NCBI GenBank assembly: GCA_001784055.1
Contig: MFOZ01000019.1
Location: 18,593 to 82,592 of the forward strand
Source of the DNA: Candidatus Levybacteria bacterium RIFCSPLOWO2_01_FULL_42_15
Lineage (GTDB): Bacteria > Patescibacteriota > Microgenomatia > Levybacterales > UBA12049
Length of the DNA stretch: 64,000 nucleotides
Direction of reading: 5' to 3'
Position numbers and translations under genes: made by a program. Within the stretch, counting starts at the first letter, position 1, and each line of letters starts with the position of its first letter. The notes beneath the pieces are model-generated. The model made no database searches and was not told the DNA's origin. It saw only the letters and a list, made by a program, of their open reading frames with translations. Shown piece by piece: positions 1 through 64,000 of this stretch.

Positions 1-2
1 TT

Positions 3-605
3 CTGGCCGCAAAAAAACTTGGATATCCAAAAAAGCCTATTATTATAAAGCCCGCCTTTGCAAGTGGCAATCGGGGAGTGTGGTTGATAAAAGAGAATTT
101 TAGTAAAGAACTATTGCATTCACGCGGAATTCCTCGTATCTCAATTGATGAATTTGTCAAGCAAGTTGGAAAACTTAAGCATTTTCCAAAAATAGTTCTT
201 ATGGAATATCTTTCTGGAGATGAATACAGCGTAGACGGATTAGGCGAAAAAGGAAATCCGATTTATGTTATTCCCAGAGTAAGGGTTTCTCCGTTGCCGG
301 GATATTCGCAAGAAGCCCTAATCCATGAAAATAAAGAAGTCAAAGAATATGTAGAACAGATATGCAGGGCATTTGGTTTTGATTCAATATTTAATGTTCA
401 ATTAAAGTATGGCGAAGATGGAAAACCAAAAGTTTACGAGATAAATCCTCGGATTTCAGCAACAGCAGTTGCCAATACTGCAGCAGGAGTTGATCTTTTA
501 CTCTTCAGTATTCTTAAGGAGTTAAAGATTACTTACCCAAAAAATATACAACCCAAGAAAATTCGTATGATACGATTTTGGAAAGAATTTTATACAGATA
601 ATTAA
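3..605 (+). CDS. ATP-grasp domain protein, C-terminal part (5' end outside window)
   Basis: Reading frame is open from the window start (frame beginning at nt 3: LAAKKLGYPKKPIIIKPAFASGNRGVW...). Motifs typical of the ATP-grasp fold (KPxxxSGxxGV, EINPRISA). The ORF-track start at 78 is only the first in-frame ATG. Confidence 0.6.
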   Translation: MAAKKLGYPKKPIIIKPAFASGNRGVWLIKENFSKELLHSRGIPRISIDEFVKQVGKLKHFPKIVLMEYLSGDEYSVDGLGEKGNPIYVIPRVRVSPLPGYSQEALIHENKEVKEYVEQICRAFGFDSIFNVQLKYGEDGKPKVYEINPRISATAVANTAAGVDLLLFSILKELKITYPKNIQPKKIRMIRFWKEFYTDN

Positions 606-609
606 ATAT

Positions 610-2214
610 ATGCCTCAACATGCAGCAGATCTGTTTTTTGCTATCCTAAAGTCTTATGGAGTAAGGCAAATTTTTGGAATTCCCGGCGACGAATTAGAAA
701 TTTTTGATGCATTAGCCCATAGCGGTATTGAATTTATAACTACAAGGCATGAACAGGCAGCAGCATTTATGGCTGAGGCAGTTGGTAAGGCTTTATCCGA
801 ACCTGCAGTTTGTATATCAACCCTTGGTCCCGGGGCAACAAATCTTGTTACTGGTGTTGCAGACGCATATCAGAATAGAGTTCCCATGTTGGTTCTTTCA
901 GGTCAATTGGAAAGAAAATTCCATAAGAATCATCCGCATGCGCATCAGTATATAAACTTATCTCGGTTATTCGCACCGATAACAAAAGCGACATATACTA
1001 TCTCGAGTATTTCTTCAATGCAAGGAACAATTGATAAGGCTTTACAGATCGCAGGAGAAGGAATACAGGGTCCCGTTCATATTACTCTTCCAATAGATGT
1101 TATGGAACAAGAGGTTCGTGGAGTATTTATAAAGAAAAAAAATCCACAGATAAAACCTAATACAATTAGCCCAAGCTTAATTAATAACTATGCAGAATTA
1201 CTACTCAATTCTTCTTATCCAGTAGCATTTTTAGGAAATAAAGGCAATAACATAGATATATCTTTTAGAAATATACTGCAAAAATCACACATCCCTGTCA
1301 TGACATCTTTTATGGGAAAAGGTAGCTTTTCCGAGAAAGAAAGTATGTCGCTGGGGACAGTTAGTAGACATCTCAATGATCAACTTGCTCAACTTGTAAA
1401 AAAAGCAGATCTTATGTTAGTTGTTGATTATGATTATATTGAAGGTGTACAGCCAAAGATGTTTAAAAATAAGAAGATAATCTACATTAATTCATATTCA
1501 GCGAAAGAGGATGCATTACTTTATCCGGTTTGCGAAATAATAGGACATATAGATTCTGTTACAAAATGTTTAGCACAAGAGATGAAACATATTTCCTATT
1601 CAACAAAGTGGAATGAGGCTGAAATAATTGAAGTAAAGAGAAAACGTTATCAGCAAATACTTAATAGTCAACAGATGAATAGTGTTCCATTTAATCCTTT
1701 TAGGGTAATGCAGGTATTACAACAAATTACCACTGGTGATGAGGTCATGGTGTCCGATGTTGGCAATCATAAGCAAGTATTAGGGTTAGGGTATGATGTT
1801 TGTAAGCCACATCATATTCATTTTTCCAATGGACTATCCAGTATGGGATTTTCATTGCCATTTGCTGCAGGGTTGCGATTTACTCTACCTAATGATAAAA
1901 CAATAATTTCAATTAACGGAGATGGTGGTTTTTTAATGAATGTACAGGAACTGGAAACGATAAGAAGATATAACCTTAATATAAAAATAATCATTTTTGT
2001 TGATAATGCTTTCGGTATGATCAAATCTAATCTTCTTGCAAAATATAAGAGAGTCAAAAATTTAGATTTTACTAATCCGGACTTTCACTATCTAGCAAGA
2101 AGTTTTGATTTTCCTTATTTCACAGTTTCAAAGAAAGGGACGATAAAAAAGATAGTACGCAAATTTTTAAATACAGAAGGAACTGCAATATTAACGATTC
2201 CAGTAAAATATTAA
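610..2214 (+). CDS. Thiamine-diphosphate-dependent enzyme (acetolactate-synthase-large-subunit-like / sulfopyruvate-decarboxylase-like)
   Basis: N-terminal TPP pyrimidine-binding domain (GIPGDELEIFDAL...TTRHEQAAAFMAEAVGKA). C-terminal ThDP-binding motif GDGGFLMNVQELETI...N. Length 534 aa is typical. Confidence 0.8.
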   Translation: MPQHAADLFFAILKSYGVRQIFGIPGDELEIFDALAHSGIEFITTRHEQAAAFMAEAVGKALSEPAVCISTLGPGATNLVTGVADAYQNRVPMLVLSGQLERKFHKNHPHAHQYINLSRLFAPITKATYTISSISSMQGTIDKALQIAGEGIQGPVHITLPIDVMEQEVRGVFIKKKNPQIKPNTISPSLINNYAELLLNSSYPVAFLGNKGNNIDISFRNILQKSHIPVMTSFMGKGSFSEKESMSLGTVSRHLNDQLAQLVKKADLMLVVDYDYIEGVQPKMFKNKKIIYINSYSAKEDALLYPVCEIIGHIDSVTKCLAQEMKHISYSTKWNEAEIIEVKRKRYQQILNSQQMNSVPFNPFRVMQVLQQITTGDEVMVSDVGNHKQVLGLGYDVCKPHHIHFSNGLSSMGFSLPFAAGLRFTLPNDKTIISINGDGGFLMNVQELETIRRYNLNIKIIIFVDNAFGMIKSNLLAKYKRVKNLDFTNPDFHYLARSFDFPYFTVSKKGTIKKIVRKFLNTEGTAILTIPVKY

Positions 2215-2235
2215 TTGTAATGCCTCGCAAGCAAA

Positions 2236-2940
2236 TTGCAAGAGCGCACAAGTTATATGCTTAAAGTGGTTGCTTTTGATCTTGATGACACACTGTATCC
2301 AGAAGACCTTTATGTACAAGGTGGTTTGCATGCAGTTGCCTCCTATATAGAGCACACATTCAAAATTAATCGTAATCTTATTTACAAACAATTACTTGCC
2401 GCAAAAGATAAGAATCCAAGAGACAAGGTTTTTGATACGGTACTATCTAAATATAACTTCTATAATTCCTTTATTACCGAAGATTTGATTCGAAAGTACC
2501 GATCTCAAGCGTTGTCCATTACATTATATCCGGGTGTTAAAAAATTACTGGATTCTCTTAAAAAGAAGTATGTTCTTGCTCTTATAACTGATGGGTTAAC
2601 TGTTGTGCAGATGAAAAAAATAAAACATCTTAAAATAGACACATATTTTAATTACATATATTGTACTCAAGATGAAGGAGTTCAAGAAGGAAAACCGGAT
2701 ACTAAATTTTTCCAAAAACTGCTTGATGATGCTTCTATATCATCGCTAGAGGCAATTTATATTGGCAATGATCCCCAGAAAGATTTTCTTGGGCCAAAGA
2801 AGTTAGGAATAAGAACGATTCGCGTATTGCAAGGGAGATATGGAGGAGAAGAAGTGATATCTGGGGCGGAGCCCACTTTTACGATACAAAAGATTAAAAA
2901 TGTAGAAAAACTGCTTAACGATATTAAAAATGAGGACTAG
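2236..2940 (+). CDS. HAD-superfamily hydrolase (phosphatase)
   Basis: Motif I DxDxT (VVAFDLDDTLY). Motif III/IV (YIGNDPQKD). 234 aa. Confidence 0.75.
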   Translation: MQERTSYMLKVVAFDLDDTLYPEDLYVQGGLHAVASYIEHTFKINRNLIYKQLLAAKDKNPRDKVFDTVLSKYNFYNSFITEDLIRKYRSQALSITLYPGVKKLLDSLKKKYVLALITDGLTVVQMKKIKHLKIDTYFNYIYCTQDEGVQEGKPDTKFFQKLLDDASISSLEAIYIGNDPQKDFLGPKKLGIRTIRVLQGRYGGEEVISGAEPTFTIQKIKNVEKLLNDIKNED

Positions 2941-2963
2941 GAAGAAAATAATAGTACAGAAAA

Positions 2964-3845
2964 TTATATGTAGTCTTTTTCAATGAGGTAGTTTTTGAGT
3001 CCAATGTGCCAATCAGGCATTATATTTAGATTTAGATTTTTAAGGTTCTCATTTCCTAGAACGGAATAAAGTGGCCGTTTGGCCGGCGTATAATATTCTT
3101 TTGAAGTAATAGGTATAAGATGCACCTTTGTATTTGTAATTTTAAAAATTTCCTTGGCAAATGTATACCATGAGCATTCTCCAAGTGCAGAAGCATGATA
3201 GATGCCATAGCTGTCGGTTTTTATGAGTTTATGTATTTGTTTGGCTAAATCAACTGTATAGGTGGGTGCCAAAAACTGATCATTAACTACTCGTACATTC
3301 ATCTTCTCGTGTGCGAATTTTAACATTGTTTCAACAAAGTTTCCACCTTTTAACGAAGAGCCTTTAAGACCAAAAAGACCGCTTGATCGCAAGATAAAAT
3401 ATTTTTTACATATATATCTTGTAAAATATTCGCCCGTGAGCTTGGATAAACCATAGACGTTTAAAGGGCCTGGCGAATCAGTTTCTTTATAGGGAGTAGT
3501 TTTCTTTCTATCCAAGCCAAAGACATAATCAGTGCTGATGTAAACGAGCACACTATTTTGTTGCGAGCAATATTCTGCAAGATTTTTCTGGGCAAAAGCA
3601 TTTATAAGGAATGCTTTTTCAAGATTAGTTTCGCAATCATTAACTCGATGGTAGGCAGCAGTATTAATTACGATATCTGGTTTAATGCGATTAATGACCT
3701 GATTTATTGTATTCTTATCCACAATATCAATATCCTTGTGAGTCAAAGGGAAAAGCTGTATATCGGAGTCTTTGCTAAAAACCTTTATCAAATCAGTTCC
3801 AAGCTGTCCATTTGCTCCAATAACAGCGATGCGTAATTTACTCAT
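2964..3845 (-). CDS. RmlD-family NAD(P)H-dependent 4-keto-sugar reductase (dTDP-4-dehydrorhamnose reductase-like)
   Basis: N-terminal Rossmann motif MSKLRIAVIGANGQLG. RmlD substrate-binding-domain-like length and spacing (293 aa). TDYVFG and YGLSK (YxxxK) motifs. Confidence 0.8.
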   Translation of the reverse strand: MSKLRIAVIGANGQLGTDLIKVFSKDSDIQLFPLTHKDIDIVDKNTINQVINRIKPDIVINTAAYHRVNDCETNLEKAFLINAFAQKNLAEYCSQQNSVLVYISTDYVFGLDRKKTTPYKETDSPGPLNVYGLSKLTGEYFTRYICKKYFILRSSGLFGLKGSSLKGGNFVETMLKFAHEKMNVRVVNDQFLAPTYTVDLAKQIHKLIKTDSYGIYHASALGECSWYTFAKEIFKITNTKVHLIPITSKEYYTPAKRPLYSVLGNENLKNLNLNIMPDWHIGLKNYLIEKDYI

Positions 3846-4398
3846 GTTTTTTTAAGACTTTAGCGGGAACACCTCCTACTACGGTATTTGCTGGAACATC
3901 TTTTACAACCACAGCATTTGCACCTATTATGGCATTATCACCAATAACGACGTCTCCAATAACTTTTGCTCCTGTACATATTGTTACATTTTTCCCAATT
4001 TTGGCACCTATAGATCCCGGATAAACATTTGTTCCCACCATTAAAGGACCAAAAAGAGTAAGATTCTCTCCTGATGAGGCTGTATGCGTAATAATAATTC
4101 CTCGATAATGTAAATAAAAACCTTTTCCAATTATAACACGTGGATGAATATGAATGTCAAAAATGAAATAATTTATATAGAAATAGATTGGATATAAGAC
4201 ATATCCTAAATATCGAATAATGAAGAATTCATGGTTGTATAGATATTGCTCGATCCGGTACATGCAGATAAAAAGCATATTTGGATTATGAAATAAAATA
4301 GCAAATTTGAGAAAAATGTTTTTTTGTTTTTTGCCTAGATCGTGGGCATAGAAGAATCTTTTCCAGTCAGCGGCAATAACAGAAAATACTAAAATCAT
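3838..4398 (-). CDS. Left-handed beta-helix (hexapeptide-repeat) sugar O-acetyltransferase, CysE/WcaB-like
   Basis: C-terminal hexapeptide repeats (IGAKIGKNVTICTGAKVIGDVVIGDNAIIGANAVVVKDVPANTVVGGVPAKVL). N-terminal half resembles the serine-acetyltransferase-like alpha-helical domain. Confidence 0.7.
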   Translation of the reverse strand: MILVFSVIAADWKRFFYAHDLGKKQKNIFLKFAILFHNPNMLFICMYRIEQYLYNHEFFIIRYLGYVLYPIYFYINYFIFDIHIHPRVIIGKGFYLHYRGIIITHTASSGENLTLFGPLMVGTNVYPGSIGAKIGKNVTICTGAKVIGDVVIGDNAIIGANAVVVKDVPANTVVGGVPAKVLKKHE

Positions 4399-4413
4399 AG
4401 ATAGTCCTTTTCG

Positions 4414-5361
4414 TCAAGGTAATTTCTTAACCAAATCAATAATTGTTTCTTCAATTGTTATCTTTGGCGTAAATCCAAGCACATTTTTTGCTTTTGTGGT
4501 TATTATTCGATAAGATCGATCTTTTCTATCGTCTTGTTCAAAAATGATTTTTGGATGTATGGAAAAATGTTTCACCATGGTCTCTTGTACTAACGAAGTA
4601 ATATCTCGAACTCGAAAATTACCGAATCCAATATTGAATATTTGTCGTGCTATATTTTGTTTTGGTGCGGTTAGTGTCTTGTAATATGCTCTAGCTACGT
4701 CGTCAATGTTTATCAGCGGCCTCCACTGAAAACCTTTACAATAGACTCGAATATATCCATTTTTAAGTACACTTCTTACCATAGCATTGACAACAAGATC
4801 AAAGCGCATATTTGGTGAATAACCCAAAACAGTCGCCTTTCTAAAAATAACAACACAAAAATTTTTATCTGCTAACTCTAGAAGTTTTATTTCAGCGTTA
4901 TGTTTTGAAGTGGCATAATGTCCTAACGGGGTTATAGATTCTTGTTCGTTTTTGGGACCATCTTCTTTATCTATACCTTTATCGTATAAGGACGAGCTCG
5001 ATGCAAAAATAAAGCGCTTAACATTCAATTCTTTTGCCTTTTGTGCAAGAGCAATAGTAGCAAGTGTATTTACCTTTTTTGTTTCGTTTGGATCTTTATC
5101 AGAAGATGTTTCATTAGAAAACGCTGCTAAATGTATAATTGCAAAGATATTCTTAAGTAGCATAGGTTCTATTTTCCTAATGTCGTTTTGTATATATTCA
5201 AATTTTTTTTTGCATTGTCGAGGAATTGGTCCGGTAAAAGGGAGAATGTCGATTACGCGTACAGATAAGCCTTTTTTTAACAAATAGCTTACTAAAATTG
5301 ATCCGACGTATCCAGATCCACCGGTAATAAGAATCTTTTGTTGAGCTTGTGAAGTCTTCAC
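4414..5361 (-). CDS. SDR-family NAD-dependent nucleotide-sugar epimerase/dehydratase
   Basis: Motifs ILITGGSGYVGS (GxxGxxG) and YATSK (YxxxK). 315 aa. Confidence 0.8.
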   Translation of the reverse strand: MKTSQAQQKILITGGSGYVGSILVSYLLKKGLSVRVIDILPFTGPIPRQCKKKFEYIQNDIRKIEPMLLKNIFAIIHLAAFSNETSSDKDPNETKKVNTLATIALAQKAKELNVKRFIFASSSSLYDKGIDKEDGPKNEQESITPLGHYATSKHNAEIKLLELADKNFCVVIFRKATVLGYSPNMRFDLVVNAMVRSVLKNGYIRVYCKGFQWRPLINIDDVARAYYKTLTAPKQNIARQIFNIGFGNFRVRDITSLVQETMVKHFSIHPKIIFEQDDRKDRSYRIITTKAKNVLGFTPKITIEETIIDLVKKLP

Positions 5362-6575
5362 TGTGATATGGGATTTAGAGTAACTTTTGGAACATAGAGA
5401 ATAGCGTTATCGTGATACTTTTTACCTCGCAATTCTTTAATTTTCTTAACAATTTCTTTATAAAAATTCCACGACATAATAATAATATGAAGATTTCCTT
5501 TTTCTTTTTGTAAGAGTTCGGGAGACTCTATTGAGATATTTCTTCCCGGAGTAACAAATCCCCATTTTAGAGGATTGTCATCGACGATGTATTCTAGATT
5601 GAGCTTAAAATAATTAAGCATAGTATTTCCTTTAGCAGATGCTCCATATCCAATAACTCTCTCTCCCCTTTTTTTAAAATCCGAAACGAGTTTACGAAGG
5701 TTATTTCGATTTTCTGCTACATTTTTGGCAAAGCGTTTGTAGGTTTGGATATCAAACAACCCACTTTCTTTCTCTTTTTGTATTAATGTAGTAACTTTGT
5801 CTGAATGAGAACTGATGCCCTTTTTTAGGAAGAAACGAATACTACCGCCATGAATAGGAGTTTGGATTAAATCAACAATGTGGAATCTCGAACGTGAAGC
5901 AAGCATAGCAAAAGAGTTGATCAGGAAATATGAAAGATGTTCGTGGTAGACCGTATCGAACTCATTAGATTTAATCATATTATTGCCGTAGGGAAACTCA
6001 AGTATCAAAATACCATCATCTTCCAAAGCCAAGAAACAAGCGAAAAGGAATCTATCAATTCGATCGACATGAGCAAATACATTGGTTCCCGTAATAAGAT
6101 TAAATTTCTTTCCAAGTTTTTTAGCTACTTTTTTGCTCCAGTAGTCAACAATTACAGAAATATTTTTCTTAATAGTAATTTCTCGTAAGTTTCCTGCCGG
6201 ATCAACTCCATACACATCGCACCCCAGTTCTTTAAAAAATTCCAATTGCGTTCCATCGTTGCAAGCAATGTCCAATACTCGTATTTTTTTCTTTTTCACT
6301 CGGGCTACAGCGTCTTTTGCCAACTCTTTACAATGATTTTGGAAGGTTTCTGTTGTTCCGCTGACATAGAGGTAGTTTTTAAACATTAATGCCGGTTTTA
6401 TTACGACACTAAGCATGCTATGGAAGCAGTTTTGGCATAATAATACTTCAAGAGGATATTCTTGCAATTTTTCCTCCTTTTTATGATAGCTATTCGCAAG
6501 TGGCTGCTTACCCAAATTGAGATATAAGAACAAGTTTTTTGCTCCGCAGCAGCGGCACCTTGTGGCTTTTTTCAT
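5358..6575 (-). CDS. NDP-sugar C-methyltransferase family protein (TylCIII-like: N-terminal Zn-ribbon + class I SAM MTase + C-methyltransferase C-terminal domain)
   Basis: N-terminal CxxC...CxxC zinc ribbon (CRCCGAKNL...CQNCFH). Central SAM-binding region (VLDIACNDGTQLEFF). About 400 aa, as in sugar C3/C5 C-methyltransferases. Confidence 0.65.
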   Translation of the reverse strand: MKKATRCRCCGAKNLFLYLNLGKQPLANSYHKKEEKLQEYPLEVLLCQNCFHSMLSVVIKPALMFKNYLYVSGTTETFQNHCKELAKDAVARVKKKKIRVLDIACNDGTQLEFFKELGCDVYGVDPAGNLREITIKKNISVIVDYWSKKVAKKLGKKFNLITGTNVFAHVDRIDRFLFACFLALEDDGILILEFPYGNNMIKSNEFDTVYHEHLSYFLINSFAMLASRSRFHIVDLIQTPIHGGSIRFFLKKGISSHSDKVTTLIQKEKESGLFDIQTYKRFAKNVAENRNNLRKLVSDFKKRGERVIGYGASAKGNTMLNYFKLNLEYIVDDNPLKWGFVTPGRNISIESPELLQKEKGNLHIIIMSWNFYKEIVKKIKELRGKKYHDNAILYVPKVTLNPISQ

Positions 6576-7129
6576 ACGAAAGCTGGATTTTTTTGATATT
6601 CTGCAAAGGTCATACCGCCTCGATCTCTTGTTGAGAGGATTGGATCATTAAATGGCCAGGTGATGGCGAGGTTTTTATCATTCCATAACAATATTTTCTC
6701 GGATAAAGGTGTATAAAATCCTGTGAACTTATATAGTAATTCAGCGGTATCACTAAGGACGGCAAATCCAAAGGCAAACCCAACAGGAACGAAGAGTTGT
6801 TTTTTATTTTCCGCAGATAACTCAATGGTAAACCATTTTCCAAATGTTGGCGATTTTATTTGTAGATCAACAGCGACACAAAATGCTTTTCCATAGATGC
6901 ATCGGATGAGTTTGGTAACAGGAGCTTCCATATTTTGAAAATGGAGACCGCGAAGAACTTTGTATTTTGATCTGGAATGAACTTCCTGGACAAATGTAAG
7001 GTCAAGACCGGCTTTTTGAAAATCACGTTTATGCCAAGACTCAATCAGAAATCCCCGTTCATCTTGAAAGTAGTCGATTTCTATGACAATTAAATCTTTC
7101 AAAGGAGTTTCTATAAGCCTCGTTTTCAT
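6572..7129 (-). CDS. RmlC-like cupin nucleotide-sugar 3,5-epimerase
   Basis: Conserved FxDxRGxF...LRGLHFQ block (FQDERGFLIESWH...KVLRGLHFQ). The ORF track extends to 7294, but the internal Met at 7129 gives the canonical ~186-aa size and frees a divergent promoter region. Confidence 0.7.
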   Translation of the reverse strand: MKTRLIETPLKDLIVIEIDYFQDERGFLIESWHKRDFQKAGLDLTFVQEVHSRSKYKVLRGLHFQNMEAPVTKLIRCIYGKAFCVAVDLQIKSPTFGKWFTIELSAENKKQLFVPVGFAFGFAVLSDTAELLYKFTGFYTPLSEKILLWNDKNLAITWPFNDPILSTRDRGGMTFAEYQKNPAFV

Positions 7130-7169
7130 CCTGTCAATTCTCCCATATCGCTTCTTATGATACAATATC

Positions 7170-8180
7170 TTGGAATTTATGGCAAAATCATCGGATAATC
7201 CTTTAGTGTCAATTATTATTCCTTTGCACTGGGGCTTGAAACCGGAAAATTTTCCCCGGTTTCTCACTGATTTAAAAAAATACGACAAGCTCAAATACCA
7301 ACACTACGAGATTCTTGTTGTGACAGATAAGCCAATTGTTCCTGTTATCACAGGAAAGAAGGTTCGTTGTCTCGTAATGAATATAAATCATCCAACTACT
7401 GGGACAGAAAAACGTGATTTTGCTCTGCCTTTTGTAAAAGGCGAGATCTGCGCTTTTATAGATGATGATGCATATCCTGATTCCAACTGGCTTACCAATG
7501 CGATTCCTTGGTTTAAATACGAGAGAATCGTAGCGGTTGGTGGTCCAGGAGTTACTCCTCTTGAAGATTCGTTCTGGCAAAAGATAGGAGGATATGCTAT
7601 TGAGTCATATTTTTGTAGCGGCAATATTCAATACCGTTTTTATCCCACATTTGAACGCTTCAGTAAAGATCAACCTGGATATAATTTGTTGGTTCGGACA
7701 TCTGTTTTAAAGAAAGTAAAAGGATGGGGAACAACATTCTACGGAGGGGAAGATACAGTTCTTTGTATAAAATTATTAAAGTTTGGAAAAATTCTTCATG
7801 ACCCTAATATTATTGTATATCACCATCGTCGAACATTTCCTTTTGGACATCTAAAACAAATTGGTAGTGTAGGATTACATAGGGGATACTTTTTTAAGAA
7901 GTATCCGCAGACCTCGCGAGGCACTTTCTATCTTCTGCCAACGATTTTAACACTGGGATTTATAAGCGGAATTGTATTAGTAGTGCGTTTTCCTCAATTA
8001 TTTGCTTTGCCATTTGTCTTAGTATTTTTATTTTTTCTTTTACTTGGTACAATCTCGGTCTACCGACATAAAGTCGATATTACGAGTTCTCTCATAGCAA
8101 GCATTGCTATTATGATGACACATATGTCATATGGCGTTTTTTTTGTAAAAGGTTTATTAACGCACCACTTAAATAAGTAA
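7170..8180 (+). CDS. Glycosyltransferase family 2 with C-terminal transmembrane segment
   Basis: GT2 motifs VSIIIPLH...DDDAYPD. Hydrophobic C-terminus with about 3 TM helices. Confidence 0.75.
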   Translation: MEFMAKSSDNPLVSIIIPLHWGLKPENFPRFLTDLKKYDKLKYQHYEILVVTDKPIVPVITGKKVRCLVMNINHPTTGTEKRDFALPFVKGEICAFIDDDAYPDSNWLTNAIPWFKYERIVAVGGPGVTPLEDSFWQKIGGYAIESYFCSGNIQYRFYPTFERFSKDQPGYNLLVRTSVLKKVKGWGTTFYGGEDTVLCIKLLKFGKILHDPNIIVYHHRRTFPFGHLKQIGSVGLHRGYFFKKYPQTSRGTFYLLPTILTLGFISGIVLVVRFPQLFALPFVLVFLFFLLLGTISVYRHKVDITSSLIASIAIMMTHMSYGVFFVKGLLTHHLNK

Positions 8181-8187
8181 GGGAAGT

Positions 8188-9204
8188 ATGCATCTGCCAA
8201 AGATTACATGTTGTGTTAGGACGTATAATGAGGAAAAACGTATTGCAGAATGTTTAAGAGGTATATTTGGCCAAAATTATCCTAGACAACTTTTGGAAGT
8301 AATCCTCGTAGATGATATTTCCACAGATAAAACAATCGCAATTGCAGAAAATTTTCCTGTAAAAATCTTAATCAATGAGACTGGCAATGCCGAGATATCA
8401 TTGATTAGAGGTTTTAAAGAATCAACTGGCACATTTTTTACAGTTGTTGATGCGGATATGTTCTTTCGGGGAAAAAATTGGTTCCAAAAAATGCTAAAAC
8501 CTCTCTTAGAAAACCCTGATATATCAGCCGCATTTACGGGATATTATTCCCATAAAAGAAACTCACTCATTACAAAATATTTGAATCTCGATTCGATCCA
8601 GCGAGACTTAGTGTATCAAATTTTTTCTCCAGGATTTAATGAAGTAATTAATGAGAAGAAAAACGGTTATTACGTTTGTCAATACTCTGTCAATAAAATT
8701 CCACCGCAGGTTCATGGTCTTTATAGAAGTTCTATTTTAAAAAAAATACTCGTTAATGAGATAGATTATCATGATATGATAAAGCTCGTGATCTTAGTTG
8801 ATAAAGGATATAAAAAATTTGCCTATGTTCCTCAGGCAGGATATTACCATTTCCATGTTGATTCTTTATTACATCTGGGGAAAAAACGAATTCGAAACAT
8901 AAAAGAGAGATATCTAGATTTTTATACAAATAAGAATCATTACAAATGGTTTGATGCATCAGATTCTGCTCGTATTAAAAGAACGTTTTTCCTTATCCTT
9001 GCTACATACTTGATATTGCCATTATGTTTGTTTTCACTGTCTAGAGCGTTAATACGGAGAAACCTACTCTATCTTCTTGAACCTGCAGTAACTTTTGTTA
9101 TCGTAAGTGCAATATTATACGCATTTTTATCAGATAAAAGAGGTAGAAAATTTATCATTCTTCAATTTGCTAAAATAGTACATCTACCTAAAGGAAAATC
9201 CTAA
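8188..9204 (+). CDS. Glycosyltransferase family 2 with C-terminal transmembrane segment
   Basis: GT2 N-terminal fold (ITCCVRTYNEEKRIAECL...VILVDDISTDKT; DADMFF). C-terminal TM helices. Confidence 0.75.
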   Translation: MHLPKITCCVRTYNEEKRIAECLRGIFGQNYPRQLLEVILVDDISTDKTIAIAENFPVKILINETGNAEISLIRGFKESTGTFFTVVDADMFFRGKNWFQKMLKPLLENPDISAAFTGYYSHKRNSLITKYLNLDSIQRDLVYQIFSPGFNEVINEKKNGYYVCQYSVNKIPPQVHGLYRSSILKKILVNEIDYHDMIKLVILVDKGYKKFAYVPQAGYYHFHVDSLLHLGKKRIRNIKERYLDFYTNKNHYKWFDASDSARIKRTFFLILATYLILPLCLFSLSRALIRRNLLYLLEPAVTFVIVSAILYAFLSDKRGRKFIILQFAKIVHLPKGKS

Positions 9205-9205
9205 C

Positions 9206-10381
9206 ATGATAGAGCAGGCTGTAATTTTGGCGGGCGGTCAGGGAAAAAGATTTCGTCCCCTCACATTGACTACTCCAAAGCCAATGATATTATTCCATGG
9301 AAAGCCTTTTTTTGCATACATTATAGAAATGCTTAAAAAAAACGGCATTAAAGAAGTAATTATTTTGACAGGTTATTTGCATGAAAAAATAGAGGATTAT
9401 TTTAAAGATGGACAAGAATTTGGTTTAAAAATAAAATATTCTTTTAGTCCAGTCGATGATGAAACAGGAACAAGAGTTAGAAAAGCAAAAAATTTAATTG
9501 CTGACACATTTCTTCTTTTGTATGGAGATAATTATTGGCCATTACAGTTGGATGAGCTTTTTAGGTTTTACAAAAAAATGAATACACAAGGATTAGTTAC
9601 GGTATACTCAAACATCGATAACTATACGAAAAACAACACTTTTGTTAACGATAAAGGACTGGTTGAGGTTTATGATAAAAGCCGACGAGCATCAGGATTG
9701 AACGGAGTAGATGTCGGATTTTTTATTTTGAGAAAAAGTATTTTAAAAAGTTTTCCGGAAGATAATTTCTCGTTTGAAAAAGTAATTCTGCCGAAAATGA
9801 TCGCGGAAAAACAACTTGCTGGATTCTTAACCTGCCATAAGTATTATGGATTAAGTAATTTAGAAAGAATACCGGTTATTGAAGAATTTTTTAAGCCAAA
9901 AAAAGTTATCTTGCTTGATAGGGACGGAGTAATTAATAAAAAACCTCCAAAAGCGGAATATATAAAAAATTGGAGCGAATTTAAATTTTTGCCGGGAGCA
10001 ATTGATGCGCTAAAGCTATTAACTAAGAAGGGATACCGAATTATTCTTATCTCCAATCAGGCGGGAATCGGAAGAGGAGCAATGACAGAAGAAGACCTTA
10101 AGAAAATTCATAAAAAGTTTTTGGAAGTATGCAGAAAAGAAGGAATTAATCTTACCGGAATTTATCACTGTCCCCATAATTGGGATGAGGGATGTTTTTG
10201 CAGGAAGCCAAAACCAGGCATGTTGTTTAAGGCGGCAGCTGATCATAATTTCGATCTAACAAAAACAATTTTCATCGGAGATGATGAGCGCGACGAGCAA
10301 GCAGGAAAAGCCGCTAATTGCAAAACTATATCATTGCACCAAGGACAAAATTTATTAGTTATTGTAAAAACTTTAGCGTAA
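9206..10381 (+). CDS. Bifunctional D-glycero-alpha-D-manno-heptose-1-phosphate guanylyltransferase (HddC-like NTP-transferase) fused to D,D-heptose-1,7-bisphosphate phosphatase (GmhB-like HAD)
   Basis: N-terminal sugar-1-P nucleotidyltransferase signature AVILAGGQGKRFRPLTLTTPKPM. C-terminal GmhB motifs (ILLDRDGVINKK; CPH...CFCRKPKPGM zinc site; GDDERD). Confidence 0.8.
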   Translation: MIEQAVILAGGQGKRFRPLTLTTPKPMILFHGKPFFAYIIEMLKKNGIKEVIILTGYLHEKIEDYFKDGQEFGLKIKYSFSPVDDETGTRVRKAKNLIADTFLLLYGDNYWPLQLDELFRFYKKMNTQGLVTVYSNIDNYTKNNTFVNDKGLVEVYDKSRRASGLNGVDVGFFILRKSILKSFPEDNFSFEKVILPKMIAEKQLAGFLTCHKYYGLSNLERIPVIEEFFKPKKVILLDRDGVINKKPPKAEYIKNWSEFKFLPGAIDALKLLTKKGYRIILISNQAGIGRGAMTEEDLKKIHKKFLEVCRKEGINLTGIYHCPHNWDEGCFCRKPKPGMLFKAAADHNFDLTKTIFIGDDERDEQAGKAANCKTISLHQGQNLLVIVKTLA

Positions 10382-10393
10382 AATGTTTTTATT

Positions 10394-11374
10394 ATGATTA
10401 TTTCGAGAACGCCACTTAGAATAAGTTTTGTTGGAGGAGGGAGCGATATCGCTTCTTTTTACCATCACACGTCTGGTGCTGTTGTTTCGACCGCAATTAA
10501 TAAATACATTTATATTGCAGTAAATAGGCAATTTGACGGAAGAATTCTTGTAAATTATTCAAAAACAGAAATTGTTACGAAAATTTCCGATATAGAAAAT
10601 AATTTAGTTAGAGAAGCGCTTAAATTAACAGGCGTAACGGGCGGAATTCACATAATATCCATAGCGGATATTCCTTCTGAAGGAACAGGAATGGGGTCAT
10701 CCAGTTCATATATTGTCGGACTTTTAAATGCGCTATATGCATATCAAGGAAAACATATAAATGCAGAAAAATTAGCAAAACAAGCATGTCAAATTGAGAT
10801 AGATATACTAAAAAAACCTATTGGTAAACAAGATCAATACATTGCCGCATACGGAGGGCTTCAACATATTAAGTTTAATTCAGATGAATCTGTTTATGTT
10901 GATCCAATTATTTGCAAGATGGAAACAAAAAAAACTCTTGAAAAGAGATTATTGCTTTTCTATACGGGTATTATGCGATCCGCAGACCCAATTTTGGCAA
11001 AACAAACAAAAAATATGGCATCCCTTACCGCAAAGAGGAAAATTATGAGTAAAATGGTACAGCTGGCAAGAGAGATGAGTAATGCGCTGAATAATAATAA
11101 ATTAAATGATTTTGGTAAGATGTTGCATGAAAATTGGATTTTTAAAACACAAATGGCACAGGGAGTTTCAAGTCTTCAGATTGATAGCTGGTATAAACTT
11201 GCCATAAAAAATGGAGCTATTGGCGGAAAGCTTTTGGGAGCGGGTGGGGGCGGTTTTCTCCTTTTTTATGCACCAGAAGAGAAACACGAGAAAATTATCA
11301 TCGCTCTTTCAGATTTATCCTATCAAAAGTTTTCATTCGAACCTCAAGGAAGTAAAATTATTTTTATTGATTAA
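10394..11374 (+). CDS. hddA: GHMP-family D-glycero-alpha-D-manno-heptose-7-phosphate kinase
   Basis: GHMP kinase motifs (PLRISFVGGGSDIASFY; GMGSSSS). Located between HddC/GmhB and GmhA. Confidence 0.8.
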   Translation: MIISRTPLRISFVGGGSDIASFYHHTSGAVVSTAINKYIYIAVNRQFDGRILVNYSKTEIVTKISDIENNLVREALKLTGVTGGIHIISIADIPSEGTGMGSSSSYIVGLLNALYAYQGKHINAEKLAKQACQIEIDILKKPIGKQDQYIAAYGGLQHIKFNSDESVYVDPIICKMETKKTLEKRLLLFYTGIMRSADPILAKQTKNMASLTAKRKIMSKMVQLAREMSNALNNNKLNDFGKMLHENWIFKTQMAQGVSSLQIDSWYKLAIKNGAIGGKLLGAGGGGFLLFYAPEEKHEKIIIALSDLSYQKFSFEPQGSKIIFID

Positions 11375-11377
11375 ATT

Positions 11378-12040
11378 ATGAAGAAGAAAAAAAGCGCGTT
11401 ACTCAGTCCAAAAGACTTTATAGAAGACTACATATTTGAGTTAAGTCGTTGTCTTAAATCTCTGGATAAAACAAAATTAGAGCTCATTATTGATGTTCTT
11501 ATTAATGCATACAAAAAAGATAAGAAAGTATTTATCTTAGGAAATGGCGGAAGCGCTACTACGGCCTCACATATGGCATGTGATTTGGGAAAGGGTACGT
11601 TGCAAAGAATATACGACAATACGGAGAGAAGATTTCGAGTTATTTCACTCACTGACAACGTGGCTATTATGACGGCTTTTGCAAACGATTTGAGTTTTGA
11701 TGATATTTTTATCCAACAGCTTAGGAATTTAGTTGAAACAGACGATGTTGTCATAGCGCTTTCCGGAAGCGGAAATAGCCCTAACGTAGTTAAGGCAATG
11801 GAATACGCTAAATTATGCGGAGCGAAAACTATCGGCATTCTTGGATTTAAAACTGGGGGAAAACTTGGGAATATGGTAGATTATTCAATTATTGCTGACA
11901 GCAACCATTATGGGCCAATTGAGGACATACAATTAATTCTTAATCATATGATCGCCGCATGGATTGCAAGAATTAAGAATATTCATGATGGGAAACCATA
12001 TGCAAAAAACGAGAATAAAAATAGCCCGTTTAAAAATTGA
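11378..12040 (+). CDS. gmhA: Sedoheptulose-7-phosphate isomerase (SIS domain)
   Basis: SIS-domain motif VFILGNGGSATTASHMACDL and size (220 aa) as in GmhA. Confidence 0.85.
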   Translation: MKKKKSALLSPKDFIEDYIFELSRCLKSLDKTKLELIIDVLINAYKKDKKVFILGNGGSATTASHMACDLGKGTLQRIYDNTERRFRVISLTDNVAIMTAFANDLSFDDIFIQQLRNLVETDDVVIALSGSGNSPNVVKAMEYAKLCGAKTIGILGFKTGGKLGNMVDYSIIADSNHYGPIEDIQLILNHMIAAWIARIKNIHDGKPYAKNENKNSPFKN

Positions 12041-12045
12041 TAAGC

Positions 12046-12858
12046 TTATCTAAAGAGATAAAAATATATATCTGATAAAGAAAATGGCTTATTATTCTTT
12101 TTAAATTTTTTAATGTCGGCCAAAGTAGGAAATGAAAAGTATTGCTTTTCATTTGGATGAAATCGGGCAAAAATTTCGATTTTATTGCTCGTTATATTCT
12201 TTAAAGCTTTTATCGTAGGGCCAATACTCTTATCAAATCCAAGAATATAGTTTTTAAATAAGGAATTGTTTTTAATTAAAGGAATAATTTCTTGATAAAC
12301 GACATTTCCTTGGTCTACTTTCGGTGTCATGAAATGAATGCTTACTCCAAACTCTTTTTCATTATAAAACATGGCCCAAAAAACTGGCAATACTCCGCCA
12401 TATTTTGGCAAAAGCGCAGTATGTCTATTAATGCATGCAATTTGAGGTAATTCTAAAAGATTTTTTTTAAATATCTGTCCCGAAGAAGAAATAATAATAT
12501 CAATATTTAATTTTCTTAAATAAGCAAGATGTTTACGGCTGTTAACATTATCTATTTTCACATACGGAACGTGAAATATGCGAGCAATTGATTGTACGGA
12601 GTATGTATTTTTTATTTGTATCTTATCCAAAAGATTTCTCACAAAACTCAATACTGCTATGCTAATAAAACCGAGGGTGCCCCATAAATGATATTGTTCA
12701 AGTAAGTAGTATGGAAATCCTTTTTTATAAATTTCCTTTAAGACGGTAACCCCAATAATTTTAAATTCCTTATCTGGTAGCTTTTGGAACAATCCTAAAA
12801 AATAATGAGGATGGAAAAGATTTTCTTCTGTAAGAATAAGATAGATTCGTTTTTTCAT
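12046..12858 (-). CDS. Formyltransferase-family protein (sugar N-formyltransferase-like)
   Basis: Fmt/PurN-type catalytic block INRHTALLPKYGGVLPVFWA (HxSLLPxxRG-like). 270 aa. Sits next to a sugar aminotransferase. Confidence 0.6.
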   Translation of the reverse strand: MKKRIYLILTEENLFHPHYFLGLFQKLPDKEFKIIGVTVLKEIYKKGFPYYLLEQYHLWGTLGFISIAVLSFVRNLLDKIQIKNTYSVQSIARIFHVPYVKIDNVNSRKHLAYLRKLNIDIIISSSGQIFKKNLLELPQIACINRHTALLPKYGGVLPVFWAMFYNEKEFGVSIHFMTPKVDQGNVVYQEIIPLIKNNSLFKNYILGFDKSIGPTIKALKNITSNKIEIFARFHPNEKQYFSFPTLADIKKFKKNNKPFSLSDIYFYLFR

Positions 12859-13730
12859 TAAACAATTTTTCTACTTTTAAGATATTCCATGCAAGTCTGA
12901 AAGGAGAAATTAGCTAATAGGTGTTCAAACATATTGTTAACAGATATCTTATAGGGTAAAAAAAGTGGATTTTTTAAAAAACTTTCTTGCTCGTCTGGTA
13001 TATATTTTTTTGATTTGGATTTTGGCATAATGAGTTGCCAGTTGTGAATAAAAAGATTTGCTACTTCCCCCTTTTTGCTATATGCAGATAATTTTTTTGC
13101 ATAATACTCTTTTTTTAGAATGCTCCAGAAATAACTTGACCCAAAAGGAATGCCAAATCGAAATAAATTTTCTAAAGATATGCTACTTGGAAATGAAATA
13201 TCAGAAATGCTTGGATTGTAGGATTGATTTGCTACGGATACAGGTAGCTCATAAATGCCATCAAAATTATATATACGTCCTGAATTTCCATAAGTGGATG
13301 AAGAATAGAGAAAGCCCCAATCTTTTAAGATATTGTAACCCTCTTTAAAAAAAACAATATTTGGCGCCTGGAAGCCCTTTACGTGATACTTTTGCAACAA
13401 ATTTTTTGATGCTTCAAGTTCATTTTTCAGAATTTTTTCATTATCTATATAACTATGTGAATAGCCATGCCAACCTATTTCATGGCCTTCTGCTTGTATC
13501 TTTTTTAGTAATCCTGGATATAATTCTTCTAATTTAAATACAACAAAAAAGGTAATTTTCTGATTATATTTTTTTAACACATCTAAAACAAATTGTAACG
13601 CCGATACAATATAATCATTGTCAAGTTGTCGAAGCTTCGCATTTGATAAATTATACTTATTGATTTTTCTTGAAACCACCCAGGATTCAAAATCCATGCA
13701 AAGGAGGTGAGAAAAGCCATTTTTTTCCAT
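12858..13730 (-). CDS. Polysaccharide deacetylase (NodB-homology, DUF3473-type)
   Basis: N-terminal MDFESW (DVEDW-like) motif. GHEIGWHGYSH motif (NodB His-His metal site). Confidence 0.6.
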   Translation of the reverse strand: MEKNGFSHLLCMDFESWVVSRKINKYNLSNAKLRQLDNDYIVSALQFVLDVLKKYNQKITFFVVFKLEELYPGLLKKIQAEGHEIGWHGYSHSYIDNEKILKNELEASKNLLQKYHVKGFQAPNIVFFKEGYNILKDWGFLYSSSTYGNSGRIYNFDGIYELPVSVANQSYNPSISDISFPSSISLENLFRFGIPFGSSYFWSILKKEYYAKKLSAYSKKGEVANLFIHNWQLIMPKSKSKKYIPDEQESFLKNPLFLPYKISVNNMFEHLLANFSFQTCMEYLKSRKIV

Positions 13731-13750
13731 AATTGCCTTTCAACAAAAAA

Positions 13751-14533
13751 CTACTTTCGCATTATTACACAGTAGCTATAGGCGAATCGGTCATCATGAT
13801 CAAAAATATCGATAATAAAGCCAAACATATTGGTAGCAAAAAATATAAAAGGAGAAACCAAAAACAAAGCAATACGAATAATAATTGGCCCCTCGGCTAT
13901 TTTTCTTATAACATAATGATTAATCATTGATGCAATGGTTGTACCGAAGTAAGAATATGTATAAATGCGTTCAATGGTAAAGCCAGTTCGTTTTGCTAAA
14001 TATTGGTACCCGCCTTTAGTAAATCGATAGAAATCTTTTTCTATACCTCCATGATCTCTGTATAAAAATGGTGTACTCGTAATACAAAGACCACCTTTTT
14101 TTAATACTCGATAGGCTTCTGCAAAAAATTGTACCGGATCTTCGATGTGTTCCAAAACAGAATAATTATAATATACGTCAAATGAGTTTTTTTTAAATTG
14201 AAGGTCTAGCGCATTACATTCTACGTCGATTCTTGCTTTATCTTTAGCTTTTCCGTAAAGGATATGTGTTATCATTCCCAGTGATTCAATTATTCTTGCT
14301 TGTTTTGTGAAGTCTTCATCCCAACTGGAATAATCAGTAGCGATATATTCTTTTATCTTTTTATTTAATTGCAAAGCCCGTTCTTTTTTAACACAATTTC
14401 CGCAGCCGGTCTCAAGAACCCTTCCATAGAAATGTGAAATGAGTTCATCATTTTCCGCGTTTGCTTTTATCATACTAAGCCAATGTGGATAAAATGGGGT
14501 ATTTACCAAAAGCGTAAAAACAACACGAAACAT
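13751..14533 (-). CDS. Class I SAM-dependent methyltransferase with C-terminal transmembrane helices
   Basis: Motif I VLETGCGNC, then VLEHIEDP...LKKGGL. Hydrophobic C-terminal 60 aa. Confidence 0.7.
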   Translation of the reverse strand: MFRVVFTLLVNTPFYPHWLSMIKANAENDELISHFYGRVLETGCGNCVKKERALQLNKKIKEYIATDYSSWDEDFTKQARIIESLGMITHILYGKAKDKARIDVECNALDLQFKKNSFDVYYNYSVLEHIEDPVQFFAEAYRVLKKGGLCITSTPFLYRDHGGIEKDFYRFTKGGYQYLAKRTGFTIERIYTYSYFGTTIASMINHYVIRKIAEGPIIIRIALFLVSPFIFFATNMFGFIIDIFDHDDRFAYSYCVIMRK

Positions 14534-14623
14534 ATATCTATTATATTTCTAAACGTATCTAATCGCAACTTGCTCACTTTAATGATACAATTGGGTTTAA
14601 GTCAATGCAGTAGAATTGAAAAT

Positions 14624-15742
14624 ATGAAAAAAATAAACTTGTTCGAGCCATATTGGACGAATGAAGACCTCGATGCTGTAACAGGTGTAATTAAAAGCGG
14701 TTGGTGGAAAGAAGGACCGATTTGTGAAAAGTTGGAAGAAGAATTTTGTGCGTATACGAAAACAAAGTATGCCGTATCAGTAAATAGTGCTACTGTGGGA
14801 CTGGACTTAATTTTTAAAGCATATGGTATTAAAAATGGAGAAGTAATTTTGCCCGCATTGACTTTTGTCGCTACAGGACTGATCCCCTTATATAACGATT
14901 GCAAGGTTATATTTGCTGATATAGATGAAGCAACACTGACAATTGACCCAAAAGATGTCGTGAAAAAAATAACTTCTAAAACAAAAGCAATTATCGTACA
15001 GCATCAATCCGGATACCCCGTAGATTTGGATAGTTTTGAGCAATTTAAAAAAAAAGGAATTTTAGTAATTGAAGATGCGGCTCACGGCGCCGGAACTTTT
15101 TATAAGGGAGAGCATGTTGGTACCAGAAATCCTTCTGTTTTTTCATTCAATGTTGTAAAAAATATTGCAGCGTGTGAGGGGGGGATGGTTACGACAGATA
15201 ATAAGGATATGGCAGAGAAAATGATGACCTTGCGATGGTTTGGTATAGATCAATTTGCCTGGAAAAAAGAAAAAAAGAAACATTTATGGGATTATTCCAT
15301 CTCCATGGTTGGATATAAATATCATTTCAATGATATTTTTGCCTCACTTGCTCGTGTACAATTAAAAAGGCTTAATAAAACAAATAAAAAAAGAAAAGAA
15401 TTAGCTCAGAGGTATAATGATAATTTTTTAAATAGATCCCTTCCTGTAAGAATTTTACTTATCAATTCCCCGGATATAATTTCTTCTCGTCATCAATATA
15501 TTATTCGGGTTGACGAGAAGCATAGGGATTCTTTAATTAATTGGTTGACAGACCATAAAATAATATCAGGAGTACATTATAAACCGATAAACCTATATCC
15601 GATTTTTGGTGGACATGGACATACTCCTGTTACTGATAGGGAATGGGGAAAAATGGTAACATTGCCTTTGCATCCGAAAATGACATTTGAAGATGTCGAT
15701 CATGTTTGTGAAGTAATAGCTCGATATTTTAAGCAAAATTAG
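14624..15742 (+). CDS. DegT/DnrJ/EryC1/StrS-family PLP-dependent nucleotide-sugar aminotransferase
   Basis: Typical start MKKINLFEPYW...D, then AVSVNSATVGLDL and the FSFNVVKNI Lys region. The ORF-track start at 14483 is an upstream extension; the Met at 14624 matches the family N-terminus. Confidence 0.85.
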   Translation: MKKINLFEPYWTNEDLDAVTGVIKSGWWKEGPICEKLEEEFCAYTKTKYAVSVNSATVGLDLIFKAYGIKNGEVILPALTFVATGLIPLYNDCKVIFADIDEATLTIDPKDVVKKITSKTKAIIVQHQSGYPVDLDSFEQFKKKGILVIEDAAHGAGTFYKGEHVGTRNPSVFSFNVVKNIAACEGGMVTTDNKDMAEKMMTLRWFGIDQFAWKKEKKKHLWDYSISMVGYKYHFNDIFASLARVQLKRLNKTNKKRKELAQRYNDNFLNRSLPVRILLINSPDIISSRHQYIIRVDEKHRDSLINWLTDHKIISGVHYKPINLYPIFGGHGHTPVTDREWGKMVTLPLHPKMTFEDVDHVCEVIARYFKQN

Positions 15743-15751
15743 TATTAGCTT

Positions 15752-17263
15752 GTGTTTTATTTTGTTGGATTTATTATTCCATTGATTAGTTATTTGTTTC
15801 AGATTTATCCCCGCTTGATAAATCGCTACTTTGGCGTGGATGTTTGGTCTCGGATGCTTGAGGCCGATTTTATTCGAAGAAATGGGCACCGAGTTCCTAT
15901 GCAAAAAATCAGCGATGGATTTATTTTGGAAGGATACTTTAATTATCCTCCTGTATTGCCTTGGCTCTTATCTTTTCTCTCAAAAAAAACGTTATTGGGC
16001 GTGCAGGGTTTTATCGCGCCGCTTTTTGATGTTATACAAAATATTTTAGTTTTTATTGCCATACTACAGTTAACTGGCAATATAGCTATCGCCGTACTGG
16101 GTCAAATTATCTATGCAACAATTCCTCTGGCTATCCTTGAGAATAGCTATTTAACTCCGCGATCGTTAGGTTATCTTACTTTTACTGTTGCATTTTACCC
16201 CTTAATTCTTTATTCCCTCGTACCCAATCCATTCTATCTTACCGTTGGGTTTATGTTTACCGTACTCTGTTTTTTTACGCACAGATTTGCCACTCAATCA
16301 CTTCTTTTTATGTGCGTATTTTTTTCTATCATAGATAGAAATCCTTTTTATCTCGCCGTTTTTTTTGGTGCTATGATTGTAGCAATTATCACAAGCCGTG
16401 GGTATTACCTGCGGGTTCTCGATGGACATATTGCAAATATTTACTTTTGGGTTTTAAATTATAAACTACGATTTGCCCATCAGGTACGAGGTATAGTAAA
16501 GAAAAGACAGAAGTGGGATTTTGTAAGCTTAGTATATTTTGTTTTAGGAAAATTTACCCCAGTGACACTTATTGGGACAAATCTTTGGATTGTAGTCCCG
16601 GTATTTTTCCTTCTGGAGAAGCTATTCGGTTTTGGTATCATTCCACAAGAGATTCTTATGGAACCGCTCTATTTTAAGATGTCTTTATGGGTACTATTTT
16701 GCTATGTTCTTGGAGCGCTTGTTTTATCCATTCCCTATCTTCAGCCTATTGGAGAAGGCCAGCGATATTTAGAAATGGCACTAGCTCCTACAGCAATAGT
16801 AGCAGCAGTGACATTTTCCCCCCTTTGGAGTACAGGCTATGCTGTTATTGCAACCGCTTGTTTTGTTCTCATACTTTGTACCAATATTGCTCTTACATTT
16901 ATCTCGCAATGGATGGGGATAATCAATGACAAATATAGAAGCCTTCATAAAGACATGCGAGAAGTATTTGCATTTATTAATACGCTCAAACCAGCTTCCC
17001 GAATTCTCTGTATTCCTCACCAAATAACAACAATGGTTTTGTACAATACAAAAGCAAGCGTATTGGTAGATATTCAAACGGGGACGTTACAACGAATACG
17101 TGATGTTTACCCAATATTAAGAAGCTCCGTACAAGATATCGCTAAAAAGTATAATCTTAATATGCTTATTCTCAAAAAATATTTTGCGTCCATGGAAGAA
17201 CTTAAACTTGATAAGAAATCTTTGATTTTTGAAACAGAAGAAACACAGATATTTAAACTTTAG
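15752..17263 (+). CDS. Polytopic membrane protein, putative GT-C-type glycosyltransferase
   Basis: About 12 predicted hydrophobic helices with extracytoplasmic loops. No recognisable transporter motifs. Sits inside the glycan cluster. Confidence 0.45.
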   Translation: MFYFVGFIIPLISYLFQIYPRLINRYFGVDVWSRMLEADFIRRNGHRVPMQKISDGFILEGYFNYPPVLPWLLSFLSKKTLLGVQGFIAPLFDVIQNILVFIAILQLTGNIAIAVLGQIIYATIPLAILENSYLTPRSLGYLTFTVAFYPLILYSLVPNPFYLTVGFMFTVLCFFTHRFATQSLLFMCVFFSIIDRNPFYLAVFFGAMIVAIITSRGYYLRVLDGHIANIYFWVLNYKLRFAHQVRGIVKKRQKWDFVSLVYFVLGKFTPVTLIGTNLWIVVPVFFLLEKLFGFGIIPQEILMEPLYFKMSLWVLFCYVLGALVLSIPYLQPIGEGQRYLEMALAPTAIVAAVTFSPLWSTGYAVIATACFVLILCTNIALTFISQWMGIINDKYRSLHKDMREVFAFINTLKPASRILCIPHQITTMVLYNTKASVLVDIQTGTLQRIRDVYPILRSSVQDIAKKYNLNMLILKKYFASMEELKLDKKSLIFETEETQIFKL

Positions 17264-17264
17264 T

Positions 17265-17930
17265 ATGGATAAAACAAAGAAAGTAATAACGAAGGTTCTT
17301 ATTCTCGGAACAGGAGGCATGTGTATTGATATTCTCGATATAATGAATGAGTTAGGTGGGTATACCTGTATTGGTTTTCTTGATGATGATAAGGAAAAAT
17401 GGAATAAGGAATATCAAGGCGTACGTGTTTTAGGACCTCTCACAAAGGCCAAAGAGTTTGTTGATGCCTATTTTGTTAACGGTATTGGTAATGCAAGCAA
17501 TTTTTTGCAGAAAAAAACAATTATCGATAGAACAGGAATTCCTGATGAAAAATTTCTATCTCTTGTTCATCCCACAGCCAGTATATCAAAAAGGGCTTCA
17601 GTTGGAATGGGTACTGTGATATTTCAGCATGTTACTGTGGCATCAAATGCAAAAATTGGCAATCACGTTTTAATTATGGCCAATAGTGTGGTAAGTCATG
17701 ATGTGATAGTGGGCGATTATACATATATAACAGGAGGTGCATGTATTTCTGGCTTGGTTACCATCGGCAGATCATCCTATTTGGGAACAAACTGTTCAAT
17801 TATTGGCAAAATTACCATTGGAGACAATGTGCTTATAGGTATGGGGAGCGTTGTGTTGAAAGATGTACCCTCGGATAGTGTATACGTAGGGAATCCTGCT
17901 AAATTTTTACGGAAAATAAATAACATGTAA
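17265..17930 (+). CDS. NeuD/PglD-family sugar N/O-acetyltransferase (Rossmann-like N-domain + hexapeptide repeats)
   Basis: N-terminal VLILGTGGMCIDILD...FLDDD. C-terminal left-handed beta-helix repeats (IGNHVLIMANSVVSHDVIVGDYTYI...). Start chosen at the Met following the upstream stop (17261-17263). Confidence 0.75.
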   Translation: MDKTKKVITKVLILGTGGMCIDILDIMNELGGYTCIGFLDDDKEKWNKEYQGVRVLGPLTKAKEFVDAYFVNGIGNASNFLQKKTIIDRTGIPDEKFLSLVHPTASISKRASVGMGTVIFQHVTVASNAKIGNHVLIMANSVVSHDVIVGDYTYITGGACISGLVTIGRSSYLGTNCSIIGKITIGDNVLIGMGSVVLKDVPSDSVYVGNPAKFLRKINNM

Positions 17931-17999
17931 TAGGATATCTGAATGATTCTGTGAGATGCTTGTGTATTGCAGGGAGAAAGTTGAGGATTGGAGGAAATA

Positions 18000-18635
18000 T
18001 TAATTTTTTACGGCCATAGCAATAAGTTCATCAATAGGTTTATTATACCAGCTGCTTTGTTTATATTCCTTAATTTTGTTAGGGGAGAAGCGGAATTTTA
18101 TTAATTTTGCCGGAACCCCGCCATAAATCCCAAATTCTTGCGTAAGTCCCTTTACTAAGGAGTGTGTGCCAATCCCTCCACCATTTTTTATCGTACTGCC
18201 TCCTATTACGCTTACATTCTCGCCAATCCAAACATCTTTTTCTATTTTCGTATAGCCATAGTAAACTCTTTCTTTATTGCGCAGAGCTTTTTGCTTACTT
18301 TTTTTCAGGAGAATATAGAAGCTAAATGTTGAGAAACGATTATAATTGTGACCGTACGGCAAAACCTTAAAATCAGCACCGATAGATGTGAATTTATCAA
18401 TAGAAACATTGGAAATTTTAGCATCCCGTCCAAGAATTGAATATTCCTCGAGAATTACATTTGGTCCTATCCACGAATTACATCCCACTCTCGCATTTTT
18501 TTTTATTGTAACAGTGAATATGTCTATCAGGCATCCTCCGCGAATCATAGCTCCCGGATATCGTATCCAATAAACCGGCATTAATATCCACCCAAGTATA
18601 TTAGCAACTGTTTTTTCCATAAATCTAATTACCAT
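18000..18635 (-). CDS. Hexapeptide-repeat acetyltransferase (maltose/xenobiotic O-acetyltransferase-like)
   Basis: Hexapeptide repeats (VGCNSWIGPNVIL...; VWIGENVSVIGGSTI). 211 aa. Confidence 0.7.
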   Translation of the reverse strand: MVIRFMEKTVANILGWILMPVYWIRYPGAMIRGGCLIDIFTVTIKKNARVGCNSWIGPNVILEEYSILGRDAKISNVSIDKFTSIGADFKVLPYGHNYNRFSTFSFYILLKKSKQKALRNKERVYYGYTKIEKDVWIGENVSVIGGSTIKNGGGIGTHSLVKGLTQEFGIYGGVPAKLIKFRFSPNKIKEYKQSSWYNKPIDELIAMAVKN

Positions 18636-18846
18636 AAATTATAAGATAAAGAGCTTATGCTGGCAAGTATTTGTTTTTTTTGCAATTTGTATAATAATAG
18701 TGTATAAAAATGAAAGTAAAATTTTTATATCTAATTTATTTATGTTAAATTCTAATAAAAATGAAAACCCATTTGTATTAATAATGACTCTTTCCTATTG
18801 GGGATTAAGACCAAAAATTTTCCGCGGTTTTTAATGGAGAAAGATA

Positions 18847-21300
18847 ATGCTTAATATAAAACAAGGTATAAAAAATCATAAAATTATTATTGCAATGGCG
18901 CTCGTTCTCTTTTCTATCCCTTTCTTTTGGCTAAAGCCGGGAGAAATAGATATGGGAGGAGACGGGGGAAGTCTGTATTTTTATGATCCTATTAATTTCA
19001 TAAAGCACTCTGCCATATTCGAAAGTCTTCCATTTGGGACAGGAGTAATAGATACGCAATTTTATTACTTGCCTTTCGTAACTCTCATCACGCTTCTAAA
19101 AATTTTTTTGTCATCGCATCTTTTAAGCATTCTGCATAATAGTACGAAGTTGGTTGTTGGTTTTCTTTCCATATATGGCATTATGAAAGTGTTGCTTTCT
19201 TTCTCAAGGGAGAAAAATGCTCTTTTACGAGAAAAATTTAAAAAAATAGAAATCGTTAGCATTCTTACAGGTATTTTTTATATATTTTTACCGGTACTTA
19301 CGATGGATGATAGGTATGTTAATCCTCTGTCAATCCATGACCAGGTATTTTTAAATCCTCTTATATTTTATCTGATGTTAAAGTTTATTCTTACAGAAAA
19401 ATGGAAATATCTCGTAATTGCATTAGGGGTTAGTCTGATTCTTTCTCATAATTTTTATATTGCCTCTCCATCTCTTTATGCATTTTATCCTTTCGCGTTT
19501 TTATTTCTCGTTCTTTATGTCAGAATTATATTAAAAAGAACATTACCAATAAAAAGGATAATAGTAGGGGTAGTTTTCTTTATTTTTCTGCATTTTTTTC
19601 ATTTGTGGCCTGAGATAGCAAACTTATTTAATTCGGGGTCCAACATCAATGTTCGAATATTTAGCAAAGAAGCATACAAACAACAGACGCAGTATTTCTA
19701 CGGCGTTATTCATATTGCAAGTCTTGCAAAAAGCATACTTTTGCCTTCAATTTCAGGAGGCGCGTGGTTGATTTTTGTCTTCATTAGTCCCCTTATTATC
19801 TTATTAGGTTTTTTGAAGAACAGGTTTAGGTCAAGACTATTTTTGCTTACAGGATTATTTTTCTTAATTACGCTTTTTCTTATTTCGGCAAAAATTTCTT
19901 ACACGAGTATAAAACTGTACGAAATGTTTTTTTTATATATACCGGGATTTGGTATGTTTCGGAATTTTTATATCCAATGGATATATGTATTTGCATTTTT
20001 TTACACGCTTATGTTCGGACAAGCGCTTTATTTAATTTACTCCTCACTTGATAATAAAAAAGTTAATCTTATTTCTCTAATGTTGGCGATCTATCTTATT
20101 GGTAGCGCTTGGCTATTTATAAACGGTCATCAATTTAATCCTCCTTATGTTGATTCAGATAATGTGAGAAGACATCTCGTTATGGATCCCGAATATGAAA
20201 AGATGCTTGAGTTTATCCGAAATGTACCATATGATGGTAAATTACTTCAATTTCCCTTTAATGATTTTAATCATCAGGTTGTTCATGGAATAGGTGATGG
20301 TGCGTATATTGGCGCCACATCAATAGGACAACTTACGGGAGTTAAGGATTTTTCAGGTTATTGGCATACGGCTCCATATAGCCAGGCATTTCTTGAGTCA
20401 AGTAAAAAAAAGGATTACGAAACATTAATAAAAATCCTTGGGCTTTTAAATATCCGTTATATTTTTTATAATTCTGATCCAAGAGTTTACGATACTACTT
20501 TCACCGGCCGACCGTTTACTTACGTAAGGCAATTTCTTCCTTCGACTCAAAAGGATTATAAGGAGTTTATAAAACCATTGGTAGGGGAGAAACTGTTTGA
20601 AGCTGGTTCTTATAGTCTCTATTTAACAAAAAAAGAATCATATATTCCTCAGATGTATATTCCTAAAGTATCAATGGCTTACAAACACAATCCAAAGTAC
20701 GATAGGTATTATGAAGGAGCATCTTCCTTTATTTTAAATAATAAACAAGATGAGAAAAGAGTGGCTTATATAGAAAAGAACGATTGTAGCGGTAAGCCTT
20801 TCCTGCAAACCTTTTGTGAAAGAAATGTTTTCTATGAGGGAGCGATGCCAAAAATATATTTTAAAAAAATTAATCCAACAAAATATAAAGTTACAATTTC
20901 AGATATACAAAATCCATTCCTTTTAGTTTTTTCAGATACTTTTAATCGCAATTGGAAACTTTTTATTGGCAAAAACAATCCCTTAGAAGAATCCAACGCA
21001 AAAATATATTTCAATGGTGAGATTAGAGAGGAAAAGTCTGAGAATATTTTTATTGATAAAAAAACTTTTGAAACAATCGGATTGAAAAATATACCTGAAG
21101 AACAACATTTTTCCGTGAACGGTTTTGCAAATGCTTGGTATGTACATCCAAAAGATATTGATATGCAACGAGAGGCGACCTTTATAGTAGAGATGATTGA
21201 TCAGCGGTCATTTTATTCTGCGCTTCTGTTATCCTTGATTGCACTTTGTGGGTTTTTTATTTGGGGAATTGTCCTTCTTCTAAGAAAACTTTTAATTTAG
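18847..21300 (+). CDS. Large polytopic membrane protein (817 aa) with C-terminal extracytoplasmic domain and terminal TM anchor; putative GT-C glycosyltransferase
   Basis: More than 12 N-terminal hydrophobic helices, a roughly 350-aa hydrophilic domain, and a final TM helix (ALLLSLIALCGFFIWGIVLLL). This architecture resembles arabinofuranosyl/mannosyl GT-C enzymes. Confidence 0.45.
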   Translation: MLNIKQGIKNHKIIIAMALVLFSIPFFWLKPGEIDMGGDGGSLYFYDPINFIKHSAIFESLPFGTGVIDTQFYYLPFVTLITLLKIFLSSHLLSILHNSTKLVVGFLSIYGIMKVLLSFSREKNALLREKFKKIEIVSILTGIFYIFLPVLTMDDRYVNPLSIHDQVFLNPLIFYLMLKFILTEKWKYLVIALGVSLILSHNFYIASPSLYAFYPFAFLFLVLYVRIILKRTLPIKRIIVGVVFFIFLHFFHLWPEIANLFNSGSNINVRIFSKEAYKQQTQYFYGVIHIASLAKSILLPSISGGAWLIFVFISPLIILLGFLKNRFRSRLFLLTGLFFLITLFLISAKISYTSIKLYEMFFLYIPGFGMFRNFYIQWIYVFAFFYTLMFGQALYLIYSSLDNKKVNLISLMLAIYLIGSAWLFINGHQFNPPYVDSDNVRRHLVMDPEYEKMLEFIRNVPYDGKLLQFPFNDFNHQVVHGIGDGAYIGATSIGQLTGVKDFSGYWHTAPYSQAFLESSKKKDYETLIKILGLLNIRYIFYNSDPRVYDTTFTGRPFTYVRQFLPSTQKDYKEFIKPLVGEKLFEAGSYSLYLTKKESYIPQMYIPKVSMAYKHNPKYDRYYEGASSFILNNKQDEKRVAYIEKNDCSGKPFLQTFCERNVFYEGAMPKIYFKKINPTKYKVTISDIQNPFLLVFSDTFNRNWKLFIGKNNPLEESNAKIYFNGEIREEKSENIFIDKKTFETIGLKNIPEEQHFSVNGFANAWYVHPKDIDMQREATFIVEMIDQRSFYSALLLSLIALCGFFIWGIVLLLRKLLI

Positions 21301-21400
21301 ATTGACATCGTTTAAAAACTTTCTCTACGCTTGAGCGAATCATTCATTAGGTATGACTTCTCTTTCCTTATTAATGAATATAGTATATATGTAAATATTT

Positions 21401-21568
21401 ATGTCCGAAAAAATACCTTCAAGTAAAGTGTTTGCTTGGAAGAAAATTTTAGTCATGGGTGGCAGTGGGTTTGTTAGTAAGCATGTAGTAAGAAAATTAA
21501 AAGGAAGAGGCGTGAAGGAAAAAATCTATTGCAAGTTGATAGAAAAAAGGTATAATTGCAATAGTTAA
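21401..21568 (+). pseudogene. Remnant of an NAD-dependent epimerase/dehydratase gene (N-terminal Rossmann fragment, 55 codons)
   Basis: The ORF MSEKIPSSKVFAWKKILVMGGSGFVSKHVVRKLKGRG... carries the GxGxxG NAD-binding signature of SDR epimerases, then terminates after 55 codons. It lies in an otherwise non-coding gap. Confidence 0.4.
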
Positions 21569-21569
21569 T

Positions 21570-21941
21570 ATGGTAAAGATTGAAAATAAATTTGATGTGA
21601 TAAGTGTAAATAAAAGATTTCAAATCGCACTCCTATTGCTTTTTTTTGCCGGATTTATTTATGATGTGTTTTTCATAGTTCCTGCTTTTACCTTAGTATC
21701 GGATATACGGTTATTTTCGCTTTTATTGCTCTGGATTTTTCTTAGTAAAATATCGGGTTTTAACAGTATGGCAACACTGAAGGTGCTCGTGGGTTTCCTC
21801 TTGGTGATGTTCTTCCTCTTTATTTCTTCTCAAACAAATCCTGTTGTAGAAAGAGTAGGATCGTGGGTTTATATGTTTTTACTAATGGCAATTATTCAAC
21901 AGCTTTCTGAATCAAGAAAACGAGTCTCTCGACAAAAGTAA
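21570..21941 (+). CDS. Small polytopic membrane protein (123 aa), possible GtrA-like flippase partner of the downstream GtrB-like enzyme
   Basis: Three to four hydrophobic helices. Located immediately upstream of a GtrB/ArnC-like GT2. No recognisable motif, so positional inference only. Confidence 0.35.
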   Translation: MVKIENKFDVISVNKRFQIALLLLFFAGFIYDVFFIVPAFTLVSDIRLFSLLLLWIFLSKISGFNSMATLKVLVGFLLVMFFLFISSQTNPVVERVGSWVYMFLLMAIIQQLSESRKRVSRQK

Positions 21942-22006
21942 CATGGTTTTATCTTCTGAAAATGTAACTGCGAAATGGCACAATTCTAGAGCTATATAGC
22001 CTATAT

Positions 22007-22933
22007 ATGATAAGTGTTGTTATTTCAGTTTACAACGAGGCAGAAAGCTTACATATCTTTTATGAACATCTTATACAAATAATAAAAATCTTAGATGAGC
22101 CATATGAAATTATCTTTATTGATGATGGATCAACCGATGGATCGTTTGAACTACTAAAGCAAATAGCGCAGAAGGATCGCCATGTGAGATTTTTTTCATT
22201 TAGAAAAAATCAAGGGAAGGCAGAAGCTTTAACGTTGGGTTTTCAAAAAGCAAGGGGTGACTATATTGTCACTCTTGATGCGGATTTGCAGGATAAGCCT
22301 TCCGAAATTCCAAGGCTTTTAGAAAAGGTGGAAGAGGGATGGGATGTGGTGTGCGGGTGGAGGAAAAATCGTAGGGACTCTTTTTCTAAAGTTATTTCTT
22401 CAAAAATTTTTAATAAGATCGCCTCGTTTTTCTGGCAATTACAGCTTCATGATTATAACTGCGGCTTAAAAGCATACGCCAAAGATGCGGCAAAAAGTTT
22501 GCATCTATATGGGGGGATGCATCGATTCATTCCGCTTCTTGCATTCCAGAATGGTTTTCGTGTATGCGAAATTCCTGTAGTTCACCAAAAGAGAAGATAT
22601 GGGAAGTCGAAGTATGGATTTTCAAAAATTTTCAAAGATATTCCAGACATATTTACCATGCTTTTTTTAGTACGCTATAGTAGTAGACCGCTTCATTTTT
22701 TTGGAATGATTGGAGGAATTCTGCTCTTTATCGGATTTTCTATTTTAGGTTATCTTAGTATAATTTGGTTTCAGGGTGAGTCAATAGGAAGAAGACCCCT
22801 CTTGTTTTTGGGCATGCTTCTTGTCTTAGGCGGGTTTCAAGTTTTTTTTACAGGGTTTTTAGCAGATCTTATGATTAGCTTATTTAATAAAGGTAAACAG
22901 GAATTTCCCTTAAAATACTCAAACGGTGAGTAG
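22007..22933 (+). CDS. Polyprenyl-phosphate glycosyltransferase (GtrB/ArnC/Dpm1-like GT2 with two C-terminal TM helices)
   Basis: Motifs ISVVISVYNE, DDGSTDGS, LDADLQD. C-terminal pair of TM helices, characteristic of the Und-P-sugar synthase subfamily. Confidence 0.8.
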   Translation: MISVVISVYNEAESLHIFYEHLIQIIKILDEPYEIIFIDDGSTDGSFELLKQIAQKDRHVRFFSFRKNQGKAEALTLGFQKARGDYIVTLDADLQDKPSEIPRLLEKVEEGWDVVCGWRKNRRDSFSKVISSKIFNKIASFFWQLQLHDYNCGLKAYAKDAAKSLHLYGGMHRFIPLLAFQNGFRVCEIPVVHQKRRYGKSKYGFSKIFKDIPDIFTMLFLVRYSSRPLHFFGMIGGILLFIGFSILGYLSIIWFQGESIGRRPLLFLGMLLVLGGFQVFFTGFLADLMISLFNKGKQEFPLKYSNGE

Positions 22934-23518
22934 AAAAATAATCCATGGAAAGGGAAGCCTTATGGTTTTAATTTCAGCGTTTTGTTTCTTGATAAACCGT
23001 TGAAAAGAAAAAATAGTCCAGTGATTGATGTGTTCCGGATCGTTCCCAAAGCTCCTCACGTTTTTCCCTCTAAGAAAATTAGCCAGCATAAAAAACGGTT
23101 CGTTGGGAACAGACAGAAGAATATATTGCTTGGATACTCGAAGCACTTCTTTTAGTGCTTGATGGGGGTTTTTGAGATGCTCTAGGACTTCCGTACAAAT
23201 GACTAAATCAAACGAGGAACTTTGGTAAGGGAGATCATAAATACTAGCATGTTGAAGAGTAAGATTAGGAAATGTCTTTTTTCCAATCGAAAGAGCATCT
23301 TTTGAATAGTCAATTCCCTCAAATGTGTTTCCGATCTTTTTTTCTGCAAATTTTGCAAGCGTGAATCCTTCTCCGCATCCCACGTCCAATAGAGATGAAA
23401 CATCTAGTGGCTGTGCAAGATTAAGCATTGTTTGATAAAAATTTTCTATCAAGAAATGCTGGACTGGGTTTTGACTCATGTGTTTAAGATAATTGTTGGT
23501 AAGTTGAGTTTTGCTCAT
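22919..23518 (-). CDS. Class I SAM-dependent methyltransferase
   Basis: Motif I LLDVGCGEGF. Motif post-I DLVICTEVLEHLKNP. 199 aa. Confidence 0.75.
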   Translation of the reverse strand: MSKTQLTNNYLKHMSQNPVQHFLIENFYQTMLNLAQPLDVSSLLDVGCGEGFTLAKFAEKKIGNTFEGIDYSKDALSIGKKTFPNLTLQHASIYDLPYQSSSFDLVICTEVLEHLKNPHQALKEVLRVSKQYILLSVPNEPFFMLANFLRGKNVRSFGNDPEHINHWTIFSFQRFIKKQNAEIKTIRLPFPWIIFLLTV

Positions 23519-23558
23519 AGATTGGGTATGATCAGGATGTTTTCTATTATATACGAAA

Positions 23559-23780
23559 ATGAAGATTCAAGACATTGCCTTTTTTCTTGTTTTAGGAGTT
23601 CTTTTGTTTAAAAGGGACCCTAAATTTTTTGCGATTGCAGGTATCATAAGTCTTATTCTTGCGATTCCCCTTTTTTCTCTTTGGATATTTTTCACGGCTG
23701 AAAGACTTACGTGGTACGCTGCCGCTTTTTTTCTTGTTGCTATAATCTTTTATATACTTCAGCTTCAAAAAAGTAAATAG
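23559..23780 (+). CDS. Small membrane protein (2 TM), hypothetical
   Basis: Two hydrophobic helices. No homology recognised. Confidence 0.3.
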   Translation: MKIQDIAFFLVLGVLLFKRDPKFFAIAGIISLILAIPLFSLWIFFTAERLTWYAAAFFLVAIIFYILQLQKSK

Positions 23781-23781
23781 T

Positions 23782-24330
23782 ATGAAAATAGGAATTGATG
23801 TAAGCCAGCTGGTATATTCTAACACTGGAGTAGCAAACTACTTAGAGAACTTGGTTCAATGTTTGCTTAAGGTTGATAAGGAGAATGAGTACGTATTCTT
23901 CTTTTCCTCTTTAAGAAGAAAATTTCTAATTTCTAATTTCAAATTTTTAAATAAATCCCAATTTTTAAATCCCAAAATTAAGATAAATACATTTAAAATA
24001 CCGCCTGTTTTATTAGATTTCCTTTGGAATAGGTTGCATATTGTACCAATAGAGTGGTTTATTGGAGATGTTGATGTATTTATTTCCTCGGATTGGACGC
24101 AGCCACCTACTAAAAAAGCCAAAAAAGCGACGATTCTGTACGATCTTATTGTGCATAAATATCCCAATGAAACGGACAAAAAAATTGTAGATACGCAAAG
24201 AAGAAGACTTACGTGGGTGAAAAAAGAATGCGATGTGGTATTTTGTATATCGGAATCAACAAAAAAGGATGCGATGGAGATTCTGGGAATTGAGAAGAGA
24301 AAGCTAAAGGTTATTTATCCCGGGATTTAA
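23782..24330 (+). CDS. Truncated GT4-family glycosyltransferase paralog (N-terminal Rossmann domain only)
   Basis: MKIGIDVSQLVYSNTGVANY... aligns with the N-domain of the downstream full-length GT4 (MIIGIDGNEANVQRRVGISEY...). It ends at KVIYPGI, the linker VVTYPGV in the full-length copy. No C-domain follows in any frame. Confidence 0.5.
   Translation: MKIGIDVSQLVYSNTGVANYLENLVQCLLKVDKENEYVFFFSSLRRKFLISNFKFLNKSQFLNPKIKINTFKIPPVLLDFLWNRLHIVPIEWFIGDVDVFISSDWTQPPTKKAKKATILYDLIVHKYPNETDKKIVDTQRRRLTWVKKECDVVFCISESTKKDAMEILGIEKRKLKVIYPGI
23921..23948. repeat. Heptanucleotide tandem repeat (AATTTCT)2(AATTTCA)(AATTTTT) inside the truncated GT4 CDS
   Basis: Direct reading of sequence 23921-23948, followed by a second AAATCCCA duplication. 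Confidence 0.8.
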
Positions 24331-24366
24331 TAGACCATTGTTTAATTAATACATTGTTAAATTACT

Positions 24367-24373
24367 GGGGGGG
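24367..24373. repeat. Homopolymeric G7 tract in the ribosome-binding region of the full-length GT4
   Basis: ctGGGGGGGtaataaatATG, 9-15 nt upstream of the start at 24382. It is highly unusual in roughly 30% GC DNA. Confidence 0.8.
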
Positions 24374-24381
24374 TAATAAAT

Positions 24382-25566
24382 ATGATAATAGGTATTGATG
24401 GGAATGAGGCGAACGTACAGAGACGAGTAGGTATTTCGGAGTACGGCTTCGAACTTCTTAAGAATTTCAAATTTCAAATTTCAAATTTCAAATTTCAAAT
24501 TTACCTTAAAAAGCCTCCCTTGCCTCATATGCCTAAGGAACGAGACGGATGGCGATATAGAATTGTTCGGCCAGAAAAGTTATGGACGCAGATAGGTCTA
24601 CCGATCGATTTGTTCTTTCATAAGCCTCGTCCGGATGTGTTTTTTAGCCCCACGCATTACGCTCCTCGTTTTTCTCCTGTTAACTGCGCAATTTCAATCA
24701 TGGACGTATCGTATTTGCGTTTTCCTTCTCTGTTTAATGCGTCGGATTTGTATCAGCTCAAGAACTGGACCGCTTATTCGGTAAAAAAAGCAGTGAAAAT
24801 CTTTACCATAAGTAAATCAAGTAAAAATGATATAATAAAAGCGTATGGTGTGTCTGAAGAAAAAGTAGTGGTGACATACCCGGGAGTAAAATTCAAAAAT
24901 ATGGTTCGACAAACTCACCATCCTGAGCAAAGTCGAAGGACAATGCAAAATTCAAAAGTACTAGAGAAATACGGAGTTGATAGGAATTATGTTCTTTTTG
25001 TTGGGACGCTGCAACCAAGGAAGAACATTGAACGGCTCATCGAAGCCTTCAGCCTTGTTTGTCATCCTGAACTTGTTTCAGGATCTCAATCAAAACGAGA
25101 TTCTGACCTTCGTCAGAATGACATCCAACTTATAATCGTTGGCAAGAAAGGATGGCTGTACGAGGACATCCTAGAGGCGCCCAAAAAATTTGGAGTAGAA
25201 AATAGCGTCAAGTTTCTGGAGTTTGTTCCAGAAGAGGATCTTTCGAGCCTCTATCAAAATGCTCTTTTTTTTATTCTTCCCAGTTTATACGAAGGGTTTG
25301 GGTTGCCGGTGCTTGAGGCAATGAGCTACGGGTGTCCTGTAATAACCAGTAATGTGAGTAGTCTTCCTGAAGTAGGGGGAGATGCGGTTCTGTACGTAGA
25401 TCCGTTAAGTACAAGTGATATCTGTGAAAAAATGAGGATGATATTTTTGGATGAAAAGCTTCGCGCCGAACTTCAAAAAAAGGGATACGAGCAGGTTAAA
25501 AAGTTCAACTGGGAAAAAACAGCAAAACAGACACTTGATATTTTAGAAAATCTCGCGCAAAAATAA
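24382..25566 (+). CDS. GT4-family (glycosyl transferase group 1) glycosyltransferase
   Basis: N-domain MIIGIDGNE... C-domain motifs LFVGTLQPRKNIERLIEAF, FILPSLYEGFGLPVLEAMSYGCPVITSNVSSLPEV (E-x7-E). Confidence 0.85.
   Translation: MIIGIDGNEANVQRRVGISEYGFELLKNFKFQISNFKFQIYLKKPPLPHMPKERDGWRYRIVRPEKLWTQIGLPIDLFFHKPRPDVFFSPTHYAPRFSPVNCAISIMDVSYLRFPSLFNASDLYQLKNWTAYSVKKAVKIFTISKSSKNDIIKAYGVSEEKVVVTYPGVKFKNMVRQTHHPEQSRRTMQNSKVLEKYGVDRNYVLFVGTLQPRKNIERLIEAFSLVCHPELVSGSQSKRDSDLRQNDIQLIIVGKKGWLYEDILEAPKKFGVENSVKFLEFVPEEDLSSLYQNALFFILPSLYEGFGLPVLEAMSYGCPVITSNVSSLPEVGGDAVLYVDPLSTSDICEKMRMIFLDEKLRAELQKKGYEQVKKFNWEKTAKQTLDILENLAQK
24463..24504. repeat. Heptanucleotide tandem repeat (AATTTCA)x5 plus AATTTAC inside the GT4 CDS
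   Basis: Direct reading. Encodes NFKFQISNFKFQIY. The unit length is not a multiple of 3. Confidence 0.9.
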
Positions 25567-25569
25567 TCT

Positions 25570-26127
25570 ATGATACTGTTCAGAATAAAAAGAAGAATTA
25601 TGGCAATTCTTCTTGAGCTTGAAGTGATGTTTCTCCACGGAGTAGGCAATATTCCGTCTCATCATCTGCGAAGATTTTTTTATAGAGCCTGCGGTATAAA
25701 GATCGGTTGCGGGTCAACGATCCATACGGAGGCAAAATTCTACAACCCGTCAAATATACGGATAGGAGAAGATACAATCATAGGTGAAGGGGTTGTTCTT
25801 GATGGGAGAGAGAAACTATCTATTGGAAACCATGTCGCAATCGCCTCCGAAGTCATGATATATAATGCAGAGCATGATGTTCAAAGTGAAGATTTTCATG
25901 CAGTAATGGAGCCGGTTGTTATTGAGGATTATGTCTTTATTGGGCCGCGAGCGATTATTCTTCCGGGGGTTACGGTTAAAAAGGGAGCAATTATTGCGGC
26001 AGGAGCGGTGGTAACCAAAGATGTTGAGCCATTTGATATCGTTGCAGGCGTACCGGCAAAGCCAATCGGCAAACGCAATTTTAGCAATCCACAGTATCAA
26101 CTGGGAAGAGCTGCTTGGTTTCGATAA
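25570..26127 (+). CDS. Hexapeptide-repeat acyl/acetyltransferase (WbbJ-like)
   Basis: Left-handed beta-helix repeats ([15 protein letters not shown]...[13 protein letters not shown]; [25 protein letters not shown]). Confidence 0.7.
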
Positions 26128-26999
26128 AGCGCATGGTAGACATATCAATTGTTATTGCAACTTTTAACACAAAAGACCTAACTCGTGCCTGTATTCATTC
26201 GATTATTTCTTCTTACCCAAAAGAATTCCGCGAAAAAAAGTTTGAAATCATTCTTGTTGATAACGCGTCAAGCGATGGGACGGCTGATGAGATTAAGGGT
26301 GAATTTGGGGATATAAACGTATTGCAAAACAAAACGAATGTCGGATTTGCAGCTGCGTGTAACCAAGGCGTAAAAGACGCAAAAGGAGCGTATTTTTTAT
26401 TCCTTAATTCCGACACAAGAACAACAAAGAAAAGCAACTTAAATGACTTAATTGATAAGATGAGAGAAAATACCACCATAGGGATAATTGGGGGTGCTCT
26501 TGTAAGTGAGGAAGGGTTAGTGCAGAAGTCTTATGGATCTTTTTATCATCTTTTGGAGCTCATTAAGGTCTTATTCACAGGGAAAAAGAAGGGGCGAGTT
26601 TTGTCTATAGAGTCTTTTGTCGATTGGGTGAGCGGGGGGTTTATGTTGACCAAAAAGAGCCTATTTCAAGCTCTTAACGGATTTGACGAGCATTTTTTTA
26701 TGTACTTGGAAGATATGGAGTTTTGCTACCGGGCTTCTCAAAAAGGACACAAGGTTTTATATGCTCCGTGGGCAAAAGTTTTTCATAAGGAACACGGAAG
26801 CTCAAGTAGATCGTTTGCCATTGGAGAAATTTATAAAGGCATTCTATACTTTTATAGAAAACATAAAAACGGATTTTTACTTATACTTGTAAAAGGGATG
26901 TTGTTATTAAAAGCTCTTGTTGCAATGGGAATTGGCGTTGTAAGCGGAAATAAATATCTTTTTTCTACATATAAAAACGTCCTTCGTTACGCATTATGA
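26115..26999 (+). CDS. Glycosyltransferase family 2 (rhamnosyltransferase/WbbL-like)
   Basis: [13 protein letters not shown]...[11 protein letters not shown]; LNSDT; [16 protein letters not shown]. The start could alternatively be the Met at 26133. Confidence 0.8.
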
Positions 27000-29900
27000 A
27001 TATTGTTAGGTGGATCGTAAATAATATTTTCTTTCTTGCAACACTTTTTTTACTTGCGTTTATTCCTCTTTATCCCAAAATCCCACTTTTGGATGTTGAG
27101 AACACATGGGTTTATATTAGATTAGAAGATGTTATCGTTGTATTTGTTTTTTTGATTTGGATTACTTTTTTCTTATTTAAGAAAGTTACGCTAAAAACTC
27201 CGCTAACATTACCCATAATTCTATTTTGGATTATTGGTGGATTAGCAACTCTTCATGGAATACTCCTGATTTTTCCTACTATTGCCAATGTTTTTCCTAA
27301 TGTAGCCTTTTTAAGTTTTTTAAGGAGAATAGAGTACCTATTTTTATTCTTTGTTGCTTTTGCCGCTATGAAGATAAAGACGCATATATTCTACGTTGCT
27401 GCGACATTGGTAGTAGTTCTTCTTTTGGTTGTGGGGTATGGAGTTGGACAGAAATTCCTTGAATTCCCGGCGTATTTAACCATGAATGAAGAATTCGCTA
27501 AGGGAATTCCTATACAGCTCTCACAACTTTCGCGAGTTCCGTCTACGTTTGCGGGTCATTATGATCTGGCTGCATATTTGGTTCTCGTGATTCCTCTTAT
27601 TGTTAGTATGGCTTTTGGATTTAAAAATTTGCTTATAAAGATTTTTTTATTGATATCTGCTTCTTTAGGTTTTGGTCTTATTTTTATGACCGTATCTCGA
27701 GTTTCATTTTTTGTGCTTTTACTTTCCATGATTATGCTTTTAATTCTTCAGAAAAAAAGATTGCTTATATTTTCTTTTTTCTTAATAGTGCTTGTATTTT
27801 TAAGTTTTTCTCCAAGTCTTCTTGCGCGTTTTGGAAGTACGGTTTCAGAGGTTGATGTGTTGGTTGATTCTTCTAGCGGGGCGGCAATTGGACACGTGAA
27901 AGATGTCCCGGCTGAATATTTCAAGGATAAAGTTGTTTTGAGGCAGCCCGCTTCAAAAGAAGAATCTCATGTGGCTAGTTCTTCTGCGATATTACCTTTT
28001 TTATTCATCCCGGAAGTAGCATCTCTTGTTGTGGAAGAAAACACTCTAACAGGAGAAAACCTGCCACAGGGAACCAGTTACATAAATCTTCCCCTCTCGC
28101 CTGTTACCAAAAAGATAGGGCAATTTTTCTACCAAAAATCGAATGATCCAAAAACAGCGGAAGTGCGTGTTTTTTATGGAGATTTTCTTGTAAAAAGAGC
28201 CAAAGCGTACGATCTTTCGTTCACCACCCGATTTCAGGGAGAATGGCCAAAGACAATTGCGGCATTCAAGAGAAATATTTTTTTAGGTAGCGGCTATGGC
28301 TCTGTGAGCCTTGCCGTTGACAATAACTATTTACGGATATTAGGAGAATCGGGATTGCTTGGATTTGTAGCTTTTATATCAATCTTTTTAACCGCCGGTA
28401 TATATATAAAAAGGGTATTGCCGAGCGTTGATTCTCCTGTTGTCCGAAGTTTTGTTTTGGGCTTTGTTGCCGGCACATTCGGATTAGCCCTAAACGCAGT
28501 GCTTATTGATGTTTTTGAGGCGTCCAAAATTGCTTTCACATATTGGCTCTTAATGGGTGTAACAATTGGTGTTTTGCAATTGTACAAGAAGGAAAAGATA
28601 GATTTTTTTAAAGAGTTCATAAAGGTAGTAAGCTCTCCCTACGCAATTATTATGTATCTTTTTATTGTCACGGTACTATTGTTTTATTCAGCTTCAAGCT
28701 ACTATTTTGTGGGTGATGATTTTACATGGCTTCGATGGGTTTCGGATGGATATTTTAAGAATGGGATACTCAGTTATTTTACAGAGGCTAATGGATTTTT
28801 CTATCGGCCCGGAGCCAAGCTATATTTCTCCTTAATGTATTCAGCATTTTGGCTTAATCAGGTAATGTATCATGCGGTGTCGATTTTTCTCCATTTCCTT
28901 GTTGCGGGATTTATATTTTTGATTTCCAAAAGAATCTTAAAAGACGTCTTTTTATCTACGGCTACCGCGTTTCTGTTTCTAATTATGAGCGGATATTCTG
29001 AGGCAGTTTTTTGGATTTCTTCCACGGGCTTTCTTTTTAACGCGGTGTTTGCGCTTTCTAGCCTACTGTTTTATATGTTCTGGAAAGAAAAGAGGAGAAA
29101 AATTTTCTTTATTCTTTCGTTTTTTTGCATTGCCTTAAGTCTTCTGTTTCATGAAATTGGCATTATTACGCCTTTGTTAATTATACTGTATGATCTTGTT
29201 TTTGTTGAAAAGCAATTTAGCCTGGGACTTTTACAAAAAAAACGCTATTATTTTGTCTTTCTTTCTCCCCTTATTCCCTATCTTGCGTTGCGGTACGCGG
29301 CTAACAGTCACTGGTTTAGCGGCGATTACAGCTACAACCTATTAAAGCTTCCTTTTAACAGTATTGGTAATATAATTGGTTATTTATCTCTTTCTCTCTT
29401 TGGTCCCATGTCGTTATCTCTCTATTCAGGGTTTAGAAGTATCTTACGAGAGCACGTTGTTATTTCGGCAGTAGCATTAACAATATTAGCCTGTATTACC
29501 GTTTTTTTCTATCGAATGGTTATGAAAAAGATGGCAAAAGAAGATGCAAAAATTGTCGTTTTTGGATTTTTGTTTTTTATAATCGCGCTCGCGCCATTTT
29601 TAGGGCTAGGGAATATTTCTTCTCGCTATAGTTATTTATCTTCTTTTGGGCTTGTCCTTCTTTCTGTATTCTTTCTTAAGAAGACATACGGTTTCCTTCT
29701 TGTCAACGGGCGAGGTATTGCCGTGACGAGCGTCATTATCATTGTTCTTATATTTTCCTTTCTCCACCTGATGCAGTTGCAAAAAATAAATTCGGATTGG
29801 AAAGTTGCCGGTGAAAAATCAAAAAAGTTTTTGGTCTCATTTAGCGATATATATCCGGATTATCAAATAAAAGGAAAGATGCAATTTTATTTTGTCAATG

Positions 29901-30133
29901 TACCGATTCGTGTAGGAGATGCGTGGGTGTTTCCTGTTGGCTTGGGTGATGCGTTGTGGTTTATTCTCAAAAATGAAGATCTTGCGGTGTATCAAGTGCA
30001 GTCGAGCAAAACCGCGCTTGATCTGGCAGAAACGTCAGAAAGAAGTAAAGTCTTTATGTTTGATACCCGTGCGGCCGTTTCCGAAGTGCGAAGAACAGAC
30101 AATGGCGATATTATTTACCTGAATGCGAAATAA
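26996..30133 (+). CDS. 1045-aa polytopic membrane protein: N-terminal O-antigen-ligase/polymerase-like (Wzy_C-type) module fused to a C-terminal ArnT/PMT-like GT-C module
   Basis: Residues about 1-540 have about 12 TM helices with an O-antigen-ligase-like region (...FMTVSRVSFFVLLL...) and a large loop. Residues about 540-1045 form a second TM bundle starting YYFVGDDFTWLRW, resembling GT-C family-39/83 N-termini. Confidence 0.55.
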   Translation: MNIVRWIVNNIFFLATLFLLAFIPLYPKIPLLDVENTWVYIRLEDVIVVFVFLIWITFFLFKKVTLKTPLTLPIILFWIIGGLATLHGILLIFPTIANVFPNVAFLSFLRRIEYLFLFFVAFAAMKIKTHIFYVAATLVVVLLLVVGYGVGQKFLEFPAYLTMNEEFAKGIPIQLSQLSRVPSTFAGHYDLAAYLVLVIPLIVSMAFGFKNLLIKIFLLISASLGFGLIFMTVSRVSFFVLLLSMIMLLILQKKRLLIFSFFLIVLVFLSFSPSLLARFGSTVSEVDVLVDSSSGAAIGHVKDVPAEYFKDKVVLRQPASKEESHVASSSAILPFLFIPEVASLVVEENTLTGENLPQGTSYINLPLSPVTKKIGQFFYQKSNDPKTAEVRVFYGDFLVKRAKAYDLSFTTRFQGEWPKTIAAFKRNIFLGSGYGSVSLAVDNNYLRILGESGLLGFVAFISIFLTAGIYIKRVLPSVDSPVVRSFVLGFVAGTFGLALNAVLIDVFEASKIAFTYWLLMGVTIGVLQLYKKEKIDFFKEFIKVVSSPYAIIMYLFIVTVLLFYSASSYYFVGDDFTWLRWVSDGYFKNGILSYFTEANGFFYRPGAKLYFSLMYSAFWLNQVMYHAVSIFLHFLVAGFIFLISKRILKDVFLSTATAFLFLIMSGYSEAVFWISSTGFLFNAVFALSSLLFYMFWKEKRRKIFFILSFFCIALSLLFHEIGIITPLLIILYDLVFVEKQFSLGLLQKKRYYFVFLSPLIPYLALRYAANSHWFSGDYSYNLLKLPFNSIGNIIGYLSLSLFGPMSLSLYSGFRSILREHVVISAVALTILACITVFFYRMVMKKMAKEDAKIVVFGFLFFIIALAPFLGLGNISSRYSYLSSFGLVLLSVFFLKKTYGFLLVNGRGIAVTSVIIIVLIFSFLHLMQLQKINSDWKVAGEKSKKFLVSFSDIYPDYQIKGKMQFYFVNVPIRVGDAWVFPVGLGDALWFILKNEDLAVYQVQSSKTALDLAETSERSKVFMFDTRAAVSEVRRTDNGDIIYLNAK

Positions 30134-30137
30134 TTAC

Positions 30138-31598
30138 ATGATACGCAAAAAAGAAATAATAGCTCTTTTTCTTATTCTTACTTTGGGTTTTATCGTTCGG
30201 CTCTATAAGTTTACTAATCCTATTGCCGACTGGCATTCGTGGAGACAATCAGACACGTCTTCCGTATCCAGAAACTTTGTGAAATACGGGTTTGATCTTC
30301 TTCATCCACGGTTTGATGATCTATCTAACGGCGTGTCGCTTCTTGACAATCCGAAAGGATACCGTTTCGTAGAATTTCCAATCTACAACGTGTTTCAAGC
30401 CGGACTCTTTGAGTTGTTTCATACGTTTACTATTGAAGAGTGGGGTCGATTAGTTAGTATTGCGTCAGTTTTGATTGCAACGGTTTTTCTCTATCTTTTG
30501 GTGAGGGAATATGTATCTTCTCGCGCAGGTCTTTTTGCCGCATTTTTTTACGCACTCCTTCCGTATAATATTTATTTCGGTCGCGTTATCTTGCCGGATA
30601 CGCTGATGGTTGCCTTCATGCTTGGGGGGTTATATTTTTTTGATGCGTGGACAAAAAAAATCAAAACAAATCAAAAACGCGTTCAGGCACTCTTATTTTT
30701 TATGCTCGCGGTTCTGTTTACAGCATCTGCTATTCTTATCAAACCGTTCGTTCTATTCTACGGATTAGCTTTTGTTTATATTCTCATAAAAAGATTTGGA
30801 TGGCGTTTACTGAAGCGATGGGATATATGGCTGTTTGCGATTCTTTGCCTTTTGCCCTTTGTTCTTTGGAGAGCGTGGATGCAGCAATATCCGGAAGGAA
30901 TTCCTAGAAACGATTGGCTATACAATGGGAATGGGATCCGTTTTAGAGGAGCATTTTTTTGGTGGATTTTTGCGGAACGAATTGGAAAAAACATGCTTGG
31001 ATATTGGGGCCTTCCCATTATTGTTATTGGACTTATTTCTAAAATAAAAGAGAAAGATACTTGGTTCTTTTTTACCTTTATTATTGCGTCTCTTCTTTAT
31101 ATAAGCGTATTTGCAACAGGGAATGTTCAGCATGATTATTACCAGATTCTTATTGTGCCAACGCTTGCCATTTTTTTTGCCAAGGGAGCAGAAGCAATCG
31201 TTGAATTTTCTTCCCATGCCTTCCATAAATTCCTCGCCTTAGCAACGTTTGCGATCTGTGTTGTCTTTATGTTTATGTTTGGGTGGAGAGAAATCAGGGC
31301 ATTTTACAACATTGATCATCCGGAAATTGTTGAAGCAGGGCGCGCGATTGACGCGCTTACCCCAAAAAATGCAAAGATTATTGCGATATACAACGGAGAT
31401 ACAACCTTTCTCTATCATACAAATAGACAAGGATGGCCAGTCTTTGAAAGATCTATAAAAGATTTTGTAAAGGCAGGGGCAACCCACATAGCGTTTGTAA
31501 ATCAAGGAGAAAAAGAATCAAACTTTGCAAATGAATTTAATACGGTCAAAGTAACAGAACGATATGCAATATTTGATCTTACAAAAAAGAAAAAATGA
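30138..31598 (+). CDS. GT-C-type membrane glycosyltransferase, family 39/ArnT/PMT-like
   Basis: Start IRKKEIIALFLILTLGFIVRLY..., then a WRQSDT loop motif, then about 11 TM helices. Start taken at the Met after the upstream stop. Confidence 0.6.
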   Translation: MIRKKEIIALFLILTLGFIVRLYKFTNPIADWHSWRQSDTSSVSRNFVKYGFDLLHPRFDDLSNGVSLLDNPKGYRFVEFPIYNVFQAGLFELFHTFTIEEWGRLVSIASVLIATVFLYLLVREYVSSRAGLFAAFFYALLPYNIYFGRVILPDTLMVAFMLGGLYFFDAWTKKIKTNQKRVQALLFFMLAVLFTASAILIKPFVLFYGLAFVYILIKRFGWRLLKRWDIWLFAILCLLPFVLWRAWMQQYPEGIPRNDWLYNGNGIRFRGAFFWWIFAERIGKNMLGYWGLPIIVIGLISKIKEKDTWFFFTFIIASLLYISVFATGNVQHDYYQILIVPTLAIFFAKGAEAIVEFSSHAFHKFLALATFAICVVFMFMFGWREIRAFYNIDHPEIVEAGRAIDALTPKNAKIIAIYNGDTTFLYHTNRQGWPVFERSIKDFVKAGATHIAFVNQGEKESNFANEFNTVKVTERYAIFDLTKKKK

Positions 31599-32881
31599 AC
31601 ATTTTAGTTGTTTCCTCTTTTTTGCCGTATCCTTTGTTTTCAGGGGGACATATCCGCCTTTACAGCATTATAAAAGAGCTTTCTAGAAGGCATACCATAA
31701 CGCTTATCTGCGAAAAGAGAAAGCATCAGACAGAAGATGACGTAAAAGAGGTTGAGAAAATTTGCGAGGTAATCTGGGTTGAGCGAAAACAACAATGGTC
31801 AATAAAGAATATTCTTCAAGCAGGATTCTCTCCATACCCTTTCTTAATGACAGGGCACACAAATTCGGAAATGAAGAAAAGAATAGAGGATGTTTTGAGA
31901 CAAAGAAAAATCGATGTAATCCACATTGAGACATTTTACGTCTACCAAAACATGCCCCGGGTTTTGATTCCGACCGTTTTGGTGGAGCATAACATAGAGT
32001 ATTTAGTTTATAAACGATTTGCCGATTCGGCTCCAAAATTCATAAAACATCTTCTCCTTTTGGATATATTAAAGATGCGGTATTGGGAGCAAAAATTTTG
32101 GCAGAAAGCAACAAAGCTTGTTGCCGTATCGGAGCAGGAAAAAAACATGATGACAAGAGACGATGTAGCAGTGGTACCAAATGGGGTAGACGTAAATAAG
32201 TTCAAAGTCAGGCGTTCAGAGTTAAAAGTTAACGATAGAGAAAAGAGAGTTTTATTTATTGGGGATTTTCGGTGGATTCAAAATAGGGATGCGCTTGAAT
32301 GGATTCTCAAAGAGATATGGCCGGAAATAAGTTCAAAGTTCCCCACTTCGCCAAGGCTTCGAGGGGCGAGCGAAGTTCAAAGTTCCCCAGCCTCGCCAAG
32401 CGAAGCCTCGCCAAAGGCGGGCGAAGCAGGGCGGGCAAAGTTATTGCTTTGGATTGTAGGCAGAGACATTCCAAGTTCGCTTAAAAAGCTCACTAAGGAT
32501 GATAGCATTATGTTTGATGAGAACGCATCAGAAAATACTACCGAAATCTTCAAAAAAGCGGACATATTGCTTGCGCCGATACGCATTGGCGGTGGGACAA
32601 GCTTTAAGATTTTAGAGGCTATGGCAAGCGGTGTTCCTGTGGTGACAACGTCTCTTGGTATAGAAGGAATAGGCGCAATAAAAAATAAAGAAGTACTTAT
32701 TGCGAATACATCATATGAATTTGGAGAAGAAACAAATAGAGTTCTGCGAAATCCCCATCTTTATAAAGAGCTTGCAGGAAACGCGCGTAAACTCATTGAA
32801 GAGAAGTATGATTGGGACGTTATTGTTAAAAAACTGGAAGATGTATATACGTCTGCCGTATATCATGCAGGGGCAATATGA
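31595..32881 (+). CDS. GT4-family glycosyltransferase carrying an in-frame GC-rich repeat-element insertion
   Basis: N-domain MNILVVSSFLPYPLFSGGHIRLYS. C-domain LLAPIRIGGGTSFKILEAMASGVPVVTT. A low-complexity insert, SSKFPTSPRLRGASEVQSSPASPSEASPKAGEAGRAK, interrupts the EIWPEI...LLLWIVG junction. Confidence 0.8.
   Translation: MNILVVSSFLPYPLFSGGHIRLYSIIKELSRRHTITLICEKRKHQTEDDVKEVEKICEVIWVERKQQWSIKNILQAGFSPYPFLMTGHTNSEMKKRIEDVLRQRKIDVIHIETFYVYQNMPRVLIPTVLVEHNIEYLVYKRFADSAPKFIKHLLLLDILKMRYWEQKFWQKATKLVAVSEQEKNMMTRDDVAVVPNGVDVNKFKVRRSELKVNDREKRVLFIGDFRWIQNRDALEWILKEIWPEISSKFPTSPRLRGASEVQSSPASPSEASPKAGEAGRAKLLLWIVGRDIPSSLKKLTKDDSIMFDENASENTTEIFKKADILLAPIRIGGGTSFKILEAMASGVPVVTTSLGIEGIGAIKNKEVLIANTSYEFGEETNRVLRNPHLYKELAGNARKLIEEKYDWDVIVKKLEDVYTSAVYHAGAI
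32329..32442. repeat. Tandem pair (44 bp + 70 bp) of a GC-rich intragenic repeat element; second copy at 48419-48487
   Basis: Both units start aagttcaaagttcccca. Unit 2 (ttcaaagttccccagcctcgccaagcgaagcctcgccaaaggcgggcgaagcagggcgggcaaagtt) matches the murE copy (ttcaaaattccccggcctcgctccgcgaagcctcgccaaaggcgggcgaagcgggacgggcaaaatt) nearly base for base. Confidence 0.85.
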
Positions 32882-33783
32882 TTGAGCTTTCCATTATCAT
32901 TGTCAATTTCAACACAAAAGATTTTATAAAACAGTGTATAGCCTCTATCATAGGTAGCTCATTTGAGAGAGAGTTTGAAATAATTGTTGTAGATAATGCC
33001 TCTACCGATGGAAGCGTTGAGGATATTCAGAAGACAACATCCTTAACGCAGAATTTTTTTCTTATTGAAAATAAAGAGAATGTTGGATTCTCCAAGGCAA
33101 ATAATCAGGGGATAGGTGTTGCGAAAGGATCCTATTTTCTTTTCTTGAATCCGGATACCGTTTTTTCAACCGATACTTTGGAAACTGTGATTTCTTTCAT
33201 GGAAAAGCACCCAGACGTTGGAGTGGCAACAGCAAGAATTAATCTTCCAAATGGAACGCTTGATGAGGCATGTCACAGGGGATTTCCTACTCCCTGGAAT
33301 GCATTTTGTTATTTTTCTTCTCTGTCTAAGCTCTGCCCCAAAAGCAAGCTTTTTGCAGGATATCAAATGGGCTGGTTGGATCTTTCTACAACCCATGAGG
33401 TTGAGTCGGTTTGCGGAGCATTTATGATGGTGTCAAGACAAGCGGGGGATCAGATCGGCTGGTGGGATGAGGATTATTTTTGGTACGGAGAGGATATTGA
33501 TTTTTGCTATCGCATAAAACAAAAAGGATTAAAAATATATTATATTCCCTCTGCGTCAATAACGCACTATAAAGGAGTATCGGGCGGAATTAAACAAATT
33601 TCCAAAAATATTGCAACTGCCTCAGAGACGATCAAAAGAAACTCCATGATAGCTCGATTTGAGGCAATGAGAATTTTTTATAAAAAACACTACAAAAAGC
33701 GTTATCCATGGTTTCTAACCCGTTTGGTCTTCGGCGCAATCGGCATATTGCGATTTTTTAACCTTTATACCCTTAGGAAGTAA
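32878..33783 (+). CDS. Glycosyltransferase family 2
   Basis: LSIIIVNFNTKDF...IIVVDNASTDGS; LNPDT; DEDYFWYGEDIDFCYR. Confidence 0.8.
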   Translation: MIELSIIIVNFNTKDFIKQCIASIIGSSFEREFEIIVVDNASTDGSVEDIQKTTSLTQNFFLIENKENVGFSKANNQGIGVAKGSYFLFLNPDTVFSTDTLETVISFMEKHPDVGVATARINLPNGTLDEACHRGFPTPWNAFCYFSSLSKLCPKSKLFAGYQMGWLDLSTTHEVESVCGAFMMVSRQAGDQIGWWDEDYFWYGEDIDFCYRIKQKGLKIYYIPSASITHYKGVSGGIKQISKNIATASETIKRNSMIARFEAMRIFYKKHYKKRYPWFLTRLVFGAIGILRFFNLYTLRK

Positions 33784-33817
33784 TCCAATCCCCCTCCTTC
33801 TATGTTATAATTTCCCC

Positions 33818-34969
33818 ATGGTTATTGGGATTGATTGCAGGCTTTGGGAGGAATCGGGGGTTGGTCGTTATACCCAAAATCTTGTAAAGAATTTTTCCCT
33901 TCTGAGAACTCCTCACGAATTTGTCTTTTTTGCCCAAAGAAGACATGTGCATCAGATACAGTCTATAATCGGAAAAAGAAAATGGAGAATCATTGCGGTA
34001 AAAAGCAAATGGCATTCACTGTCTGAACAAGCGCTCCTTCCTTTCATCCTGAAAAGAGCAAAAATTGACCTCATGCATTTTCCTTACATGTCTGCTCCTC
34101 TGTTGTATAACAGACCTTTTGTGGTAACGATACACGATCTTATTCCTTATCACTTTGTAACAGGCGAGGCAACTACCCTTCCGCCTTTTGTATATCGGCT
34201 TAAACGCATTGCTTACAAAACGGTACTTTCTTCTGCGATTAAAAAAGCCAAGAGGATAATAGCTGTTTCCAACGCAACAAAAGAGGCAATCATCAATAAC
34301 TTTTCAATAAACCAGCAAAAAGTTTCTGTTATTTACGAAGGAGTAGATTCTGCGATACATACGTCTTCTCATCTTTTATCGGAAGAAGAAAAGAACGCCG
34401 CCTCTTTTTTAAAAAATACGGAGTATTTATTGTATATTGGGAATGCCTATCCCCATAAAAATCTTAAGAAGCTAATAGAAGCTTTTCGGTTAATCGGAGA
34501 GGAATATCCATCTCTCAAATTATTTCTTGTTGGAAAAGATGACCACTTTTATAAAAGATTGAGATTGTTTATACAAGAGATGGGGCTTACAAAAGCTGTA
34601 ATTCACTTTGGCTTTGTAAGCGATCCCTTTTTATATTACCTCTATAAAAACGCCCATGCGTTGGTTGCGCCGTCTTTAATGGAGGGATTTGGACTCTCTG
34701 TACTTGAGGCGATGGCAAACAGATGCCTTGTTGTGTGTTCGGATATCCCTGTTTTTCGAGAACTTTATTTGGATACCGTACTATATTGTGATCCCAAAAA
34801 GACTCAAGATATTGCTCGTGTCCTAAAAAAAACAATATTGCTTAAAACTCATGAGAGAACGGTCTTTGTCCAAAAAGCCCACGCGCGAACCTATCATTTT
34901 TCCTGGGAAACTGCGGCAAAAGAAACGATTGATGTCTATGAAAGTTGTTCTTTGGCAAGCTCAGAATAA
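33818..34969 (+). CDS. GT4-family glycosyltransferase
   Basis: MVIGIDCRLWEESGVGRYT. LLYIGNAYPHKNLKKLIEAF. VAPSLMEGFGLSVLEAMANRCLVVCSDIPVFRE. Confidence 0.8.
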   Translation: MVIGIDCRLWEESGVGRYTQNLVKNFSLLRTPHEFVFFAQRRHVHQIQSIIGKRKWRIIAVKSKWHSLSEQALLPFILKRAKIDLMHFPYMSAPLLYNRPFVVTIHDLIPYHFVTGEATTLPPFVYRLKRIAYKTVLSSAIKKAKRIIAVSNATKEAIINNFSINQQKVSVIYEGVDSAIHTSSHLLSEEEKNAASFLKNTEYLLYIGNAYPHKNLKKLIEAFRLIGEEYPSLKLFLVGKDDHFYKRLRLFIQEMGLTKAVIHFGFVSDPFLYYLYKNAHALVAPSLMEGFGLSVLEAMANRCLVVCSDIPVFRELYLDTVLYCDPKKTQDIARVLKKTILLKTHERTVFVQKAHARTYHFSWETAAKETIDVYESCSLASSE

Positions 34970-34996
34970 ACTTATTGATTATGGCAAGCTCATCTT

Positions 34997-36121
34997 ATGA
35001 AGGTTGCATTAGTGTACGACCGATTGAACAAATGGGGAGGAGCGGAGCGAGTGCTTCTATCGCTTCGCGAACTTTTTCCAGATGCTCCATTGTATACATC
35101 GGTGTATCATGCTAAGAGAGCTTCCTGGGCAAAAGAATTTGTTGTTAAATCGTCTTTTCTCCAACGATTCCCATACGCGGCATCTTCCCACGAACCATAT
35201 GCAATATTCATGCCTTTGGCGTTTGAGAGTTTTTCCTTTGATAGATACGATTTAGTTATTTCCGTAACCAGCGAAAGCGCAAAGGGTATTATCACAAAGC
35301 CAAACACGATACATATTTGCTATTGCCTTACCCCCACAAGATATTTATGGAGCGGTTATGATGAATATTTTACAAGTTCAGCTGTCCGTTTTTTGTCAAA
35401 GCCTGCTGTTTCTTATTTGAGAGCTTGGGATAAAATTGCAGCTCAAAGGCCAGATGCATATATTGCGATTTCAAAAGAGGTTCAAAAAAGAATTAAAAAA
35501 TATTATGAAAGAGAATCAACTGTTATATATCCTCCCGTAGCAATAGACGGTAGAAGATGGAATAGAGAAGATAGTAATTTGAAGATAGAAGATAGAGTGT
35601 CGAAAGGATATTTTCTTATTGTATCTCGTTTTGTCCCGTATAAAAAAATCGATATCGCAATAAAGGCCTGTAGCCGGCTCAAGTTGCCTCTTAAAATAGT
35701 TGGTTCCGGAGCACAAGAGGGGTATCTTCGGTCTCTTGCGGGGCCTACGGTTGAGTTTCTTGGTAACTTGACTGACAAAGAGTTACTAAGCTATTATAAG
35801 AATAGTTGGGCACTCCTTTTTCCGGGGCATGAGGATTTTGGCATAGTAATCGTGGAGGCGTTAGCAAGCGGAACGCCTGTAATTGCGTTTAAGAATGGGG
35901 GTGCCCTTGAAATAATAAAAGAAGGGAAAACAGGGGCATTCTTTTATCCACAGACAGTGGAATCATTGGAGAGCGTATTGCAATCGTTTAGTCCGGTTGA
36001 CTATCAAGCGGACGAATGCAGAAAAAGCGTTATGCAATTTGAAAAAAAGAGATTCCTAAAGGAGTTCAGGCAAGCAGTTGAGGCGCTTTTTCTTGCGCAC
36101 AAAAAGAAAAAGATGATATGA
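34997..36121 (+). CDS. GT4-family glycosyltransferase
   Basis: MKVALVYDRLNKWGGAERV. FPGHEDFGIVIVEALASGTPVIAFKNGGALEII. Confidence 0.8.
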   Translation: MKVALVYDRLNKWGGAERVLLSLRELFPDAPLYTSVYHAKRASWAKEFVVKSSFLQRFPYAASSHEPYAIFMPLAFESFSFDRYDLVISVTSESAKGIITKPNTIHICYCLTPTRYLWSGYDEYFTSSAVRFLSKPAVSYLRAWDKIAAQRPDAYIAISKEVQKRIKKYYERESTVIYPPVAIDGRRWNREDSNLKIEDRVSKGYFLIVSRFVPYKKIDIAIKACSRLKLPLKIVGSGAQEGYLRSLAGPTVEFLGNLTDKELLSYYKNSWALLFPGHEDFGIVIVEALASGTPVIAFKNGGALEIIKEGKTGAFFYPQTVESLESVLQSFSPVDYQADECRKSVMQFEKKRFLKEFRQAVEALFLAHKKKKMI

Positions 36122-37203
36122 AAGTTGTTGTATTTGCAGGTGGAGTCGGAACAAGGCTGTGGCCGCTATCAAGGAAAAACACTCCAAAACAATTTGAAAA
36201 AATTATTGGTGATAAATCTACCCTGCAACAAACGATAGATAGACTTAGTTCAGTCGTAGGTACGTCAGATATCTATATTTCTACGGGAAAACACTATGAA
36301 GAAACGGTACGTGGACAGCTTCCCCAAATCCCTCAAGAAAACTTTATTTTCGAGCCCCAAATGCGAGACGTAGGGCCTGCCATTGGCCTTGCGGCATTTC
36401 TTCTTGAAAAACGCTATCCTAATGAACCAATGGCAATATTGTGGAGCGATCACTACGTAAAAAATCTTGAATCTTTTAAGAAGGCGCTTGCTATGGCGCA
36501 GGACATAATTTCCGCAAAAAGGGGAAATTTTGTGTTTTTGGGACAAAAACCTCGATTTGCGAATCAAAATATCGGTTGGATAGAACTGGGAGAAAAAATA
36601 GATGAAAAAGAACAATTGTCTCTCTACGGTTTTAGGCATCTTAAGTATCGTCCTAAGCCTTCCGATGCCGTTTCTTTTTTTCAAAACAGCGGCACGTATA
36701 TATGGAATCTTGGATATTTTGTAACCACCCCCCGCTTTTTGATCCATCAATTCGGGATGTACGTGCCCGAAATGTACGCAAGTCTTCGTAAAATCCAGAG
36801 CGGGTGGGGGACAGAATCTTTTGAGAAAATACTTGGGGAAATATATCCTACCCTGGAGAAGATAAGCTTTGATGACGCAATTCTTGAGAAGCTGACATCT
36901 GAGGGCGTTTTTGTAGTAGCGGCTGACTTGCAGTGGAGCGATGTAGGAGCGTGGGAAGCCCTCAAGGAAGCTTTGAGTCAAACAGATGATGAAAATGTAA
37001 CTCGGGGCAAGGTAATGCTTGAGGACAGCAGGGATAGCCTTGCGTTTAATTATACAAATCAGCTATGCGTAGGGATTGACTTGAGCCAAATGCTTATAGT
37101 TTCAACAGAGGATGTCATATTGGTATGTCCTAAAACATCAGTTCCCAAGATTAAAAAATTAGTAGAGAAGCTGTCAGGAACTCCGAATGAGCACCTCACA
37201 TAA
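36118..37203 (+). CDS. manC: Mannose-1-phosphate guanylyltransferase (GDP-mannose pyrophosphorylase, no PMI domain)
   Basis: MKVVVFAGGVGTRLWPLSRKNTPKQF signature. 361 aa. Confidence 0.75.
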   Translation: MKVVVFAGGVGTRLWPLSRKNTPKQFEKIIGDKSTLQQTIDRLSSVVGTSDIYISTGKHYEETVRGQLPQIPQENFIFEPQMRDVGPAIGLAAFLLEKRYPNEPMAILWSDHYVKNLESFKKALAMAQDIISAKRGNFVFLGQKPRFANQNIGWIELGEKIDEKEQLSLYGFRHLKYRPKPSDAVSFFQNSGTYIWNLGYFVTTPRFLIHQFGMYVPEMYASLRKIQSGWGTESFEKILGEIYPTLEKISFDDAILEKLTSEGVFVVAADLQWSDVGAWEALKEALSQTDDENVTRGKVMLEDSRDSLAFNYTNQLCVGIDLSQMLIVSTEDVILVCPKTSVPKIKKLVEKLSGTPNEHLT

Positions 37204-37870
37204 CGCGCAATACAAAGAGGTTGAAAAGAGTACGCTTTATGAATACACAAAGCGATGTATTGACGTTGTTTTTTCTGTGACCCTTTTTATCTTGTTTTCC
37301 CCTATTCTCTGTATTCTTGCCATTGTCGTAAAGCTTGATTCAAAAGGGCCTGTTCTTGCCGATACTCCTGAAAGAGTTGGAAAAAGCGGAAAGTTGTTCA
37401 AAATGCATAAACTGCGCTCTATGGTTGAGAACGCGCACGAGCTCTTAAGAGAAAGCCCACAATTCCAAAAGTTATTTGAGACCTATAAAAAAGAAAGCTA
37501 TAAGTTGCGAAACGATCCTCGAATAACAGGAGTGGGTGGCTTTATCCGCAAGCATTCATTGGATGAGGTTCCGCAGCTCATAAATGTAATAAAAGGAGAA
37601 ATGAGCTTGGTTGGCCCCCGTGCATATTATCCCGATGAGCTTGTGGATCAACAAAGGAAATATCCGTACACAAAGCAAGCAGTAAAGATAGTGCTCTCGA
37701 TACGGCCTGGAATCACGGGTTTTTGGCAGGTTTCCGGAAGAAGCGAGGTAAATTTTGACAAGCGTATTCAGATGGATGCGAATTACGTAAAAAGACGTTC
37801 TATTCTTTATGACTTATGGATTATCGCAAAAACGCCTTGGGCAATGATTTCAGGCAAAGGCGCCCTGTAA
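37187..37870 (+). CDS. Small monotopic phosphoglycosyl transferase (PglC/WbaP C-terminal-domain-like bacterial sugar transferase), initiating enzyme
   Basis: Single N-terminal TM ([21 protein letters not shown]). Motifs KFRSM-like ([10 protein letters not shown]), DELPQL, SLVGPRA. Confidence 0.85.
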
Positions 37871-37945
37871 ACCTTTAAAGGTTGAACCTTGCAAGAGGTA
37901 ATGGTGTTTGACTTTTATTGCTTATTGCCGATATGATAGTATGAT

Positions 37946-39937
37946 ATGGAAGAATTGCGTAAAATTGATTTAGAGAAAGAGTACGCGCCTGTTGCAAATA
38001 AACAACCGGTTCCTCGTCAGCCAATAGCTCTTCGAAATAACCTGCCAATACCCGTGAAAAAGTCAAAAAGAAGAACAGTTATACTCCTCATTTCTGCTTT
38101 TCTTATGGGATTTTTGATCATCGGCATTGGGCTTTCTGCTCAAAAAACATATTCTTCCGCACTTGCGACCTATAAGCAGGCAAAGCTTGCATGGAGTGCA
38201 ATCAAAAATCAAGATGTGGAACTTGCCGCGGGAGAACTTGCAAAAACAAAACAAGAGTTAGAAAAAACTCAAAAAAATCTTCAATCTTTTTCTTACGCCC
38301 GTTTTATCCCTCTTGTGGGAATCTACTACAGCGATGCGGATCATTTGATAAAAGCGGGGCTTCATGGTATTAATGCGGCAACAATCATAATTGATGCGGT
38401 TGCGCCTTATGTAGATGTCTTAGGGTTAAAAGGGAAAGGAAGTTTTGTCATGGGCCCTGCGGAAGAAAGGATTAAAACGGCGGTTCTTACCATGGGCAAA
38501 ATAACTCCTCGTGTTGATGAGCTGACAGATACTTTAATTTTGGCCCAACAGGAGGTTGATAAGGTTAATCCAAACAGGTATCCGGGCATATGGGGAATCA
38601 CAAAAATAAAAAAACAACTGACCACACTTCGTGAATCAGTGGATAGCGCGGTAGCATTCGCAGATGAAGCGCGTCCCTTAGTAAAAGTGCTTCCGTCTCT
38701 TTTAGGAGAATCGGAAGAAAAGAAATACCTCGTGCTCTTTCAAAATGATAAAGAGCTGCGGCCCACCGGAGGATTTATAACCGCATATGGCGTTTTTTCT
38801 GCGGACAAAGGAGTGATTCGGGCACAAGACTCAAGCGACATTTATAATCTTGATAATAGTATTCGCTCCAAACCAAAAGCACCGGAGCCCATTCTTAAAT
38901 ATCTTCCAAACGTGAATGTATGGCATTTGAGAGACACCAACCTCTCTCCCGATTTTGTGGAATCCATGCTTGCGTTTAACTCGTTATATAAAAAGGCTCC
39001 GGGTAACGTTGATGTAGATGGAATTATTGCCTTGGATACCCAAGTATTAGTTTCAACTATTAAGATTCTTGATGATGAGGTAGTGGCGGGAGGAATTACA
39101 TTTACCAGCAAAAATGATTCTCGTTGTGACTGTCCCCAGGTTATTTATGAGCTGGAAAGGCTTATTTCTACCCCCAAAAGCCTAGATTTGCGCGTAACTT
39201 CGCTTGTCCAAGTTCAAGCTCAGCGTAAAGACTTCTTGGGTGTTCTTCTTGATGCCATTATGCAAAAAGCTCTTAAATCTTCCCCAAAGTTATATTGGGG
39301 ACCATTGGTTCAGTCATTTATAACCCAAACGCATGAGAAGCACATACTCTTTTATCTATATGACAAGGAGGCCCAAAGGGGAGTGGAGGCGCTCAATGCG
39401 GCAGGAAGGATTAAGTTATTTGAAGGAGATTACCTGCACATAAACGACGCAAACTTTGGAGGAGCAAAGTCAAATTTATATGTTGAACAATCAGTTGATC
39501 AAAACATTGAGGCTTCAAACGATGGAGTGATTAAAAAGACCGTTACTATTAAGTATAAGAATCCGCGCTCTCCCTCCGATTGTAATCTGGAGCGCGGAAG
39601 ACTTTGTCTCAATGCAGTATTAAGAGATTGGGTGCGCGTATACGTTCCTAAAGGAAGCAGGCTTTTGGATAGCAAAGGGTCAGAAGTAAAAGTGACAAGC
39701 TACGAAGAGCTGAATAAAACCGTATTTGAAGGGTTTCTGACCGTCCGGCCGCTTGGCTTGGCAACGTATACGCTTACCTATCAACTTCCCTTTAAGGTGA
39801 AAAAGAACTCCCATCTTCCTCTTCTTGTTCAAAAACAGCCGGGGACTAATGCGAATCAATATACAATTAACGTAAACGAAAAAAAGGTAGAACAGTTTCC
39901 GCTTACAACAGACAGAGAGCTAAAACTTCAGTTATAA
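37946..39937 (+). CDS. DUF4012-family membrane-anchored extracytoplasmic protein
   Basis: N-terminal TM (VILLISAFLMGFLIIGIGL). Conserved core LVLFQNDKELRPTGGFITAYGVF typical of DUF4012. 663 aa. Confidence 0.6.
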   Translation: MEELRKIDLEKEYAPVANKQPVPRQPIALRNNLPIPVKKSKRRTVILLISAFLMGFLIIGIGLSAQKTYSSALATYKQAKLAWSAIKNQDVELAAGELAKTKQELEKTQKNLQSFSYARFIPLVGIYYSDADHLIKAGLHGINAATIIIDAVAPYVDVLGLKGKGSFVMGPAEERIKTAVLTMGKITPRVDELTDTLILAQQEVDKVNPNRYPGIWGITKIKKQLTTLRESVDSAVAFADEARPLVKVLPSLLGESEEKKYLVLFQNDKELRPTGGFITAYGVFSADKGVIRAQDSSDIYNLDNSIRSKPKAPEPILKYLPNVNVWHLRDTNLSPDFVESMLAFNSLYKKAPGNVDVDGIIALDTQVLVSTIKILDDEVVAGGITFTSKNDSRCDCPQVIYELERLISTPKSLDLRVTSLVQVQAQRKDFLGVLLDAIMQKALKSSPKLYWGPLVQSFITQTHEKHILFYLYDKEAQRGVEALNAAGRIKLFEGDYLHINDANFGGAKSNLYVEQSVDQNIEASNDGVIKKTVTIKYKNPRSPSDCNLERGRLCLNAVLRDWVRVYVPKGSRLLDSKGSEVKVTSYEELNKTVFEGFLTVRPLGLATYTLTYQLPFKVKKNSHLPLLVQKQPGTNANQYTINVNEKKVEQFPLTTDRELKLQL

Positions 39938-39945
39938 ATCTTCTT

Positions 39946-40482
39946 ATGAGAAGCTATACTGCCGAAGGGATTATAATCAGGCGAAGAAATATAGGGGAAG
40001 GGGACCGAATATTAACCGTGCTCACAAAAAAAAACGGGAAAATCCACATAAAAGCGGTTGGGGTAAGAAAGATAACGAGCAGACGTTCTCCTCATATTGA
40101 ACCTCTCAATCACGGCATATTTACTCTCTATAAACCTCCTAGGGGATATGCGATTCTTACAGAGGCAAATACGGTGAATACCTTTTCTCTCATAAAAAGC
40201 GATCTGAAACGAATTGGATACGCGTATCATCTTTGCGAGCTTATTGACAGCCTATGCGCGGAGAATTTCGAACAAGCGAATGTGTTTCTGCTTTTTAAGA
40301 ATGCGCTTACTCAATTGTCAACAGCCACAGATCTAAGCTTTATTTCGGTTTTTGAGAGAGAACTTTTGGTGCAATTAGGTTTTTATCCGCGTGAATCTCC
40401 GTTTGCTGACACGCAGTCTTTTATAGAAAGTATTTTAGAGAGGCGATTAAAAACAAAAAGATTTCTTCACCGATTTGCATGA
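39946..40482 (+). CDS. recO: DNA repair protein RecO (compact form)
   Basis: N-terminal OB-fold pattern (EGIIIRRRNIGEGDRILTVLTKKNGKI...AVG). 178 aa. Adjacent to glyQS, as in many bacteria. Confidence 0.55.
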   Translation: MRSYTAEGIIIRRRNIGEGDRILTVLTKKNGKIHIKAVGVRKITSRRSPHIEPLNHGIFTLYKPPRGYAILTEANTVNTFSLIKSDLKRIGYAYHLCELIDSLCAENFEQANVFLLFKNALTQLSTATDLSFISVFERELLVQLGFYPRESPFADTQSFIESILERRLKTKRFLHRFA

Positions 40483-40507
40483 GGAAAAAAAGTGTTATGA
40501 TACCGCT

Positions 40508-41893
40508 ATGGAAGAAAGCCTGCTAAATAATGTAATTGCTCTTTGTAAACGCAGGGGTTTCATGTTTGCCGGATCGGAAATTTATGGAGGTCTTGCAAAT
40601 ACCTACGATTTTGGGCCCTTAGGAGTTGAGATAAAAAACAATATTAAAAAGCTGTGGTGGAAACGTTTTGTTCAAAAAAGAAAGGACATATTCGGATTAG
40701 ATGGAGGAATTCTTCTCAATCGAAAAATTTGGGAAGCATCGGGACACACCGCCTCATTCCTTGACTATTTAGTTGAATGCAAGACGTGCCACAAACGGTT
40801 TCGAGTTGATCATATTGAGGGATTTCAACTCCAAAAAGACGGTACCGCAGAGTGTCAAAGTCTTCCTTCTTGTCCTTCCGGGGAAAAACATACACTGAAT
40901 GTTGAAATATTTCAGAAGAAAGAGGACGGGACCAGTATTATAAAACCGCGCAGGTTTAACGGGATGTTCAGAACCTATATAGGCGCAACAGAAGATTCGG
41001 ATGCGCTTGCCTATCTTCGTCCGGAAACAGCTCAAGCAATATTTACCAATTTTAAGAATGTAGTAAATGCTTTTTCTCCCTCCTTCCCTTTTGGTATTGC
41101 CCAAATTGGAAAAGCGTTTAGAAACGAGATTACCACGGGTTATTTTATTTTTAGAACGCTTGAGTTTGAACAGATGGAGATTGAGTATTTTATTAAGAAA
41201 GAGAATTGGGAAAATGTGTTCAAGATTTGGCAGGATGAAATGATGGATTGGGCAGTATTTGTGGGTATTGATAAAAGCAAATTGCGTTTTAGAGAGCATG
41301 ATGAACAGGAACGGTCCCACTACTCTAAGCGGACTGTTGATCTTGAATATCAGTTTCCAACCGGGTTTAAAGAAATGTATGGTCTTGCGTACCGCGGAGA
41401 CTTTGATTTGTCAAACCACTCAAAACATTCGGGCGTTGCATTATTATTCAAAGATAAAGAAACGAATGAAGAGTTTTTTCCTCATGTGGTTGAGCCCTCT
41501 TTTGGGGTGGAAAGAACACTTCTTCCTCTTCTTCTGGATGCGTATGCGCAGGAAGAGAAGCGAATTGTTATGCGGTTTGTTCCCCATATTGCTCCAGTAA
41601 AGGTTGCGGTATTTCCTCTTCTTGCAAACAAGGATGATCTTGTTGCGCTTGCTCATCAAACGTATGAGAATCTTAAGAAATCAATAGATGGGTTGATCAT
41701 GTTTGATGATCGAGGAAACATTGGGAAGCGGTATTTTTCCCAAGACGAGATAGGTACTCCTTTTTGCGTGACGGTTGACTTTCAGTCTTTGGAAGATAAT
41801 ACGGTAACCGTTAGAGATAGAGACACTACAAAACAAGAAAGAATATCCATAGGTAAACTTTCTGATTTTTTGATAAACAAGCTTTCTTCATGA
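40508..41893 (+). CDS. glyQS: Glycine--tRNA ligase (dimeric alpha2 type)
   Basis: RGFMFAGSEIYGGLANTYDFGPLGVE, class II motifs, C-terminal anticodon-binding domain. Start taken at the Met at 40508 (MEESLLNNV...); the ORF-track start at 40475 is also possible. Confidence 0.9.
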   Translation: MEESLLNNVIALCKRRGFMFAGSEIYGGLANTYDFGPLGVEIKNNIKKLWWKRFVQKRKDIFGLDGGILLNRKIWEASGHTASFLDYLVECKTCHKRFRVDHIEGFQLQKDGTAECQSLPSCPSGEKHTLNVEIFQKKEDGTSIIKPRRFNGMFRTYIGATEDSDALAYLRPETAQAIFTNFKNVVNAFSPSFPFGIAQIGKAFRNEITTGYFIFRTLEFEQMEIEYFIKKENWENVFKIWQDEMMDWAVFVGIDKSKLRFREHDEQERSHYSKRTVDLEYQFPTGFKEMYGLAYRGDFDLSNHSKHSGVALLFKDKETNEEFFPHVVEPSFGVERTLLPLLLDAYAQEEKRIVMRFVPHIAPVKVAVFPLLANKDDLVALAHQTYENLKKSIDGLIMFDDRGNIGKRYFSQDEIGTPFCVTVDFQSLEDNTVTVRDRDTTKQERISIGKLSDFLINKLSS

Positions 41894-43359
41894 GCAGGGA
41901 AATCCCTACTGCTGCCCCTACACACGAAAAACCTTACGATAATTGTTCGGTAGTGGGTGTATACTCTCATTCGACAGATGTAGTAGATACTGCGTATCAA
42001 GGTCTTGTTGAATCAAATCATAGAGGGCAAGAAGGATCAGGCATTGTCGTTGGGAGTAAAAGCAGATTTGCCATACAAAAAGATAGTGGACTTGCAGAGA
42101 TAGTATTTGGGGTCAAGCATAGTTTGCCTCGCGTAAAAAGGGCGTATGTGGCCATAGGGCATAATCGGTATTCCACATCTGGGTCTATTGCCGAGACACA
42201 ACCGTTTCTTGAAGATGGAATCGCAATCGCCCACAATGGAAATCTTACCAATATAACGACATTGAGAGAAAAATATAACTTGCCAGAAACAATAGAAGGT
42301 GCGTCAAGCGATACTCGAATGGCACTTGCGGTTATAAACCGAATGGAAGGAGACGAAATACACCGTATCGTTACGGCTCTTCCACAATTTGAAGGAGCGT
42401 ATAGTTTTGTGTTTGCTACCAAAAAAGGACTCGTTGCCGCAAGAGATCCTAAAGGATTTCGTCCGCTCTCGTTGGGTAAACTTAAAGGAGGAGATGGTTA
42501 TGTGGTTGCTTCGGAGACAAGCGCCTTTAATTCCATGGGAGCAGAGTTTGTGCGCGATGTGATGCCGGGAGAAACGCTTCTGATATCAAAAGAAGGTCTG
42601 CAAACCCTTGCGCTTCATAAAGAGTCACAACTTGCTCAATGTATCTTTGAGCTTATCTATATTGCTCGGCCCGATAGTGTAGTATTTGGGATTCCTGTCA
42701 TGGAGTTTCGGAAACGACAAGGGGCGATTTTGGCTCGTCATCTTCCCCCAAATATTGACGTCATTATGCCGGTTCCCCGATCAGGAATTTCCGCATCCTT
42801 AGGAGTAGCGGCTGATCATGTTTCAAGAGGGAGTACAATAGAATACTCAGAAGGATTATATACAAACCCTTATAGAGGAAAAAGAGATGGGCCGCGAACA
42901 TTTATTCGACCATCAGACAGAAGGATAGCGGCAACCAAAAAATATAGCGTAATTGAGTCCGAAGTGAGAGGGAAAAGAATAGCTCTTGTGGATGATTCTA
43001 TTGTAAGAGGATCCATAGAAATAATTGTACAAAAATTACGGGATGCTGGCGCGATAGAAGTACATTTACTTGTTGCATCTCCTCCTCTCAAGCACGCGTG
43101 CTATATGGGAGTTGACTTTGGGGATAACGAGTTAATAGCAAATCAATATCCAAATCAAGAGGAAAGAGCAAGGAAGCTTGGCCTTGACAGCTTATACCAC
43201 TTAAGTTATGCTGAATTGATGGAGGCTGCACTGGGAAATCCGGTTTCAAAACGCATTCAAAATCCTGCAACGCTTTTTGAGGAACACGGATACTGCGGAG
43301 CTTGTTTTACCGGAAGATACCCCATTTCTATAGAAGGAGTAATTAAGAAAATATCGTGA
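41890..43359 (+). CDS. purF: Amidophosphoribosyltransferase-like (class II glutamine amidotransferase + PRTase domain)
   Basis: Ntn-Cys block CSVVGVY...HRGQEGSGIV after a short N-terminal propeptide-like extension. C-terminal PRPP-binding motif ALVDDSIVRGS. Confidence 0.65.
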   Translation: MSREIPTAAPTHEKPYDNCSVVGVYSHSTDVVDTAYQGLVESNHRGQEGSGIVVGSKSRFAIQKDSGLAEIVFGVKHSLPRVKRAYVAIGHNRYSTSGSIAETQPFLEDGIAIAHNGNLTNITTLREKYNLPETIEGASSDTRMALAVINRMEGDEIHRIVTALPQFEGAYSFVFATKKGLVAARDPKGFRPLSLGKLKGGDGYVVASETSAFNSMGAEFVRDVMPGETLLISKEGLQTLALHKESQLAQCIFELIYIARPDSVVFGIPVMEFRKRQGAILARHLPPNIDVIMPVPRSGISASLGVAADHVSRGSTIEYSEGLYTNPYRGKRDGPRTFIRPSDRRIAATKKYSVIESEVRGKRIALVDDSIVRGSIEIIVQKLRDAGAIEVHLLVASPPLKHACYMGVDFGDNELIANQYPNQEERARKLGLDSLYHLSYAELMEAALGNPVSKRIQNPATLFEEHGYCGACFTGRYPISIEGVIKKIS

Positions 43360-43829
43360 AAAACCCCTATCTTGTTGCGTTTGGCATTATTTTGATTATT
43401 GTAATTCCCTTTGGGGTCTTTTTTGCCATCAATAGGACCCAAAAATCTCCATTGCCTAATTCGTCCTCTCAATCTTCCGAAGATACACAAGAAGAAATCC
43501 TCCCTCTTAATCCCGATGAGCTCAATTTGATTTTTGAGGCACGGCGAGATAAAAAAGCGGTGAAGTTTAGCATAGGAAACACAAAGGGAATCACTTCTAT
43601 TGAGTATGAGATAAGTTACCTTGCGGATGGGGAAATTCCAAGAGGAGCTATTGGACAAATTGAGGTAAACCCATCGGAAAGATCGGTTGCAACTAATTAT
43701 ATAGATTTAGGAACGTGTTCTTCAGGAAGGTGCAAATATGATGAAGGGGTTACTTCGGTTAAGCTCATTCTTAAAATTATAAAAACCGACGGAAAAATCT
43801 ATTCAGCGGAAAAAGAACTAGAGCTTTAA
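43356..43829 (+). CDS. Hypothetical membrane-anchored secreted protein with Cys pair (CSSGRC)
   Basis: N-terminal TM. No homology recognised. Confidence 0.35.
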   Translation: MKNPYLVAFGIILIIVIPFGVFFAINRTQKSPLPNSSSQSSEDTQEEILPLNPDELNLIFEARRDKKAVKFSIGNTKGITSIEYEISYLADGEIPRGAIGQIEVNPSERSVATNYIDLGTCSSGRCKYDEGVTSVKLILKIIKTDGKIYSAEKELEL

Positions 43830-43951
43830 TTCTTCATTCATTCCTCTCGTTCTCCATTTAGTGCTTTTTTCACATTGAATACGCTATCTAGGTTTCTTTG
43901 TGGCTTTTTGGGGCTTGACAATGTATGGCAAACTGTTCAAAATGGATTTAA

Positions 43952-43981
43952 GTGGGATAAAGTGGGATAAAGTGGAACAAA
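43952..43981 (+). promoter_or_regulatory. Putative MraZ operator: three 10-bp-phased direct repeats GTGGGATAAA / GTGGGATAAA / GTGGAACAAA, preceded by TTGACA-N17-CAAAAT promoter-like elements (43915-43943)
   Basis: Direct reading. MraZ in E. coli, B. subtilis and mycoplasmas binds tandem GTGG[G/T] direct repeats in its own promoter region. The repeats end 15 nt before the mraZ ATG. Confidence 0.55.
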
Positions 43982-43996
43982 AAGAAAGGCAGGGAT

Positions 43997-44443
43997 ATGA
44001 TGCTTCTTGGACAGTACGAAGCAAAATTAGGAGCAAAAAATAGAATAGCGTTCCCAAAAAAACTAAGAGCAATATTGGGAGACAAGCTTATCATCACGAA
44101 AGGATATGAAAACTCGCTCATTATTGTTTCCGAGAAAGGGTGGAAAGCACTTCTTGAAGGAACAGAGGGAAGGCCGTTTATCCATTCAGAAACCAGAGAT
44201 ACGCAACGATTCATCCTTGGAGGAGCAAGCTTCATGGAGCTTGATAGTAAAGGAAGGTTTATATTGCCTTTATACTTACGAAGCTTTGCAAGAATTAAAG
44301 AGGAAACGATATTCCTAGGCCTATCTCGCTACGTGGAAATGTGGGATAGAGATGTTTGGCTTGAATACACAAAGAACCTTGATAAGCATATTGGATTAAT
44401 TTCAGAGCGGCTGCTTAAGGGAACTGAAGAGAAAAGTGAATAG
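43997..44443 (+). CDS. mraZ: Transcriptional regulator MraZ
   Basis: Duplicated SpoVT/AbrB-like halves (AKLGAKNRIAFPKKLR...; ELDSKGRFILPLYLR). 148 aa. First gene of the dcw cluster. Confidence 0.9.
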   Translation: MMLLGQYEAKLGAKNRIAFPKKLRAILGDKLIITKGYENSLIIVSEKGWKALLEGTEGRPFIHSETRDTQRFILGGASFMELDSKGRFILPLYLRSFARIKEETIFLGLSRYVEMWDRDVWLEYTKNLDKHIGLISERLLKGTEEKSE

Positions 44444-45368
44444 CACATTTCATACGCCGGTACTTGTACAAGAGGTACTTTTATTTCTTGCCGTACAGAA
44501 GGATAAAACGTATATTGACGCAACGATAGGGGGAGGAGGACACGGGTTTGAGATTTTAAAACGAGACGGGATAGTTTTGGGGATAGACGTTGATGAAGAA
44601 GCAATTGATTACGTAAAGAAGATATTAAGAGATAAAGATATTAAGATATTGGGAGAGAAATATGACAGTTCACTTAATATCTCACTATCTCAATATCCTG
44701 GTATCACTTTAGTACGAGGAAATTTTAAAGACATAGCAAGGATTGTACAGGGAACAGAATTTGAGAGGGTAGAAGGAATTTTGTTTGACTTGGGAGTATC
44801 GAGCATGCAGTTGGATACTTCCAAAAGGGGATTCAGTTTTCAAAAAGAAGCTCCATTGGACATGCGCATGGATCAAAGGCTGCACGTTAAGGCGATGGAT
44901 CTTCTTAACGGATTAACAAAAAAGGAGTTATATGAATTATTTACTAAGTTTGGTGAAGAGCGTTTTGCTCACGCCATTTCTGGTGGTATTGTCAGCACCC
45001 GTGGAATAAAAAAAATTACCACAACCAAAGAATTGGCAATGTTAGTAGAGAAGATTGCGGGAAGAAGACATGACATCCATCCGGTAACAAAAGTATTTCA
45101 AGCCTTACGAATTGCGGTTAACGATGAGTTGCATAACCTAGAACTTGGCTTAACAGATTCCGTTGAGCTTCTTAACAAAAACGGAAAGCTTGTTGTTATA
45201 TCCTTTCACTCATTAGAGGATAGGATTGTCAAAAGAACATTTTTACGGTTTGAAAAAGAAGGGAGAGGAACGGTAATAACAAAGAAGCCGGTGCGCCCGA
45301 GCCAAAAGGAAGTTTTCTTAAACAGACGAGCAAGAAGCGCACTGCTTAGGGTATTTGCAAAAGCATAA
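44436..45368 (+). CDS. rsmH: 16S rRNA (cytosine1402-N4)-methyltransferase
   Basis: HTPVLVQEVL...YIDATIGGGGH; FDLGVSSMQLD; ISFHSLEDRIVK. Confidence 0.9.
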   Translation: MNSTFHTPVLVQEVLLFLAVQKDKTYIDATIGGGGHGFEILKRDGIVLGIDVDEEAIDYVKKILRDKDIKILGEKYDSSLNISLSQYPGITLVRGNFKDIARIVQGTEFERVEGILFDLGVSSMQLDTSKRGFSFQKEAPLDMRMDQRLHVKAMDLLNGLTKKELYELFTKFGEERFAHAISGGIVSTRGIKKITTTKELAMLVEKIAGRRHDIHPVTKVFQALRIAVNDELHNLELGLTDSVELLNKNGKLVVISFHSLEDRIVKRTFLRFEKEGRGTVITKKPVRPSQKEVFLNRRARSALLRVFAKA

Positions 45369-45377
45369 AAAACACGC

Positions 45378-45662
45378 ATGAAAATTATATATACGTCTTT
45401 TACTATATTGCTAGTAGTTATTGGCATGTTATCTATTGGTCAGGTTGTTATATCAAACTGGTTATCTACGACAGGTATTACGCTTGGCGCTATTGAGGAT
45501 GAGCTAAAACAATATAAAGAAAAAAATGCGCTTCTTGAAGAGAGGTTTTTGCATGCGTCCTCGCTTACTTCTATTGCATCAACAGCCGCAGAGCTTGGAT
45601 TTGTAGAAAAGAAATCTCGCATTGTTCTTACCGATTCCGTCCCACTTGCCCTTAAACGATAA
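45378..45662 (+). CDS. ftsL: Cell-division protein FtsL-like (single TM + coiled coil)
   Basis: 94 aa, one TM helix followed by a leucine-zipper-like segment. Conserved position between rsmH and ftsI. Confidence 0.5.
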   Translation: MKIIYTSFTILLVVIGMLSIGQVVISNWLSTTGITLGAIEDELKQYKEKNALLEERFLHASSLTSIASTAAELGFVEKKSRIVLTDSVPLALKR

Positions 45663-47338
45663 TGTGGCGGTTTTACGCTATTGTTGCGGTCTTTTTGCTT
45701 TCTTTTCTTATTGTTATAGCAAGGCTTTTTTACTGGCAGGTTGTTCGCGCGGAAGAACTCTCTCTTTTTGGAGAAGCTCAGTATGAAAGAACTGTTGAGT
45801 TTTCTTCTCAGCGAGGAGAAATTTTTGCCTCTGACGGGTTTCCTCTTGTTGCAAGCACTCTTTCTTATCTTATCTACGCAAATCCTAAAGAGATAAAAGA
45901 TATAAAAAATGTTTCCGAAAAGCTTTCCAATATCCTTGGGACAGAACCATCTTCTGTAAGTGCTATGCTTTCTTTGGATCGTTTTTGGGTACCTGTAGCA
46001 TCATACGTAAGCATAGAGAAGAAAAACAAGATAAAAGAATTGAGCCTACAGGGAGTTGGGTTTGATGATCAATTCAGCAGATTTTATCCGGAAGCGTCTA
46101 TGTCCGCACACCTTACCGGTTTTGTAGGAAAAAACGACATAGGAGAAGATAAGGGGTATTTTGGATTAGAAGGGTATTACGATAGGCAGCTTAAAGGGAA
46201 GACGTTAAAGATAGTCCAAATAAAAGATGCTTATGAGAGACCAATTATTGCAAAAAGGGAGGTGGGTGTTGGAAATACAAAAGGCAGAGCGCTTGTTACG
46301 TCCGTGGATAGGGCTGTTCAGCACCTCGTAGAAGAAAAATTACATGAGGGAATCCAAAAGTACGGAGCAAGCGGCGGAATGATTGGAGTAATTGATCCTA
46401 CAAGCGGCAATATTATTGCCATGGCGTCGTATCCGACTTTTGATCAAAAGACATATCAAAGATACTCGGAGGAGTTCTATAAAAACCCTTTTATATCGGA
46501 TACATACGAGCCGGGTTCAACGTTTAAGACGCTTATTATGGCAGCGGGGCTAGATGCAAAAGTTGTTTTGCCAACAACCCGATGCCCAATATGCGAAGGT
46601 CCGGTGAATATTGGGGGATACACAATAAAAACATGGAACGACAAGTATTATAAAAATGCAACAATGATTGAGGTTCTTCAGCATTCTGATAACACCGGCA
46701 TGGTGTTTGTTGGGCAATCTCTTGGGCTTGAAAAGCTCGTATCATATCTTTCTCTCTTTGGGATTGGGCAGGCAACGGGAATAGATTTGCAAGGAGAGGC
46801 ACCATCAAGCATTCGACCAAAAGAGGAGTGGAGAAAAACGGATCTGGCTACCGCAAGCTTTGGACAAGGGATTTCTCTTACTCCCATACAGCTTTTATCA
46901 GCGTTTGCAAGCATTGCAAATAAAGGAGTGAGGATGAAGCCGCGCATCGTGTCAACAATTCATACATCAGGGGGAGAAAAAATTGAAATTAAGCCAAAAG
47001 TGCTTAGCCGTCCCCTATCGGAAAAAACGGCGAAAATTATGACAGAAATGTTGGTAAATGCGGTGAATAAAGGAGAGGCGGCATACCTTAAGCCTAAAGG
47101 GTATCGAGTTGCGGGAAAAACCGGAACCGCTCAAATTCCAGTAGGGGGAAAATATGATCTGGAGAAAACCATCGCCTCATTCATTGGTTTTGCCCCTGCA
47201 GACGATCCAAAATTTGCTATGCTTGTTATTTTTAACAAGCCAACATCGTCTATCTATGGATCAGAAACCGCAGCCCCCACTTTTTTTGAGATCGCAAAAA
47301 ATTTATTGGCGTACTACAAGATTCAGCCAACCGAATGA
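45662..47338 (+). CDS. ftsI: Peptidoglycan D,D-transpeptidase (class B PBP, FtsI)
   Basis: N-terminal TM. SxxK (GSTFK), SxN (HSDN), KTG (KTGTA) motifs. Confidence 0.85.
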   Translation: MWRFYAIVAVFLLSFLIVIARLFYWQVVRAEELSLFGEAQYERTVEFSSQRGEIFASDGFPLVASTLSYLIYANPKEIKDIKNVSEKLSNILGTEPSSVSAMLSLDRFWVPVASYVSIEKKNKIKELSLQGVGFDDQFSRFYPEASMSAHLTGFVGKNDIGEDKGYFGLEGYYDRQLKGKTLKIVQIKDAYERPIIAKREVGVGNTKGRALVTSVDRAVQHLVEEKLHEGIQKYGASGGMIGVIDPTSGNIIAMASYPTFDQKTYQRYSEEFYKNPFISDTYEPGSTFKTLIMAAGLDAKVVLPTTRCPICEGPVNIGGYTIKTWNDKYYKNATMIEVLQHSDNTGMVFVGQSLGLEKLVSYLSLFGIGQATGIDLQGEAPSSIRPKEEWRKTDLATASFGQGISLTPIQLLSAFASIANKGVRMKPRIVSTIHTSGGEKIEIKPKVLSRPLSEKTAKIMTEMLVNAVNKGEAAYLKPKGYRVAGKTGTAQIPVGGKYDLEKTIASFIGFAPADDPKFAMLVIFNKPTSSIYGSETAAPTFFEIAKNLLAYYKIQPTE

Positions 47339-47429
47339 CCTACTTATGAAACTTCTTTAATCACAGCTCCTGTCTCGTTATCTTTCATAACCGATAGAGA
47401 AGAGTAGCTAAAAAAGGTATAATACGGGT

Positions 47430-48689
47430 ATGTGGCAAGAGATTAAGAATGTATATCACTTGCTGGTTGCGGTTGCGGCGCAGGTGTGGTTTGGGTTTCC
47501 GTCAAGAAAGCTTAAGGTGATTGGGGTTACCGGAACCGATGGAAAGACAACTACGGTGAACCTGATTTATCATATACTACACACGTGCGGATATTCGGTC
47601 TCCATGATTTCAACCGTTGGAGCAATCATTAACGGAGAAAAAAAAGATCTTGGTTTTCATGTGACAAATCCTTCCTCATGGCAATTAAATTCCTTTATCA
47701 AGAAAGCGGCAGAAAAAAGTAGCTATCTTGTTCTTGAGGTTACATCTCACGGAATAGATCAGCATCGTATTTTTGGCATTCCTTTTGCAATTGGAGTGAT
47801 GACCAACGTTACAAACGAACATCTAGACTATCACAAAACGTATGATCGCTATCTTCAGACAAAAGTAAAATTGTTAAAACGATCCCGTATTGCCATTGTA
47901 AATCAGGATGACGGATCGCATAAAGCGATTATGCTGCTTCTTAAAGATGGAAACCGAATGGATCGAAAAGTAATTACGTATGGGAAGACGAAGTCTCCCA
48001 TGGTGAATCCGCTTGTCTACGCCTTTAAGACAAAATTGATCGGTAATTTTAATCGATCAAACGAGGGAGCTGCAATCGCAACTGTTCTTGCCCTAAACGT
48101 TAAGGAATCTTGCATCAAAGCCGCTTGTGAAAGCTTTGAGGCTCCAATTGGACGACAACAGGTAGTATATGAAGGCGATTTTACCGTAATGATTGATTTT
48201 GCCCACACCCCCAATGCTATTGAAGAGTTTCTACATTCGATCAAACCTGGTGTCAAGGGGAGACTCATTCACGTTTTTGGAAGCGCGGGAGAGCGCGACA
48301 GAAAGAAAAGACCAGAAATGGGAAAGGCATCAGCTAACTATTCGGATGTTATTATCTTAACTGCAGAGGATCCCCGGTCGGAATCGGTTGCAAAAATCAT
48401 AAACGAGATTGAATCAGGAATCGTTAATAATTCAAAATTCCCCGGCCTCGCTCCGCGAAGCCTCGCCAAAGGCGGGCGAAGCGGGACGGGCAAAATTCAA
48501 AGTGCAAAATTGTTCAAAATATCAAACAGACAGGAAGCAATCAATACTGCAATTAAAATAGCGCAAAAGGGAGATTTTGTTCTCGTTACGGGAAAAGGGC
48601 ATGAGAAGTCTATGAACTTTGGACGCGGAGAAATACCGTGGAGTGAATATGACAGCGTAAAAGAAGCACTTGTAGCAAGAAAATTATGA
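47430..48689 (+). CDS. murE: Mur ligase, MurE-like (UDP-MurNAc-L-Ala-D-Glu:diamino-acid ligase) with very short N-terminal domain and an in-frame repeat-element insertion
   Basis: P-loop VIGVTGTDGKTTT at residue about 33. EDPR (DNPR-like) motif. C-terminal insert KFPGLAPRSLAKGGRSGTGKIQSAK, encoded by the GC-rich element. Confidence 0.7.
   Translation: MWQEIKNVYHLLVAVAAQVWFGFPSRKLKVIGVTGTDGKTTTVNLIYHILHTCGYSVSMISTVGAIINGEKKDLGFHVTNPSSWQLNSFIKKAAEKSSYLVLEVTSHGIDQHRIFGIPFAIGVMTNVTNEHLDYHKTYDRYLQTKVKLLKRSRIAIVNQDDGSHKAIMLLLKDGNRMDRKVITYGKTKSPMVNPLVYAFKTKLIGNFNRSNEGAAIATVLALNVKESCIKAACESFEAPIGRQQVVYEGDFTVMIDFAHTPNAIEEFLHSIKPGVKGRLIHVFGSAGERDRKKRPEMGKASANYSDVIILTAEDPRSESVAKIINEIESGIVNNSKFPGLAPRSLAKGGRSGTGKIQSAKLFKISNRQEAINTAIKIAQKGDFVLVTGKGHEKSMNFGRGEIPWSEYDSVKEALVARKL
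48419..48487. repeat. GC-rich intragenic repeat element (copy inside murE), same family as 32329-32442
   Basis: See the 32329-32442 repeat feature. About 75% GC in roughly 30% GC surroundings. Flanked by aattcaaa(a/g) direct repeats. Confidence 0.85.
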
Positions 48690-50125
48690 AAAAGAAACAC
48701 ATCCACTTTGTTGGTATAAAAGGAGTGGGACTTGCTCCTCTTGCAATTATCGCTAAGGAAGCAGGATTTATAGTATCCGGATGCGATGTAGATGAGGAGT
48801 TTATTACGGATGAACTACTTAAGCTCTCTCGCATACAACCCATAAAGGGATTCTCCTCATCTCATCTTGGCAATGTGGATATGGTAATAACAACAGGCGC
48901 TCACGGGGGATTTGACAACCCGGAAGTACAAGAAGCAAAAAAAGGAGGAATAAAAGTTCTTACCCATGGAGAAGCGGTAGGGATGTTTATGAAAGGAGAA
49001 CTCTTTGGGAGATTCGATATGACAGGCATTTCCGTTGTTGGGTCTCACGGGAAAACAACCACAACGGCTCTTCTGGCAACAATTTTTTCTCAAAGCGGGC
49101 TTGATCCGAGTTATACCATTGGAACGTCTATTATTCCTTCGATTGGCGCATCAGGGCATTATGGGAATGGTAAATATTTTATAGCAGAGGCAGATGAATA
49201 CGCAACAGAGCCAGCTTATAACAAAACGCCAAAATTGCTTTGGCAGTATCCTTCAATAGCTGTTATTACCAATGTAGACTTTGATCACCCGGACGTTTTC
49301 AAAAATGAGGAAGATATAGCAATGGTGTTTAGGAAGTTTTTAGGAAATATTAAAAGAGATGGTATTCTTGTTCTTTATGGAGATGATCCGTATGCGGCAT
49401 TTTTAAAAAAGTCGTTTCCGGGGAAAACAATTACGTACGGATATTCGCCACAGAATGATTTTGTCTTAAGAAAAGCACGTTTTGGAGACAGGAGGACTTT
49501 TTTCTGGGTTGAGGCTCTGGGAACTAATCTTGGAGAGTTTTGCATTCATGTCATAGGTGAGCATAACGCGCTTAATGCAACGGGAGCAATAGCTGTTTCT
49601 TTAGAAGTAGGAATCGGAATTAATAAAATTAAAAAAGCGCTTATGACCTTTAGCGGATCAAAAAGACGATGTGAATTCATAGGTCAGAGTCGGTTTGGAT
49701 CCATTGTTATAGATGATTACGCTCACCATCCCACAGAGATAAAAAAGACGCTTATCGCTCTAAAAAAGGCATATCCCAAAAAACATATCGTTTGTATTTT
49801 TCAGCCCCATACGTTTTCCAGAACAAAAGCCTTATTTAATAAGTTTACTCATGCCTTTTCCGATGCTGATGAAGTTATCCTCATGGATATTTATCCCTCC
49901 TTGCGGGAAGAGCCCGATCCGGAGATTACGTCACAGTTTCTTGCTAACAAAATGAGTAAAATTCACAAGAGCGTAACATTTCTTTCTAAGGCTTGCGATG
50001 TGATACAATATGTAGCACAAAAAGAAACAGATTCTAGCTCACTTATTGTCACGATGGGGGCAGGTGACATATATAAGATTGCCCAAAAAGTTGCCCAAAA
50101 AAAGCCCTCGGTGTCTTCTCAATGA
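48686..50125 (+). CDS. murC: UDP-N-acetylmuramate--L-alanine ligase
   Basis: MurC-type N-terminus HFVGIKGVGLAPLAIIAKEAGFIVSGCDV. GSHGKTTTTA P-loop. C-terminal Mur ligase domain. Confidence 0.8.
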   Translation: MKKKHIHFVGIKGVGLAPLAIIAKEAGFIVSGCDVDEEFITDELLKLSRIQPIKGFSSSHLGNVDMVITTGAHGGFDNPEVQEAKKGGIKVLTHGEAVGMFMKGELFGRFDMTGISVVGSHGKTTTTALLATIFSQSGLDPSYTIGTSIIPSIGASGHYGNGKYFIAEADEYATEPAYNKTPKLLWQYPSIAVITNVDFDHPDVFKNEEDIAMVFRKFLGNIKRDGILVLYGDDPYAAFLKKSFPGKTITYGYSPQNDFVLRKARFGDRRTFFWVEALGTNLGEFCIHVIGEHNALNATGAIAVSLEVGIGINKIKKALMTFSGSKRRCEFIGQSRFGSIVIDDYAHHPTEIKKTLIALKKAYPKKHIVCIFQPHTFSRTKALFNKFTHAFSDADEVILMDIYPSLREEPDPEITSQFLANKMSKIHKSVTFLSKACDVIQYVAQKETDSSSLIVTMGAGDIYKIAQKVAQKKPSVSSQ

Positions 50126-50142
50126 AAAGAAATTTATAATAT

Positions 50143-51120
50143 ATGAAAGCTTTTTTAAGTGAATTAAAGAAGATATTAGGAGATAGGGTAAAAGAAAACG
50201 AACCGATGAGCCTGCATACTACCTTTAAGATAGGCGGTCCGGCGCGCTATTATATAGACATAGATTCAATAGAGGGTTTAGTAAAAGTAGTAACATTTGC
50301 AAAAAAAAGAAATCTTCCTGTTTTTATTTTTGGAGGCGGGTCAAATATCATAGTTTCCGATAGGGGAATAGATGGCCTTGTTATAAAAAATAACTGCAGG
50401 AAGTTTGAAATTAGAAGCATTGCAGGAAATGTAAAGGGAGCTGTAGCAAAGAGGAGTACCGTATCTATTTATGCGCAGTCCGGGGTAATTATGAATCAAC
50501 TTGTTCGATACACAATTGATCATGGAATGGGTGGGCTTGAATTCCATCTTGGGTTGCCCGGTACGGTTGGAGGAGCGCTTTTTATGAATTCGAATTTTCC
50601 CAAGAAGCAGTCCTACGTTGGCGATTCGTTGCAAAGCGCGACACTGCTTTGTCCTGATGGCTCAATAAAAGAGATAGACGCTTCCTACTTTAGGTTTTCA
50701 TATGATACCAGTATTCTTCAAAAAACCGGTGAAATTATCCTGTCGGCATTGTTTAAGCTTTCCTCTTGTGAAAAAGACGAATTATGGAGGCGAGGAACAG
50801 AAGCTCTTGATTACCGCTTGAGTACTCAGCCAAAAGGAGCTTCCGCCGGGTGCACGTTTCGCAATATTTCAATATCTGAGGCGTTTTCGATTCCTACACC
50901 AAACAATATAACATCGGCAGGATACCTTATTGACAAAGCAGGATTAAAAGGAAGACGGGTAGGGGATGCTATGGTTTCGCCAAAGCATGCAAATTTTATT
51001 CTTAACATGGGGAACGCAAAGGCGTCCGATGTAGTTGAGCTTACAAAATGCATTAAGGAAGAAGTATTTAAGAAGTTTAGTGTAAGTCTCATGTTTGAAG
51101 TACGGGTAATAGAATCTTAA
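50143..51120 (+). CDS. murB: UDP-N-acetylenolpyruvoylglucosamine reductase
   Basis: FAD-binding domain LHTTFKIGGPARYY. C-terminal MurB domain. 325 aa. Confidence 0.85.
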   Translation: MKAFLSELKKILGDRVKENEPMSLHTTFKIGGPARYYIDIDSIEGLVKVVTFAKKRNLPVFIFGGGSNIIVSDRGIDGLVIKNNCRKFEIRSIAGNVKGAVAKRSTVSIYAQSGVIMNQLVRYTIDHGMGGLEFHLGLPGTVGGALFMNSNFPKKQSYVGDSLQSATLLCPDGSIKEIDASYFRFSYDTSILQKTGEIILSALFKLSSCEKDELWRRGTEALDYRLSTQPKGASAGCTFRNISISEAFSIPTPNNITSAGYLIDKAGLKGRRVGDAMVSPKHANFILNMGNAKASDVVELTKCIKEEVFKKFSVSLMFEVRVIES

Positions 51121-51121
51121 T

Positions 51122-52459
51122 ATGGATAAATTTATTGTAAAAGGAGGAAAAGCGTTAGGAGGAGAAGTTGTTGTTTCCGGAGCAAAAAATGTTGCCCTTA
51201 AAACGCTTGTTGCGGCGTGTTTAACAGAAGAAGAAGTGGTAATAGAGAATGTTCCGCTTATCTCAGATTTTTTTGTAATGGTGGATTTGATTAAAGAACT
51301 TGGGGGAACGGTGGCCGTTGAGGACCATACTGCGCGTATAAAGGTTCCTCATATCGTATCTTCCAAGATATCCCTGGATAAAGCAGCAGAAGTAAGAACC
51401 TCGTCCATGTTCTTAGCGCCTCTTCTTGCGCGGCTTGGTAGAGCATCTATTCCTAACCCGGGGGGATGCAGAATAGGAGCACGGCCAATAGATCGAACCG
51501 TTGAGGGCATTAAAGCGTTAGGAGCAGATATTGCATATGAGAGTGGAGATGGATACTTTCACGCAAAGATAAAATCTGGTGCGAGACTTAAAGGAGTTTC
51601 TTATCGATTCGAAAAAAGTTCCCATACGGCAACAGAAACGCTTATGATTGCTTCTTCGTGTGCTTATGGGAAAACGGTTCTTGAAAATGCAGCGCAAGAG
51701 CCGGAGATTGACGAACTCATAGCTCTTTTAAACGCGATGGGTGCTCATATTCGCAGAATTTCTCCCAGAACAATTGAGATTATTGGAGTGAATAAGCTTC
51801 ATGGAGCGCGCTTTCGAATAGGTCCTGACAGAAACGAAGTGGTTACTTTTGCAATTGCCGCATACATCACCCAAGGAAATATTTTAGTAAGAGAAGCAAA
51901 AGCGTCTTACATACAAGAATTTCTTGATTTACTACAAGAGGCAGGCGCAGAATTTAAAGAAGAAAAAAATGGAATGCGTTTCTTTTCTAACGGTTCTCTT
52001 AAAGCGACAAGCATTATTACTTGTTCTTACCCTGGTTTCATGACTGATTGGCAAGGACCATGGGCAGTTCTCATGGCAAAAGCACAAGGAGAGTCAATAA
52101 TTCATGAGACGATATATGAAAACAGATTTGGATATGTGAGTGAATTGTTAAAAATGGGAGCAAGAATTGATCTGTTTACTCCTTCCGTCAGAAACCCAAG
52201 AGCGTTTTACAATTTTACTCTTCCTCAAAAACATGATCCTTACCACCACGCCATAAAAATTTATGGCCCGGCAAAATTACATAATGCGGCTGTACAGATT
52301 TCGGATTTACGAGCGGGAGCAACTCTTGTGCTTGCTGCTCTTGCCGCCTCAGGAGAAAGTGTTATATTTGGAGCCCATCACATTGATCGCGGGTACGAGC
52401 GATTTGAAGAAAGACTGCAAAGCGTTGGAGCGGATATCAAAAGAATGGTCGATGAATAA
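51122..52459 (+). CDS. murA: UDP-N-acetylglucosamine 1-carboxyvinyltransferase
   Basis: MDKFIVKGGKALGGEVVVSGAKNVALK. Catalytic Cys region NPGGCRIGARPID. 445 aa. Confidence 0.9.
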   Translation: MDKFIVKGGKALGGEVVVSGAKNVALKTLVAACLTEEEVVIENVPLISDFFVMVDLIKELGGTVAVEDHTARIKVPHIVSSKISLDKAAEVRTSSMFLAPLLARLGRASIPNPGGCRIGARPIDRTVEGIKALGADIAYESGDGYFHAKIKSGARLKGVSYRFEKSSHTATETLMIASSCAYGKTVLENAAQEPEIDELIALLNAMGAHIRRISPRTIEIIGVNKLHGARFRIGPDRNEVVTFAIAAYITQGNILVREAKASYIQEFLDLLQEAGAEFKEEKNGMRFFSNGSLKATSIITCSYPGFMTDWQGPWAVLMAKAQGESIIHETIYENRFGYVSELLKMGARIDLFTPSVRNPRAFYNFTLPQKHDPYHHAIKIYGPAKLHNAAVQISDLRAGATLVLAALAASGESVIFGAHHIDRGYERFEERLQSVGADIKRMVDE

Positions 52460-53216
52460 TATGAAAAGAGAAAGAAAAATTGGCGCCATAATTTTAGCGG
52501 CTGGGAAAGGCAAAAGAATGAAAATGCGACAGATTAACAAAGTAGCAATTCATATTGCGAATAAACCCATGGTTCTGCATACGGTACATATGTTGGAAAA
52601 GATAGCACTATCCCCAATTGTCGTTGTTATTGGGTTTGCTAAAGAATCAGTTATGAAGGCTCTTGCGGGAACATCGGTAATCTTTGCCGAGCAGAAAAAA
52701 CGATTAGGAACCGGTCGCGCAGCTCTTTGTGGATTGACTAAGCTCCCCAAAGATGTAGCTGATGTTCTAATTCTCAATGGTGATGATTCTGCGTTTTATA
52801 CCCCAAAGATCATAAAAGAGTTATACCAGAGACATCTCTTCTCTCAAGCGGCAATTACATTTCTTACGATTCAACTTGATAATCCCTTTGGACTTGGGAG
52901 AGTAATAAGAAATGAAAAAGGGAGTGTTGTTGCAATTGTTGAAGAAAAAGACGCAACAAGAGAAGAAAGAAAGATTAAAGAAATTAATCCGGCATGCTAC
53001 ATTTTTCGATCTGATTTTTTAAGAAACTTTATTAAACGAATTCCAAAAAGCTCGGTGACAGGGGAATATTATTTAGTGAGCTTAATAGAAATTGCTTTCA
53101 AGAACAATAAGAAAATAGAAACGCTTATAAAGAATTCCATCCTATGGAGAGGGGTCAATACGAGAGAAGAGCTTGCTTTGGCAGAACAACTCCTGCATCA
53201 AGTGAAGTCAATATGA
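52452..53216 (+). CDS. GlmU-like sugar-1-phosphate uridylyltransferase, nucleotidyltransferase domain only (no LbH acetyltransferase domain)
   Basis: GAIILAAGKGKRMK signature. About 250 aa. Ends before any hexapeptide-repeat domain. The start overlaps the murA stop; the Met at 52461 is an alternative start. Confidence 0.7.
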   Translation: MNNMKRERKIGAIILAAGKGKRMKMRQINKVAIHIANKPMVLHTVHMLEKIALSPIVVVIGFAKESVMKALAGTSVIFAEQKKRLGTGRAALCGLTKLPKDVADVLILNGDDSAFYTPKIIKELYQRHLFSQAAITFLTIQLDNPFGLGRVIRNEKGSVVAIVEEKDATREERKIKEINPACYIFRSDFLRNFIKRIPKSSVTGEYYLVSLIEIAFKNNKKIETLIKNSILWRGVNTREELALAEQLLHQVKSI

Positions 53217-53656
53217 AACAACAGATTTACATCGAACAACTTAAAAAATACTCTTTAGATGCAGTCACCGCTTTAAATAGTTTACTCATGCAATTAAACA
53301 ATCGCGCAACACCACTTACCAAAAGCGCCATTAGGGAGATGATGGACTCACCGGCAACTCGATTATTTGTAGCGAGAAGATTAGACAATAACCAAATAAT
53401 TGGCATATTGGCCATGATTGTATATCGCATCCCATACACAAAAAAAGGGTTGCTTGAAGATTTTGTAGTTGATGAAAAATATAGAAGATGCGGCATTGGT
53501 ACAAAGCTTGTTAAATTCGCTATTGATAAAGCGCAAAAAGAAGAACTTGCCTATCTTGATTTTACTTCTCGTCCAACAAGAGAAGCCGCAAGCAAGCTAT
53601 ATCAACGCCTTGGTTTTAAGAAACGAGATACCAATGTTTACCGAATAGGGCTATAG
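53213..53656 (+). CDS. GNAT-family N-acetyltransferase
   Basis: Acetyl-CoA binding motif FVVDEKYRRCGIGTKLV. ATGA start/stop overlap with the upstream GlmU-like gene. Confidence 0.75.
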   Translation: MKQQIYIEQLKKYSLDAVTALNSLLMQLNNRATPLTKSAIREMMDSPATRLFVARRLDNNQIIGILAMIVYRIPYTKKGLLEDFVVDEKYRRCGIGTKLVKFAIDKAQKEELAYLDFTSRPTREAASKLYQRLGFKKRDTNVYRIGL

Positions 53657-53657
53657 T

Positions 53658-54134
53658 ATGCAGTTGAAAAATAAAGTCATTCTTTTTGACATAGATTATA
53701 CGCTGTTTAATACAGACATCTTTAAAGAGACAAAATTGCAAAAGTACTCACTTTACGAAGAAGTTAAAGAGGCGCTTAATAATCTTTCAAAGATTGCTCG
53801 GCTTGGTATTTTTTCAGAAGGAGAAATTAGACTTCAAAAGACAAAATTGGAGAGCACAAATATCGCGGATTATTTTCAAAATGATTTAGTTCATATAATG
53901 ACTAGAAAGGATGATGAAATGGAAGATATAATTACTAGATACACGGACACAGCGCTGTTTCTTGTTGATGACAAGATAGATATTTTATATAAGACAAAGA
54001 AGCTTTTTCCTTCTGTTTTTACCGTTTGGATAAAAAGGGGAAAGTATGCAAAGTCACAGAAGCCTATTGATGGGTTTGAGCCTGATGCTATAATAAAAAC
54101 TTTGCAAGAAGTTATTCCTGTTGTTTCTACCTGA
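53658..54134 (+). CDS. HAD-like hydrolase (small)
   Basis: DxDxT motif (VILFDIDYTLF). LVDDK motif. Confidence 0.5.
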   Translation: MQLKNKVILFDIDYTLFNTDIFKETKLQKYSLYEEVKEALNNLSKIARLGIFSEGEIRLQKTKLESTNIADYFQNDLVHIMTRKDDEMEDIITRYTDTALFLVDDKIDILYKTKKLFPSVFTVWIKRGKYAKSQKPIDGFEPDAIIKTLQEVIPVVST

Positions 54135-54148
54135 TACTATTTTTTACT

Positions 54149-55909
54149 ATGTGTGGAATATTCGGTTACGTCGGAAAACAAAATAATGCGGCCCAGATTG
54201 TTCTTGAAGGACTAAGGCTTCTGGAATATCGCGGGTATGATTCATGGGGAATTGCGGTAAAAAGCGGAAAGAAGCTTATGGTGAATAAGCAGGTGGGGAA
54301 AATAGAATCCGCCAAAACGACTCTTTCTGCAAGCTTTCTTGGTATTGGGCATACAAGGTGGGCGACTCATGGAGGAGTGACAGAAAACAATGCTCATCCT
54401 CATCTTGACTGCAAACAAGAAATAGCACTGGTGCATAACGGGATTGTAGAAAATTTTGTTGCGTTAAAAGAAGAATTGATAATTAGAGGACATAGTTTTA
54501 ATTCGGAAACAGACACAGAGGTAATTGTTCATCTTATCGAGGAGTATTTAAAAAAAGAAGGATTTGCCTCATCGGTGCGTGATTCATTTAATAGGCTTAA
54601 AGGACTAAACGCAATTGTTGTTGCCTACGCTGTCTCTCGTCAAATTATTGCCTGCAAAACAGGATCTTCCTTGGTGGTTGGTCAAAAAAATAGCGATTTC
54701 TATATTGCCTCGGACGCATTGGGAATAACAGACCACACAAAGAAGCTTTTCTTTCTTAAAGATGGAGAAATGGTCATACTGGGAGAAAAGTTGCAACTCA
54801 TAAGCATTGCAAACGGTAAAAAGTTAAAAGCAAATTTCGAAACAATACATTGGAAGCAGGAAGACTCCAAAATTGGAAATTTTAATCACTTTATGGAGAA
54901 GGAAATTTATGAACAACCACGCGTTGTGCGTACCATAGCAAGAACTGCCGATCAGGATATTATTTCATTAAGCAGAACAATTAAACGAGCTAGGGGAACT
55001 TTTTTTATAGGCGCAGGAACGGCCTTTCATGCCTGCCTTGCGGGGACATACCTATTCTCCGGAATCGCAAAAATCCATGTTAATACAGCGGTCGCATCTG
55101 AATTTAATTATCTGGAGGATTTTTTAACCAAAGAAAGTCTCATTATCGCGCTTTCCCAATCGGGGGAAACGATAGATGTTCTTGAGCCTCTCAATAGAGC
55201 GAAGGGGAAAGGAAGCAGAATTGTGGCGCTTACCAATGTTTTGGGCTCTTCGCTGTATAGGCTTGCTGATCACTCCCTTATTTTGGGTGCGGGAGTTGAA
55301 AAAGCAGTAGCTTCAACAAAGGCATATACTGCAAAGCTTGCTCTTTTACTTATGCTTGCGCACGCAATGAATGGAGAGATAAAAAAAGCAAAGAAAAATC
55401 TTCTTGAAACGTCAAAAGAAATACAAAGACTCCTCAGCGCTCCAAGCAGAAAAAACATACGAAAGATTGCGTTGGTTCTTAAGTCATCCGAGCATATCTA
55501 TACTATTGGGAGAGGAGTATCTTATCCAACAGCACTGGAAGCCGCCCTTAAGATTAAAGAGGTAAGCTATATACACACAGAAGGACTTGCGGGAGGAGAG
55601 TTAAAACATGGAACGCTCGCGCTTGTTGAAAAAGGAACGCCGTGTATTGTATTTGCTCCCAATGATGACACCTATGAGGCAATGATTTCCAACGCGATTG
55701 AGATCAAATCAAGAGGAGGAGTAATCATTGGCATAAGTACTAAAAAGTCTTCTGTTTTTGACTACTTTATAGAAGTTCGCGACATGGGATGGGCACGTAT
55801 TATCGCTCAAATTATCCCCGCACAGCTTTTGGCATACTATTTAGCGGTAGAGAGAGGATGCGATCCAGATAAACCTCGCAATTTAGCAAAAAGCGTAACC
55901 GTAAAGTAA
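54149..55909 (+). CDS. glmS: Glutamine--fructose-6-phosphate aminotransferase (isomerizing)
   Basis: MCGIFGY Ntn-Cys. Two SIS domains. C-terminal ...KPRNLAKSVTVK. Confidence 0.9.
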   Translation: MCGIFGYVGKQNNAAQIVLEGLRLLEYRGYDSWGIAVKSGKKLMVNKQVGKIESAKTTLSASFLGIGHTRWATHGGVTENNAHPHLDCKQEIALVHNGIVENFVALKEELIIRGHSFNSETDTEVIVHLIEEYLKKEGFASSVRDSFNRLKGLNAIVVAYAVSRQIIACKTGSSLVVGQKNSDFYIASDALGITDHTKKLFFLKDGEMVILGEKLQLISIANGKKLKANFETIHWKQEDSKIGNFNHFMEKEIYEQPRVVRTIARTADQDIISLSRTIKRARGTFFIGAGTAFHACLAGTYLFSGIAKIHVNTAVASEFNYLEDFLTKESLIIALSQSGETIDVLEPLNRAKGKGSRIVALTNVLGSSLYRLADHSLILGAGVEKAVASTKAYTAKLALLLMLAHAMNGEIKKAKKNLLETSKEIQRLLSAPSRKNIRKIALVLKSSEHIYTIGRGVSYPTALEAALKIKEVSYIHTEGLAGGELKHGTLALVEKGTPCIVFAPNDDTYEAMISNAIEIKSRGGVIIGISTKKSSVFDYFIEVRDMGWARIIAQIIPAQLLAYYLAVERGCDPDKPRNLAKSVTVK

Positions 55910-55912
55910 ACA

Positions 55913-56629
55913 ATGAAAAAAACAATCCTTATTCTTCATGGATGGGGGGTTAACGGAGAAAAATACCAAATCATAGTAGGTATGTTAAAAGAGAAGGGAT
56001 GGGTAGCGTTTTCTCCAGACCTTCCGGGATTTGGAAAGGAAAAATTGTTGAAAAAGACTATGAACGTAGACGATTATGTTGATTTTGTAAGAGATTTTAT
56101 AAGGAAGAAAAAGCTATCCAACATTGTTCTTGTTGGGCATTCATTTGGAGGAAGAATTGCCATTAAATTAGCAGCATCAGGAGAAGGGACAATAACAGGT
56201 CTTATTCTCACAGGGTCTGCTGGTATTAAGCCCAAACTCGCTTTGTATAAACGATTTATTATGTATATAGCAATTTTATTAGGAGAATTATTTCGTTTTC
56301 CGCTGTTAGCAAATGCAAAAAATATTCTGCGCAAGATTCTTTATTTTGCCATAGGGGAATGGGATTATTATAACGCGGGGGACATTAGAGAAACGTTTAA
56401 AAAAGTCATTGCCGAAGACCTTATTGATTATCTTCATAACATACGTGTCCCTACGCTTTTGGTTTGGGGCGCAAAAGATAACGTTATCCAACTGATCTAT
56501 GGGAAGATGATGAAAGAGAGAATTTCTGCGTCAGCGCTTGTTGTTGTTGAGGGCGCAGGTCATAAGCTGCCTTACGCGAATCCTAAGGAATTTATTAATG
56601 CAATTATGCCATTTTTACAGAAAATATGA
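55913..56629 (+). CDS. Alpha/beta-fold hydrolase
   Basis: ILILHGWG. Nucleophile elbow GHSFGG. 238 aa. Confidence 0.7.
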   Translation: MKKTILILHGWGVNGEKYQIIVGMLKEKGWVAFSPDLPGFGKEKLLKKTMNVDDYVDFVRDFIRKKKLSNIVLVGHSFGGRIAIKLAASGEGTITGLILTGSAGIKPKLALYKRFIMYIAILLGELFRFPLLANAKNILRKILYFAIGEWDYYNAGDIRETFKKVIAEDLIDYLHNIRVPTLLVWGAKDNVIQLIYGKMMKERISASALVVVEGAGHKLPYANPKEFINAIMPFLQKI

Positions 56630-58302
56630 GCATACTTTACGCAGCCACAAGCACACTTTTCTTTGTCTGGATTTCCAGAAATATTTTATACTGGGTACAC
56701 CTTTGGCAAATAAAAGAGTATCGGTGGGATCGGCTTTCGGTTCATCTTAGAGAGACGGTTCAAGGAAGGTCGCTTTTTTTCTCACCTCTTCTTCTTTTCA
56801 AAGTAGTACTTATAGGTGCATTTATCCTGGTAATCCAAAAACAGCTTTCTCTTTCTTTATACCACAGCGCAATCACGTTTGTGTTTGCCTTGCAATTTAG
56901 CTCTGTGGTAAAAGAAGTAGGGAGAAAAACCATAAAGATCCCTAAGCCAACGATAAAGGCAGTGATTATTAGTGGATTTTCTCTCTTTATCCTTTTCTCT
57001 CTTTTTTCTCTTCCGCTGTTGGATCGATTTGCATGGATTCTTTTAATCGATCGCCTGCTTCCTGCTGTTGTTTTAGTTGCGACACTTATCATGTCGTTTC
57101 CAAGCGGGCTTTACTATGATTGGAAAATCGCTCGGGCGATAAGGCTTTTAAGGAAGCAGAAAAAGCTTATCGTAATGGGCATTACCGGAAGTTATGGAAA
57201 AAGCTCAACAAAAGAATATCTTGCGCAGCTTTTGAGAACAAAATTTTCTCTTATTGCTACTTTCGGTACCCAAAATACGCCCATTGGTTTGGCAAACACA
57301 ATTCTTGAGAAAATGCAAGACAAAACGGCTATTTTTGTTGCGGAGATGGGTGCATACAAAAGAGGGGAGATTGCACAGCTTGCCCAAATGGTTCATCCAA
57401 CAATAGGAGTTCTTACCGGTATCAACGCGCAACATTTCTCTCTCTTTGGTAGCATTGAAAATACGATTGATGCAAAGTATGAACTTATTGAGTCGATTTC
57501 TCCTAACGGTTTATGTCTTTTTAACGGGAATAACGTTTACACGTACGAATTGTGGAAACGGGCATTGCGTGAAAATCGTAACGCAGTATTATATAGGGTT
57601 CTAACGACTAATTCCTTTTCCGAAGAACAATTTAAACAGGAGCATGGGATTATTGCCTATAACGCGCGTATTTCTTCGCGTAGTGTTTCCTTTGATGTTG
57701 TTCTGAAGAAGAAAGGGAAACCAAGAATAAAAATAGAGAGTCTGGGAGCGCCAATTGGTGGGATTCACACACTTGAAAATCTTCTTCCCGCAATTTATGT
57801 TGCGTATATTTTAGAAATGAAACCTTTTGAAATTAAAGAAGCGTTATCCCTGCTTGTTTCGCCTGTTCATACCATGAGCATTCTTAGATCTTTTTTGGGA
57901 GTAATTCTTCTAGACAATACGCATAATACAAATCCTCGTGGTATTGAGGCTGCGGTACTATTACTTAAGCAGTATCTAAGACAGAAAAAAAGACTATGTG
58001 TTTTTGTATTGCAACCAATGATTGAATTGGGTAGCAGAGGGAAAGAGGAGCATAGGATAGCGGGAAGAGCTATTGGTGCGGTTTGTTCTTATCTTTTTCT
58101 AACAAATAAGAATTTTTATCAAGAAATCGTAAAAGGAGTTCGGGATAGCGGAGGAAAATGTAAGGTAAAAATAGCAAGCCCTCAAATCATTGCGAGTTTT
58201 GTCAAGACCCTGACGAAAGATGATATTATGTATTTTGAGGGAAGAGAGACCGCGTCTTCTTTGGTAAAGATTCTTAAGCGAGATCCAAAAACAGATATAT
58301 GA
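56626..58302 (+). CDS. murF: UDP-MurNAc-tripeptide--D-Ala-D-Ala ligase (MurF) with about 170-aa N-terminal polytopic membrane domain
   Basis: Mur ligase core ITGSYGKSSTKE...VAEMGAYKRGEI...NAQHFSLFGSIENT, as in MurF. The first about 170 aa contain about 5 hydrophobic helices. Confidence 0.7.
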   Translation: MSILYAATSTLFFVWISRNILYWVHLWQIKEYRWDRLSVHLRETVQGRSLFFSPLLLFKVVLIGAFILVIQKQLSLSLYHSAITFVFALQFSSVVKEVGRKTIKIPKPTIKAVIISGFSLFILFSLFSLPLLDRFAWILLIDRLLPAVVLVATLIMSFPSGLYYDWKIARAIRLLRKQKKLIVMGITGSYGKSSTKEYLAQLLRTKFSLIATFGTQNTPIGLANTILEKMQDKTAIFVAEMGAYKRGEIAQLAQMVHPTIGVLTGINAQHFSLFGSIENTIDAKYELIESISPNGLCLFNGNNVYTYELWKRALRENRNAVLYRVLTTNSFSEEQFKQEHGIIAYNARISSRSVSFDVVLKKKGKPRIKIESLGAPIGGIHTLENLLPAIYVAYILEMKPFEIKEALSLLVSPVHTMSILRSFLGVILLDNTHNTNPRGIEAAVLLLKQYLRQKKRLCVFVLQPMIELGSRGKEEHRIAGRAIGAVCSYLFLTNKNFYQEIVKGVRDSGGKCKVKIASPQIIASFVKTLTKDDIMYFEGRETASSLVKILKRDPKTDI

Positions 58303-59540
58303 TACGCCCAATTGCCATTGGTCTCTCTCCAAATACGACTTTTTTGGATGTTCTATTTTCAATCCGCTTATTAATTCAGCCATGGATATACCAAAAAGGG
58401 AACTATATCAAGAAGCTGGAAGATTGGTTTTTACGCTATTTTCATGCCGATGTAGCGGTATCTTTTGATAGTGCCCGCATTGCTCTTTTTTATACTTTAA
58501 AATCTCTTGGGATAAAAGAAGGAGATGAGGTTCTTCTGCAAGCATTTACCTGCGTTGCGGTTCCCAACGCGATAATGTGGGCAAAAGCAAAACCAGTGTA
58601 CGTTGATATTGCCAACTCTTACACCATTGATACAAAAGATCTGGAGAAAAAAATAACTTCTTCCACCAAAGCAATCATTGTGCAGCATACGTTTGGAATC
58701 CCGGCGGAGATGGATCAAATTGTAGGTATTGCAAAAAAGCACAATCTTTTTGTCATAGAGGATTGTGCTCATACGATTGGAGGAATGTATAAAGAACAAA
58801 AGCTTGGATCGCTTGGAGACGTGGGTATTTTTAGTTTTGGCAGGGATAAAGCCTTTTCTTCTGTATTTGGAGGGATTGTGATTACCTCGCGCAAGAATAT
58901 TGGAAAACAGTTAAAAGTCTTCCAAGGCAATTTATCACACCCATCTATTTTATGGATTGCGCAGCAACTTTTCCATCCGGTTGCCCTTTCTCTCGTTTTT
59001 CCTTTATACAACCTTTTTTTAGGAAAAATGTTCCTTTTATCCTTGCAGCTGTTTGGAATGCTTTCGCTTCCTTTAGAGACTGAAGAAAAACAGGGAAAAT
59101 TCCCCCATAATTTGGGGAAAAAAATGCCAAATGCCCTGGCAGCATTAGCTCTCTTTCAACTTAAAAGAATTTCGCAGTTTAATGCAAGAAGAAAAGAAAT
59201 CGCAAGCGAATACGTCCAAAAGATTAACGTACTATACTCCGGTACATTGTATAAAAATATAATTCCTTTTTTACGTTTTCCGCTTGTTGTTGAAAAAAGA
59301 GAAGAGATGCTTAATTTCTTCAGATCCAAAAAAATCTATGTTGGGAAATGGTATTCTGAAGTCGTAGATCCAAAGGGCGTTGATTTAAAACAAGTTTTTT
59401 ATAAAACAGGTTCTTGTCCAAATGCAGAATATATAGCAAAGCATATTCTTAATGTACCTACATATCCTACCATGACGGATTCTGACGTTAAAAACGTAAT
59501 TAATGTATTTCAAAAATATGATCAAGATCATAGAAATTGA
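58299..59540 (+). CDS. DegT/DnrJ/EryC1-like PLP-dependent aminotransferase (embedded in dcw cluster)
   Basis: VLLQAFTCVAVPNAIMWA...IVQHTFGIPAEMD...IEDCAHTIGG...FSFGRDKAFSS (Lys). Confidence 0.6.
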   Translation: MIRPIAIGLSPNTTFLDVLFSIRLLIQPWIYQKGNYIKKLEDWFLRYFHADVAVSFDSARIALFYTLKSLGIKEGDEVLLQAFTCVAVPNAIMWAKAKPVYVDIANSYTIDTKDLEKKITSSTKAIIVQHTFGIPAEMDQIVGIAKKHNLFVIEDCAHTIGGMYKEQKLGSLGDVGIFSFGRDKAFSSVFGGIVITSRKNIGKQLKVFQGNLSHPSILWIAQQLFHPVALSLVFPLYNLFLGKMFLLSLQLFGMLSLPLETEEKQGKFPHNLGKKMPNALAALALFQLKRISQFNARRKEIASEYVQKINVLYSGTLYKNIIPFLRFPLVVEKREEMLNFFRSKKIYVGKWYSEVVDPKGVDLKQVFYKTGSCPNAEYIAKHILNVPTYPTMTDSDVKNVINVFQKYDQDHRN

Positions 59541-60537
59541 CGAGAAAAAAATTTGGGATGAGTTTTTAGATAAAAAAGAAATCCAGTTTTTTCCCTTATT
59601 TCAGTCATGGAATTGGGGAGAAGTTCAAAAGCAAACCGGAGACGAGCTGTTGCGCGTTGGAGCGTATAAAAACAATAAGCTAGCTGCGGTGTGTCAGATT
59701 ATTGACATACATGCGAAACGAGGACATTATCTGCATCTTCGTCATGGACCGGTACTTGTGCCCTTTGATTCAGCCGTGTTTGATGCGCTACTCGTCTATG
59801 TTAAAAAAGTCGCTTGTCAAAAGAAAGCTTCATTCGTTCGACTCAGTCCGCTCGTTGAAAAAAGTCAGGCAGACAAAGCTATGTTAAGCGCAGGAGGTAT
59901 GATAGGCGCACCAATTCACAACATGGATGCGCAGGTATGTTGGGTTTTAGACATCACAAAGCCGGAAGAACAACTCCTTAAAGAAATGCGCAAGTCTCAC
60001 CGCTATCTAATCCGTAAGGCACAAGGCATGAACATTACCATTAGAAAAACAAAAGGAGCCTCAAGTATCAATATCTTCTTGGAAATCTACAAAGATTTGT
60101 CTGGGAGGAAACATTTTGTTCCCCATAAGGGAATAAAAGAAGAGCTTGACGTCTTTGGAAAAGAAGATCAGGCATTATTGTTTTTGGCCGAATATAAACA
60201 GAAGGTCATTGGGGGAACGCTTATTTTGTTTGTTGGAAATAATGCCATTTATCACCATGGGGCATCTGTTGAAGGCTATAGAGATGTACCTGTTTCATAT
60301 CTTTTACAGTGGGAAGCAATTTTAGAAGCCAAGAGAAGAGACAAAAAGCTCTATAATTTTTGGGGAATCGCACCATCTGATTCCTCCAGACATCCATGGC
60401 AGGGATTAACGCTTTTCAAAACAGGTTTTGGGGGAGAAAAAAAGGAGTTTCTTCACGCGCAAGATATTCCCCTCTCTTTTTGGTACGGGAAAAACTACTT
60501 GGTGGAATACATCCGAAAACTACAAAGAGGCTATTAA
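59518..60537 (+). CDS. FemAB-family peptidoglycan interpeptide-bridge aminoacyltransferase
   Basis: FemAB-like N-terminus (FFPLFQSWNWGEVQ). GNAT-like duplicated fold, about 340 aa. Start may be 59503. Confidence 0.7.
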   Translation: MIKIIEIDEKKIWDEFLDKKEIQFFPLFQSWNWGEVQKQTGDELLRVGAYKNNKLAAVCQIIDIHAKRGHYLHLRHGPVLVPFDSAVFDALLVYVKKVACQKKASFVRLSPLVEKSQADKAMLSAGGMIGAPIHNMDAQVCWVLDITKPEEQLLKEMRKSHRYLIRKAQGMNITIRKTKGASSINIFLEIYKDLSGRKHFVPHKGIKEELDVFGKEDQALLFLAEYKQKVIGGTLILFVGNNAIYHHGASVEGYRDVPVSYLLQWEAILEAKRRDKKLYNFWGIAPSDSSRHPWQGLTLFKTGFGGEKKEFLHAQDIPLSFWYGKNYLVEYIRKLQRGY

Positions 60538-60557
60538 GTTTGATATAATATACGTCT

Positions 60558-61568
60558 ATGATGCGGCTTTTAGGGCTTACTATAATGTCGTTTGTTATCA
60601 GTGGGACTTTGTTTGTGCCATTTATCGATTTTCTCTACAAAATAAAGCTCAGAAGAAGAATACAAAAAACAAAAGATATCTTTAACAACAACACTCCTCT
60701 TTTTGATCGTTTTAACGCGTGGAAGGTGGGAACGCCATTCGGAGGAGGGCTTCTTATTGTAGTGGTTGTTCCCGTATTAACACTTTGGGCATATGGTCTT
60801 TTTGAAACAAAAATATCATTCTGGCAACTATTCGTTTTGCTCTTTTCTTTTATTGGATTTGGACTTCTTGGTCTTTATGATGATCTTAAAAAACTTACCA
60901 ATGAAAAAAAATCCGTTGTTTTTGGATTGAGGTTTCGTCATAAGTTTTTCATCCAATGGATTCTCGCATTTTTAATCGCCTCTGTTCTTTATTTTCAGCT
61001 TGGATTTGATTTCATTTTCATCCGCGGATTTGGACTCGCAAACCTAGGATTTCTTTTCATCCCGTTTGCGGCGTTTGTGATTGTTTCTTTTGTAAACGCA
61101 TTTAATATTGCGGATGGACTTGATGGGTTAGCGTCCGGTCTTTTTCTCATCTGCATGGTTGCGTTTTTGGCAATCTCCTCCTCGCAACTGGATAACTATC
61201 TGGGAATTTTTATCGCAATTATTTTAGGGAGCGTTGCGGCATTCCTTTATTTTAATATTTATAAAGCGAGGCTTTGGCTTGGAGATACGGGATCTCTTGC
61301 TCTTGGAGCAGTGCTTGCGGTTGTTGGACTTTTGACAGGAAAAACGATTGCGCTTGCCGTCATAGGAGGAATTTTTGTTCTTGAAATTGGCTCATCGCTT
61401 GTGCAAATTCTTGGAAAAAAGATTCTTGGAAAAAAGATTCTTCCCGCAGCCCCTTTCCATCTGTATTTGCAATACAGGGGATGGGAAGAGCCAAAAATTG
61501 TGATGAGAGCTTGGCTTTTGGGATTTCTTATGGCAGTTTTAGGATTGTATATAGCATTCGCCGTGTAA
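60558..61568 (+). CDS. mraY: Phospho-N-acetylmuramoyl-pentapeptide transferase
   Basis: NAFNIADGLDGLASG. DTGSLALGA. 10 TM helices. Confidence 0.9.
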   Translation: MMRLLGLTIMSFVISGTLFVPFIDFLYKIKLRRRIQKTKDIFNNNTPLFDRFNAWKVGTPFGGGLLIVVVVPVLTLWAYGLFETKISFWQLFVLLFSFIGFGLLGLYDDLKKLTNEKKSVVFGLRFRHKFFIQWILAFLIASVLYFQLGFDFIFIRGFGLANLGFLFIPFAAFVIVSFVNAFNIADGLDGLASGLFLICMVAFLAISSSQLDNYLGIFIAIILGSVAAFLYFNIYKARLWLGDTGSLALGAVLAVVGLLTGKTIALAVIGGIFVLEIGSSLVQILGKKILGKKILPAAPFHLYLQYRGWEEPKIVMRAWLLGFLMAVLGLYIAFAV

Positions 61569-61584
61569 AAAATATCTGCCCATC

Positions 61585-62652
61585 ATGAAGCGCATAGATA
61601 TTTCACTTCTTTTTGTTGTTATTCTCTTATCCTTTTTTGGTCTTCTTATGATTTATGAGGCATCTTCGTTTATTGCTTTTCGAGATTTTGGAGACAAATA
61701 TCACTATCTTAAAGATCAATCTCTTTGGATTCTTCTGGGACTTAGTGGTTTGGTATTTTTCTCCCTTTTTGATTATCGAAAGCTTTATCTATTTTCCTTA
61801 CCGTTTCTTATTGCTGCAATAATCTTGCTTTCATTGGTGTTTGTGCCTGGGGTTGGGGTTCTCTTGCACGGTGCTCGACGATGGATAGACGCAGGTCCTT
61901 TTTTTATCCAGCCATCAGAATTTGTAAAGCTTGCCTTAACTATTTATCTTGCCGCCTGGTTTTCTCATAAAGAAAAAGGAAGATTTTTTGCGTTTTTGCT
62001 CCTGCTTGGGCTTGTCATTTTCCTTATCATGTTGCAACCTGATATGGGAACGGCAGCCATTATCCTTCTTGAAGCAATCGTTATGTATTTTTTGTCAGGA
62101 GGAAACATTATCCATTTTCTTTTTCTTCTTCCGGCTATCGCAGCGGGCGGGTTTTTTCTTATAAAAATAGAGCCCTATCGTTTTGAGCGGTTTATTGCGT
62201 TTCTCAGCTTGGGAAAATCACTGGAAGGCTCCTCATATCATGTTAAACAAATACTCATAGCACTTGGAATGGGTGGGCTTACGGGAGTTGGCTTTGGAAA
62301 TTCATTGCAGAAATATGCCTATCTTCCAGAAAATACTACCGATTCAATCTTCGCAATTATCGCGGAAGAAGTTGGTTTTCTTGGCTCAACGCTTGTTATT
62401 ATCTGCTTTATGATTCTTGCCGCGAGAGGATTTTTTATTGCGTTTCACAGTCGGACGATGTTTGGAAAACTTCTTGCTTCGGGAATAACAGCATTTCTTT
62501 CTGCTCAAGCGCTCATTAATTTAGGAGCTCAAACCGCGCTTGTTCCTCTTACTGGTGTTCCTCTTCCTTTTATCTCCTACGGCGGATCCGCTCTTATTGT
62601 AGATTTATGTTCGATTGGAATTCTACTCAATATATCCAAAGAACGAGTATGA
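61585..62652 (+). CDS. ftsW: SEDS-family peptidoglycan glycosyltransferase FtsW
   Basis: FtsW/RodA topology and conserved blocks (IQPSEFVKLALTIYLAAW; PDMGTA; SYGGSAL). Sits between mraY and murG. Confidence 0.85.
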   Translation: MKRIDISLLFVVILLSFFGLLMIYEASSFIAFRDFGDKYHYLKDQSLWILLGLSGLVFFSLFDYRKLYLFSLPFLIAAIILLSLVFVPGVGVLLHGARRWIDAGPFFIQPSEFVKLALTIYLAAWFSHKEKGRFFAFLLLLGLVIFLIMLQPDMGTAAIILLEAIVMYFLSGGNIIHFLFLLPAIAAGGFFLIKIEPYRFERFIAFLSLGKSLEGSSYHVKQILIALGMGGLTGVGFGNSLQKYAYLPENTTDSIFAIIAEEVGFLGSTLVIICFMILAARGFFIAFHSRTMFGKLLASGITAFLSAQALINLGAQTALVPLTGVPLPFISYGGSALIVDLCSIGILLNISKERV

Positions 62653-63803
62653 AACTTCTCATTGTTGCCGGAGGAGGAGGACATTTTTCCGCAGCGTTTT
62701 CGGTTATTCAGAAGCTTCCTAAAGACGTCAGCGTATTGGTGGTTGGAAGAAAGCATTCGTTTGAAGGAGATTCAGCGCTTTCGCTAGAGTATCAGACATG
62801 CAGCAGCAACAATATTCCTTTTGCTACAGTAGGTGCGGGGAGACTGCAAAGAGCATTTACTAAGCACACGATAGCGTCTCTTGTCAAAACCCCGTTTGGA
62901 TTTGCGCAATCCCTTAAGATTCTTAAAAAGTTTAATCCTGATATAGTTCTTTCGTTTGGAGGATATGTATCTCTGCCCGTAGTTGTGGGAGCACGGTTAT
63001 CTGGAATACCTATTGTTGTGCATGAACAGATTCCCGCAGGAGGACTTTCTAACAAAATCGCATCGTTAATAGCAGACAGAGTGTGTATATCGTGGAATGA
63101 ATCATATGATTTTTTCCCTAGAGAAAAAACTGTGCTCACGGGTAATCCTATTCGTAGGGAAATTTCTCGTACTCAGAGCAGTGTCTTATTAGACGGGGCA
63201 ACGGAGGTTTTTCTCCGTGATCAAGCTCCTTTTATCTATATTACCGGAGGATCTGGGGGTTCTCACTTTCTTAATGTTCTTGTTGAAGAGCTAATTCCTG
63301 ATCTTACTGAAAAATATAAAATAATTCATCAAACAGGAGGCTCAAATGAGTATAAAGATTTTGAGCGGCTTTTATATCTTAAGAATAATCTTCCTCATCA
63401 AATAAGACATAGATATATTCCCATAAGATTTTTAGATGCGTCCCAAATTGGATGGATTCTTTCTCACGCTTCTCTTGTGGTTGGTCGGTGCGGTATCAAT
63501 ACCGTATGCGAGCTTTTGTATTGGGGTGTTCCGTCTCTTCTTATCCCTCTTCCTTATGCGCAAGGTAACGAACAAGAAAAAAATGCTCTGTTGGTAAAAG
63601 AAGCGGGATTCGGAGAAATTCTTGCACAGAAAAACGCAACAAAAACAGAGCTCAAAAAACAAATACATCATATGATTCTTAAAAATAATGCATATAAGTT
63701 TCATGCTCGCAAGGGAAGAAAGAGACTGATACCAAACGCATCAGAAAACATTATAAGCGTAGTTATCGCTGTTTATGAGAAAAGAAAGAAACAAGAAAAG
63801 TAA
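62649..63803 (+). CDS. murG: UDP-GlcNAc:Und-PP-MurNAc-pentapeptide GlcNAc transferase
   Basis: MKLLIVAGGGGHFSAAFSV. C-terminal GGSGGS...E motif region. ATGA overlap with ftsW. The ORF-track start at 62607 is an upstream extension. Confidence 0.85.
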   Translation: MKLLIVAGGGGHFSAAFSVIQKLPKDVSVLVVGRKHSFEGDSALSLEYQTCSSNNIPFATVGAGRLQRAFTKHTIASLVKTPFGFAQSLKILKKFNPDIVLSFGGYVSLPVVVGARLSGIPIVVHEQIPAGGLSNKIASLIADRVCISWNESYDFFPREKTVLTGNPIRREISRTQSSVLLDGATEVFLRDQAPFIYITGGSGGSHFLNVLVEELIPDLTEKYKIIHQTGGSNEYKDFERLLYLKNNLPHQIRHRYIPIRFLDASQIGWILSHASLVVGRCGINTVCELLYWGVPSLLIPLPYAQGNEQEKNALLVKEAGFGEILAQKNATKTELKKQIHHMILKNNAYKFHARKGRKRLIPNASENIISVVIAVYEKRKKQEK

Positions 63804-63804
63804 A

Positions 63805-64000
63805 GTAAAAAGAAGAACAAAAACGTTTTTAAAAAAATATGTTTTTCTTCTTGTATCTCCTTTTATCTTTTTTTGTGCGCTGTTTTTGTTAAAACAATAT
63901 GGCTTTTATAATCATCAGATTAAAAGTCCACTATCCTTGAAAGCAGCAGGCGTCGTATCCAGAAGTGTTTTTTTAGACATTGCCACTTCAAGTGGGGTAG
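63805..64000 (+). CDS. Possible 5' part of an FtsQ/DivIB-like gene (open frame to window end, start codon unclear)
   Basis: Frame open from 63805 to the window end. Encodes a TM helix (YVFLLVSPFIFFCALFLL) followed by a soluble segment. No ATG/GTG in frame, so a TTG or other start would be needed. Conserved position after murG. Confidence 0.2.

Follow-up and report, generated by a model that had tools for sequence, protein, structure and literature searches.

What sugar is made by the minus-strand operon at positions 2964-7129 of a 64,000-nucleotide stretch of DNA (hereafter the window) from Candidatus Levybacteria bacterium RIFCSPLOWO2_01_FULL_42_15, and from which sugar nucleotide is it made? 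A sequence-only reading had described the region as four genes resembling known GDP-6-deoxy-heptose branches, with an added C-methyltransferase. Our preferred reading, which we hold tentatively and at a probability of roughly 0.4, is that the operon converts an NDP-sugar, probably the adjacent GDP-heptose, to a C-methyl-branched, L-series, O-acetylated sugar in which the oxygen at C6 is kept.

Layout and gene content

Open reading frame calls and domain matches resolve the region unambiguously into five translationally coupled genes, transcribed in the order RmlC-like cupin, C-methyltransferase, extended SDR, acetyltransferase and RmlD-like reductase (Table 1). The four genes described earlier are real and correctly placed, and their assignments as RmlD-like, RmlC-like and Zn-ribbon C-methyltransferase are borne out by domain matches, but the acetyltransferase had been omitted. 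The cupin, C-methyltransferase and SDR genes are joined by 4-bp overlaps (6572-6575 and 5358-5361), a 15-bp gap separates the SDR from the acetyltransferase (4398 to 4414), and the acetyltransferase and reductase overlap by 8 bp (3838-3845). A plus-strand operon ending at 2940 is convergent with this block.

Table 1. Genes of the operon and of its surroundings in the window
Feature	Position	Strand	Matches and prediction
RmlC-like cupin	6572-7129	-	PF00908 E=2e-61; predicted NDP-4-keto-sugar 3,5- or 5-epimerase; first gene
C-methyltransferase, TylC3/TcaB9/MtmC family	5358-6575	-	N-terminal Zn-binding PF08421, SAM PF13489, C-terminal PF08484 (E=8e-40); SAM-dependent
Extended SDR, Cj1427 superfamily	4414-5361	-	PF01370 E=2e-38; predicted NDP-sugar C4 oxidoreductase
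Hexapeptide-repeat O-acetyltransferase, EpsC/CysE/WcaB-like	3838-4398	-	PF00132
RmlD-like NAD(P)H-dependent 4-ketoreductase	2964-3845	-	PF04321 E=4e-85; last gene
GT2 glycosyltransferase	7170-8180	+	PF00535; C-terminal hydrophobic region, probably membrane-spanning
Second GT2 glycosyltransferase, same operon	8188-9204	+	PF00535 E=3e-22
Heptose genes (next three rows)	9206-12040
HddC::GmhB fusion: sugar-1-phosphate nucleotidyltransferase (HddC/GDP-mannose-pyrophosphorylase type) and heptose 1,7-bisphosphate phosphatase	9206-10381	+	PF00483 and HAD; NF006506 163.9 bits, TIGR00213 123 bits
HddA-like GHMP kinase (D-glycero-D-manno-heptose 7-phosphate kinase)	10394-11374	+	NF049969 E=3e-45, 155 bits (under 600-bit cutoff); GHMP N- and C-terminal domains
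GmhA-like sedoheptulose-7-phosphate isomerase (SIS domain)	11378-12040	+	TIGR00441 E=1e-29, 103 bits (under cutoff); PF13580
Formyltransferase	12046-12858
NodB-type deacetylase	12858-13730
SAM methyltransferases, two	13751-14533 and 22919-23518
DegT aminotransferase	14483-15742
ManC-like gene	36118-37203		TIGR01479, 224 bits
Hexapeptide acetyltransferases			four in the neighbourhood

Enzyme families of the operon

The SDR had been read as a dehydratase. Its motifs are GGSGYVGS, SSSSLY and YATSK, of which SSSSLY replaces the S-T-D/S-E-V-Y of 4,6-dehydratases, leaving the Thr-Asp/Ser-Glu catalytic pair absent. It scores 22.7 bits against the gmd model (cutoff 415), 80.8 bits against the RmlB model (cutoff 365) and only 88 bits against PF16363, and no NCBIfam model matches it above that model's own cutoff. 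Among solved structures the closest match is 6VO6 (E=3e-28), a 313-aa C. jejuni protein named as Cj1427, GDP-heptose C4-dehydrogenase, which is 32% identical and has the motif SP(N/R)MR(F/L)DL(V/L)VN in common with it. Judged by sequence, the SDR is a member of the Cj1427 C4-dehydrogenase superfamily, and a role as 4,6-dehydratase is rejected on the missing catalytic pair, the low gmd and RmlB scores and this placement. Cj1427 carries out the C4 oxidation of GDP-heptose that precedes epimerisation by a cupin and reduction at C4 (PMC10680097). The SDR is predicted to be a keto-generating C4 oxidoreductase. The distance from Cj1427 is nevertheless considerable, with ordinary 4-epimerases matching almost equally (85 vs 102 bits), and this weighs against our preferred reading.

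The window holds two SDR open reading frames in total, neither of them dehydratase-like. No RmlA, RmlB, GMD-like enzyme or dehydratase-type SDR lies within the window or the 10 kb upstream of it (74 kb), over which tblastn with six queries likewise found no RmlA or RmlB orthologue; two SDRs upstream reach 165 and 202 bits on the RmlB model (cutoff 365) and are without the Asp-Glu pair. With no gene for 6-deoxygenation in these 74 kb, a "deoxy" sugar, and with it the 6-deoxy-heptose of the earlier reading, is unsupported.

The C-methyltransferase, labelled by NCBI as a hypothetical protein (OGH42850.1), has as its closest solved relatives the mycarose 3-C-methyltransferase 4RV9 (231 bits) and TcaB9 (178 bits), and its Y-x-E-H motif is aligned as YHEH with YDEH in TcaB9. 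The operon product is most likely a C-methyl-branched sugar; this part of the earlier prediction is sound.

The cupin exceeds the TIGR01221 cutoff (207.8 bits, cutoff 155.75), and its 185-aa start matches the gene-caller choice on sibling contigs. Its match to dTDP RmlC (S. enterica 1DZR, the closest solved relative) reaches 180 bits, far above the 67-77 bits obtained with heptose epimerases of C. jejuni. The catalytic equivalents His63, Lys73 and Tyr133 are retained, as are the hexose-type Ser52 and Phe122, positions taken by Ile and His in those heptose epimerases. Relative to S. enterica the window lineage carries N50V, D84C, H120F and F27L; H120 is a proposed O4-binding residue and D84 its proposed partner (PMC7949155).

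The reductase likewise passes TIGR01214 (305.8 bits, cutoff 224), with B. anthracis RmlD 3SC6 as closest solved relative (227 bits). This is no proof of dTDP use, since homologues 59-62% identical to it in related genomes sit beside FnlA/PseB-like (UDP-HexNAc-type) genes without RmlA, RmlB or RmlC. The rhamnose-like character of both enzymes, each above an NCBIfam equivalog cutoff, does however count against our preferred reading, as does the hexose-type pocket of the cupin. The acetyltransferase falls under the cutoffs of its best models (NF041874 EpsC, 105.5 bits; TIGR01172, 96.7 bits).

Related loci and the neighbouring heptose genes

About 130 related loci were compared, including 80-81 genome loci picked via the SDR and 25 metagenome loci picked via the HddC::GmhB fusion. 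Over this set the SDR family neighbours C-methyltransferases, cupins and heptose genes (HddC::GmhB, HddA, GmhA), and hardly ever a dehydratase. A TylC3-type C-methyltransferase occurs in about 25 of 80 SDR-picked loci, mostly directly adjacent, and in one gammaproteobacterial case (L012) the two are fused in a protein of 763 aa followed by RmlD; the SDR and C-methyltransferase are functionally coupled across phyla. A dehydratase-motif SDR is nearby in only 6 of 81 SDR-picked loci.

Among the 25 fusion-picked loci, ten have the SDR family (nine within 3 kb), eight the C-methyltransferase, eleven the cupin and only one RmlB. Single operons combine C-methyltransferase, SDR, a second SDR, HddC::GmhB, HddA and GmhA (L103) or SDR, C-methyltransferase, cupin, SDR, HddC::GmhB and HddA (L114). 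Module and heptose operon recur together in another species (L094), with 65-91% amino acid identity in the module proteins (SDR 76%) and 80-86% in the heptose genes. A 331-336-aa GT2 divergent from and adjoining RmlC is found there and in L090 and L091, while in L092 a GT2 follows RmlD; in L091 an acetyltransferase homologue (46% identical) lies between two GT2 genes adjoining RmlC-SDR. The GT2 at 7170-8180 is likely the transferase for the module product. It accompanies the module as a conserved partner in L090 and L091 and here shares a transcript with the heptose genes, to which it thereby ties the module.

Heptose-linked clades flank the SDR clade of the window on both sides in the SDR tree, but this clade is itself associated with RmlC and RmlD and is not the heptose-linked one. 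No heptose genes lie within 10 kb of the module in its closest relatives (L007, L090, L091 and L092), relative to which the heptose genes here look like an insertion; the RmlC/RmlD association of the clade and this lack of heptose genes both stand against our preferred reading. The same is true of the nucleotide: the N-terminal domain of the fusion looks GDP-type, with 69-85 bits for Yersinia HddC and the GDP-mannose pyrophosphorylases against 43 bits for RmlA, yet characterised RmlC, RmlD and TylC3-type enzymes use dTDP-sugars, with no obvious match between the two.

The aminotransferase, formyltransferase, four acetyltransferases, NodB deacetylase and two SAM methyltransferases that the sequence-only reading had assigned to one heavily decorated sugar are all present. 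The modification blocks are, however, found apart from one another in related genomes, pointing to several parallel sugar pathways rather than one sugar with every modification.

Candidate starting sugars and proposed route

The main alternative, unlikely in our estimate although a serious one, is a dTDP-6-deoxyhexose route. It calls for RmlA and RmlB genes in the part of the genome outside the 74 kb searched, and their possible presence there itself tells against our preferred reading. These enzymes would supply dTDP-4-keto-6-deoxy-D-glucose, to be methylated at C3 (or C5), epimerised by RmlC and reduced by RmlD to dTDP-3-C-methyl-L-rhamnose, of nogalose, noviose or vinelose type. The SDR would then act either as a 4-epimerase or as an alternative 4-ketoreductase whose product is the 6-deoxy-L-talo epimer, the acetyltransferase would decorate the product, and the heptose genes would be mere neighbours in a glycan island. 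Consistent with this are the equivalog scores and bona fide dTDP relatives of the cupin and reductase, the retained Ser52 and Phe122, the use of dTDP-4-keto-deoxysugars by every solved C-methyltransferase relative and the lack of heptose genes beside the module in close relatives. Genuine dTDP-rhamnose genes also surround the nearest non-CPR members of the SDR clade and its sister clade, the hosts being an archaeon, a deltaproteobacterium, a bathyarchaeon and an actinobacterium; the genes at these loci include RmlB at 380 bits with an RmlA-type transferase at 198 bits, under the 360.65 cutoff (L009), long-form RmlA at 480-490 bits (L011, L014), and RmlA, RmlB, RmlD and RmlC with a C-methyltransferase (L031). 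Against such a route, RmlA and RmlB are missing both from the 74 kb and from the vicinity in 8 of 8 related candidate-phyla-radiation-type glycan loci examined, and close RmlD-like homologues occur without rml genes. Further, neither the 128-165 insert nor the S121...Y181 spacing of the known dTDP-L-rhamnose 4-epimerases WbiB/Tle (PMC11549994) is present in the SDR, which would be left without a necessary role despite its fusion to the C-methyltransferase in L012, and the cupin is without the His120/Asp84 pair and Asn50. Clustering of SDR and cupin with dTDP-rhamnose enzymes, given an RmlA/RmlB pair elsewhere, had been named beforehand as the sign of ordinary rhamnose synthesis; the cupin and reductase do group with those enzymes, whereas the SDR does not and the pair is absent from the 74 kb.

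The same oxidation, methylation, epimerisation and reduction could also act on an NDP-hexose of the general pool (GDP-mannose via the ManC-like enzyme of the window, or UDP- or dTDP-glucose) to give a 3-C-methyl-L-hexose keeping O6, the heptose being used unmodified by another transferase. We regard this as rather improbable. The coupling of a keto-generating SDR to the C-methyltransferase applies equally to it, in close relatives the surroundings of the module contain no heptose genes and no nucleotidyltransferase, the cupin pocket is hexose-type, and 3-C-methyl-D-mannose of the H. pylori O-antigen is a natural precedent for a non-deoxy C-methyl sugar (PMC12961483). No positive link to any one hexose nucleotide was seen, however, RmlC/RmlD-type enzymes making non-deoxy L-hexoses are undocumented, and the heptose operon is on the same transcript as the conserved GT2 of the module both here and in L094.

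The original proposal, in which a DmhA/WcbK-type GDP-heptose 4,6-dehydratase, a 3,5-epimerase and a 4-reductase yield GDP-6-deoxy-(C-methyl)-heptose, is highly improbable: heptose-nucleotide genes do lie next door and the families superficially fit, but the SDR motifs, family and gmd and PF16363 scores contradict it, the cupin type differs, and the reductase is RmlD-type, unlike the GDP-fucose-synthase-type DdahC/MlghC (PMC7949155), so that cupin and reductase both depart from the Campylobacter, Yersinia and Burkholderia scheme.

Gene identities, family membership, gene-neighbourhood counts and the lack of dehydratase residues and, in the 74 kb, of dehydratase genes come directly from the sequences. 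For our preferred reading we infer which way the SDR reaction runs, where the methyl group goes, in what sequence the steps occur, and the identity of nucleotide and substrate, as follows. Synthesis may begin from the heptose that HddC::GmhB, HddA and GmhA of the neighbouring operon, cotranscribed with the GT2, would form. The SDR would oxidise the C4 hydroxyl to a ketone without 4,6-dehydration, and the C-methyltransferase would add a methyl group from SAM to the enolisable centre, most likely C3 by analogy with its solved relatives. The cupin would invert C5 (and C3 if still epimerisable), the reductase would restore the C4 hydroxyl, the hexapeptide transferase would O-acetylate the sugar or sugar residue, and the divergent GT2 would transfer the product, a C-methyl-heptose. 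If this is correct, the module would be a variant built from known kinds of enzyme in which the sugar is oxidised instead of deoxygenated.

The module and its oxidoreductase

Five minus-strand genes occupy positions 2964-7129, one more than the four of the sequence-only reading, the extra gene being that of an acetyltransferase (see table). The domain matches of all five products lie far above chance level, and the genes are joined by overlaps of 4 bp, 4 bp and 8 bp with a single gap of 15 bp, which indicates that the module is one translationally coupled operon. Divergent from the cupin gene is a plus-strand operon with two GT2 genes and a GDP-heptose synthesis set (GmhA, HddA, GmhB and HddC), all four components of which score below their NCBIfam equivalog cutoffs. 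In three strain variants (L001, L005 and L006) a 160-bp insertion sits precisely at the junction of the acetyltransferase and RmlD-like genes, after the stop of the first and before the start of the second, and supplies the RmlD-like gene with a GGAAGGAG-type ribosome-binding site; in the window and the homologous loci L002 and L003 the two share 8 bp instead.

Features of the window and of homologous loci (window positions unless a locus is named)
Feature	Position	Strand	Remarks
RmlD-like reductase	2964-3845	-	PF04321, E=4e-85
Hexapeptide acetyltransferase	3838-4398	-	PF00132
Acetyltransferase/RmlD-like overlap	3838-3845		window, L002, L003
Extended SDR	4414-5361	-	PF01370, E=2e-38
C-methyltransferase	5358-6575	-	PF08421 + PF13489 + PF08484
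RmlC-like cupin	6572-7129	-	PF00908, E=2e-61
GT2	7170-8180	+	operon divergent from cupin
GT2	8188-9204	+	same operon
Nucleotidyltransferase::GmhB fusion (HddC::GmhB)	9206-10381	+	operon with both GT2 genes
HddA-like kinase	10394-11374	+	operon with both GT2 genes
GmhA-like isomerase	11378-12040	+	operon with both GT2 genes
160-bp insertion	L001 13237-13376		L001, L005, L006
Operon converging on module	L001 6275-9996 (10 kb upstream) and window 78-2940	+	SDR, SDR, PIG-L deacetylase, ATP-grasp ligase, ThDP enzyme, HAD hydrolase
Upstream SDRs	L001 6275-7231 and 7228-8187	+	first two genes of converging operon
DegT block	window 14483-17930; L007 6059-9385; L090 1365-5182		DegT aminotransferase, 503-aa membrane protein, PglD-like acetyltransferase
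Polytopic membrane proteins	18847-21300; 26996-30133; 30123-31598		817, 1045 and 491 aa
Housekeeping region	37946-63803		glycyl-tRNA synthetase, purF-like, recO-like, then mraZ-rsmH-ftsI-murE-murC-murB-murA...murF-mraY-ftsW-murG
C-methyltransferase::SDR fusion	L012 1736-4027		763 aa, then RmlD
C-methyltransferase::cupin fusion	L009 4063-5736		557 aa, RmlC-like cupin
RmlD-like homologues	L142 8578-10882; L143 8532-10837; L144 10001-10894		59-62% identical

At the site where 4,6-dehydratases have S-T-D/S-E-V-Y, the window SDR has SSSSLY, and it passes no NCBIfam model (GalE 96 bits, RmlB 81, gmd 22.7 against a cutoff of 415), scoring 88 bits with PF16363. Its closest solved structure is 6VO6 (102 bits, E=3e-28), a 313-aa C. 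jejuni protein that is 32% identical over the full length and matches Cj1427, the GDP-heptose C4-dehydrogenase; PMC10680097 cites the structure paper of that enzyme. Cj1427 is marked by tightly bound NADH, alpha-ketoglutarate recycling and net C4 oxidation, a step that precedes the Cj1430 cupin epimerase and the Cj1428 reductase (PMC10680097). The window SDR family and Cj1427 have an SPxMRxDLxVN motif in common, and the window protein carries the GxxGxxG and Ser/Tyr/Lys of the Cj1427 type without the dehydratase acid/base residues; in a neighbour-joining tree it falls inside the Cj1427 superfamily, in another clade than Cj1427 itself. On these sequence features it is predicted to be a C4 oxidoreductase generating a 4-keto group. 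The earlier assignment as a 4,6-dehydratase is contradicted by the absent Asp/Glu pair, the gmd score and the superfamily membership. We also rejected a dTDP-L-rhamnose 4-epimerase of the WbiB/Tle type, comparing by published description: that enzyme is an RmlB paralogue with S121, Y181, K185 and a 128-165 insert (PMC11549994), and the window SDR has Ser121/122, Tyr149, Lys153 and no insert.

An SDR with a dehydratase motif was found neither in the window, which has only two SDR ORFs, nor in the 10 kb upstream, taken from sibling contigs, and tblastn with six verified RmlA/RmlB queries detected no orthologue of either in the combined 74 kb. The best RmlB-like match there is 32% identical and lacks Asp-Glu, and the nucleotidyltransferases of the 74 kb are the HddC-like fusion, a ManC-like and a GlmU-like protein. 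The terms "dehydratase" and "deoxy", and with them the previously predicted 6-deoxy product, are thus unsupported. Two upstream SDRs were considered as the missing RmlB and rejected at 165 and 202 bits against a cutoff of 365; their motifs are SSPEVYG and STCMIY, the Asp-Glu pair is missing in both, and the closest solved structures of the first are 4-epimerases and decarboxylases. The operon in which they lie also encodes an acetolactate-synthase-like ThDP enzyme, which at 411.9 bits against a cutoff of 509 is not a bona fide ALS. We take it to resemble enzymes of YerE-type two-carbon sugar branching, and by this analogy it could provide a second, different C-branching activity at the same locus.

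The proposal of a sugar C-methyltransferase with an N-terminal Zn ribbon was borne out by PF08421 (50.3 bits), PF13489 (58.5 bits) and PF08484 (136.6 bits) domains and by the CxCC...CxxC motifs of a four-Cys Zn domain, in a protein annotated as hypothetical in its NCBI record (OGH42850.1). Its closest solved relatives are the dTDP-sugar 3-C-methyltransferases MtmC (231 bits) and TcaB9 (178 bits), with which it aligns at a Y-x-E-H active-site motif (YHEH in the window protein and MtmC, YDEH in TcaB9). Bruender and Holden reportedly assigned roles to Y222, E224 and H225 of TcaB9 as an active-site cluster.

GDP-heptose as the favoured substrate

The robust result is the chemistry encoded: a Cj1427-superfamily oxidoreductase, a C-methyltransferase, a cupin epimerase, a ketoreductase and an acetyltransferase, with no dehydratase. 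In the route that we propose, C4 oxidation by the SDR would be followed by C-methylation, epimerisation, C4 reduction and O-acetylation, and a GT2 would transfer the product. We favour GDP-heptose as the substrate of this route, with a probability of about 0.4. Heptose genes adjoin the module in the window and in L094, a locus of a second species with the same module and heptose operon (module proteins 65-91% identical, SDR 76%, heptose genes 80-86%); they are co-transcribed with the GT2 that is the conserved partner of the module; and the 74 kb contain no other keto-generating enzyme. The transferase domain of the window HddC::GmhB protein appears to be GDP-type by its solved relatives, scoring 69-85 bits with GDP-mannose pyrophosphorylases and Yersinia HddC versus 43 bits with RmlA. 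Tentatively, the module and HddC::GmhB-HddA-GmhA would jointly make a GDP-C-methyl-heptose independently of a dehydratase, the TylC3-type methyltransferase exploiting the SDR keto group.

Counts at the family level also point to heptose. Among 25 metagenome loci with an HddC::GmhB fusion and at least 6 kb of flank each, the SDR family is present in 10 (40%), nine of them within 3 kb, a C-methyltransferase in 8 (about a third), a cupin in 11 and RmlB in a single locus. Single operons combine C-methyltransferase, SDR, a further SDR-family member, HddC::GmhB, HddA and GmhA in L103, with a fusion 80% identical to that of the window, and SDR-family member, C-methyltransferase, cupin, SDR, HddC::GmhB and HddA in L114. 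Together with L094, these data point to a real enrichment of C-methyltransferases and Cj1427-family SDRs beside GDP-heptose genes, and suggest that C-methyl-heptose pathways, so far undescribed, occur widely among environmental bacteria; in the literature searched we found no paper describing a C-methyl heptose. In a tree of the C-methyltransferases, the neighbours of the window protein were heptose-linked in 156 of 200 bootstraps (78%) and MtmC in 37 of 200, weak figures from a biased sample.

In 80 loci of species-representative genomes chosen through the SDR and scored with a reference panel, a TylC3-type C-methyltransferase adjoins the SDR family in about 25, and the SDR is often beside a cupin, a small nucleotidyltransferase or HddA/GmhA/HddC::GmhB genes; a dehydratase-motif SDR is nearby in only 6 of 81 loci. 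A gammaproteobacterial MAG (L012) encodes the C-methyltransferase fused to a Cj1427-family SDR. The pairing is sometimes fused, is found in roughly one third of the HddC::GmhB loci and spans many phyla. It could represent a general route, not yet characterised, to C-methyl sugars that retain the C6 oxygen. An archaeal locus (L009) has a C-methyltransferase fused to an RmlC-like cupin, adjoining a hexose 2,3-dehydratase and a DegT aminotransferase.

A conserved DegT block lies beside the RmlC-SDR module in related loci; in the window the block is separated from the module by inserted heptose, GT2, formyltransferase, deacetylase and methyltransferase genes. Its 503-aa membrane protein has no Pfam match, and its aminotransferase could conceivably also be fed by the keto-sugar of the SDR. 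The blocks occur independently in related genomes, and the idea of one sugar bearing all the nearby amino-, formyl-, acetyl- and methyl- modifications is not upheld. Three large polytopic membrane proteins amid the glycosyltransferases may be GT-C-type extracytoplasmic glycosyltransferases using lipid-linked sugars; the 817-aa protein, the only one scanned, has no Pfam match. With mraZ to murG downstream, the glycan island borders a cell-wall and division cluster, and where it meets the housekeeping genes GC rises from about 0.33 to about 0.40.

Rhamnose-like features and hexose substrates

The module might instead make a dTDP-3-C-methyl-6-deoxy-L-hexose, with RmlA and RmlB encoded elsewhere, a possibility that we regard as somewhat doubtful. 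It draws on the likeness of two proteins to rhamnose enzymes: the cupin scores 207.8 bits with the rmlC model TIGR01221 (equivalog cutoff 155.75) and the reductase 305.8 bits with the rmlD model TIGR01214 (cutoff 224), and their closest solved relatives, each at about 45-55% identity as estimated from the alignment, are S. enterica RmlC (180 bits, versus 67-77 for the C. jejuni GDP-heptose epimerases) and B. anthracis RmlD 3SC6 (227 bits). As an argument for dTDP sugars, however, both similarities are weak. A cupin from Brevundimonas, which adjoins an SDR of the window family with HddC-like and HddA genes 7-9 kb off, likewise scores RmlC (160 bits) far above the C. jejuni heptose epimerases (55 bits), and ranking against solved structures was rejected as a test between heptose and hexose. 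Nor was passing TIGR01214 accepted as proof of dTDP use, given homologues 59-62% identical in FnlA/PseB-type loci without rml genes (L142-L144). The RmlD-like gene directly follows PIG-L deacetylase and formyltransferase genes in L142 and L143 and has other SDR genes on both sides in L144; FnlA/PseB-like, WbcJ-like and UDP-GlcNAc 2-epimerase genes lie near, a UDP-6-deoxy-L-HexNAc rather than a dTDP-rhamnose context. The GDP-L-fucose synthase Fcl is absent from the NCBIfam matches of the window reductase, which is RmlD-type and not of the GDP-fucose-synthase type of DdahC, MlghC and Cj1428.

Residues of the cupin pocket bear on both substrates. Of the RmlC set His63, Lys73, Tyr133 and Asp170, the alignment was read at the first three, and their equivalents are kept; the non-catalytic N50, D84 and H120 are V, C and F, with a further substitution at F27. 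For His120 a contact to O4 has been proposed, with Asp84 as its partner (PMC7949155), and the loss of these two and Asn50 in the window-lineage cupin hints at an altered substrate. Base-contact mapping, suggestive and with its register set by DdahB numbering alone, points to F27L and N50V. Ser52 and Phe122 are hexose-type, DdahB having Ile and His there, in favour of a dTDP-6-deoxyhexose.

Genomic context adds to the case for dTDP. In the tree, Cj1427 belongs to one heptose-linked clade; the window SDR belongs to a distinct clade that goes with RmlC and RmlD, and more heptose-operon clades lie beyond, on the other side of that clade. Non-CPR members of the window clade and its sister group, in other phyla, are embedded in genuine rml clusters, with RmlB (380 bits) and an RmlA-type transferase (198 bits, below cutoff) in L009, long-form RmlA (480-490 bits) in L011 and L014, and RmlA, RmlB, RmlD and RmlC together with a C-methyltransferase in L031. 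In close relatives the conserved core is RmlC, SDR and RmlD, present in L007 (SDR 62% identical), in L092 (45%) with a GT2, and in L091 (56%) with RmlD 2 kb away; L090 (75%) has RmlC, C-methyltransferase and SDR, and 7 kb from these an RmlD-like gene. These four closest relatives have neither heptose genes nor RmlA/RmlB within 10 kb. The same chemistry on another NDP-hexose we consider unlikely. Were RmlA and RmlB encoded elsewhere, the locus would be a rather ordinary one of the 3-C-methyl-rhamnose type, though its host is unusual.

Relation to known pathways and significance

The GDP-D-glycero-L-gluco-heptose pathway of C. jejuni HS:2 comprises the Cj1427 C4-dehydrogenase, the Cj1430 C3/C5-epimerase and the Cj1428 C4-reductase. 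As there, C4 would be oxidised without dehydration by an SDR of the same superfamily, an RmlC-fold cupin would epimerise and C4 would be reduced, and the window genes adjoin GmhA/HddA/GmhB/HddC-type genes. Unlike the HS:2 system, the window SDR belongs to a different clade, its cupin is far nearer to dTDP RmlC than to Cj1430, its reductase is RmlD-type, and a C-methyltransferase and an acetyltransferase are inserted. The dTDP-L-rhamnose pathway is matched in the RmlC-like and RmlD-like proteins, both above equivalog cutoffs, but the 74 kb lack RmlA/RmlB, the cupin is changed at N50, D84, H120 and F27, and an unrelated SDR and the C-methyltransferase lie between the rmlC-like and rmlD-like genes. 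Among antibiotic C-methyl deoxysugars, compared for noviose (NovW/NovU/NovS), nogalose, mycarose (TylC3, MtmC) and tetronitrose (TcaB9), the methyltransferases have the same Zn ribbon, SAM domain, PF08484 and Y-x-E-H, and the cupin epimerase, C-methyltransferase and RmlD-like reductase presumably mirror the NovW/NovU/NovS set. Those pathways, in contrast, begin at an RmlB-type 4,6-dehydratase and lead to 6-deoxy sugars of secondary metabolites, whereas the window set lacks a dehydratase and sits in a cell-envelope glycan island of a CPR bacterium.

The likeness to GDP-6-deoxy-heptose systems (Yersinia DmhA/DmhB, Burkholderia WcbK, C. jejuni DdahA-C and MlghB/C) drawn by the sequence-only reading holds for the adjacent GDP-heptose genes at 9206-12040, the cupin epimerase and an SDR reductase. 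It fails for the defining GMD-like 4,6-dehydratase, which is missing, and for the reductase, which is of another SDR family than the GDP-fucose-synthase type; a dehydratase-based 6-deoxy-heptose scheme is highly improbable.

To our knowledge, every characterised TylC3-family sugar C-methyltransferase acts after a 4,6-dehydratase, and the C-methyl sugars known from these routes are therefore 6-deoxy. Should the keto group come from a Cj1427-type dehydrogenase, there would be a second, dehydratase-free entry to branched-sugar biosynthesis. As far as we know, the glycans of CPR bacteria are essentially unknown. The H. pylori O-antigen contains a C-methyl sugar with its C6 hydroxyl intact, 3-C-methyl-D-mannose, a D-hexose (PMC12961483), the structure of which is known and for which no pathway was reported in the papers searched; it is the kind of sugar expected from a dehydratase-free route from SDR to C-methyltransferase. 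If the proposed route is correct, new sugars would be predicted on CPR surfaces, either C-methyl-heptoses or non-deoxy C-methyl-L-hexoses, and orphan structures such as 3-C-methyl-D-mannose, the making of which the route could explain, would gain a concrete set of candidate genes.

What the first reader, a model, noticed from the sequence alone, without database searches (positions are those of the whole stretch)
9206..12040. Complete GDP-D-glycero-alpha-D-manno-heptose pathway embedded in the glycan island
GmhA (SIS), HddA (GHMP kinase) and an HddC-GmhB fusion are contiguous. By established biochemistry this yields GDP-D,D-heptose, the precursor of S-layer glycans and capsular heptoses. Heptose-containing surface polymers are not typically expected in ultra-small bacteria.
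Basis: partly seen in the sequence, partly recalled or inferred. Interest (0 to 1): 0.6.

Follow-up and report, generated by a model that had tools for sequence, protein, structure and literature searches.

The report
Divergent nucleotide-heptose synthesis operon in CPR bacterium
Three adjacent genes in a candidate-phyla-radiation bacterium carry all four enzyme activities needed to turn sedoheptulose-7-phosphate into a nucleotide-activated heptose for a surface glycan, but they belong to an untested sister branch of the known GDP-heptose enzymes, so neither the nucleotide (GDP or another) nor the exact sugar is settled.

Summary
ORFs 9206-10381 (nucleotidyltransferase fused to a GmhB-type phosphatase), 10394-11374 (HddA-like GHMP kinase) and 11378-12040 (GmhA-like SIS isomerase) are contiguous and form an operon with two upstream membrane-anchored GT2 glycosyltransferases. 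No HldE, HldD or GT9 heptosyltransferase is in the 64-kb window.

A nucleotide-heptose route of the HddA (alpha-anomer) type is the best reading. However, every module scores below its NCBIfam equivalog cut-off and belongs to a coherent divergent clade.
- The transferase lacks the guanine-binding Glu80/ExEPLGTGGA motif of HddC. It has an invariant E-T-G-T-R loop instead.
- The isomerase has Asp and Glu where GmhA has the catalytic Glu65 and Gln172.

"GDP" and "D-glycero-D-manno" are therefore inferred, not shown.

The cassette is common in CPR metagenomes. It also occurs in Firmicutes, Acidobacteria, Nitrosomonadaceae and Thermoplasmata. There it usually shares an operon with a Cj1427-like dehydrogenase, an RmlC-like epimerase and a sugar C-methyltransferase. 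Homologues of these sit in the divergent operon next door, so the end product may be a tailored heptose.

A 630-bp in-frame deletion of the isomerase gene coexists in the natural population.

The parts
7179..8180 (+). GT2 glycosyltransferase (333 aa) with C-terminal transmembrane helices. It is the first gene of the five-gene operon and a candidate user of the nucleotide-heptose.
   Evidence: Pfam Glycos_transf_2. Hydrophobic segments lie at residues 248-323. A 7-nt gap separates it from the next gene. The start at 7179 follows the gene calls on L001-L006; the ORF listing gives an upstream TTG at 7170.
8188..9204 (+). Second GT2 glycosyltransferase (338 aa) with two C-terminal transmembrane helices.
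   Evidence: Pfam Glycos_transf_2, E = 3e-22. Transmembrane segments at 263-315. Its stop codon lies 1 nt before the fusion gene's ATG.
9206..9880 (+). N-terminal sugar-1-phosphate nucleotidyltransferase domain of the fusion protein (residues 1 to about 225). It is HddC-like in its sugar-binding half, and its nucleotide specificity is unresolved.
   Evidence: Pfam NTP_transferase. NCBIfam scores for MurU (103), archaeal GlmU (103), Man-1-P guanylyltransferase (99) and HddC (98) are all similar and all below cut-off. Residues 85-199 match Y. pseudotuberculosis HddC 6jq8 best and share the D-x-FSFE..LPK motif. The loop is S-P-V-D-D-E-T-G-T-R where HddC has E80-N-E-P-L-G-T-G-G-A. Arg90 is invariant in 40 relatives. 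The nearest structures by Foldseek are MurU (TM 0.86-0.89) and HddC (TM 0.84).
9899..10381 (+). C-terminal GmhB-type HAD-IIIA heptose-1,7-bisphosphate 7-phosphatase domain of the fusion protein (residues about 232-391).
   Evidence: NCBIfam GmhB NF006506 scores 164 bits (cut-off 178). The HAD-IIIA and histidinol-phosphatase domain models score above their cut-offs. It aligns to E. coli GmhB 3l8e/2gmw with DxDGx, (S/T)NQ, the C-P-H...C-x-C-R-K-P zinc loop and GDxxxD all conserved. In the AlphaFold2 model of the whole fusion, pLDDT is 95.2 and pTM is 0.90.
10394..11374 (+). HddA-like GHMP kinase (326 aa), the predicted heptose-7-phosphate anomeric (C1) kinase.
   Evidence: The best NCBIfam family is HddA NF049969 at 155 bits (cut-off 600); the next best is a fucokinase at 100 bits. 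The best PDB matches are 3k85, 4n3o and 4usk, all heptose-7-P kinases, with E = 1e-35 to 1e-39 over the full length. It is 31% identical to a canonical Bacteroidia HddA. The GHMP motifs PLRISFVGGGSD, GTGMGSSSS and GAGGGGF are present.
11378..12040 (+). GmhA-like SIS isomerase (220 aa), the predicted sedoheptulose-7-phosphate isomerase, with variant active-site residues.
   Evidence: Pfam SIS_2. NCBIfam gmhA TIGR00441 scores 103 bits (cut-off 209). The best PDB matches are all phosphoheptose isomerases, led by 1tk9 at E = 5e-21. The positions of E. coli His61 and His180 are kept. Glu65 is Asp and Gln172 is Glu.
11392..12021 (.). Segment missing in a naturally co-occurring allele. It is a 630-bp in-frame deletion of the isomerase gene between imperfect 14-nt direct repeats (11387-11400 and 12017-12030).
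   Evidence: An exact 120-nt deletion junction is present in contig L006 and an 80-nt junction in scaffold L001. The full allele is present in L002, L004, L005 and the window. L003 is ambiguous because of an N gap.
2964..7126 (-). Divergently transcribed five-gene operon: RmlC-type 3,5-epimerase (6572-7126), sugar 3-C-methyltransferase (5358-6575), Cj1427-like SDR (4414-5361), hexapeptide acyltransferase (3838-4398) and RmlD-type 4-reductase (2964-3845). These are possible tailoring enzymes for the nucleotide-heptose. This part is inferred, not established.
   Evidence: The epimerase and the reductase score above their NCBIfam cut-offs: rmlC 208 (cut-off 156), rmlD 306 (cut-off 224). The methyltransferase matches MtmC 4rv9 at 231 bits. 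The best PDB match of the SDR is 6vo6 at 102 bits, and it has no dehydratase motif. The SDR is 35-38% identical to SDRs encoded inside variant heptose operons in L013/L014, L018 and L024/L025. No RmlA or RmlB is in the window.

Best explanation
The five-gene operon at 7179-12040 makes a nucleotide-activated heptose and passes it to two membrane-anchored GT2 glycosyltransferases for a cell-surface glycan.

Proposed steps:
1. The SIS isomerase (11378-12040) converts sedoheptulose-7-phosphate to a heptose-7-phosphate.
2. The GHMP kinase (10394-11374) phosphorylates C1 to give the alpha-1,7-bisphosphate.
3. The C-terminal HAD-IIIA domain of the fusion protein removes the 7-phosphate.
4. The N-terminal nucleotidyltransferase domain of the same protein condenses the heptose-1-phosphate with an NTP.

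This is the logic of the GmhA/HddA/GmhB/HddC route, not the HldE (ADP, beta-anomer) route. The enzymes form a divergent, biochemically untested sister clade of the characterised ones. The nucleotide (GDP, CDP or another) and the exact heptose configuration are therefore open.

What is shown: family-level assignment of each domain, conservation of the phosphatase and kinase motifs, operon structure, and conserved synteny across phyla. What is inferred: substrate, anomer, nucleotide and glycan destination.
For: Family assignment:
- GmhB, HddA and GmhA are the top families in both NCBIfam and PDB searches.
- The sugar-binding half of the transferase matches HddC best and shares the FSFE motif.

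Pathway logic:
- An anomeric kinase plus a distal-phosphate phosphatase is the logic of heptose routes. Hexose routes use mutases (established biochemistry; pathway as in PMC10680097).

Synteny:
- The fusion, kinase and isomerase genes are linked in 11 further loci. These come from Levybacteria, Patescibacteria and two MAGs labelled Gammaproteobacteria (L007-L009, L017), Lachnospiraceae, Bacilli, Oscillospiraceae, Acidimicrobiaceae, Bacteroidia and Thermoplasmata.

Structure and operon:
- The AlphaFold2 model of the fusion has pLDDT 95 and pTM 0.90, with two packed domains.
- Tight gene spacing links the cassette to two GT2 genes with C-terminal transmembrane helices.

Absence of the alternative route:
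- No HldE-type genes are in the window.
Against: - All four modules score below the NCBIfam equivalog cut-offs.
- The transferase lacks Glu80/ExEPLGTGGA, the residue and motif shown to bind guanine in YpHddC (PMC6981941).
- The isomerase replaces the proposed catalytic base Glu65 with Asp and Gln172/173 with Glu (PMC7705670).
- No member of this clade has been assayed, and no solved structure is closer than about 30% identity.
- A deletion allele lacking the isomerase circulates in the population, so the pathway is not complete in every cell.
- The supply of sedoheptulose-7-phosphate could not be checked.
Confidence: 0.75

Rival explanations
1. Exactly. [quoted passage not shown]
For: - The transferase is as close to guanylyltransferases (GDP-mannose pyrophosphorylases 7whr and 7d72; HddC 6jq8) as to anything else.
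- Its sugar-binding half is closest to HddC.
- Every characterised HddA-type route ends in GDP (PMC10680097; PMC6981941).
- In the window the cassette's own operon contains only GT2 genes and no tailoring genes.
Against: - The guanine-binding Glu80 motif is absent in all 120 closest relatives.
- At the position of Ser53, which also matters for GTP preference in YpHddC, this protein has Leu (PMC6981941).
- The HddC model scores 98 bits here but 220 bits for a canonical fused HddC.
- The isomerase active site is altered.
- Relatives of this clade almost always carry 4-keto-sugar tailoring enzymes in the same operon.
Confidence: 0.3
2. The nucleotide-heptose is only an intermediate. The divergent operon at 2964-7126 oxidises it at C4 (Cj1427-like SDR), methylates C3, epimerises C3/C5 (RmlC-type) and reduces C4 (RmlD-type), possibly with acylation. 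The result is a branched, epimerised heptose that the glycosyltransferases use.
For: - The window SDR is 35-38% identical over 79-91% of its length to SDRs encoded between or beside the variant heptose genes in Thermoplasmata, Nitrosomonadaceae and Acidimicrobiaceae loci.
- Its best solved relative is 6vo6, which I recall to be Cj1427, the C. jejuni GDP-heptose C4-dehydrogenase. This identification is from memory and was not verified here.
- It lacks the dehydratase acid/base motif.
- A sugar C-methyltransferase lies within 8 kb of the variant cassette in 6 other loci, and an RmlC-like gene in 9 loci including the JGI contig carrying P0074.
- RmlC-like genes inside heptose operons also pass the rmlC threshold.
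- In those loci the fusion is the only RmlA-fold nucleotidyltransferase within 8 kb.
- No RmlA or RmlB is in the 64-kb window.
Against: - The window's epimerase and reductase pass the dTDP-rhamnose equivalog thresholds, and dTDP-rhamnose genes are common in Microgenomates (PMC9166423). RmlA and RmlB could simply lie elsewhere in the genome.
- The window's methyltransferase is only 31-36% identical to those next to the much more similar (61-81%) CPR cassettes, so it is not a strict ortholog.
- The two operons are divergent and separated by two GT2 genes.
Confidence: 0.3
3. This is not a heptose pathway. The divergent SIS, GHMP and transferase proteins act on a different keto-sugar phosphate, such as a hexulose or an octulose, and produce another nucleotide sugar.
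For: - All scores are below the equivalog cut-offs.
- Both proposed catalytic residues of the isomerase differ from GmhA.
- The transferase is equidistant from several specificities.
Against: - For three of the four modules the best family by a wide margin is the heptose enzyme.
- The GmhB domain keeps the zinc loop and the Arg-Lys pair that follows it.
- The sugar-binding half of the transferase matches HddC best.
- The four-activity combination is known only for heptoses.
Confidence: 0.08
4. The cassette is decaying or dispensable in this lineage, and the deletion allele marks ongoing loss. It would have little present function.
For: A 630-bp deletion that removes the isomerase is found in two independent assemblies.
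Against: - All three ORFs are intact in the window and in L002, L004 and L005, with 99.7-100% identical proteins.
- The catalytic motifs of the phosphatase and kinase are intact.
- The cassette is 78-86% identical to a Levybacteria genome, whereas the host's GlyRS is at most 65% identical to any other sequence. This indicates conservation or recent transfer rather than decay.
- The deletion is clean and in-frame. It looks like strain-level glycan variation.
Confidence: 0.05

Closest known systems
[quoted passage not shown]
   Same: The same four enzyme families appear in the same logical order: SIS isomerase, GHMP anomeric kinase, HAD-IIIA 7-phosphatase and RmlA-fold nucleotidyltransferase. 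The genes sit in a surface-glycan cluster. The best profile and PDB matches of three modules are these enzymes.
   Different: - Identity to the characterised enzymes is only about 30%.
- All scores are below the equivalog cut-offs.
- The transferase and phosphatase are fused.
- The guanine-binding motif is absent.
- The isomerase has Asp and Glu where GmhA has Glu65 and Gln172.
Yersinia pseudotuberculosis HddC (PDB 5xhw, 6jq8; PMC6981941)
   Same: It has the same compact MurU/HddC-type fold of about 225 residues (Foldseek TM 0.81-0.84). It shares the G-x-G-x-R motif and the D-x-FSFE..LPK motif in the sugar-binding half.
   Different: Glu80 and the E-x-E-P-L-G-T-G-G-A motif are replaced by S-P-V-D-D-E-T-G-T-R with an invariant Arg. 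Ser53 is replaced by Leu. The Arg aligns with Arg111 of the CDP-glucose pyrophosphorylase 1tzf. That alignment is weak (E = 0.57), and the identity of the residue is recalled from memory.
Canonical HddC-GmhB fusions, such as the Bacteroidia MAG loci L020 and L021
   Same: They have the same two-domain order and the same neighbourhood with HddA and GmhA.
   Different: The Bacteroidia proteins keep EEPEPLGTGGA and a canonical GmhA (H...E, Q-E-x-H). They score 220, 442 and 195-210 bits on the HddC, HddA and GmhA models. Their phosphatase domain lacks the Cys-His-Cys-Cys zinc loop.
[quoted passage not shown]
   Same: It shares the first step (GmhA-type isomerase) and the GmhB-type phosphatase.
   Different: The kinase here is a GHMP-family enzyme, not a PfkB-family one. 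The transferase has the RmlA fold, not the cytidylyltransferase fold. No HldD equivalog or GT9 is in the window.
Campylobacter jejuni capsular heptose tailoring (Cj1427 C4-dehydrogenase, Cj1430 C3/C5-epimerase, Cj1428 C4-reductase; PMC10680097, PMC7949155)
   Same: An SDR whose best solved relative is 6vo6, a cupin epimerase and an SDR reductase are encoded next to the heptose-nucleotide genes.
   Different: The window epimerase is much closer to dTDP-type RmlC (180 bits to 1dzr) than to the C. jejuni GDP-heptose epimerases (67-77 bits). A 3-C-methyltransferase is also present, which is unknown in heptose pathways.

Membership tests
GmhA (sedoheptulose-7-phosphate isomerase) | Score at or above the NCBIfam equivalog cut-off (TIGR00441, 209.45 bits) | tested here: not met
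   The score is 103.4 bits. A canonical Bacteroidia GmhA scores 195.5 on TIGR00441 (just under the same 209.45 cut-off) and 210.2 on NF010546.
GmhA (sedoheptulose-7-phosphate isomerase) | Catalytic and zinc-site residues His61, Glu65, Gln172 and His180 (E. coli numbering; Glu65 as base and Gln173 with Zn in M. tuberculosis GmhA, PMC7705670) | tested here: not met
   The positions of His61 and His180 are conserved. Glu65 is Asp and Gln172 is Glu. The same pair occurs in all 11 window-type cassettes where both positions could be read; a twelfth, L018, also has the Asp but its second motif was not detected. All 3 canonical cassettes keep Glu and Gln. The changes are conservative, so activity is plausible but untested. 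The E. coli numbering rests on a sequence recalled from memory.
GmhA (sedoheptulose-7-phosphate isomerase) | SIS fold with phosphoheptose isomerases as the closest solved relatives | tested here: met
   Of the 15 PDB hits, 13 are phosphoheptose isomerases and 2 are DiaA. The best is 1tk9 at E = 5e-21. Pfam SIS_2 scores 67.7 bits.
[quoted passage not shown] | Score at or above the NCBIfam equivalog cut-off (NF049969, 600 bits) | tested here: not met
   The score is 155 bits. HddA is still the top family, ahead of a fucokinase at 100 bits. A canonical HddA scores 442 bits.
[quoted passage not shown] | GHMP motifs and full-length similarity to solved heptose-7-P kinases | tested here: met
   3k85, 4n3o and 4usk align over residues 2-321 with E = 1e-35 to 1e-39. 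The motifs PLR..GGG.D, G.G.GSSS and GAGGGGF are present.
[quoted passage not shown] | Phosphorylates C1 of heptose-7-phosphate to give the alpha-anomer | not testable with these tools
   This requires an enzyme assay with NMR of the product.
GmhB (heptose-1,7-bisphosphate 7-phosphatase, HAD-IIIA) | HAD motifs I-IV, the Cys-x-His...Cys-x-Cys zinc loop, and the Arg-Lys-Pro that follows it | tested here: met
   All of these align with E. coli GmhB 3l8e/2gmw and are invariant in 40 relatives.
GmhB (heptose-1,7-bisphosphate 7-phosphatase, HAD-IIIA) | Score at or above the NCBIfam equivalog cut-off (NF006506, 178 bits; alpha-specific NF050049, 250 bits) | tested here: not met
   The scores are 163.9 and 123.9 bits. 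The HAD-IIIA domain model (111.9, cut-off 44.6) and the histidinol-phosphatase domain model (138.6, cut-off 84.15) are passed.
HddC (heptose-1-phosphate guanylyltransferase) | Score at or above the NCBIfam equivalog cut-off (NF049965, 300 bits), with HddC as the top family | tested here: not met
   The score is 98.4 bits. HddC ranks below MurU (102.9), archaeal GlmU (102.5) and Man-1-P guanylyltransferase (98.8). A canonical fused HddC scores 220.1 bits and is clearly the top family.
HddC (heptose-1-phosphate guanylyltransferase) | Guanine-binding Glu80 within the E-x-E-P-L-G-T-G-G-A motif (PMC6981941) | tested here: not met
   Ser occupies the Glu80 position and the loop reads P-V-D-D-E-T-G-T-R. 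None of the 120 closest relatives has the canonical motif.
HddC (heptose-1-phosphate guanylyltransferase) | Sugar-binding half resembles HddC | tested here: met
   Residues 85-199 searched alone hit 6jq8 and 5xhw first (E = 5e-6), with the shared D-x-FSFE..LPK motif.
HldE-type ADP-heptose route | PfkB-family kinase fused to a cytidylyltransferase-fold adenylyltransferase, plus HldD and GT9 heptosyltransferases | tested here: not met
   None of these Pfam families is found in any ORF of 120 aa or more in the window. The rest of the genome was not available.

The most novel reading that the evidence does not exclude
The cassette may be the front end of a widespread, uncharacterised pathway found in CPR bacteria, Firmicutes, Acidobacteria, Nitrosomonadaceae, Acidimicrobiia and Thermoplasmata archaea. 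In this reading a heptose is activated on a nucleotide other than GDP. CDP is suggested by the RfbF-like T-G-x-R loop and by the uridine/cytidine-kinase-like third domain fused in some relatives. The heptose is then C4-oxidised, 3-C-methylated and 3,5-epimerised, giving a branched heptose not yet described in any glycan.
Probability: 0.2. Interest if true: 0.7.

Novelty: new variant of a known kind. Interest (0 to 1): 0.42.

Why it matters
The cell envelopes of candidate-phyla-radiation bacteria are almost unknown. These organisms are thought to live attached to host cells, so their surface glycans are likely points of contact. A heptose-nucleotide operon, sitting in a roughly 40-kb glycan island and varying between co-occurring strains by a clean deletion, points to a variable heptose-bearing surface polymer.

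More generally, the analysis shows that databases label thousands of these fused proteins only as "HAD-IIIA family hydrolase". They form a coherent clade in which both the base-recognition loop of the transferase and the catalytic residues of the isomerase differ from every assayed enzyme. One enzyme assay could therefore assign, or reassign, a nucleotide sugar for a large set of bacterial and archaeal glycan clusters.

Tried and rejected
- tRNA and Rfam scans of the window found nothing.
- The promoter and terminator scan of 6900-12400 gave counts equal to shuffled sequence and was not used.
- I first took the rmlC and rmlD equivalog passes of the divergent operon as excluding a heptose role. 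A control rejected this: RmlC-like genes lying inside variant heptose operons (L009, L024) pass the same threshold.
- I first counted L003 as a deletion allele. It only has a 100-N scaffold gap at the junction, so it was dropped.
- A tblastn of the fusion against plasmids found only distant fusions (31% identity or less). The Azospirillum context was uninformative.
- The single-sequence AlphaFold2 model of the SDR at 4414-5361 was unusable (pLDDT 39). Its structural neighbours were therefore not searched.
- The afdb50 library was unavailable.
- I could not verify that PDB 6vo6 is Cj1427. PMC7509852 and PMC7500870 are not held, and a text search for '6VO6' found nothing relevant. The identification rests on memory.
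- The Foldseek ranking of the fusion against the PDB does not discriminate nucleotide specificity. MurU, UDP-glucose pyrophosphorylase, GDP-mannose pyrophosphorylase, RfbF and HddC all lie within similar E-values.
- Literature searches found no assay of this fused clade.

Full report
**Observation**

They lie on the + strand and are separated by 12 and 3 nt.

Pfam gives the following:
- NTP_transferase plus HAD-type domains for the first ORF.
- GHMP_kinases_N and _C for the second.
- SIS_2 for the third.

The NCBIfam top hits are:
- GmhB at 164 bits, with HddC, MurU and related families near 100 bits for the N-terminal half.
- HddA at 155 bits.
- gmhA at 103 bits.

The closest solved structures are GmhB (4pnh, 3l8h, 2gmw), the heptose-7-phosphate kinases 3k85, 4n3o and 4usk, and phosphoheptose isomerases led by 1tk9. 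The only correction is that the gene order is fusion, kinase, isomerase.

**Context and organism**

The three genes follow two GT2 glycosyltransferase genes (7179-8180 and 8188-9204), with gaps of 7 and 1 nt. Both GT2 proteins have C-terminal transmembrane helices. This makes a five-gene operon.

It lies inside a glycan island of roughly 40 kb, which contains:
- Many GT1, GT2 and GT4 genes.
- A ManC-type Man-1-P guanylyltransferase.
- A WbaP-type initiating transferase.
- A PMT_2 (GT-C) protein.
- An ArnA/ArnB/ArnD-like trio.

A cell-wall and division (dcw) cluster follows the island.

Identical copies of the fusion protein occur on contigs from Rifle aquifer metagenomes ('ANAN16' scaffolds). 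The glycyl-tRNA synthetase in the window is at most 65% identical to any other sequence. Its named best hits are Woesebacteria, Microgenomates, Roizmanbacteria and 'Patescibacteria group'.

**The pathway assignment**

The phosphatase domain is a good GmhB. It aligns to E. coli GmhB with the DxDGx, (S/T)NQ, C-P-H...C-x-C-R-K-P and GDxxxD motifs intact, and these are invariant in 40 relatives.

The kinase has the GHMP motifs and aligns end to end with the three solved heptose-7-phosphate kinases.

The combination of an anomeric kinase with a distal-phosphate phosphatase is the hallmark of heptose-nucleotide routes (pathway as summarised in PMC10680097).

A GHMP kinase and an RmlA-fold transferase mark the HddA/HddC-type route. 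In the window, no ORF of 120 aa or more belongs to the PfkB kinase, cytidylyltransferase-fold or GT9 heptosyltransferase families, and none reaches the HldD equivalog cut-off. An HldE route is thus excluded for this locus. The rest of the genome could not be examined.

The AlphaFold2 model of the fusion is very confident (pLDDT 95.2, pTM 0.90). No solved structure spans both domains.

**Why this is not simply the canonical GDP-D,D-heptose pathway**

All four modules score below the NCBIfam equivalog cut-offs. As a control I scored a canonical cassette from a Bacteroidia MAG (L020). It gives 220 bits on HddC, 442 on HddA and 195-210 on GmhA. The window proteins and a Lachnospiraceae member of the same clade (L012) give 75-98, 138-155 and 103-113.

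The difference is qualitative as well.

- **Transferase.** In Y. pseudotuberculosis HddC, guanine is held by Glu80 of the motif E-x-E-P-L-G-T-G-G-A, and Ser53 also matters (PMC6981941). The window protein has Ser at the Glu80 position, Leu at the Ser53 position, and the loop P-V-D-D-E-T-G-T-R. All 120 closest database relatives carry the [DE]-T-G-[TS]-R loop and none has the canonical motif. Arg90 is invariant.
- **Specificity signals.** By profile, sequence and fold, the domain is equidistant from MurU (UTP), GDP-mannose pyrophosphorylases, a UDP-glucose pyrophosphorylase, RfbF (CTP) and HddC. When the generic N-terminal third is removed, the sugar-binding half hits HddC first and shares a D-x-FSFE..LPK motif with it. 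The sugar is therefore probably a heptose-1-phosphate, but the nucleotide is unresolved.
- **Hints away from GTP.** Two weak hints exist. First, the T-G-x-R loop resembles the M-T-G-G-R111 loop of the CDP-glucose pyrophosphorylase 1tzf; the alignment is weak (E = 0.57) and the residue identity is recalled from memory. Second, roughly 600-aa relatives carry a third, uridine-kinase-like domain.
- **Isomerase.** The positions of E. coli His61 and His180 are kept, but Glu65 is Asp and Gln172 is Glu. These are the proposed catalytic base and the Zn-associated Gln (PMC7705670). The same Asp/Glu pair is present in all 11 window-type cassettes where both positions could be read. All 3 canonical cassettes keep Glu/Gln. 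The isomerase variant and the transferase variant therefore travel together.

**Distribution**

The fused architecture is not rare. There are 3525 database proteins at E <= 1e-30 or better. The top 50 or so are 65-81% identical, and the named ones come from Levybacteria, Parcubacteria and Patescibacteria MAGs.

Species-representative genomes with the window-type cassette include Levybacteria (78-86% identity), other Patescibacteria, Acidobacteria, Lachnospiraceae, Oscillospiraceae, Bacilli, Nitrosomonadaceae and Acidimicrobiaceae. A Thermoplasmata archaeon also has it.

A CPR genome survey has already listed heptose-nucleotide genes in CPR (PMC9166423). The presence of such genes in a CPR bacterium is therefore not in itself surprising.

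**Partners**

In relatives, the variant cassette shares an operon with 4-keto-sugar tailoring enzymes. The clearest case is the Thermoplasmata locus L024, where all of these genes lie on one strand: GHMP kinase, SIS isomerase, SDR, the fusion (NTase-HAD-kinase), C-methyltransferase, RmlC-like epimerase, SDR, SDR, methyltransferase, split transketolase.

Further findings:
- RmlC-like genes lie beside the cassette in L009, L010, L013, L015, L017, L018, L024 and L025 and on the JGI contig that carries P0074.
- C-methyltransferases lie beside it in L008, L009, L010, L013, L024 and L025.
- A profile of the transferase domain finds no second RmlA-fold enzyme within 8 kb in these loci, except a fragment in L017.

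In the window the same families form the divergent operon at 2964-7126: RmlC, 3-C-methyltransferase, SDR, hexapeptide acyltransferase and RmlD.

Its SDR is 35-38% identical to the in-operon SDRs of L013/L014, L018 and L024. It lacks the dehydratase motif. Its best solved relative is 6vo6, which I recall to be Cj1427, the GDP-heptose C4-dehydrogenase. I could not verify that identification here.

Against the link:
- The window RmlC and RmlD pass the dTDP-rhamnose thresholds. The in-operon RmlC-like proteins of L009 and L024 pass them too.
- The window methyltransferase is only 31-36% identical to those next to the closest cassettes.
- rmlA and rmlB may lie elsewhere in the genome.

I rate the tailoring hypothesis at about 0.3.

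**Population variation**

Of six assemblies carrying the identical fusion protein:
- Three have the isomerase gene (L002, L004, L005).
- One MEGAHIT contig (L006) has an exact 120-nt junction for a 630-bp in-frame deletion (window 11392-12021). The deletion lies between 12/14-matching direct repeats and leaves a 10-codon remnant.
- One scaffold (L001) has the same junction over 80 nt.
- One (L003) is ambiguous.

The first step of the pathway is therefore present or absent between co-occurring strains. This is what one expects of a variable surface glycan, and it qualifies the word 'complete'.

**Verdict**

The locus is real, and a nucleotide-heptose synthesis operon of the HddA type is the best reading (confidence 0.75).

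The instance is one member of a large, coherent, unassayed variant clade. For that reason I file it as a new variant of a known kind and score interest at about 0.4.

Noticed in passing
window 11392-12021; L006 12086-12205; L001 around 12146: A clean 630-bp in-frame deletion of the GmhA-like gene, between imperfect 14-nt direct repeats, coexists with the full allele in aquifer metagenomes. Only a 10-codon remnant ORF is left.
   Followed up: yes
P0064, P0069, P0074, P0082, P0102 and others; L024 8001-9827: Relatives of the fusion of about 600 aa (58-61% identical), including one from a Thermoplasmata archaeon, carry a third C-terminal P-loop domain. It resembles uridine kinase or phosphoribulokinase (NCBIfam uridine kinase, 62 bits). 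It may bear on which nucleotide is used.
   Followed up: partly
L024 14633-16368; L025 13197-14953: A split transketolase (N-terminal and C-terminal halves as separate genes) sits in the same operon as the variant heptose cassette in the Thermoplasmata loci. It could supply sedoheptulose-7-phosphate or attach a two-carbon branch.
   Followed up: no
window 12046-15742 and 30123-31598: An Arn-like set is present: an ArnA-type formyltransferase domain protein, a polysaccharide-deacetylase (ArnD-like) protein, an ArnB-like aminotransferase (282 bits on the UDP-Ara4N aminotransferase model) and a PMT_2/GT-C transferase. This suggests a formylated amino-sugar carried on a polyprenyl phosphate.
   Followed up: no
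window 78-2940: An ATP-grasp protein (cut off by the window start), an acetolactate-synthase-like thiamine-diphosphate enzyme (412 bits, below cut-off) and a HAD hydrolase open the island, preceded by a PIG-L deacetylase on the longer contigs. The ThDP enzyme could be a YerE-like branched-sugar synthase (from memory).
   Followed up: no
window 15752-17263, 18847-21300, 26996-30133: Three large, multi-pass membrane proteins (503, 817 and 1045 aa) have no Pfam or NCBIfam match. They are candidate polymerases, flippases or GT-C enzymes of the island.
   Followed up: partly
window 9206-12040 versus 40475-41893: The heptose cassette is 78-86% identical to a Levybacteria genome. The host's glycyl-tRNA synthetase is at most 65% identical to any sequence in the database. 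The cassette is either unusually conserved or has been exchanged laterally among Microgenomates.
   Followed up: partly
window 6572-7294: The mechanical ORF for the RmlC-type epimerase (240 aa, TTG start) overlaps the start of the divergent GT2 gene. Gene calls on other contigs and the profile match indicate a 185-197 aa protein starting near 7126-7165. This leaves an intergenic region of only about 15-50 bp to serve both divergent operons.
   Followed up: partly
window 52263-53656: In the cell-wall cluster, a GlmU-like nucleotidyltransferase ORF is followed by a separate, overlapping GNAT acetyltransferase ORF. The usual arrangement is a fused left-handed beta-helix acetyltransferase domain.
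   Followed up: no

Follow-up and report, generated by a model that had tools for sequence, protein, structure and literature searches.

Gene content and conservation of the region

We analysed a 64,000-nucleotide stretch (the window) of an uncultivated Levybacteria genome (Microgenomates, CPR) and observed its gene families and synteny, the protein folds and the architecture of a fusion. Genes are named by their start positions. A variable island (2964–23518) contains an Arn-like amino-sugar module and two predicted GT-C glycosyltransferases (15752 and 18847). The adjacent core operon (23559–39937) encodes PglC, six cytoplasmic glycosyltransferases, ManC, a fusion protein, a PMT_2 enzyme and a DUF4012 protein. 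The features are as follows.

2964..12040, unstranded block: sugar-nucleotide supply (RmlD, RmlC, a C-methyltransferase, an epimerase, an acetyltransferase and two GT2 with C-terminal TMs)
Within 2964..12040: heptose-type pathway (NTP-transferase-HAD fusion, GHMP kinase and SIS isomerase, by Pfam)
12046..12858, minus strand: sugar N-formyltransferase-like enzyme (Pfam Formyl_trans_N 1e-15)
12858..13730, minus strand: polysaccharide-deacetylase-family enzyme (Pfam Polysacc_deac_1 8.8e-13)
14483..15742, plus strand: DegT/ArnB/PseC-type sugar 4-aminotransferase (Pfam DegT_DnrJ_EryC1 5e-91)
15752-17263, plus strand: predicted GT-C glycosyltransferase, 503 aa, about 13 TM, of a Microgenomates-specific family outside Pfam
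17229..17930, plus strand: NeuD/PglD/VioB-type amino-sugar N-acetyltransferase (Pfam PglD_N plus Hexapep)
18847-21300, plus strand: predicted AftD-like GT-C, 817 aa, eleven TM and a C-terminal TM anchor
21570-21941, plus strand: small membrane protein, 123 aa, four hydrophobic segments, conserved D32 and D45
22007-22933, plus strand: ArnC/GtrB/CsbB-type membrane-anchored GT2, 308 aa, predicted polyprenyl-phosphate sugar synthase
23559..23780, plus strand: small membrane protein, 73 aa, first core gene, 2 TM by hydropathy, or 3 hydrophobic stretches on visual inspection
23782-24330, plus strand: GT4 N-domain-only protein (NCBIfam and Pfam)
24382-25566, plus strand: GT4 (NCBIfam and Pfam)
25570-26127, plus strand: WcaF-type O-acetyltransferase (NCBIfam and Pfam)
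26115-26999, plus strand: GT2 (NCBIfam and Pfam)
26996-30133, plus strand: fusion ORF, 1045 aa, about 21 TM by hydropathy
26996..28597, plus strand: fusion N-half, Wzy_C-like, about 12 TM, ~170-aa external loop (residues ~280-445)
28598..30133, plus strand: fusion C-half, PMT_2-like GT-C, ~110-aa C-terminal external domain
30123-31598, plus strand: PMT_2-type GT-C, 491 aa (486 aa from the ATG at 30138), 8-11 TM by hydropathy
31595..37203, plus strand: second assembly part (GT4 31595, GT2 32878, GT4 33818, GT4 34997, ManC 36118)
37187..37870, plus strand: PglC-type small monotopic phosphoglycosyl transferase, 227 aa, the initiating enzyme making polyprenyl-PP-sugar
37946..39937, plus strand: DUF4012 protein, last core gene, N-terminal TM and ~600-aa external part

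The neighbourhood of 26996 was collinear in 80 of the 80 related species-level genomes examined, with identical core order at 43-65% identity, and the genome collection contains at least 579 matching stretches. The core adjoins recO and cell-wall (dcw) genes in a strictly conserved arrangement. Genes of the first assembly part (23782..26999) were collinear in 62-75 of the 80 loci and those of the second kept the same order in 52-75; at about 50 related loci, jackhmmer placed the 73-aa protein directly upstream of the GT4 half-gene. The DUF4012 gene (Pfam DUF4012 1.3e-21) was present in 38/80 loci, with many loci ending before reaching its position.

The content upstream of the core varies. At the other 80 loci, the 10-kb flanks contain no orthologue of 15752 or 18847, one weak match excepted. 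AftD-like paralogues occur in 32 of 45 loci, and a GtrB-type synthase lies just upstream of the core in 20 of 45 loci whose upstream flank is complete. Adjacency of the 2964..12040 genes to the core operon is not conserved in other genomes. An earlier note on this DNA had assigned seven of the ORFs to one machine; all seven are present at the coordinates given and are real, conserved genes, but they divide between a lineage-wide core and a strain-variable island.

Large membrane proteins with a GT-C fold

The earlier note had also described 15752, 18847, 26996 and 30123 as multi-TM proteins with external parts, in agreement with the hydropathy TM counts, and as GT-C-like. Three are GT-Cs (15752 and 18847 judged by fold, 30123 by Pfam), whereas the fourth, 26996, is a fusion. 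The enzyme classes at the locus are known, and several of the enzymes come from families without any database description; searches with the three large proteins that are without annotation gave 207, 472 and 1407 homologues (E ≤ 1e-3).

Protein 15752 has about 9-13 TM by hydropathy and a ~100-aa external C-terminal domain, and matched nothing in Pfam, NCBIfam or PDB sequences. A Foldseek search of its AF2 model (pLDDT 89.5) against the PDB returned GT-C enzymes for all of the best 33 matches (TM-score ≤ 0.61), including STT3 (1.8e-7), AglB, DPY19, ArnT, PglB, AftA and ALG9/12. Right behind TM1, E37 is invariant in the family and D30 nearly so. Judging from the modelled fold, 15752 is a GT-C enzyme. 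In all three of the other genomes checked, a DegT gene lay 1-2 genes away from its homologue.

Protein 18847 carries a ~360-aa extracytoplasmic beta-rich domain between the eleventh TM and the C-terminal anchor, and had no Pfam or PDB sequence match. The closest solved structure in the fold search was the mycobacterial arabinofuranosyltransferase AftD (DUF3367; PDB 6W98/6WBX), and on this structural match 18847 is a GT-C with an AftD-like fold. It differs from AftD in its length (817 vs about 1400 aa), in its single external domain plus C-terminal anchor, and in sharing only about 11-12% identity. The family is large and unannotated and fills variable islands across Microgenomates, with many GT-C paralogues in each genome.

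We regard as exceedingly improbable a reading of the large membrane proteins as transporters, or as unrelated membrane proteins, whose clustering with sugar genes is incidental. That 15752, 18847 and the C-half of 26996 match no sequence in Pfam or the PDB would be compatible with such a reading, but GT-C enzymes alone stand at the top of the fold searches for 15752 and 18847, and the first external loop carries conserved acidic residues. A transporter fold was refuted for these two proteins, transporters appearing only at E > 0.08 and probability < 0.2, and the earlier GT-C assignment stands for both.

The structural proximity to AftD bears on a further reading, a lipomannan/LAM-type lipoglycan, in which the GT4s would begin a mannosylated lipid intracellularly and the PMT_2-type and AftD-like GT-Cs would elongate and branch it outside with polyprenyl-P-sugars from the GtrB-type synthase. 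ManC, several GT4s, a Ppm1/GtrB-like synthase and the numerous GT-C paralogues of each genome are consistent with it. We consider it very unlikely, however: the PglC-type transferase and the Wzy_C-like domain indicate a polyprenyl-PP-linked intermediate and not a glycolipid primer, and GtrB lies beside the core in only 20/45 genomes.

A fusion of a Wzy_C-like domain and a PMT_2-like GT-C

The N-half of the fusion resembles the O-antigen ligase / polymerase / O-oligosaccharyltransferase superfamily, with a weak sequence match: Pfam Wzy_C gave 0.005-0.011 on the fusion itself, under the cut-off, and was matched by 32 of 36 orthologues (best 7.8e-6). Precomputed PF04932 was found on 8 among 120 homologues listed, the name given by NCBI is 'O-antigen ligase family protein', and a PDB sequence search with the N-half returned no match. 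The C-half matched nothing in Pfam or the PDB when searched alone. Profile-profile comparison (hhalign) with the 30123 PMT_2 family gave a local probability of 91.8% (E 7.3e-7) and a global one of 94.8% (E 1.2e-8, 433 columns), with negative controls at ≤ 2%, and aligned D574-D575, invariant immediately behind the first TM of the C-half, onto the ADWHSWRQ motif of the 30123 family. By this profile comparison, the C-half is homologous to 30123. It has five standalone paralogues, one of which matches PMT_2 at 0.008, and occurs as a C-terminal fusion half across several hundred genomes. The fusion is a previously unreported two-enzyme combination; the literature searched contains no description of a Wzy_C-like/PMT_2-like GT-C architecture. 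The GT-C label given earlier to 26996 applies to its C-half and not to its N-half. The earlier note had named a canonical Wzx/Wzy/Wzz set nearby as evidence against its claim; such a set is present in part, as a Wzy/WaaL-family domain within 26996, with no Wzx or Wzz.

The 30123 gene is present in 72 of 80 loci, always immediately downstream of the fusion gene. Residues A35, D36, W37, H38, R41, Q42, D44 and T45 are ≥ 90% conserved behind TM1. Both enzymes resemble bacterial PMT_2 / ArnT-like 'glycosyltransferase family 39/83-like' GT-Cs, 30123 by exceeding the Pfam PMT_2 threshold (7e-13, 49.5 bits vs a cut-off of 26.1; PMT 1e-6) and the C-half of 26996 by its homology to 30123, including the aligned post-TM1 acidic motif; the C-half and its standalone paralogues differ from these GT-Cs in falling under Pfam detection.

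Wzy_C is common to O-antigen ligases, polymerases and O-oligosaccharyltransferases. An alternative that we judge unlikely takes the domain as a PglL/PilO/WsaB-type O-oligosaccharyltransferase of a protein O-glycosylation machine, which would transfer a PglC-primed oligosaccharide en bloc to an S-layer protein or pilins, with PMT_2-type enzymes as protein O-mannosyltransferases using polyprenyl-P-mannose (GDP-mannose via ManC). No S-layer protein or pilin gene was identified in the operon, and the strict conservation beside recO and dcw genes suits a structural envelope polymer at least equally. The Wzy_C domain itself fits, but ligase, polymerase and O-oligosaccharyltransferase are inseparable by sequence. 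Further points in favour are that PMT_2 is a protein-mannosyltransferase-like family, that ManC is in the operon and that the island has a heptose-type pathway, as found in S-layer glycan clusters of some Gram-positive bacteria. Pili and sortase are also abundant in CPR genomes (PMC6744442).

Initiation, cytoplasmic assembly and the translocase

The PglC-like initiator proposed at 37187 is confirmed (Pfam Bac_transf 2.3e-58, 197 bits vs a cut-off of 27; NCBIfam WbaP/EPS sugar-transferase C-domain matches). It has a single, N-terminal hydrophobic segment and a median identity of 69.5% across 50 loci. NCBIfam matches identify 31595, 32878, 33818 and 34997 as GT4/GT2 and 36118 as mannose-1-phosphate guanylyltransferase ManC (GMP_PMI, 224 bits). 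Together, the initiator, the six cytoplasmic GT4/GT2 and the Wzy_C-like domain imply a lipid-diphosphate-linked oligosaccharide route, which therefore requires a translocase of its own.

As noted earlier, the window has no Wzx flippase or ABC exporter: its remaining polytopic ORFs are just MraY and FtsW, and no ORF of the window carries a Walker A or LSGGQ motif. Neither was found by Pfam in the 10 kb upstream of the window. One essential step is thus without an assigned gene, since these 74 kb yielded no translocase for the lipid-PP-oligosaccharide; nor was an LCP-type ligase or other anchoring enzyme seen in the window. Related islands carry Wzx, at 6-7 kb or less from the 15752 homologue, and the earlier description of the machine as complete is therefore unwarranted.

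Taken literally, that description would be a self-contained extracytoplasmic machine without Wzx or ABC exporter, the 123-aa protein flipping lipid-linked monosaccharides only and four GT-Cs performing all growth outside. We give this very little credence. It leaves the six cytoplasmic GT4/GT2, the initiator and the Wzy_C-like domain without a role, relatives have Wzx in homologous islands, 21570 lies outside the GtrA family by sequence, and 15752 and 18847 are outside the conserved unit, although the lack of an exporter within 74 kb, the four GT-C modules with a GtrB-type synthase and the linkage of the small 4-TM protein to GT-C/GtrB genes are in its favour.

An Arn-like module and a small membrane protein

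The Arn (PmrHFIJKLM) pathway modifies lipid A with 4-amino-4-deoxy-L-arabinose. Its enzyme classes recur within 11 kb here (12046-22933): an ArnB-like aminotransferase, a formyltransferase, a deacetylase-family enzyme, an ArnC-like synthase, a small 4-TM protein and an ArnT-sized GT-C with fold matches including ArnT. The best NCBIfam match of 14483 is ArnB (281.6 bits, under cut-off). The 12046 enzyme, proposed as the counterpart of the ArnA formyltransferase domain, scored under cut-off with formyltransferase PRK06988 (67.5 bits) and with ArnA (61 bits) in NCBIfam. The 12858 enzyme is probably cytoplasmic because it has no TM or signal segment; it had no ArnD equivalog match in NCBIfam and is possibly an ArnD-like deformylase or a deacetylase acting on a lipid- or nucleotide-linked amino sugar. 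The GtrB/ArnC-type synthase proposed at 22007 is supported by Pfam Glycos_transf_2 (1.6e-36) and two C-terminal TMs; among NCBIfam models it matches ArnC best (184 bits, full length), with PgfS at 143 bits, both under equivalog cut-offs. The N-acetyltransferase 17229 matched TIGR03570 at 195 bits, over the cut-off of 160.8.

By Arn-pathway logic, the genes around 15752 suggest that the decoration is an amino sugar. This reading is an analogy, because ArnD is unmatched and the formyltransferase, aminotransferase and ArnC matches are under equivalog cut-offs. The sugar probably differs from the Arn sugar, because an N-acetyltransferase is also present. The locus further differs from Arn in that no UDP-glucuronate decarboxylase domain was identified and the organism lacks lipid A.

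The small protein 21570 had been described as a 3-4 TM protein of possible GtrA type. The topology holds, with four segments, but the GtrA type does not: 0 of 49 family members matched GtrA. Comparison with the PDB gave nothing meaningful. The family has 53 cluster representatives (E ≤ 1e-3). Of 11 loci, 7 have its gene immediately downstream of an AftD-like GT-C gene and 3-4 have it immediately upstream of GtrB; in 6 loci it is found as the C-terminal domain of proteins of 320-381 aa. We propose 21570 as a candidate lipid-phosphate-sugar flippase or accessory subunit of a new family.

Proposed mechanism and comparison with known systems

The best reading of the region, and a fairly probable one, is a two-tier cell-envelope glycopolymer system. 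A lineage-wide operon would make a surface sugar polymer and strain-specific membrane enzymes would decorate it from outside, a division of labour that we likewise think somewhat likely. Our inferences on step order, donors, acceptor and 21570 function are as follows. The PglC-type transferase would prime polyprenyl phosphate, and four GT4, two GT2 and one O-acetyltransferase would build an oligosaccharide on the cytoplasmic face, with GDP-mannose supplied by ManC of the same operon. A translocase encoded outside the window would carry the lipid-PP-oligosaccharide across the membrane. Externally, the Wzy_C-like half of the fusion may polymerise the oligosaccharide or transfer it en bloc, while the PMT_2-like half and the neighbouring PMT_2 enzyme would add single sugars from polyprenyl-P-sugar donors. 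In the second tier, 22007 would charge polyprenyl phosphate with a sugar, 21570 would flip the lipid-linked sugar or aid its transfer, and 18847 and 15752 would transfer it onto the polymer. Sequence cannot tell whether the acceptor is wall polysaccharide, lipid or protein. The DUF4012 protein is predicted to be an auxiliary factor, helping outside the cell; the domain is reported to be enriched in CPR and also occurs within a Bifidobacterium EPS cluster (PMC6744442).

The core resembles Wzx/Wzy-dependent pathways for secondary wall polysaccharide, O-antigen and S-layer glycans in combining, in one operon, a PglC-type initiator, six cytoplasmic GT4/GT2, an acetyltransferase, sugar-nucleotide supply and a Wzy_C-like membrane domain. 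It differs in that the operon and window are without Wzx, Wzz and LCP ligase, and in that the Wzy_C-like domain is weakly matched and fused to a PMT_2-like GT-C.

The island recalls the multi-component transmembrane glycosylation systems of Gram-positive bacteria and phages (GtrA/GtrB/Gtr-type, CsbB-GtcA-YfhO, GtlA-GtcA-GtlB and GacI-GacJ-GacK-GacL; PMC8035078, PMC5836110, PMC7389260, bioRxiv 10.1101/180810). Such systems of a GT-A, a small flippase and a GT-C include ones that decorate Wzx/Wzy-built wall polysaccharides (PMC8035078). An ArnC/GtrB-type synthase and a small 4-TM protein beside an AftD-like GT-C follow the known layout (PMC8035078), 18847 and 15752 are polytopic with external domains, and the module sits in a variable region beside a conserved backbone cluster, as for streptococcal and lactococcal wall polysaccharides. 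Unlike in those systems, 21570 belongs to its own family, whose domain in some genomes sits at the C-terminus of a larger protein, one synthase accompanies several GT-C paralogues, and the GT-Cs are outside Pfam coverage and are not YfhO. One neighbouring paralogue in a relative gave no more than a weak YfhO match.

The core operon and its genomic setting

An earlier note, made from the sequence alone, had described in the window a complete extracytoplasmic glycosylation machine consisting of four GT-C-like polytopic proteins, a GtrA/GtrB-like pair and a PglC-like initiator. The ORFs that it named all lie where it placed them, and homologue counts and topology show them to be real genes. For the large proteins that lack annotation, three in number, we counted 207, 472 and 1407 homologues, nearly all unnamed or "hypothetical" and from Levy-, Gottesman- and other Microgenomates, and the small protein 21570 has 53 cluster representatives. 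Hydropathy and AlphaFold secondary structure were concordant in giving the large proteins polytopic membrane domains and external soluble parts, as had been read. We found no meaningful match among PDB sequences, in single-sequence or profile searches, for the four large proteins, for either half of 26996 or for 21570. Overall the observation was confirmed and the interpretation was supported in part: the GT-C enzymes stood, completeness and the GtrA assignment did not.

Genes and regions, with genes named by their start coordinate in the window
15752: 503-aa polytopic membrane protein
18847: 817-aa polytopic membrane protein
21570: 123-aa membrane protein
22007: GT2-domain protein
26996: 1045-aa polytopic membrane protein
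30123: PMT_2 protein
37187: Bac_transf protein
2964-23518: variable island, upstream of the core operon
23559-39937: core operon

The G+C content of the window is low (0.30-0.42). Protein 15752 shares 100% identity with one from "Candidatus Levybacteria bacterium RIFCSPLOWO2_01_FULL_42", which places the organism in the Microgenomates of the Candidate Phyla Radiation (CPR). From about 2964 to 39937, the genes are almost all for sugar activation and transfer. Downstream of the glycan genes are recO, glyS, purF and then a dcw cluster comprising mraZ (by position), a PBP, Mur ligases, MurA, GlmS, MraY, FtsW and MurG. One Mur-ligase-domain protein of this cluster (56626-58302, +) is unusual for a Mur ligase in carrying about three hydrophobic segments within the first ~160 residues, and a DegT-type aminotransferase (58299-59540) lies between it and MraY.

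We scanned an alignment of the fusion protein 26996 against species-representative genomes and obtained at least 579 matching places, of which the 80 best loci (43-65% identity) were compared gene by gene. One gene order, from a 73-aa membrane protein to DUF4012 and recO, is common to all 80 loci as far as each contig reaches.

Gene order of the core
1: 73-aa membrane protein (23559-23780, +)
2: GT4 N-domain protein (23782-24330)
3: GT4
4: WcaF-like acetyltransferase
5: GT2
6: Wzy_C–GT-C fusion (26996)
7: PMT_2 protein (30123)
8: GT4
9: GT2
10: GT4
11: GT4
12: ManC
13: PglC (37187)
14: DUF4012
15: recO

The 14-gene operon is thus collinear in 80 of the 80 species-level Microgenomates genomes examined and is likely a core envelope component, which would offer a clear target to phages and for host contact. 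CPR bacteria (Patescibacteria) make up a large share of bacterial diversity, are mostly uncultivated, and have envelopes that are almost uncharacterised.

The 73-aa protein, which the earlier note leaves out, has two to three hydrophobic segments and is encoded by the first core-operon gene in about 50 related loci; the GT4 protein directly after it (182 aa) has the N-terminal half-domain only. Many fusion loci, L007, L008 and L010 among them, are titled "uncultured Gammaproteobacteria bacterium" despite clear Microgenomates gene content and synteny, and one record is titled "Pacearchaeota archaeon". These titles look like placeholder or wrong taxonomic labels.

A predicted fusion of Wzy_C-like and GT-C halves

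The 1045-aa protein 26996 is, as judged from profile comparisons, a fusion of a Wzy_C-like N-half and a PMT_2-like GT-C C-half. The N-half (residues ~1-535) matches Pfam Wzy_C weakly (0.005-0.011), with PF04932 scores of 15.9-17.1 bits, below the 31.7 cut-off. The same model matches 32 of 36 orthologues (best 7.8e-6) and is precomputed on 8 listed homologues, and several orthologues carry the NCBI name "O-antigen ligase family protein". No match was found for this half among PDB sequences. The N-half probably belongs to the Wzy_C superfamily. It contains a conserved GSGYGS...AVDNNYLRILGESGLLG motif (window 28319-28333, residues 442-446), in which an invariant Asp (D442) precedes N-N-Y-L(-R). 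In WaaL/PglL, the equivalent position is presumably held by a catalytic His.

For the C-half (residues ~535-1045), direct searches of Pfam and PDB gave nothing, also when extended to 52 orthologues, none of which hits PMT_2. Its profile retrieves five standalone 500-590-aa paralogues in other genomes, one of which matches PMT_2 at 0.008. Earlier hhalign comparisons among families with shallow alignments were uninformative, and significance was reached only after the standalone paralogues and other PMT_2 proteins had been added. With the enriched profiles (78 C-halves and 5 paralogues versus 70 orthologues of 30123 and 3 other PMT_2 proteins), the C-half aligned in hhalign with the PMT_2 family of 30123 at a probability of 91.8% in local mode (E 7.3e-7) and of 94.8% in global mode (E 1.2e-8, 433 columns). 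A positive control, the PMT_2 family against the AftD-like family of 18847, each independently GT-C, gave 90%, and unrelated membrane profiles gave ≤2%. The invariant FVGDDFTW after the first TM of the C-half aligns with PIADWHSWRQ of 30123, with D574/D575 opposite D36. We therefore consider the C-half very likely to be a PMT_2-like GT-C, so the earlier reading of 26996 as GT-C-like holds for this half and probably not for the Wzy_C-like one. A tblastn search of plasmids with the C-half returned a single insignificant match.

Such a fusion would serve as a natural "Rosetta stone", tying the en-bloc transfer of glycans to decoration that depends on polyprenyl-phosphate sugars.

Other GT-C proteins and the associated transferases

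The 503-aa protein 15752 has no match in Pfam, NCBIfam or PDB sequences. We built an AF2 model from 38 homologues (pLDDT 89.5) and compared it to the PDB with Foldseek. The top 33 matches were all GT-C (best E 1.8e-7, TM-score up to 0.61) and included STT3, AglB, DPY19, ArnT, PglB, AftA, AftD, ALG9/12, Pmt4, AftB and Emb; transporters appeared only at E>0.1 and low probability. Within the family (38 sequences), D30 is nearly invariant and E37 invariant, both in the helix after TM1, that is, in the first extracytoplasmic loop. The superposition of the modelled fold on solved GT-C structures and these acidic residues bear out the proposal that 15752 is a GT-C enzyme; its family is still undescribed in the libraries. 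We also considered an oligosaccharyltransferase, given that STT3, AglB and PglB rank at the top, yet ArnT and others score similarly and the fold ranking does not discriminate. No WWDxG-type motif was seen on reading the sequence.

For 18847, the AftD-like fold of the model (pLDDT 89.0) likewise upholds a GT-C assignment. Foldseek placed mycobacterial AftD first (3.7e-8), followed by STT3/PglB, and the structural similarity to AftD/DUF3367 spans the membrane and soluble domains. The protein has eleven TM helices and a beta-rich external domain of ~360 aa, and is anchored at its C-terminus; in the first external loop, G37 and D39 are invariant and E33 and D47 nearly so. At the sequence level, AftD/DUF3367 membership was not borne out: the protein has no Pfam or NCBIfam match, a scan of 43 homologues gave only 5 weak TMEM260-like matches, and the family profile had 0 hits in PDB sequences. 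The profile also picks up 31 further large unannotated membrane ORFs in related loci (E 1e-5 to 1e-17), which makes the 18847 family a large and diversified one among the GT-C enzymes of Microgenomates.

The fourth large protein, 30123, scores above the Pfam PMT_2 (PF13231) gathering threshold (49.5 versus 26.1 bits) and is a GT-C as proposed. PMT_2 is also annotated on its orthologue in L086, and an ADWHxxRQxDT motif is conserved after TM1.

The candidate GtrB/ArnC-type synthase, 22007, has the expected GT2 domain (1.6e-36, residues 3-163) and two C-terminal TMs (~235-253 and 265-283). Its best NCBIfam matches are ArnC, aligned over the full length, and PgfS, but both fall short of equivalog level (184 bits versus a cut-off of 529, and 143 versus 500). 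The assignment thus stands for the architecture and not at the level of the cut-offs. The PglC-like initiator is well founded: 37187 is a Bac_transf enzyme of PglC size (197 bits versus a cut-off of 27; 227 aa) with a single N-terminal hydrophobic segment (23-58). We regard 15752, 18847, the C-half of 26996 and 30123 as putative users of a polyprenyl-phosphate-linked sugar donor on the outer face of the membrane, the single supporting observation being the co-located ArnC/GtrB-type synthase.

The variable island

The region upstream of the core is variable. In the core neighbourhoods of the 80 loci, we detected no orthologue of 15752 and one weak match to 18847. Among the 45 loci with a full flank, 32 carry one or more AftD-like paralogues and 20 a GtrB-type synthase at the core boundary. 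Small membrane proteins, methyltransferases and sugar-nucleotide enzymes are also typical of these upstream regions. The sugar supply of the island includes RmlC/RmlD, a C-methyltransferase, a heptose-type pathway and two further GT2 proteins.

Gene groups of the island and the adjoining upstream sequence
7170-9204 (+): two GT2 proteins (336 and 338 aa) with 2-3 C-terminal TM helices
9206-12040 (+): NTP-transferase–HAD phosphatase fusion, GHMP kinase, SIS isomerase
12046-22933: Arn-like group around 15752, comprising an aminotransferase (best match ArnB), a formyltransferase, a cytoplasmic deacetylase-family enzyme, a PglD-type N-acetyltransferase, 21570 and the ArnC-like synthase
L087 1-10000 (10 kb upstream of the window): carbamoyltransferase, GDSL esterase, PIG-L deacetylase, ATP-grasp enzyme and TPP-dependent enzyme, two epimerases, two unannotated proteins (682 and 345 aa)

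The row at 9206-12040 has the look of a full GmhA/HddA/GmhB/HddC-type route to nucleotide-heptose. Pathways of this type occur in S-layer glycan clusters of Gram-positive bacteria. The two GT2 proteins at 7170-9204 gave no ArnC/GtrB-level match but may be further synthases of polyprenyl-phosphate sugars. More sugar-modifying genes lie upstream of the window, so the glycan island exceeds 50 kb.

The island contains the enzyme classes of the Arn pathway, but not equivalog-level identity: the ArnB- and ArnC-type best NCBIfam matches at 12046-22933 are below cut-offs, the formyltransferase match is weak, and no ArnD match was found. Because all matches lie below equivalog level and ArnD is unmatched, amino-sugar decoration by Arn-like logic is something that we infer by analogy. 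In three of three other genomes, a DegT aminotransferase lies 1-2 genes from the 15752 homologue, with an acetyltransferase alongside in two of them.

Comparison with known systems

None of the enzyme classes in the region is new, and in its overall logic the region corresponds to systems of two kinds. In Gram-positive bacteria, secondary wall polysaccharides combine a conserved backbone cluster with variable extracellular decoration by GT-A/flippase/GT-C systems (PMC8035078), and the region likewise pairs a conserved cluster with a putative variable decoration module. The overall logic is also like that of Wzy-dependent or O-oligosaccharyltransferase-type pathways. The region differs from a Wzx/Wzy/Wzz-dependent pathway in that no Wzx or Wzz was found with the cluster.

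With moderate confidence, we favour a conserved pathway that makes an envelope glycopolymer by way of a lipid-PP-oligosaccharide; it would have built-in GT-C side-chain enzymes and a strain-variable GtrB/small-protein/GT-C decoration module, probably adding an amino sugar. The main rival, that the region serves protein O-glycosylation, appears unlikely to us.

DUF4012 and many membrane "hypotheticals" were found to be enriched in CPR/Microgenomates in a study where the operon itself is undescribed (Méheust et al., PMC6744442), and our literature search on the core operon, the fusion or CPR glycosylation found no relevant description. What is new is the Wzy_C–GT-C fusion, which several hundred species share; a core operon whose position and order next to cell-wall genes are strictly kept throughout the lineage; and four families that lack database models, three of them GT-C and one of small membrane proteins. 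Of these four families without Pfam coverage (the 503-aa GT-C, the AftD-like protein, the fusion C-half and the 123-aa protein), three can now be assigned to GT-C.

Translocation and the small membrane protein

The absence of a recognisable flippase is also new. As the earlier note had it, the window contains no Wzx or ABC exporter: neither the window nor the 10 kb upstream of it gave a Wzx, MurJ or ABC component, and there is neither Wzx nor Wzz among the polytopic ORFs of the window or in those 10 kb. A jackhmmer search with a relative's Wzx found none in the window, nor in the 80 loci up to 10 kb from the core operon. Of a canonical Wzx/Wzy/Wzz set, then, the only trace nearby is the Wzy_C-like domain inside 26996. 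Two other Microgenomates do carry a Wzx (PF01943), 6-7 kb away from their 15752 homologue, and the lineage therefore does use Wzx-type flippases; one may be encoded elsewhere in this genome. The machine can accordingly not be called complete as far as the window and upstream 10 kb go. This glycan island of more than 50 kb without a recognisable flippase stands in what is probably a small (CPR-type) genome.

The 123-aa protein 21570 had been put forward as a possible GtrA-type flippase. Its small size, three TM helices by hydropathy plus a fourth hydrophobic stretch by eye, and linkage to GtrB and GT-C genes agree with this, but its sequence does not: GtrA (PF04138) matched neither 21570 (E≤0.1) nor any of 49 family members (E≤1). 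The other Pfam matches of 21570 and these relatives were noise, with no relevant family, and PDB sequences held no solved relative. The family alignment has conserved D32, D45 and an ER motif. In 11 independent loci, the family gene directly follows the AftD-like GT-C gene in 7 and directly precedes GtrB in 3-4, and 21570 is clearly part of the decoration module. It could act as a flippase, as a GacJ-like activator of the synthase or as a GT-C accessory subunit (cf. PMC8035078). In six genomes, the domain sits at the C-terminal end of a larger protein (320-381 aa) that has an N-terminal TM and an external domain of ~190 aa; these carriers hold no GT2, and a fusion to GtrB, which would have linked the two functions, was rejected.

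We think it quite improbable that a lineage-defining Microgenomates envelope glycopolymer is made via a single bifunctional enzyme (Wzy_C-like transfer or polymerisation plus GT-C side-chain glycosylation), with lipid-linked intermediates translocated by the 21570 family and/or the 73-aa protein and not by Wzx, ABC or GtrA. If true, one or both would be a new class of lipid-linked-sugar flippase.

Several local features surround 21570. The seeming loss of the GtrB gene from the sister contig L001 was traced to a scaffold gap of 100 N. In another sample, a sister contig has 99 nt inserted in frame into the N-terminal tail of the 21570 homologue (L003 9859-9957; window 21586-21591), with inverted repeats on either side (ATCCAGCACCTTT...AAAGGTGCTGGAT). 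Exactly here, two other assemblies are interrupted by 100-N scaffold gaps, and the site may therefore be a strain-variable hotspot or hold a small palindromic mobile element. A 55-aa ORF (21401-21568, +) that separates the AftD-like gene from 21570 resembles the N-terminal end of a sugar epimerase of the NAD-dependent kind (VMGGSGFVSKHVV); it shares 52% identity with residues 2-24 of a 329-aa epimerase in L051 and is probably a gene remnant.
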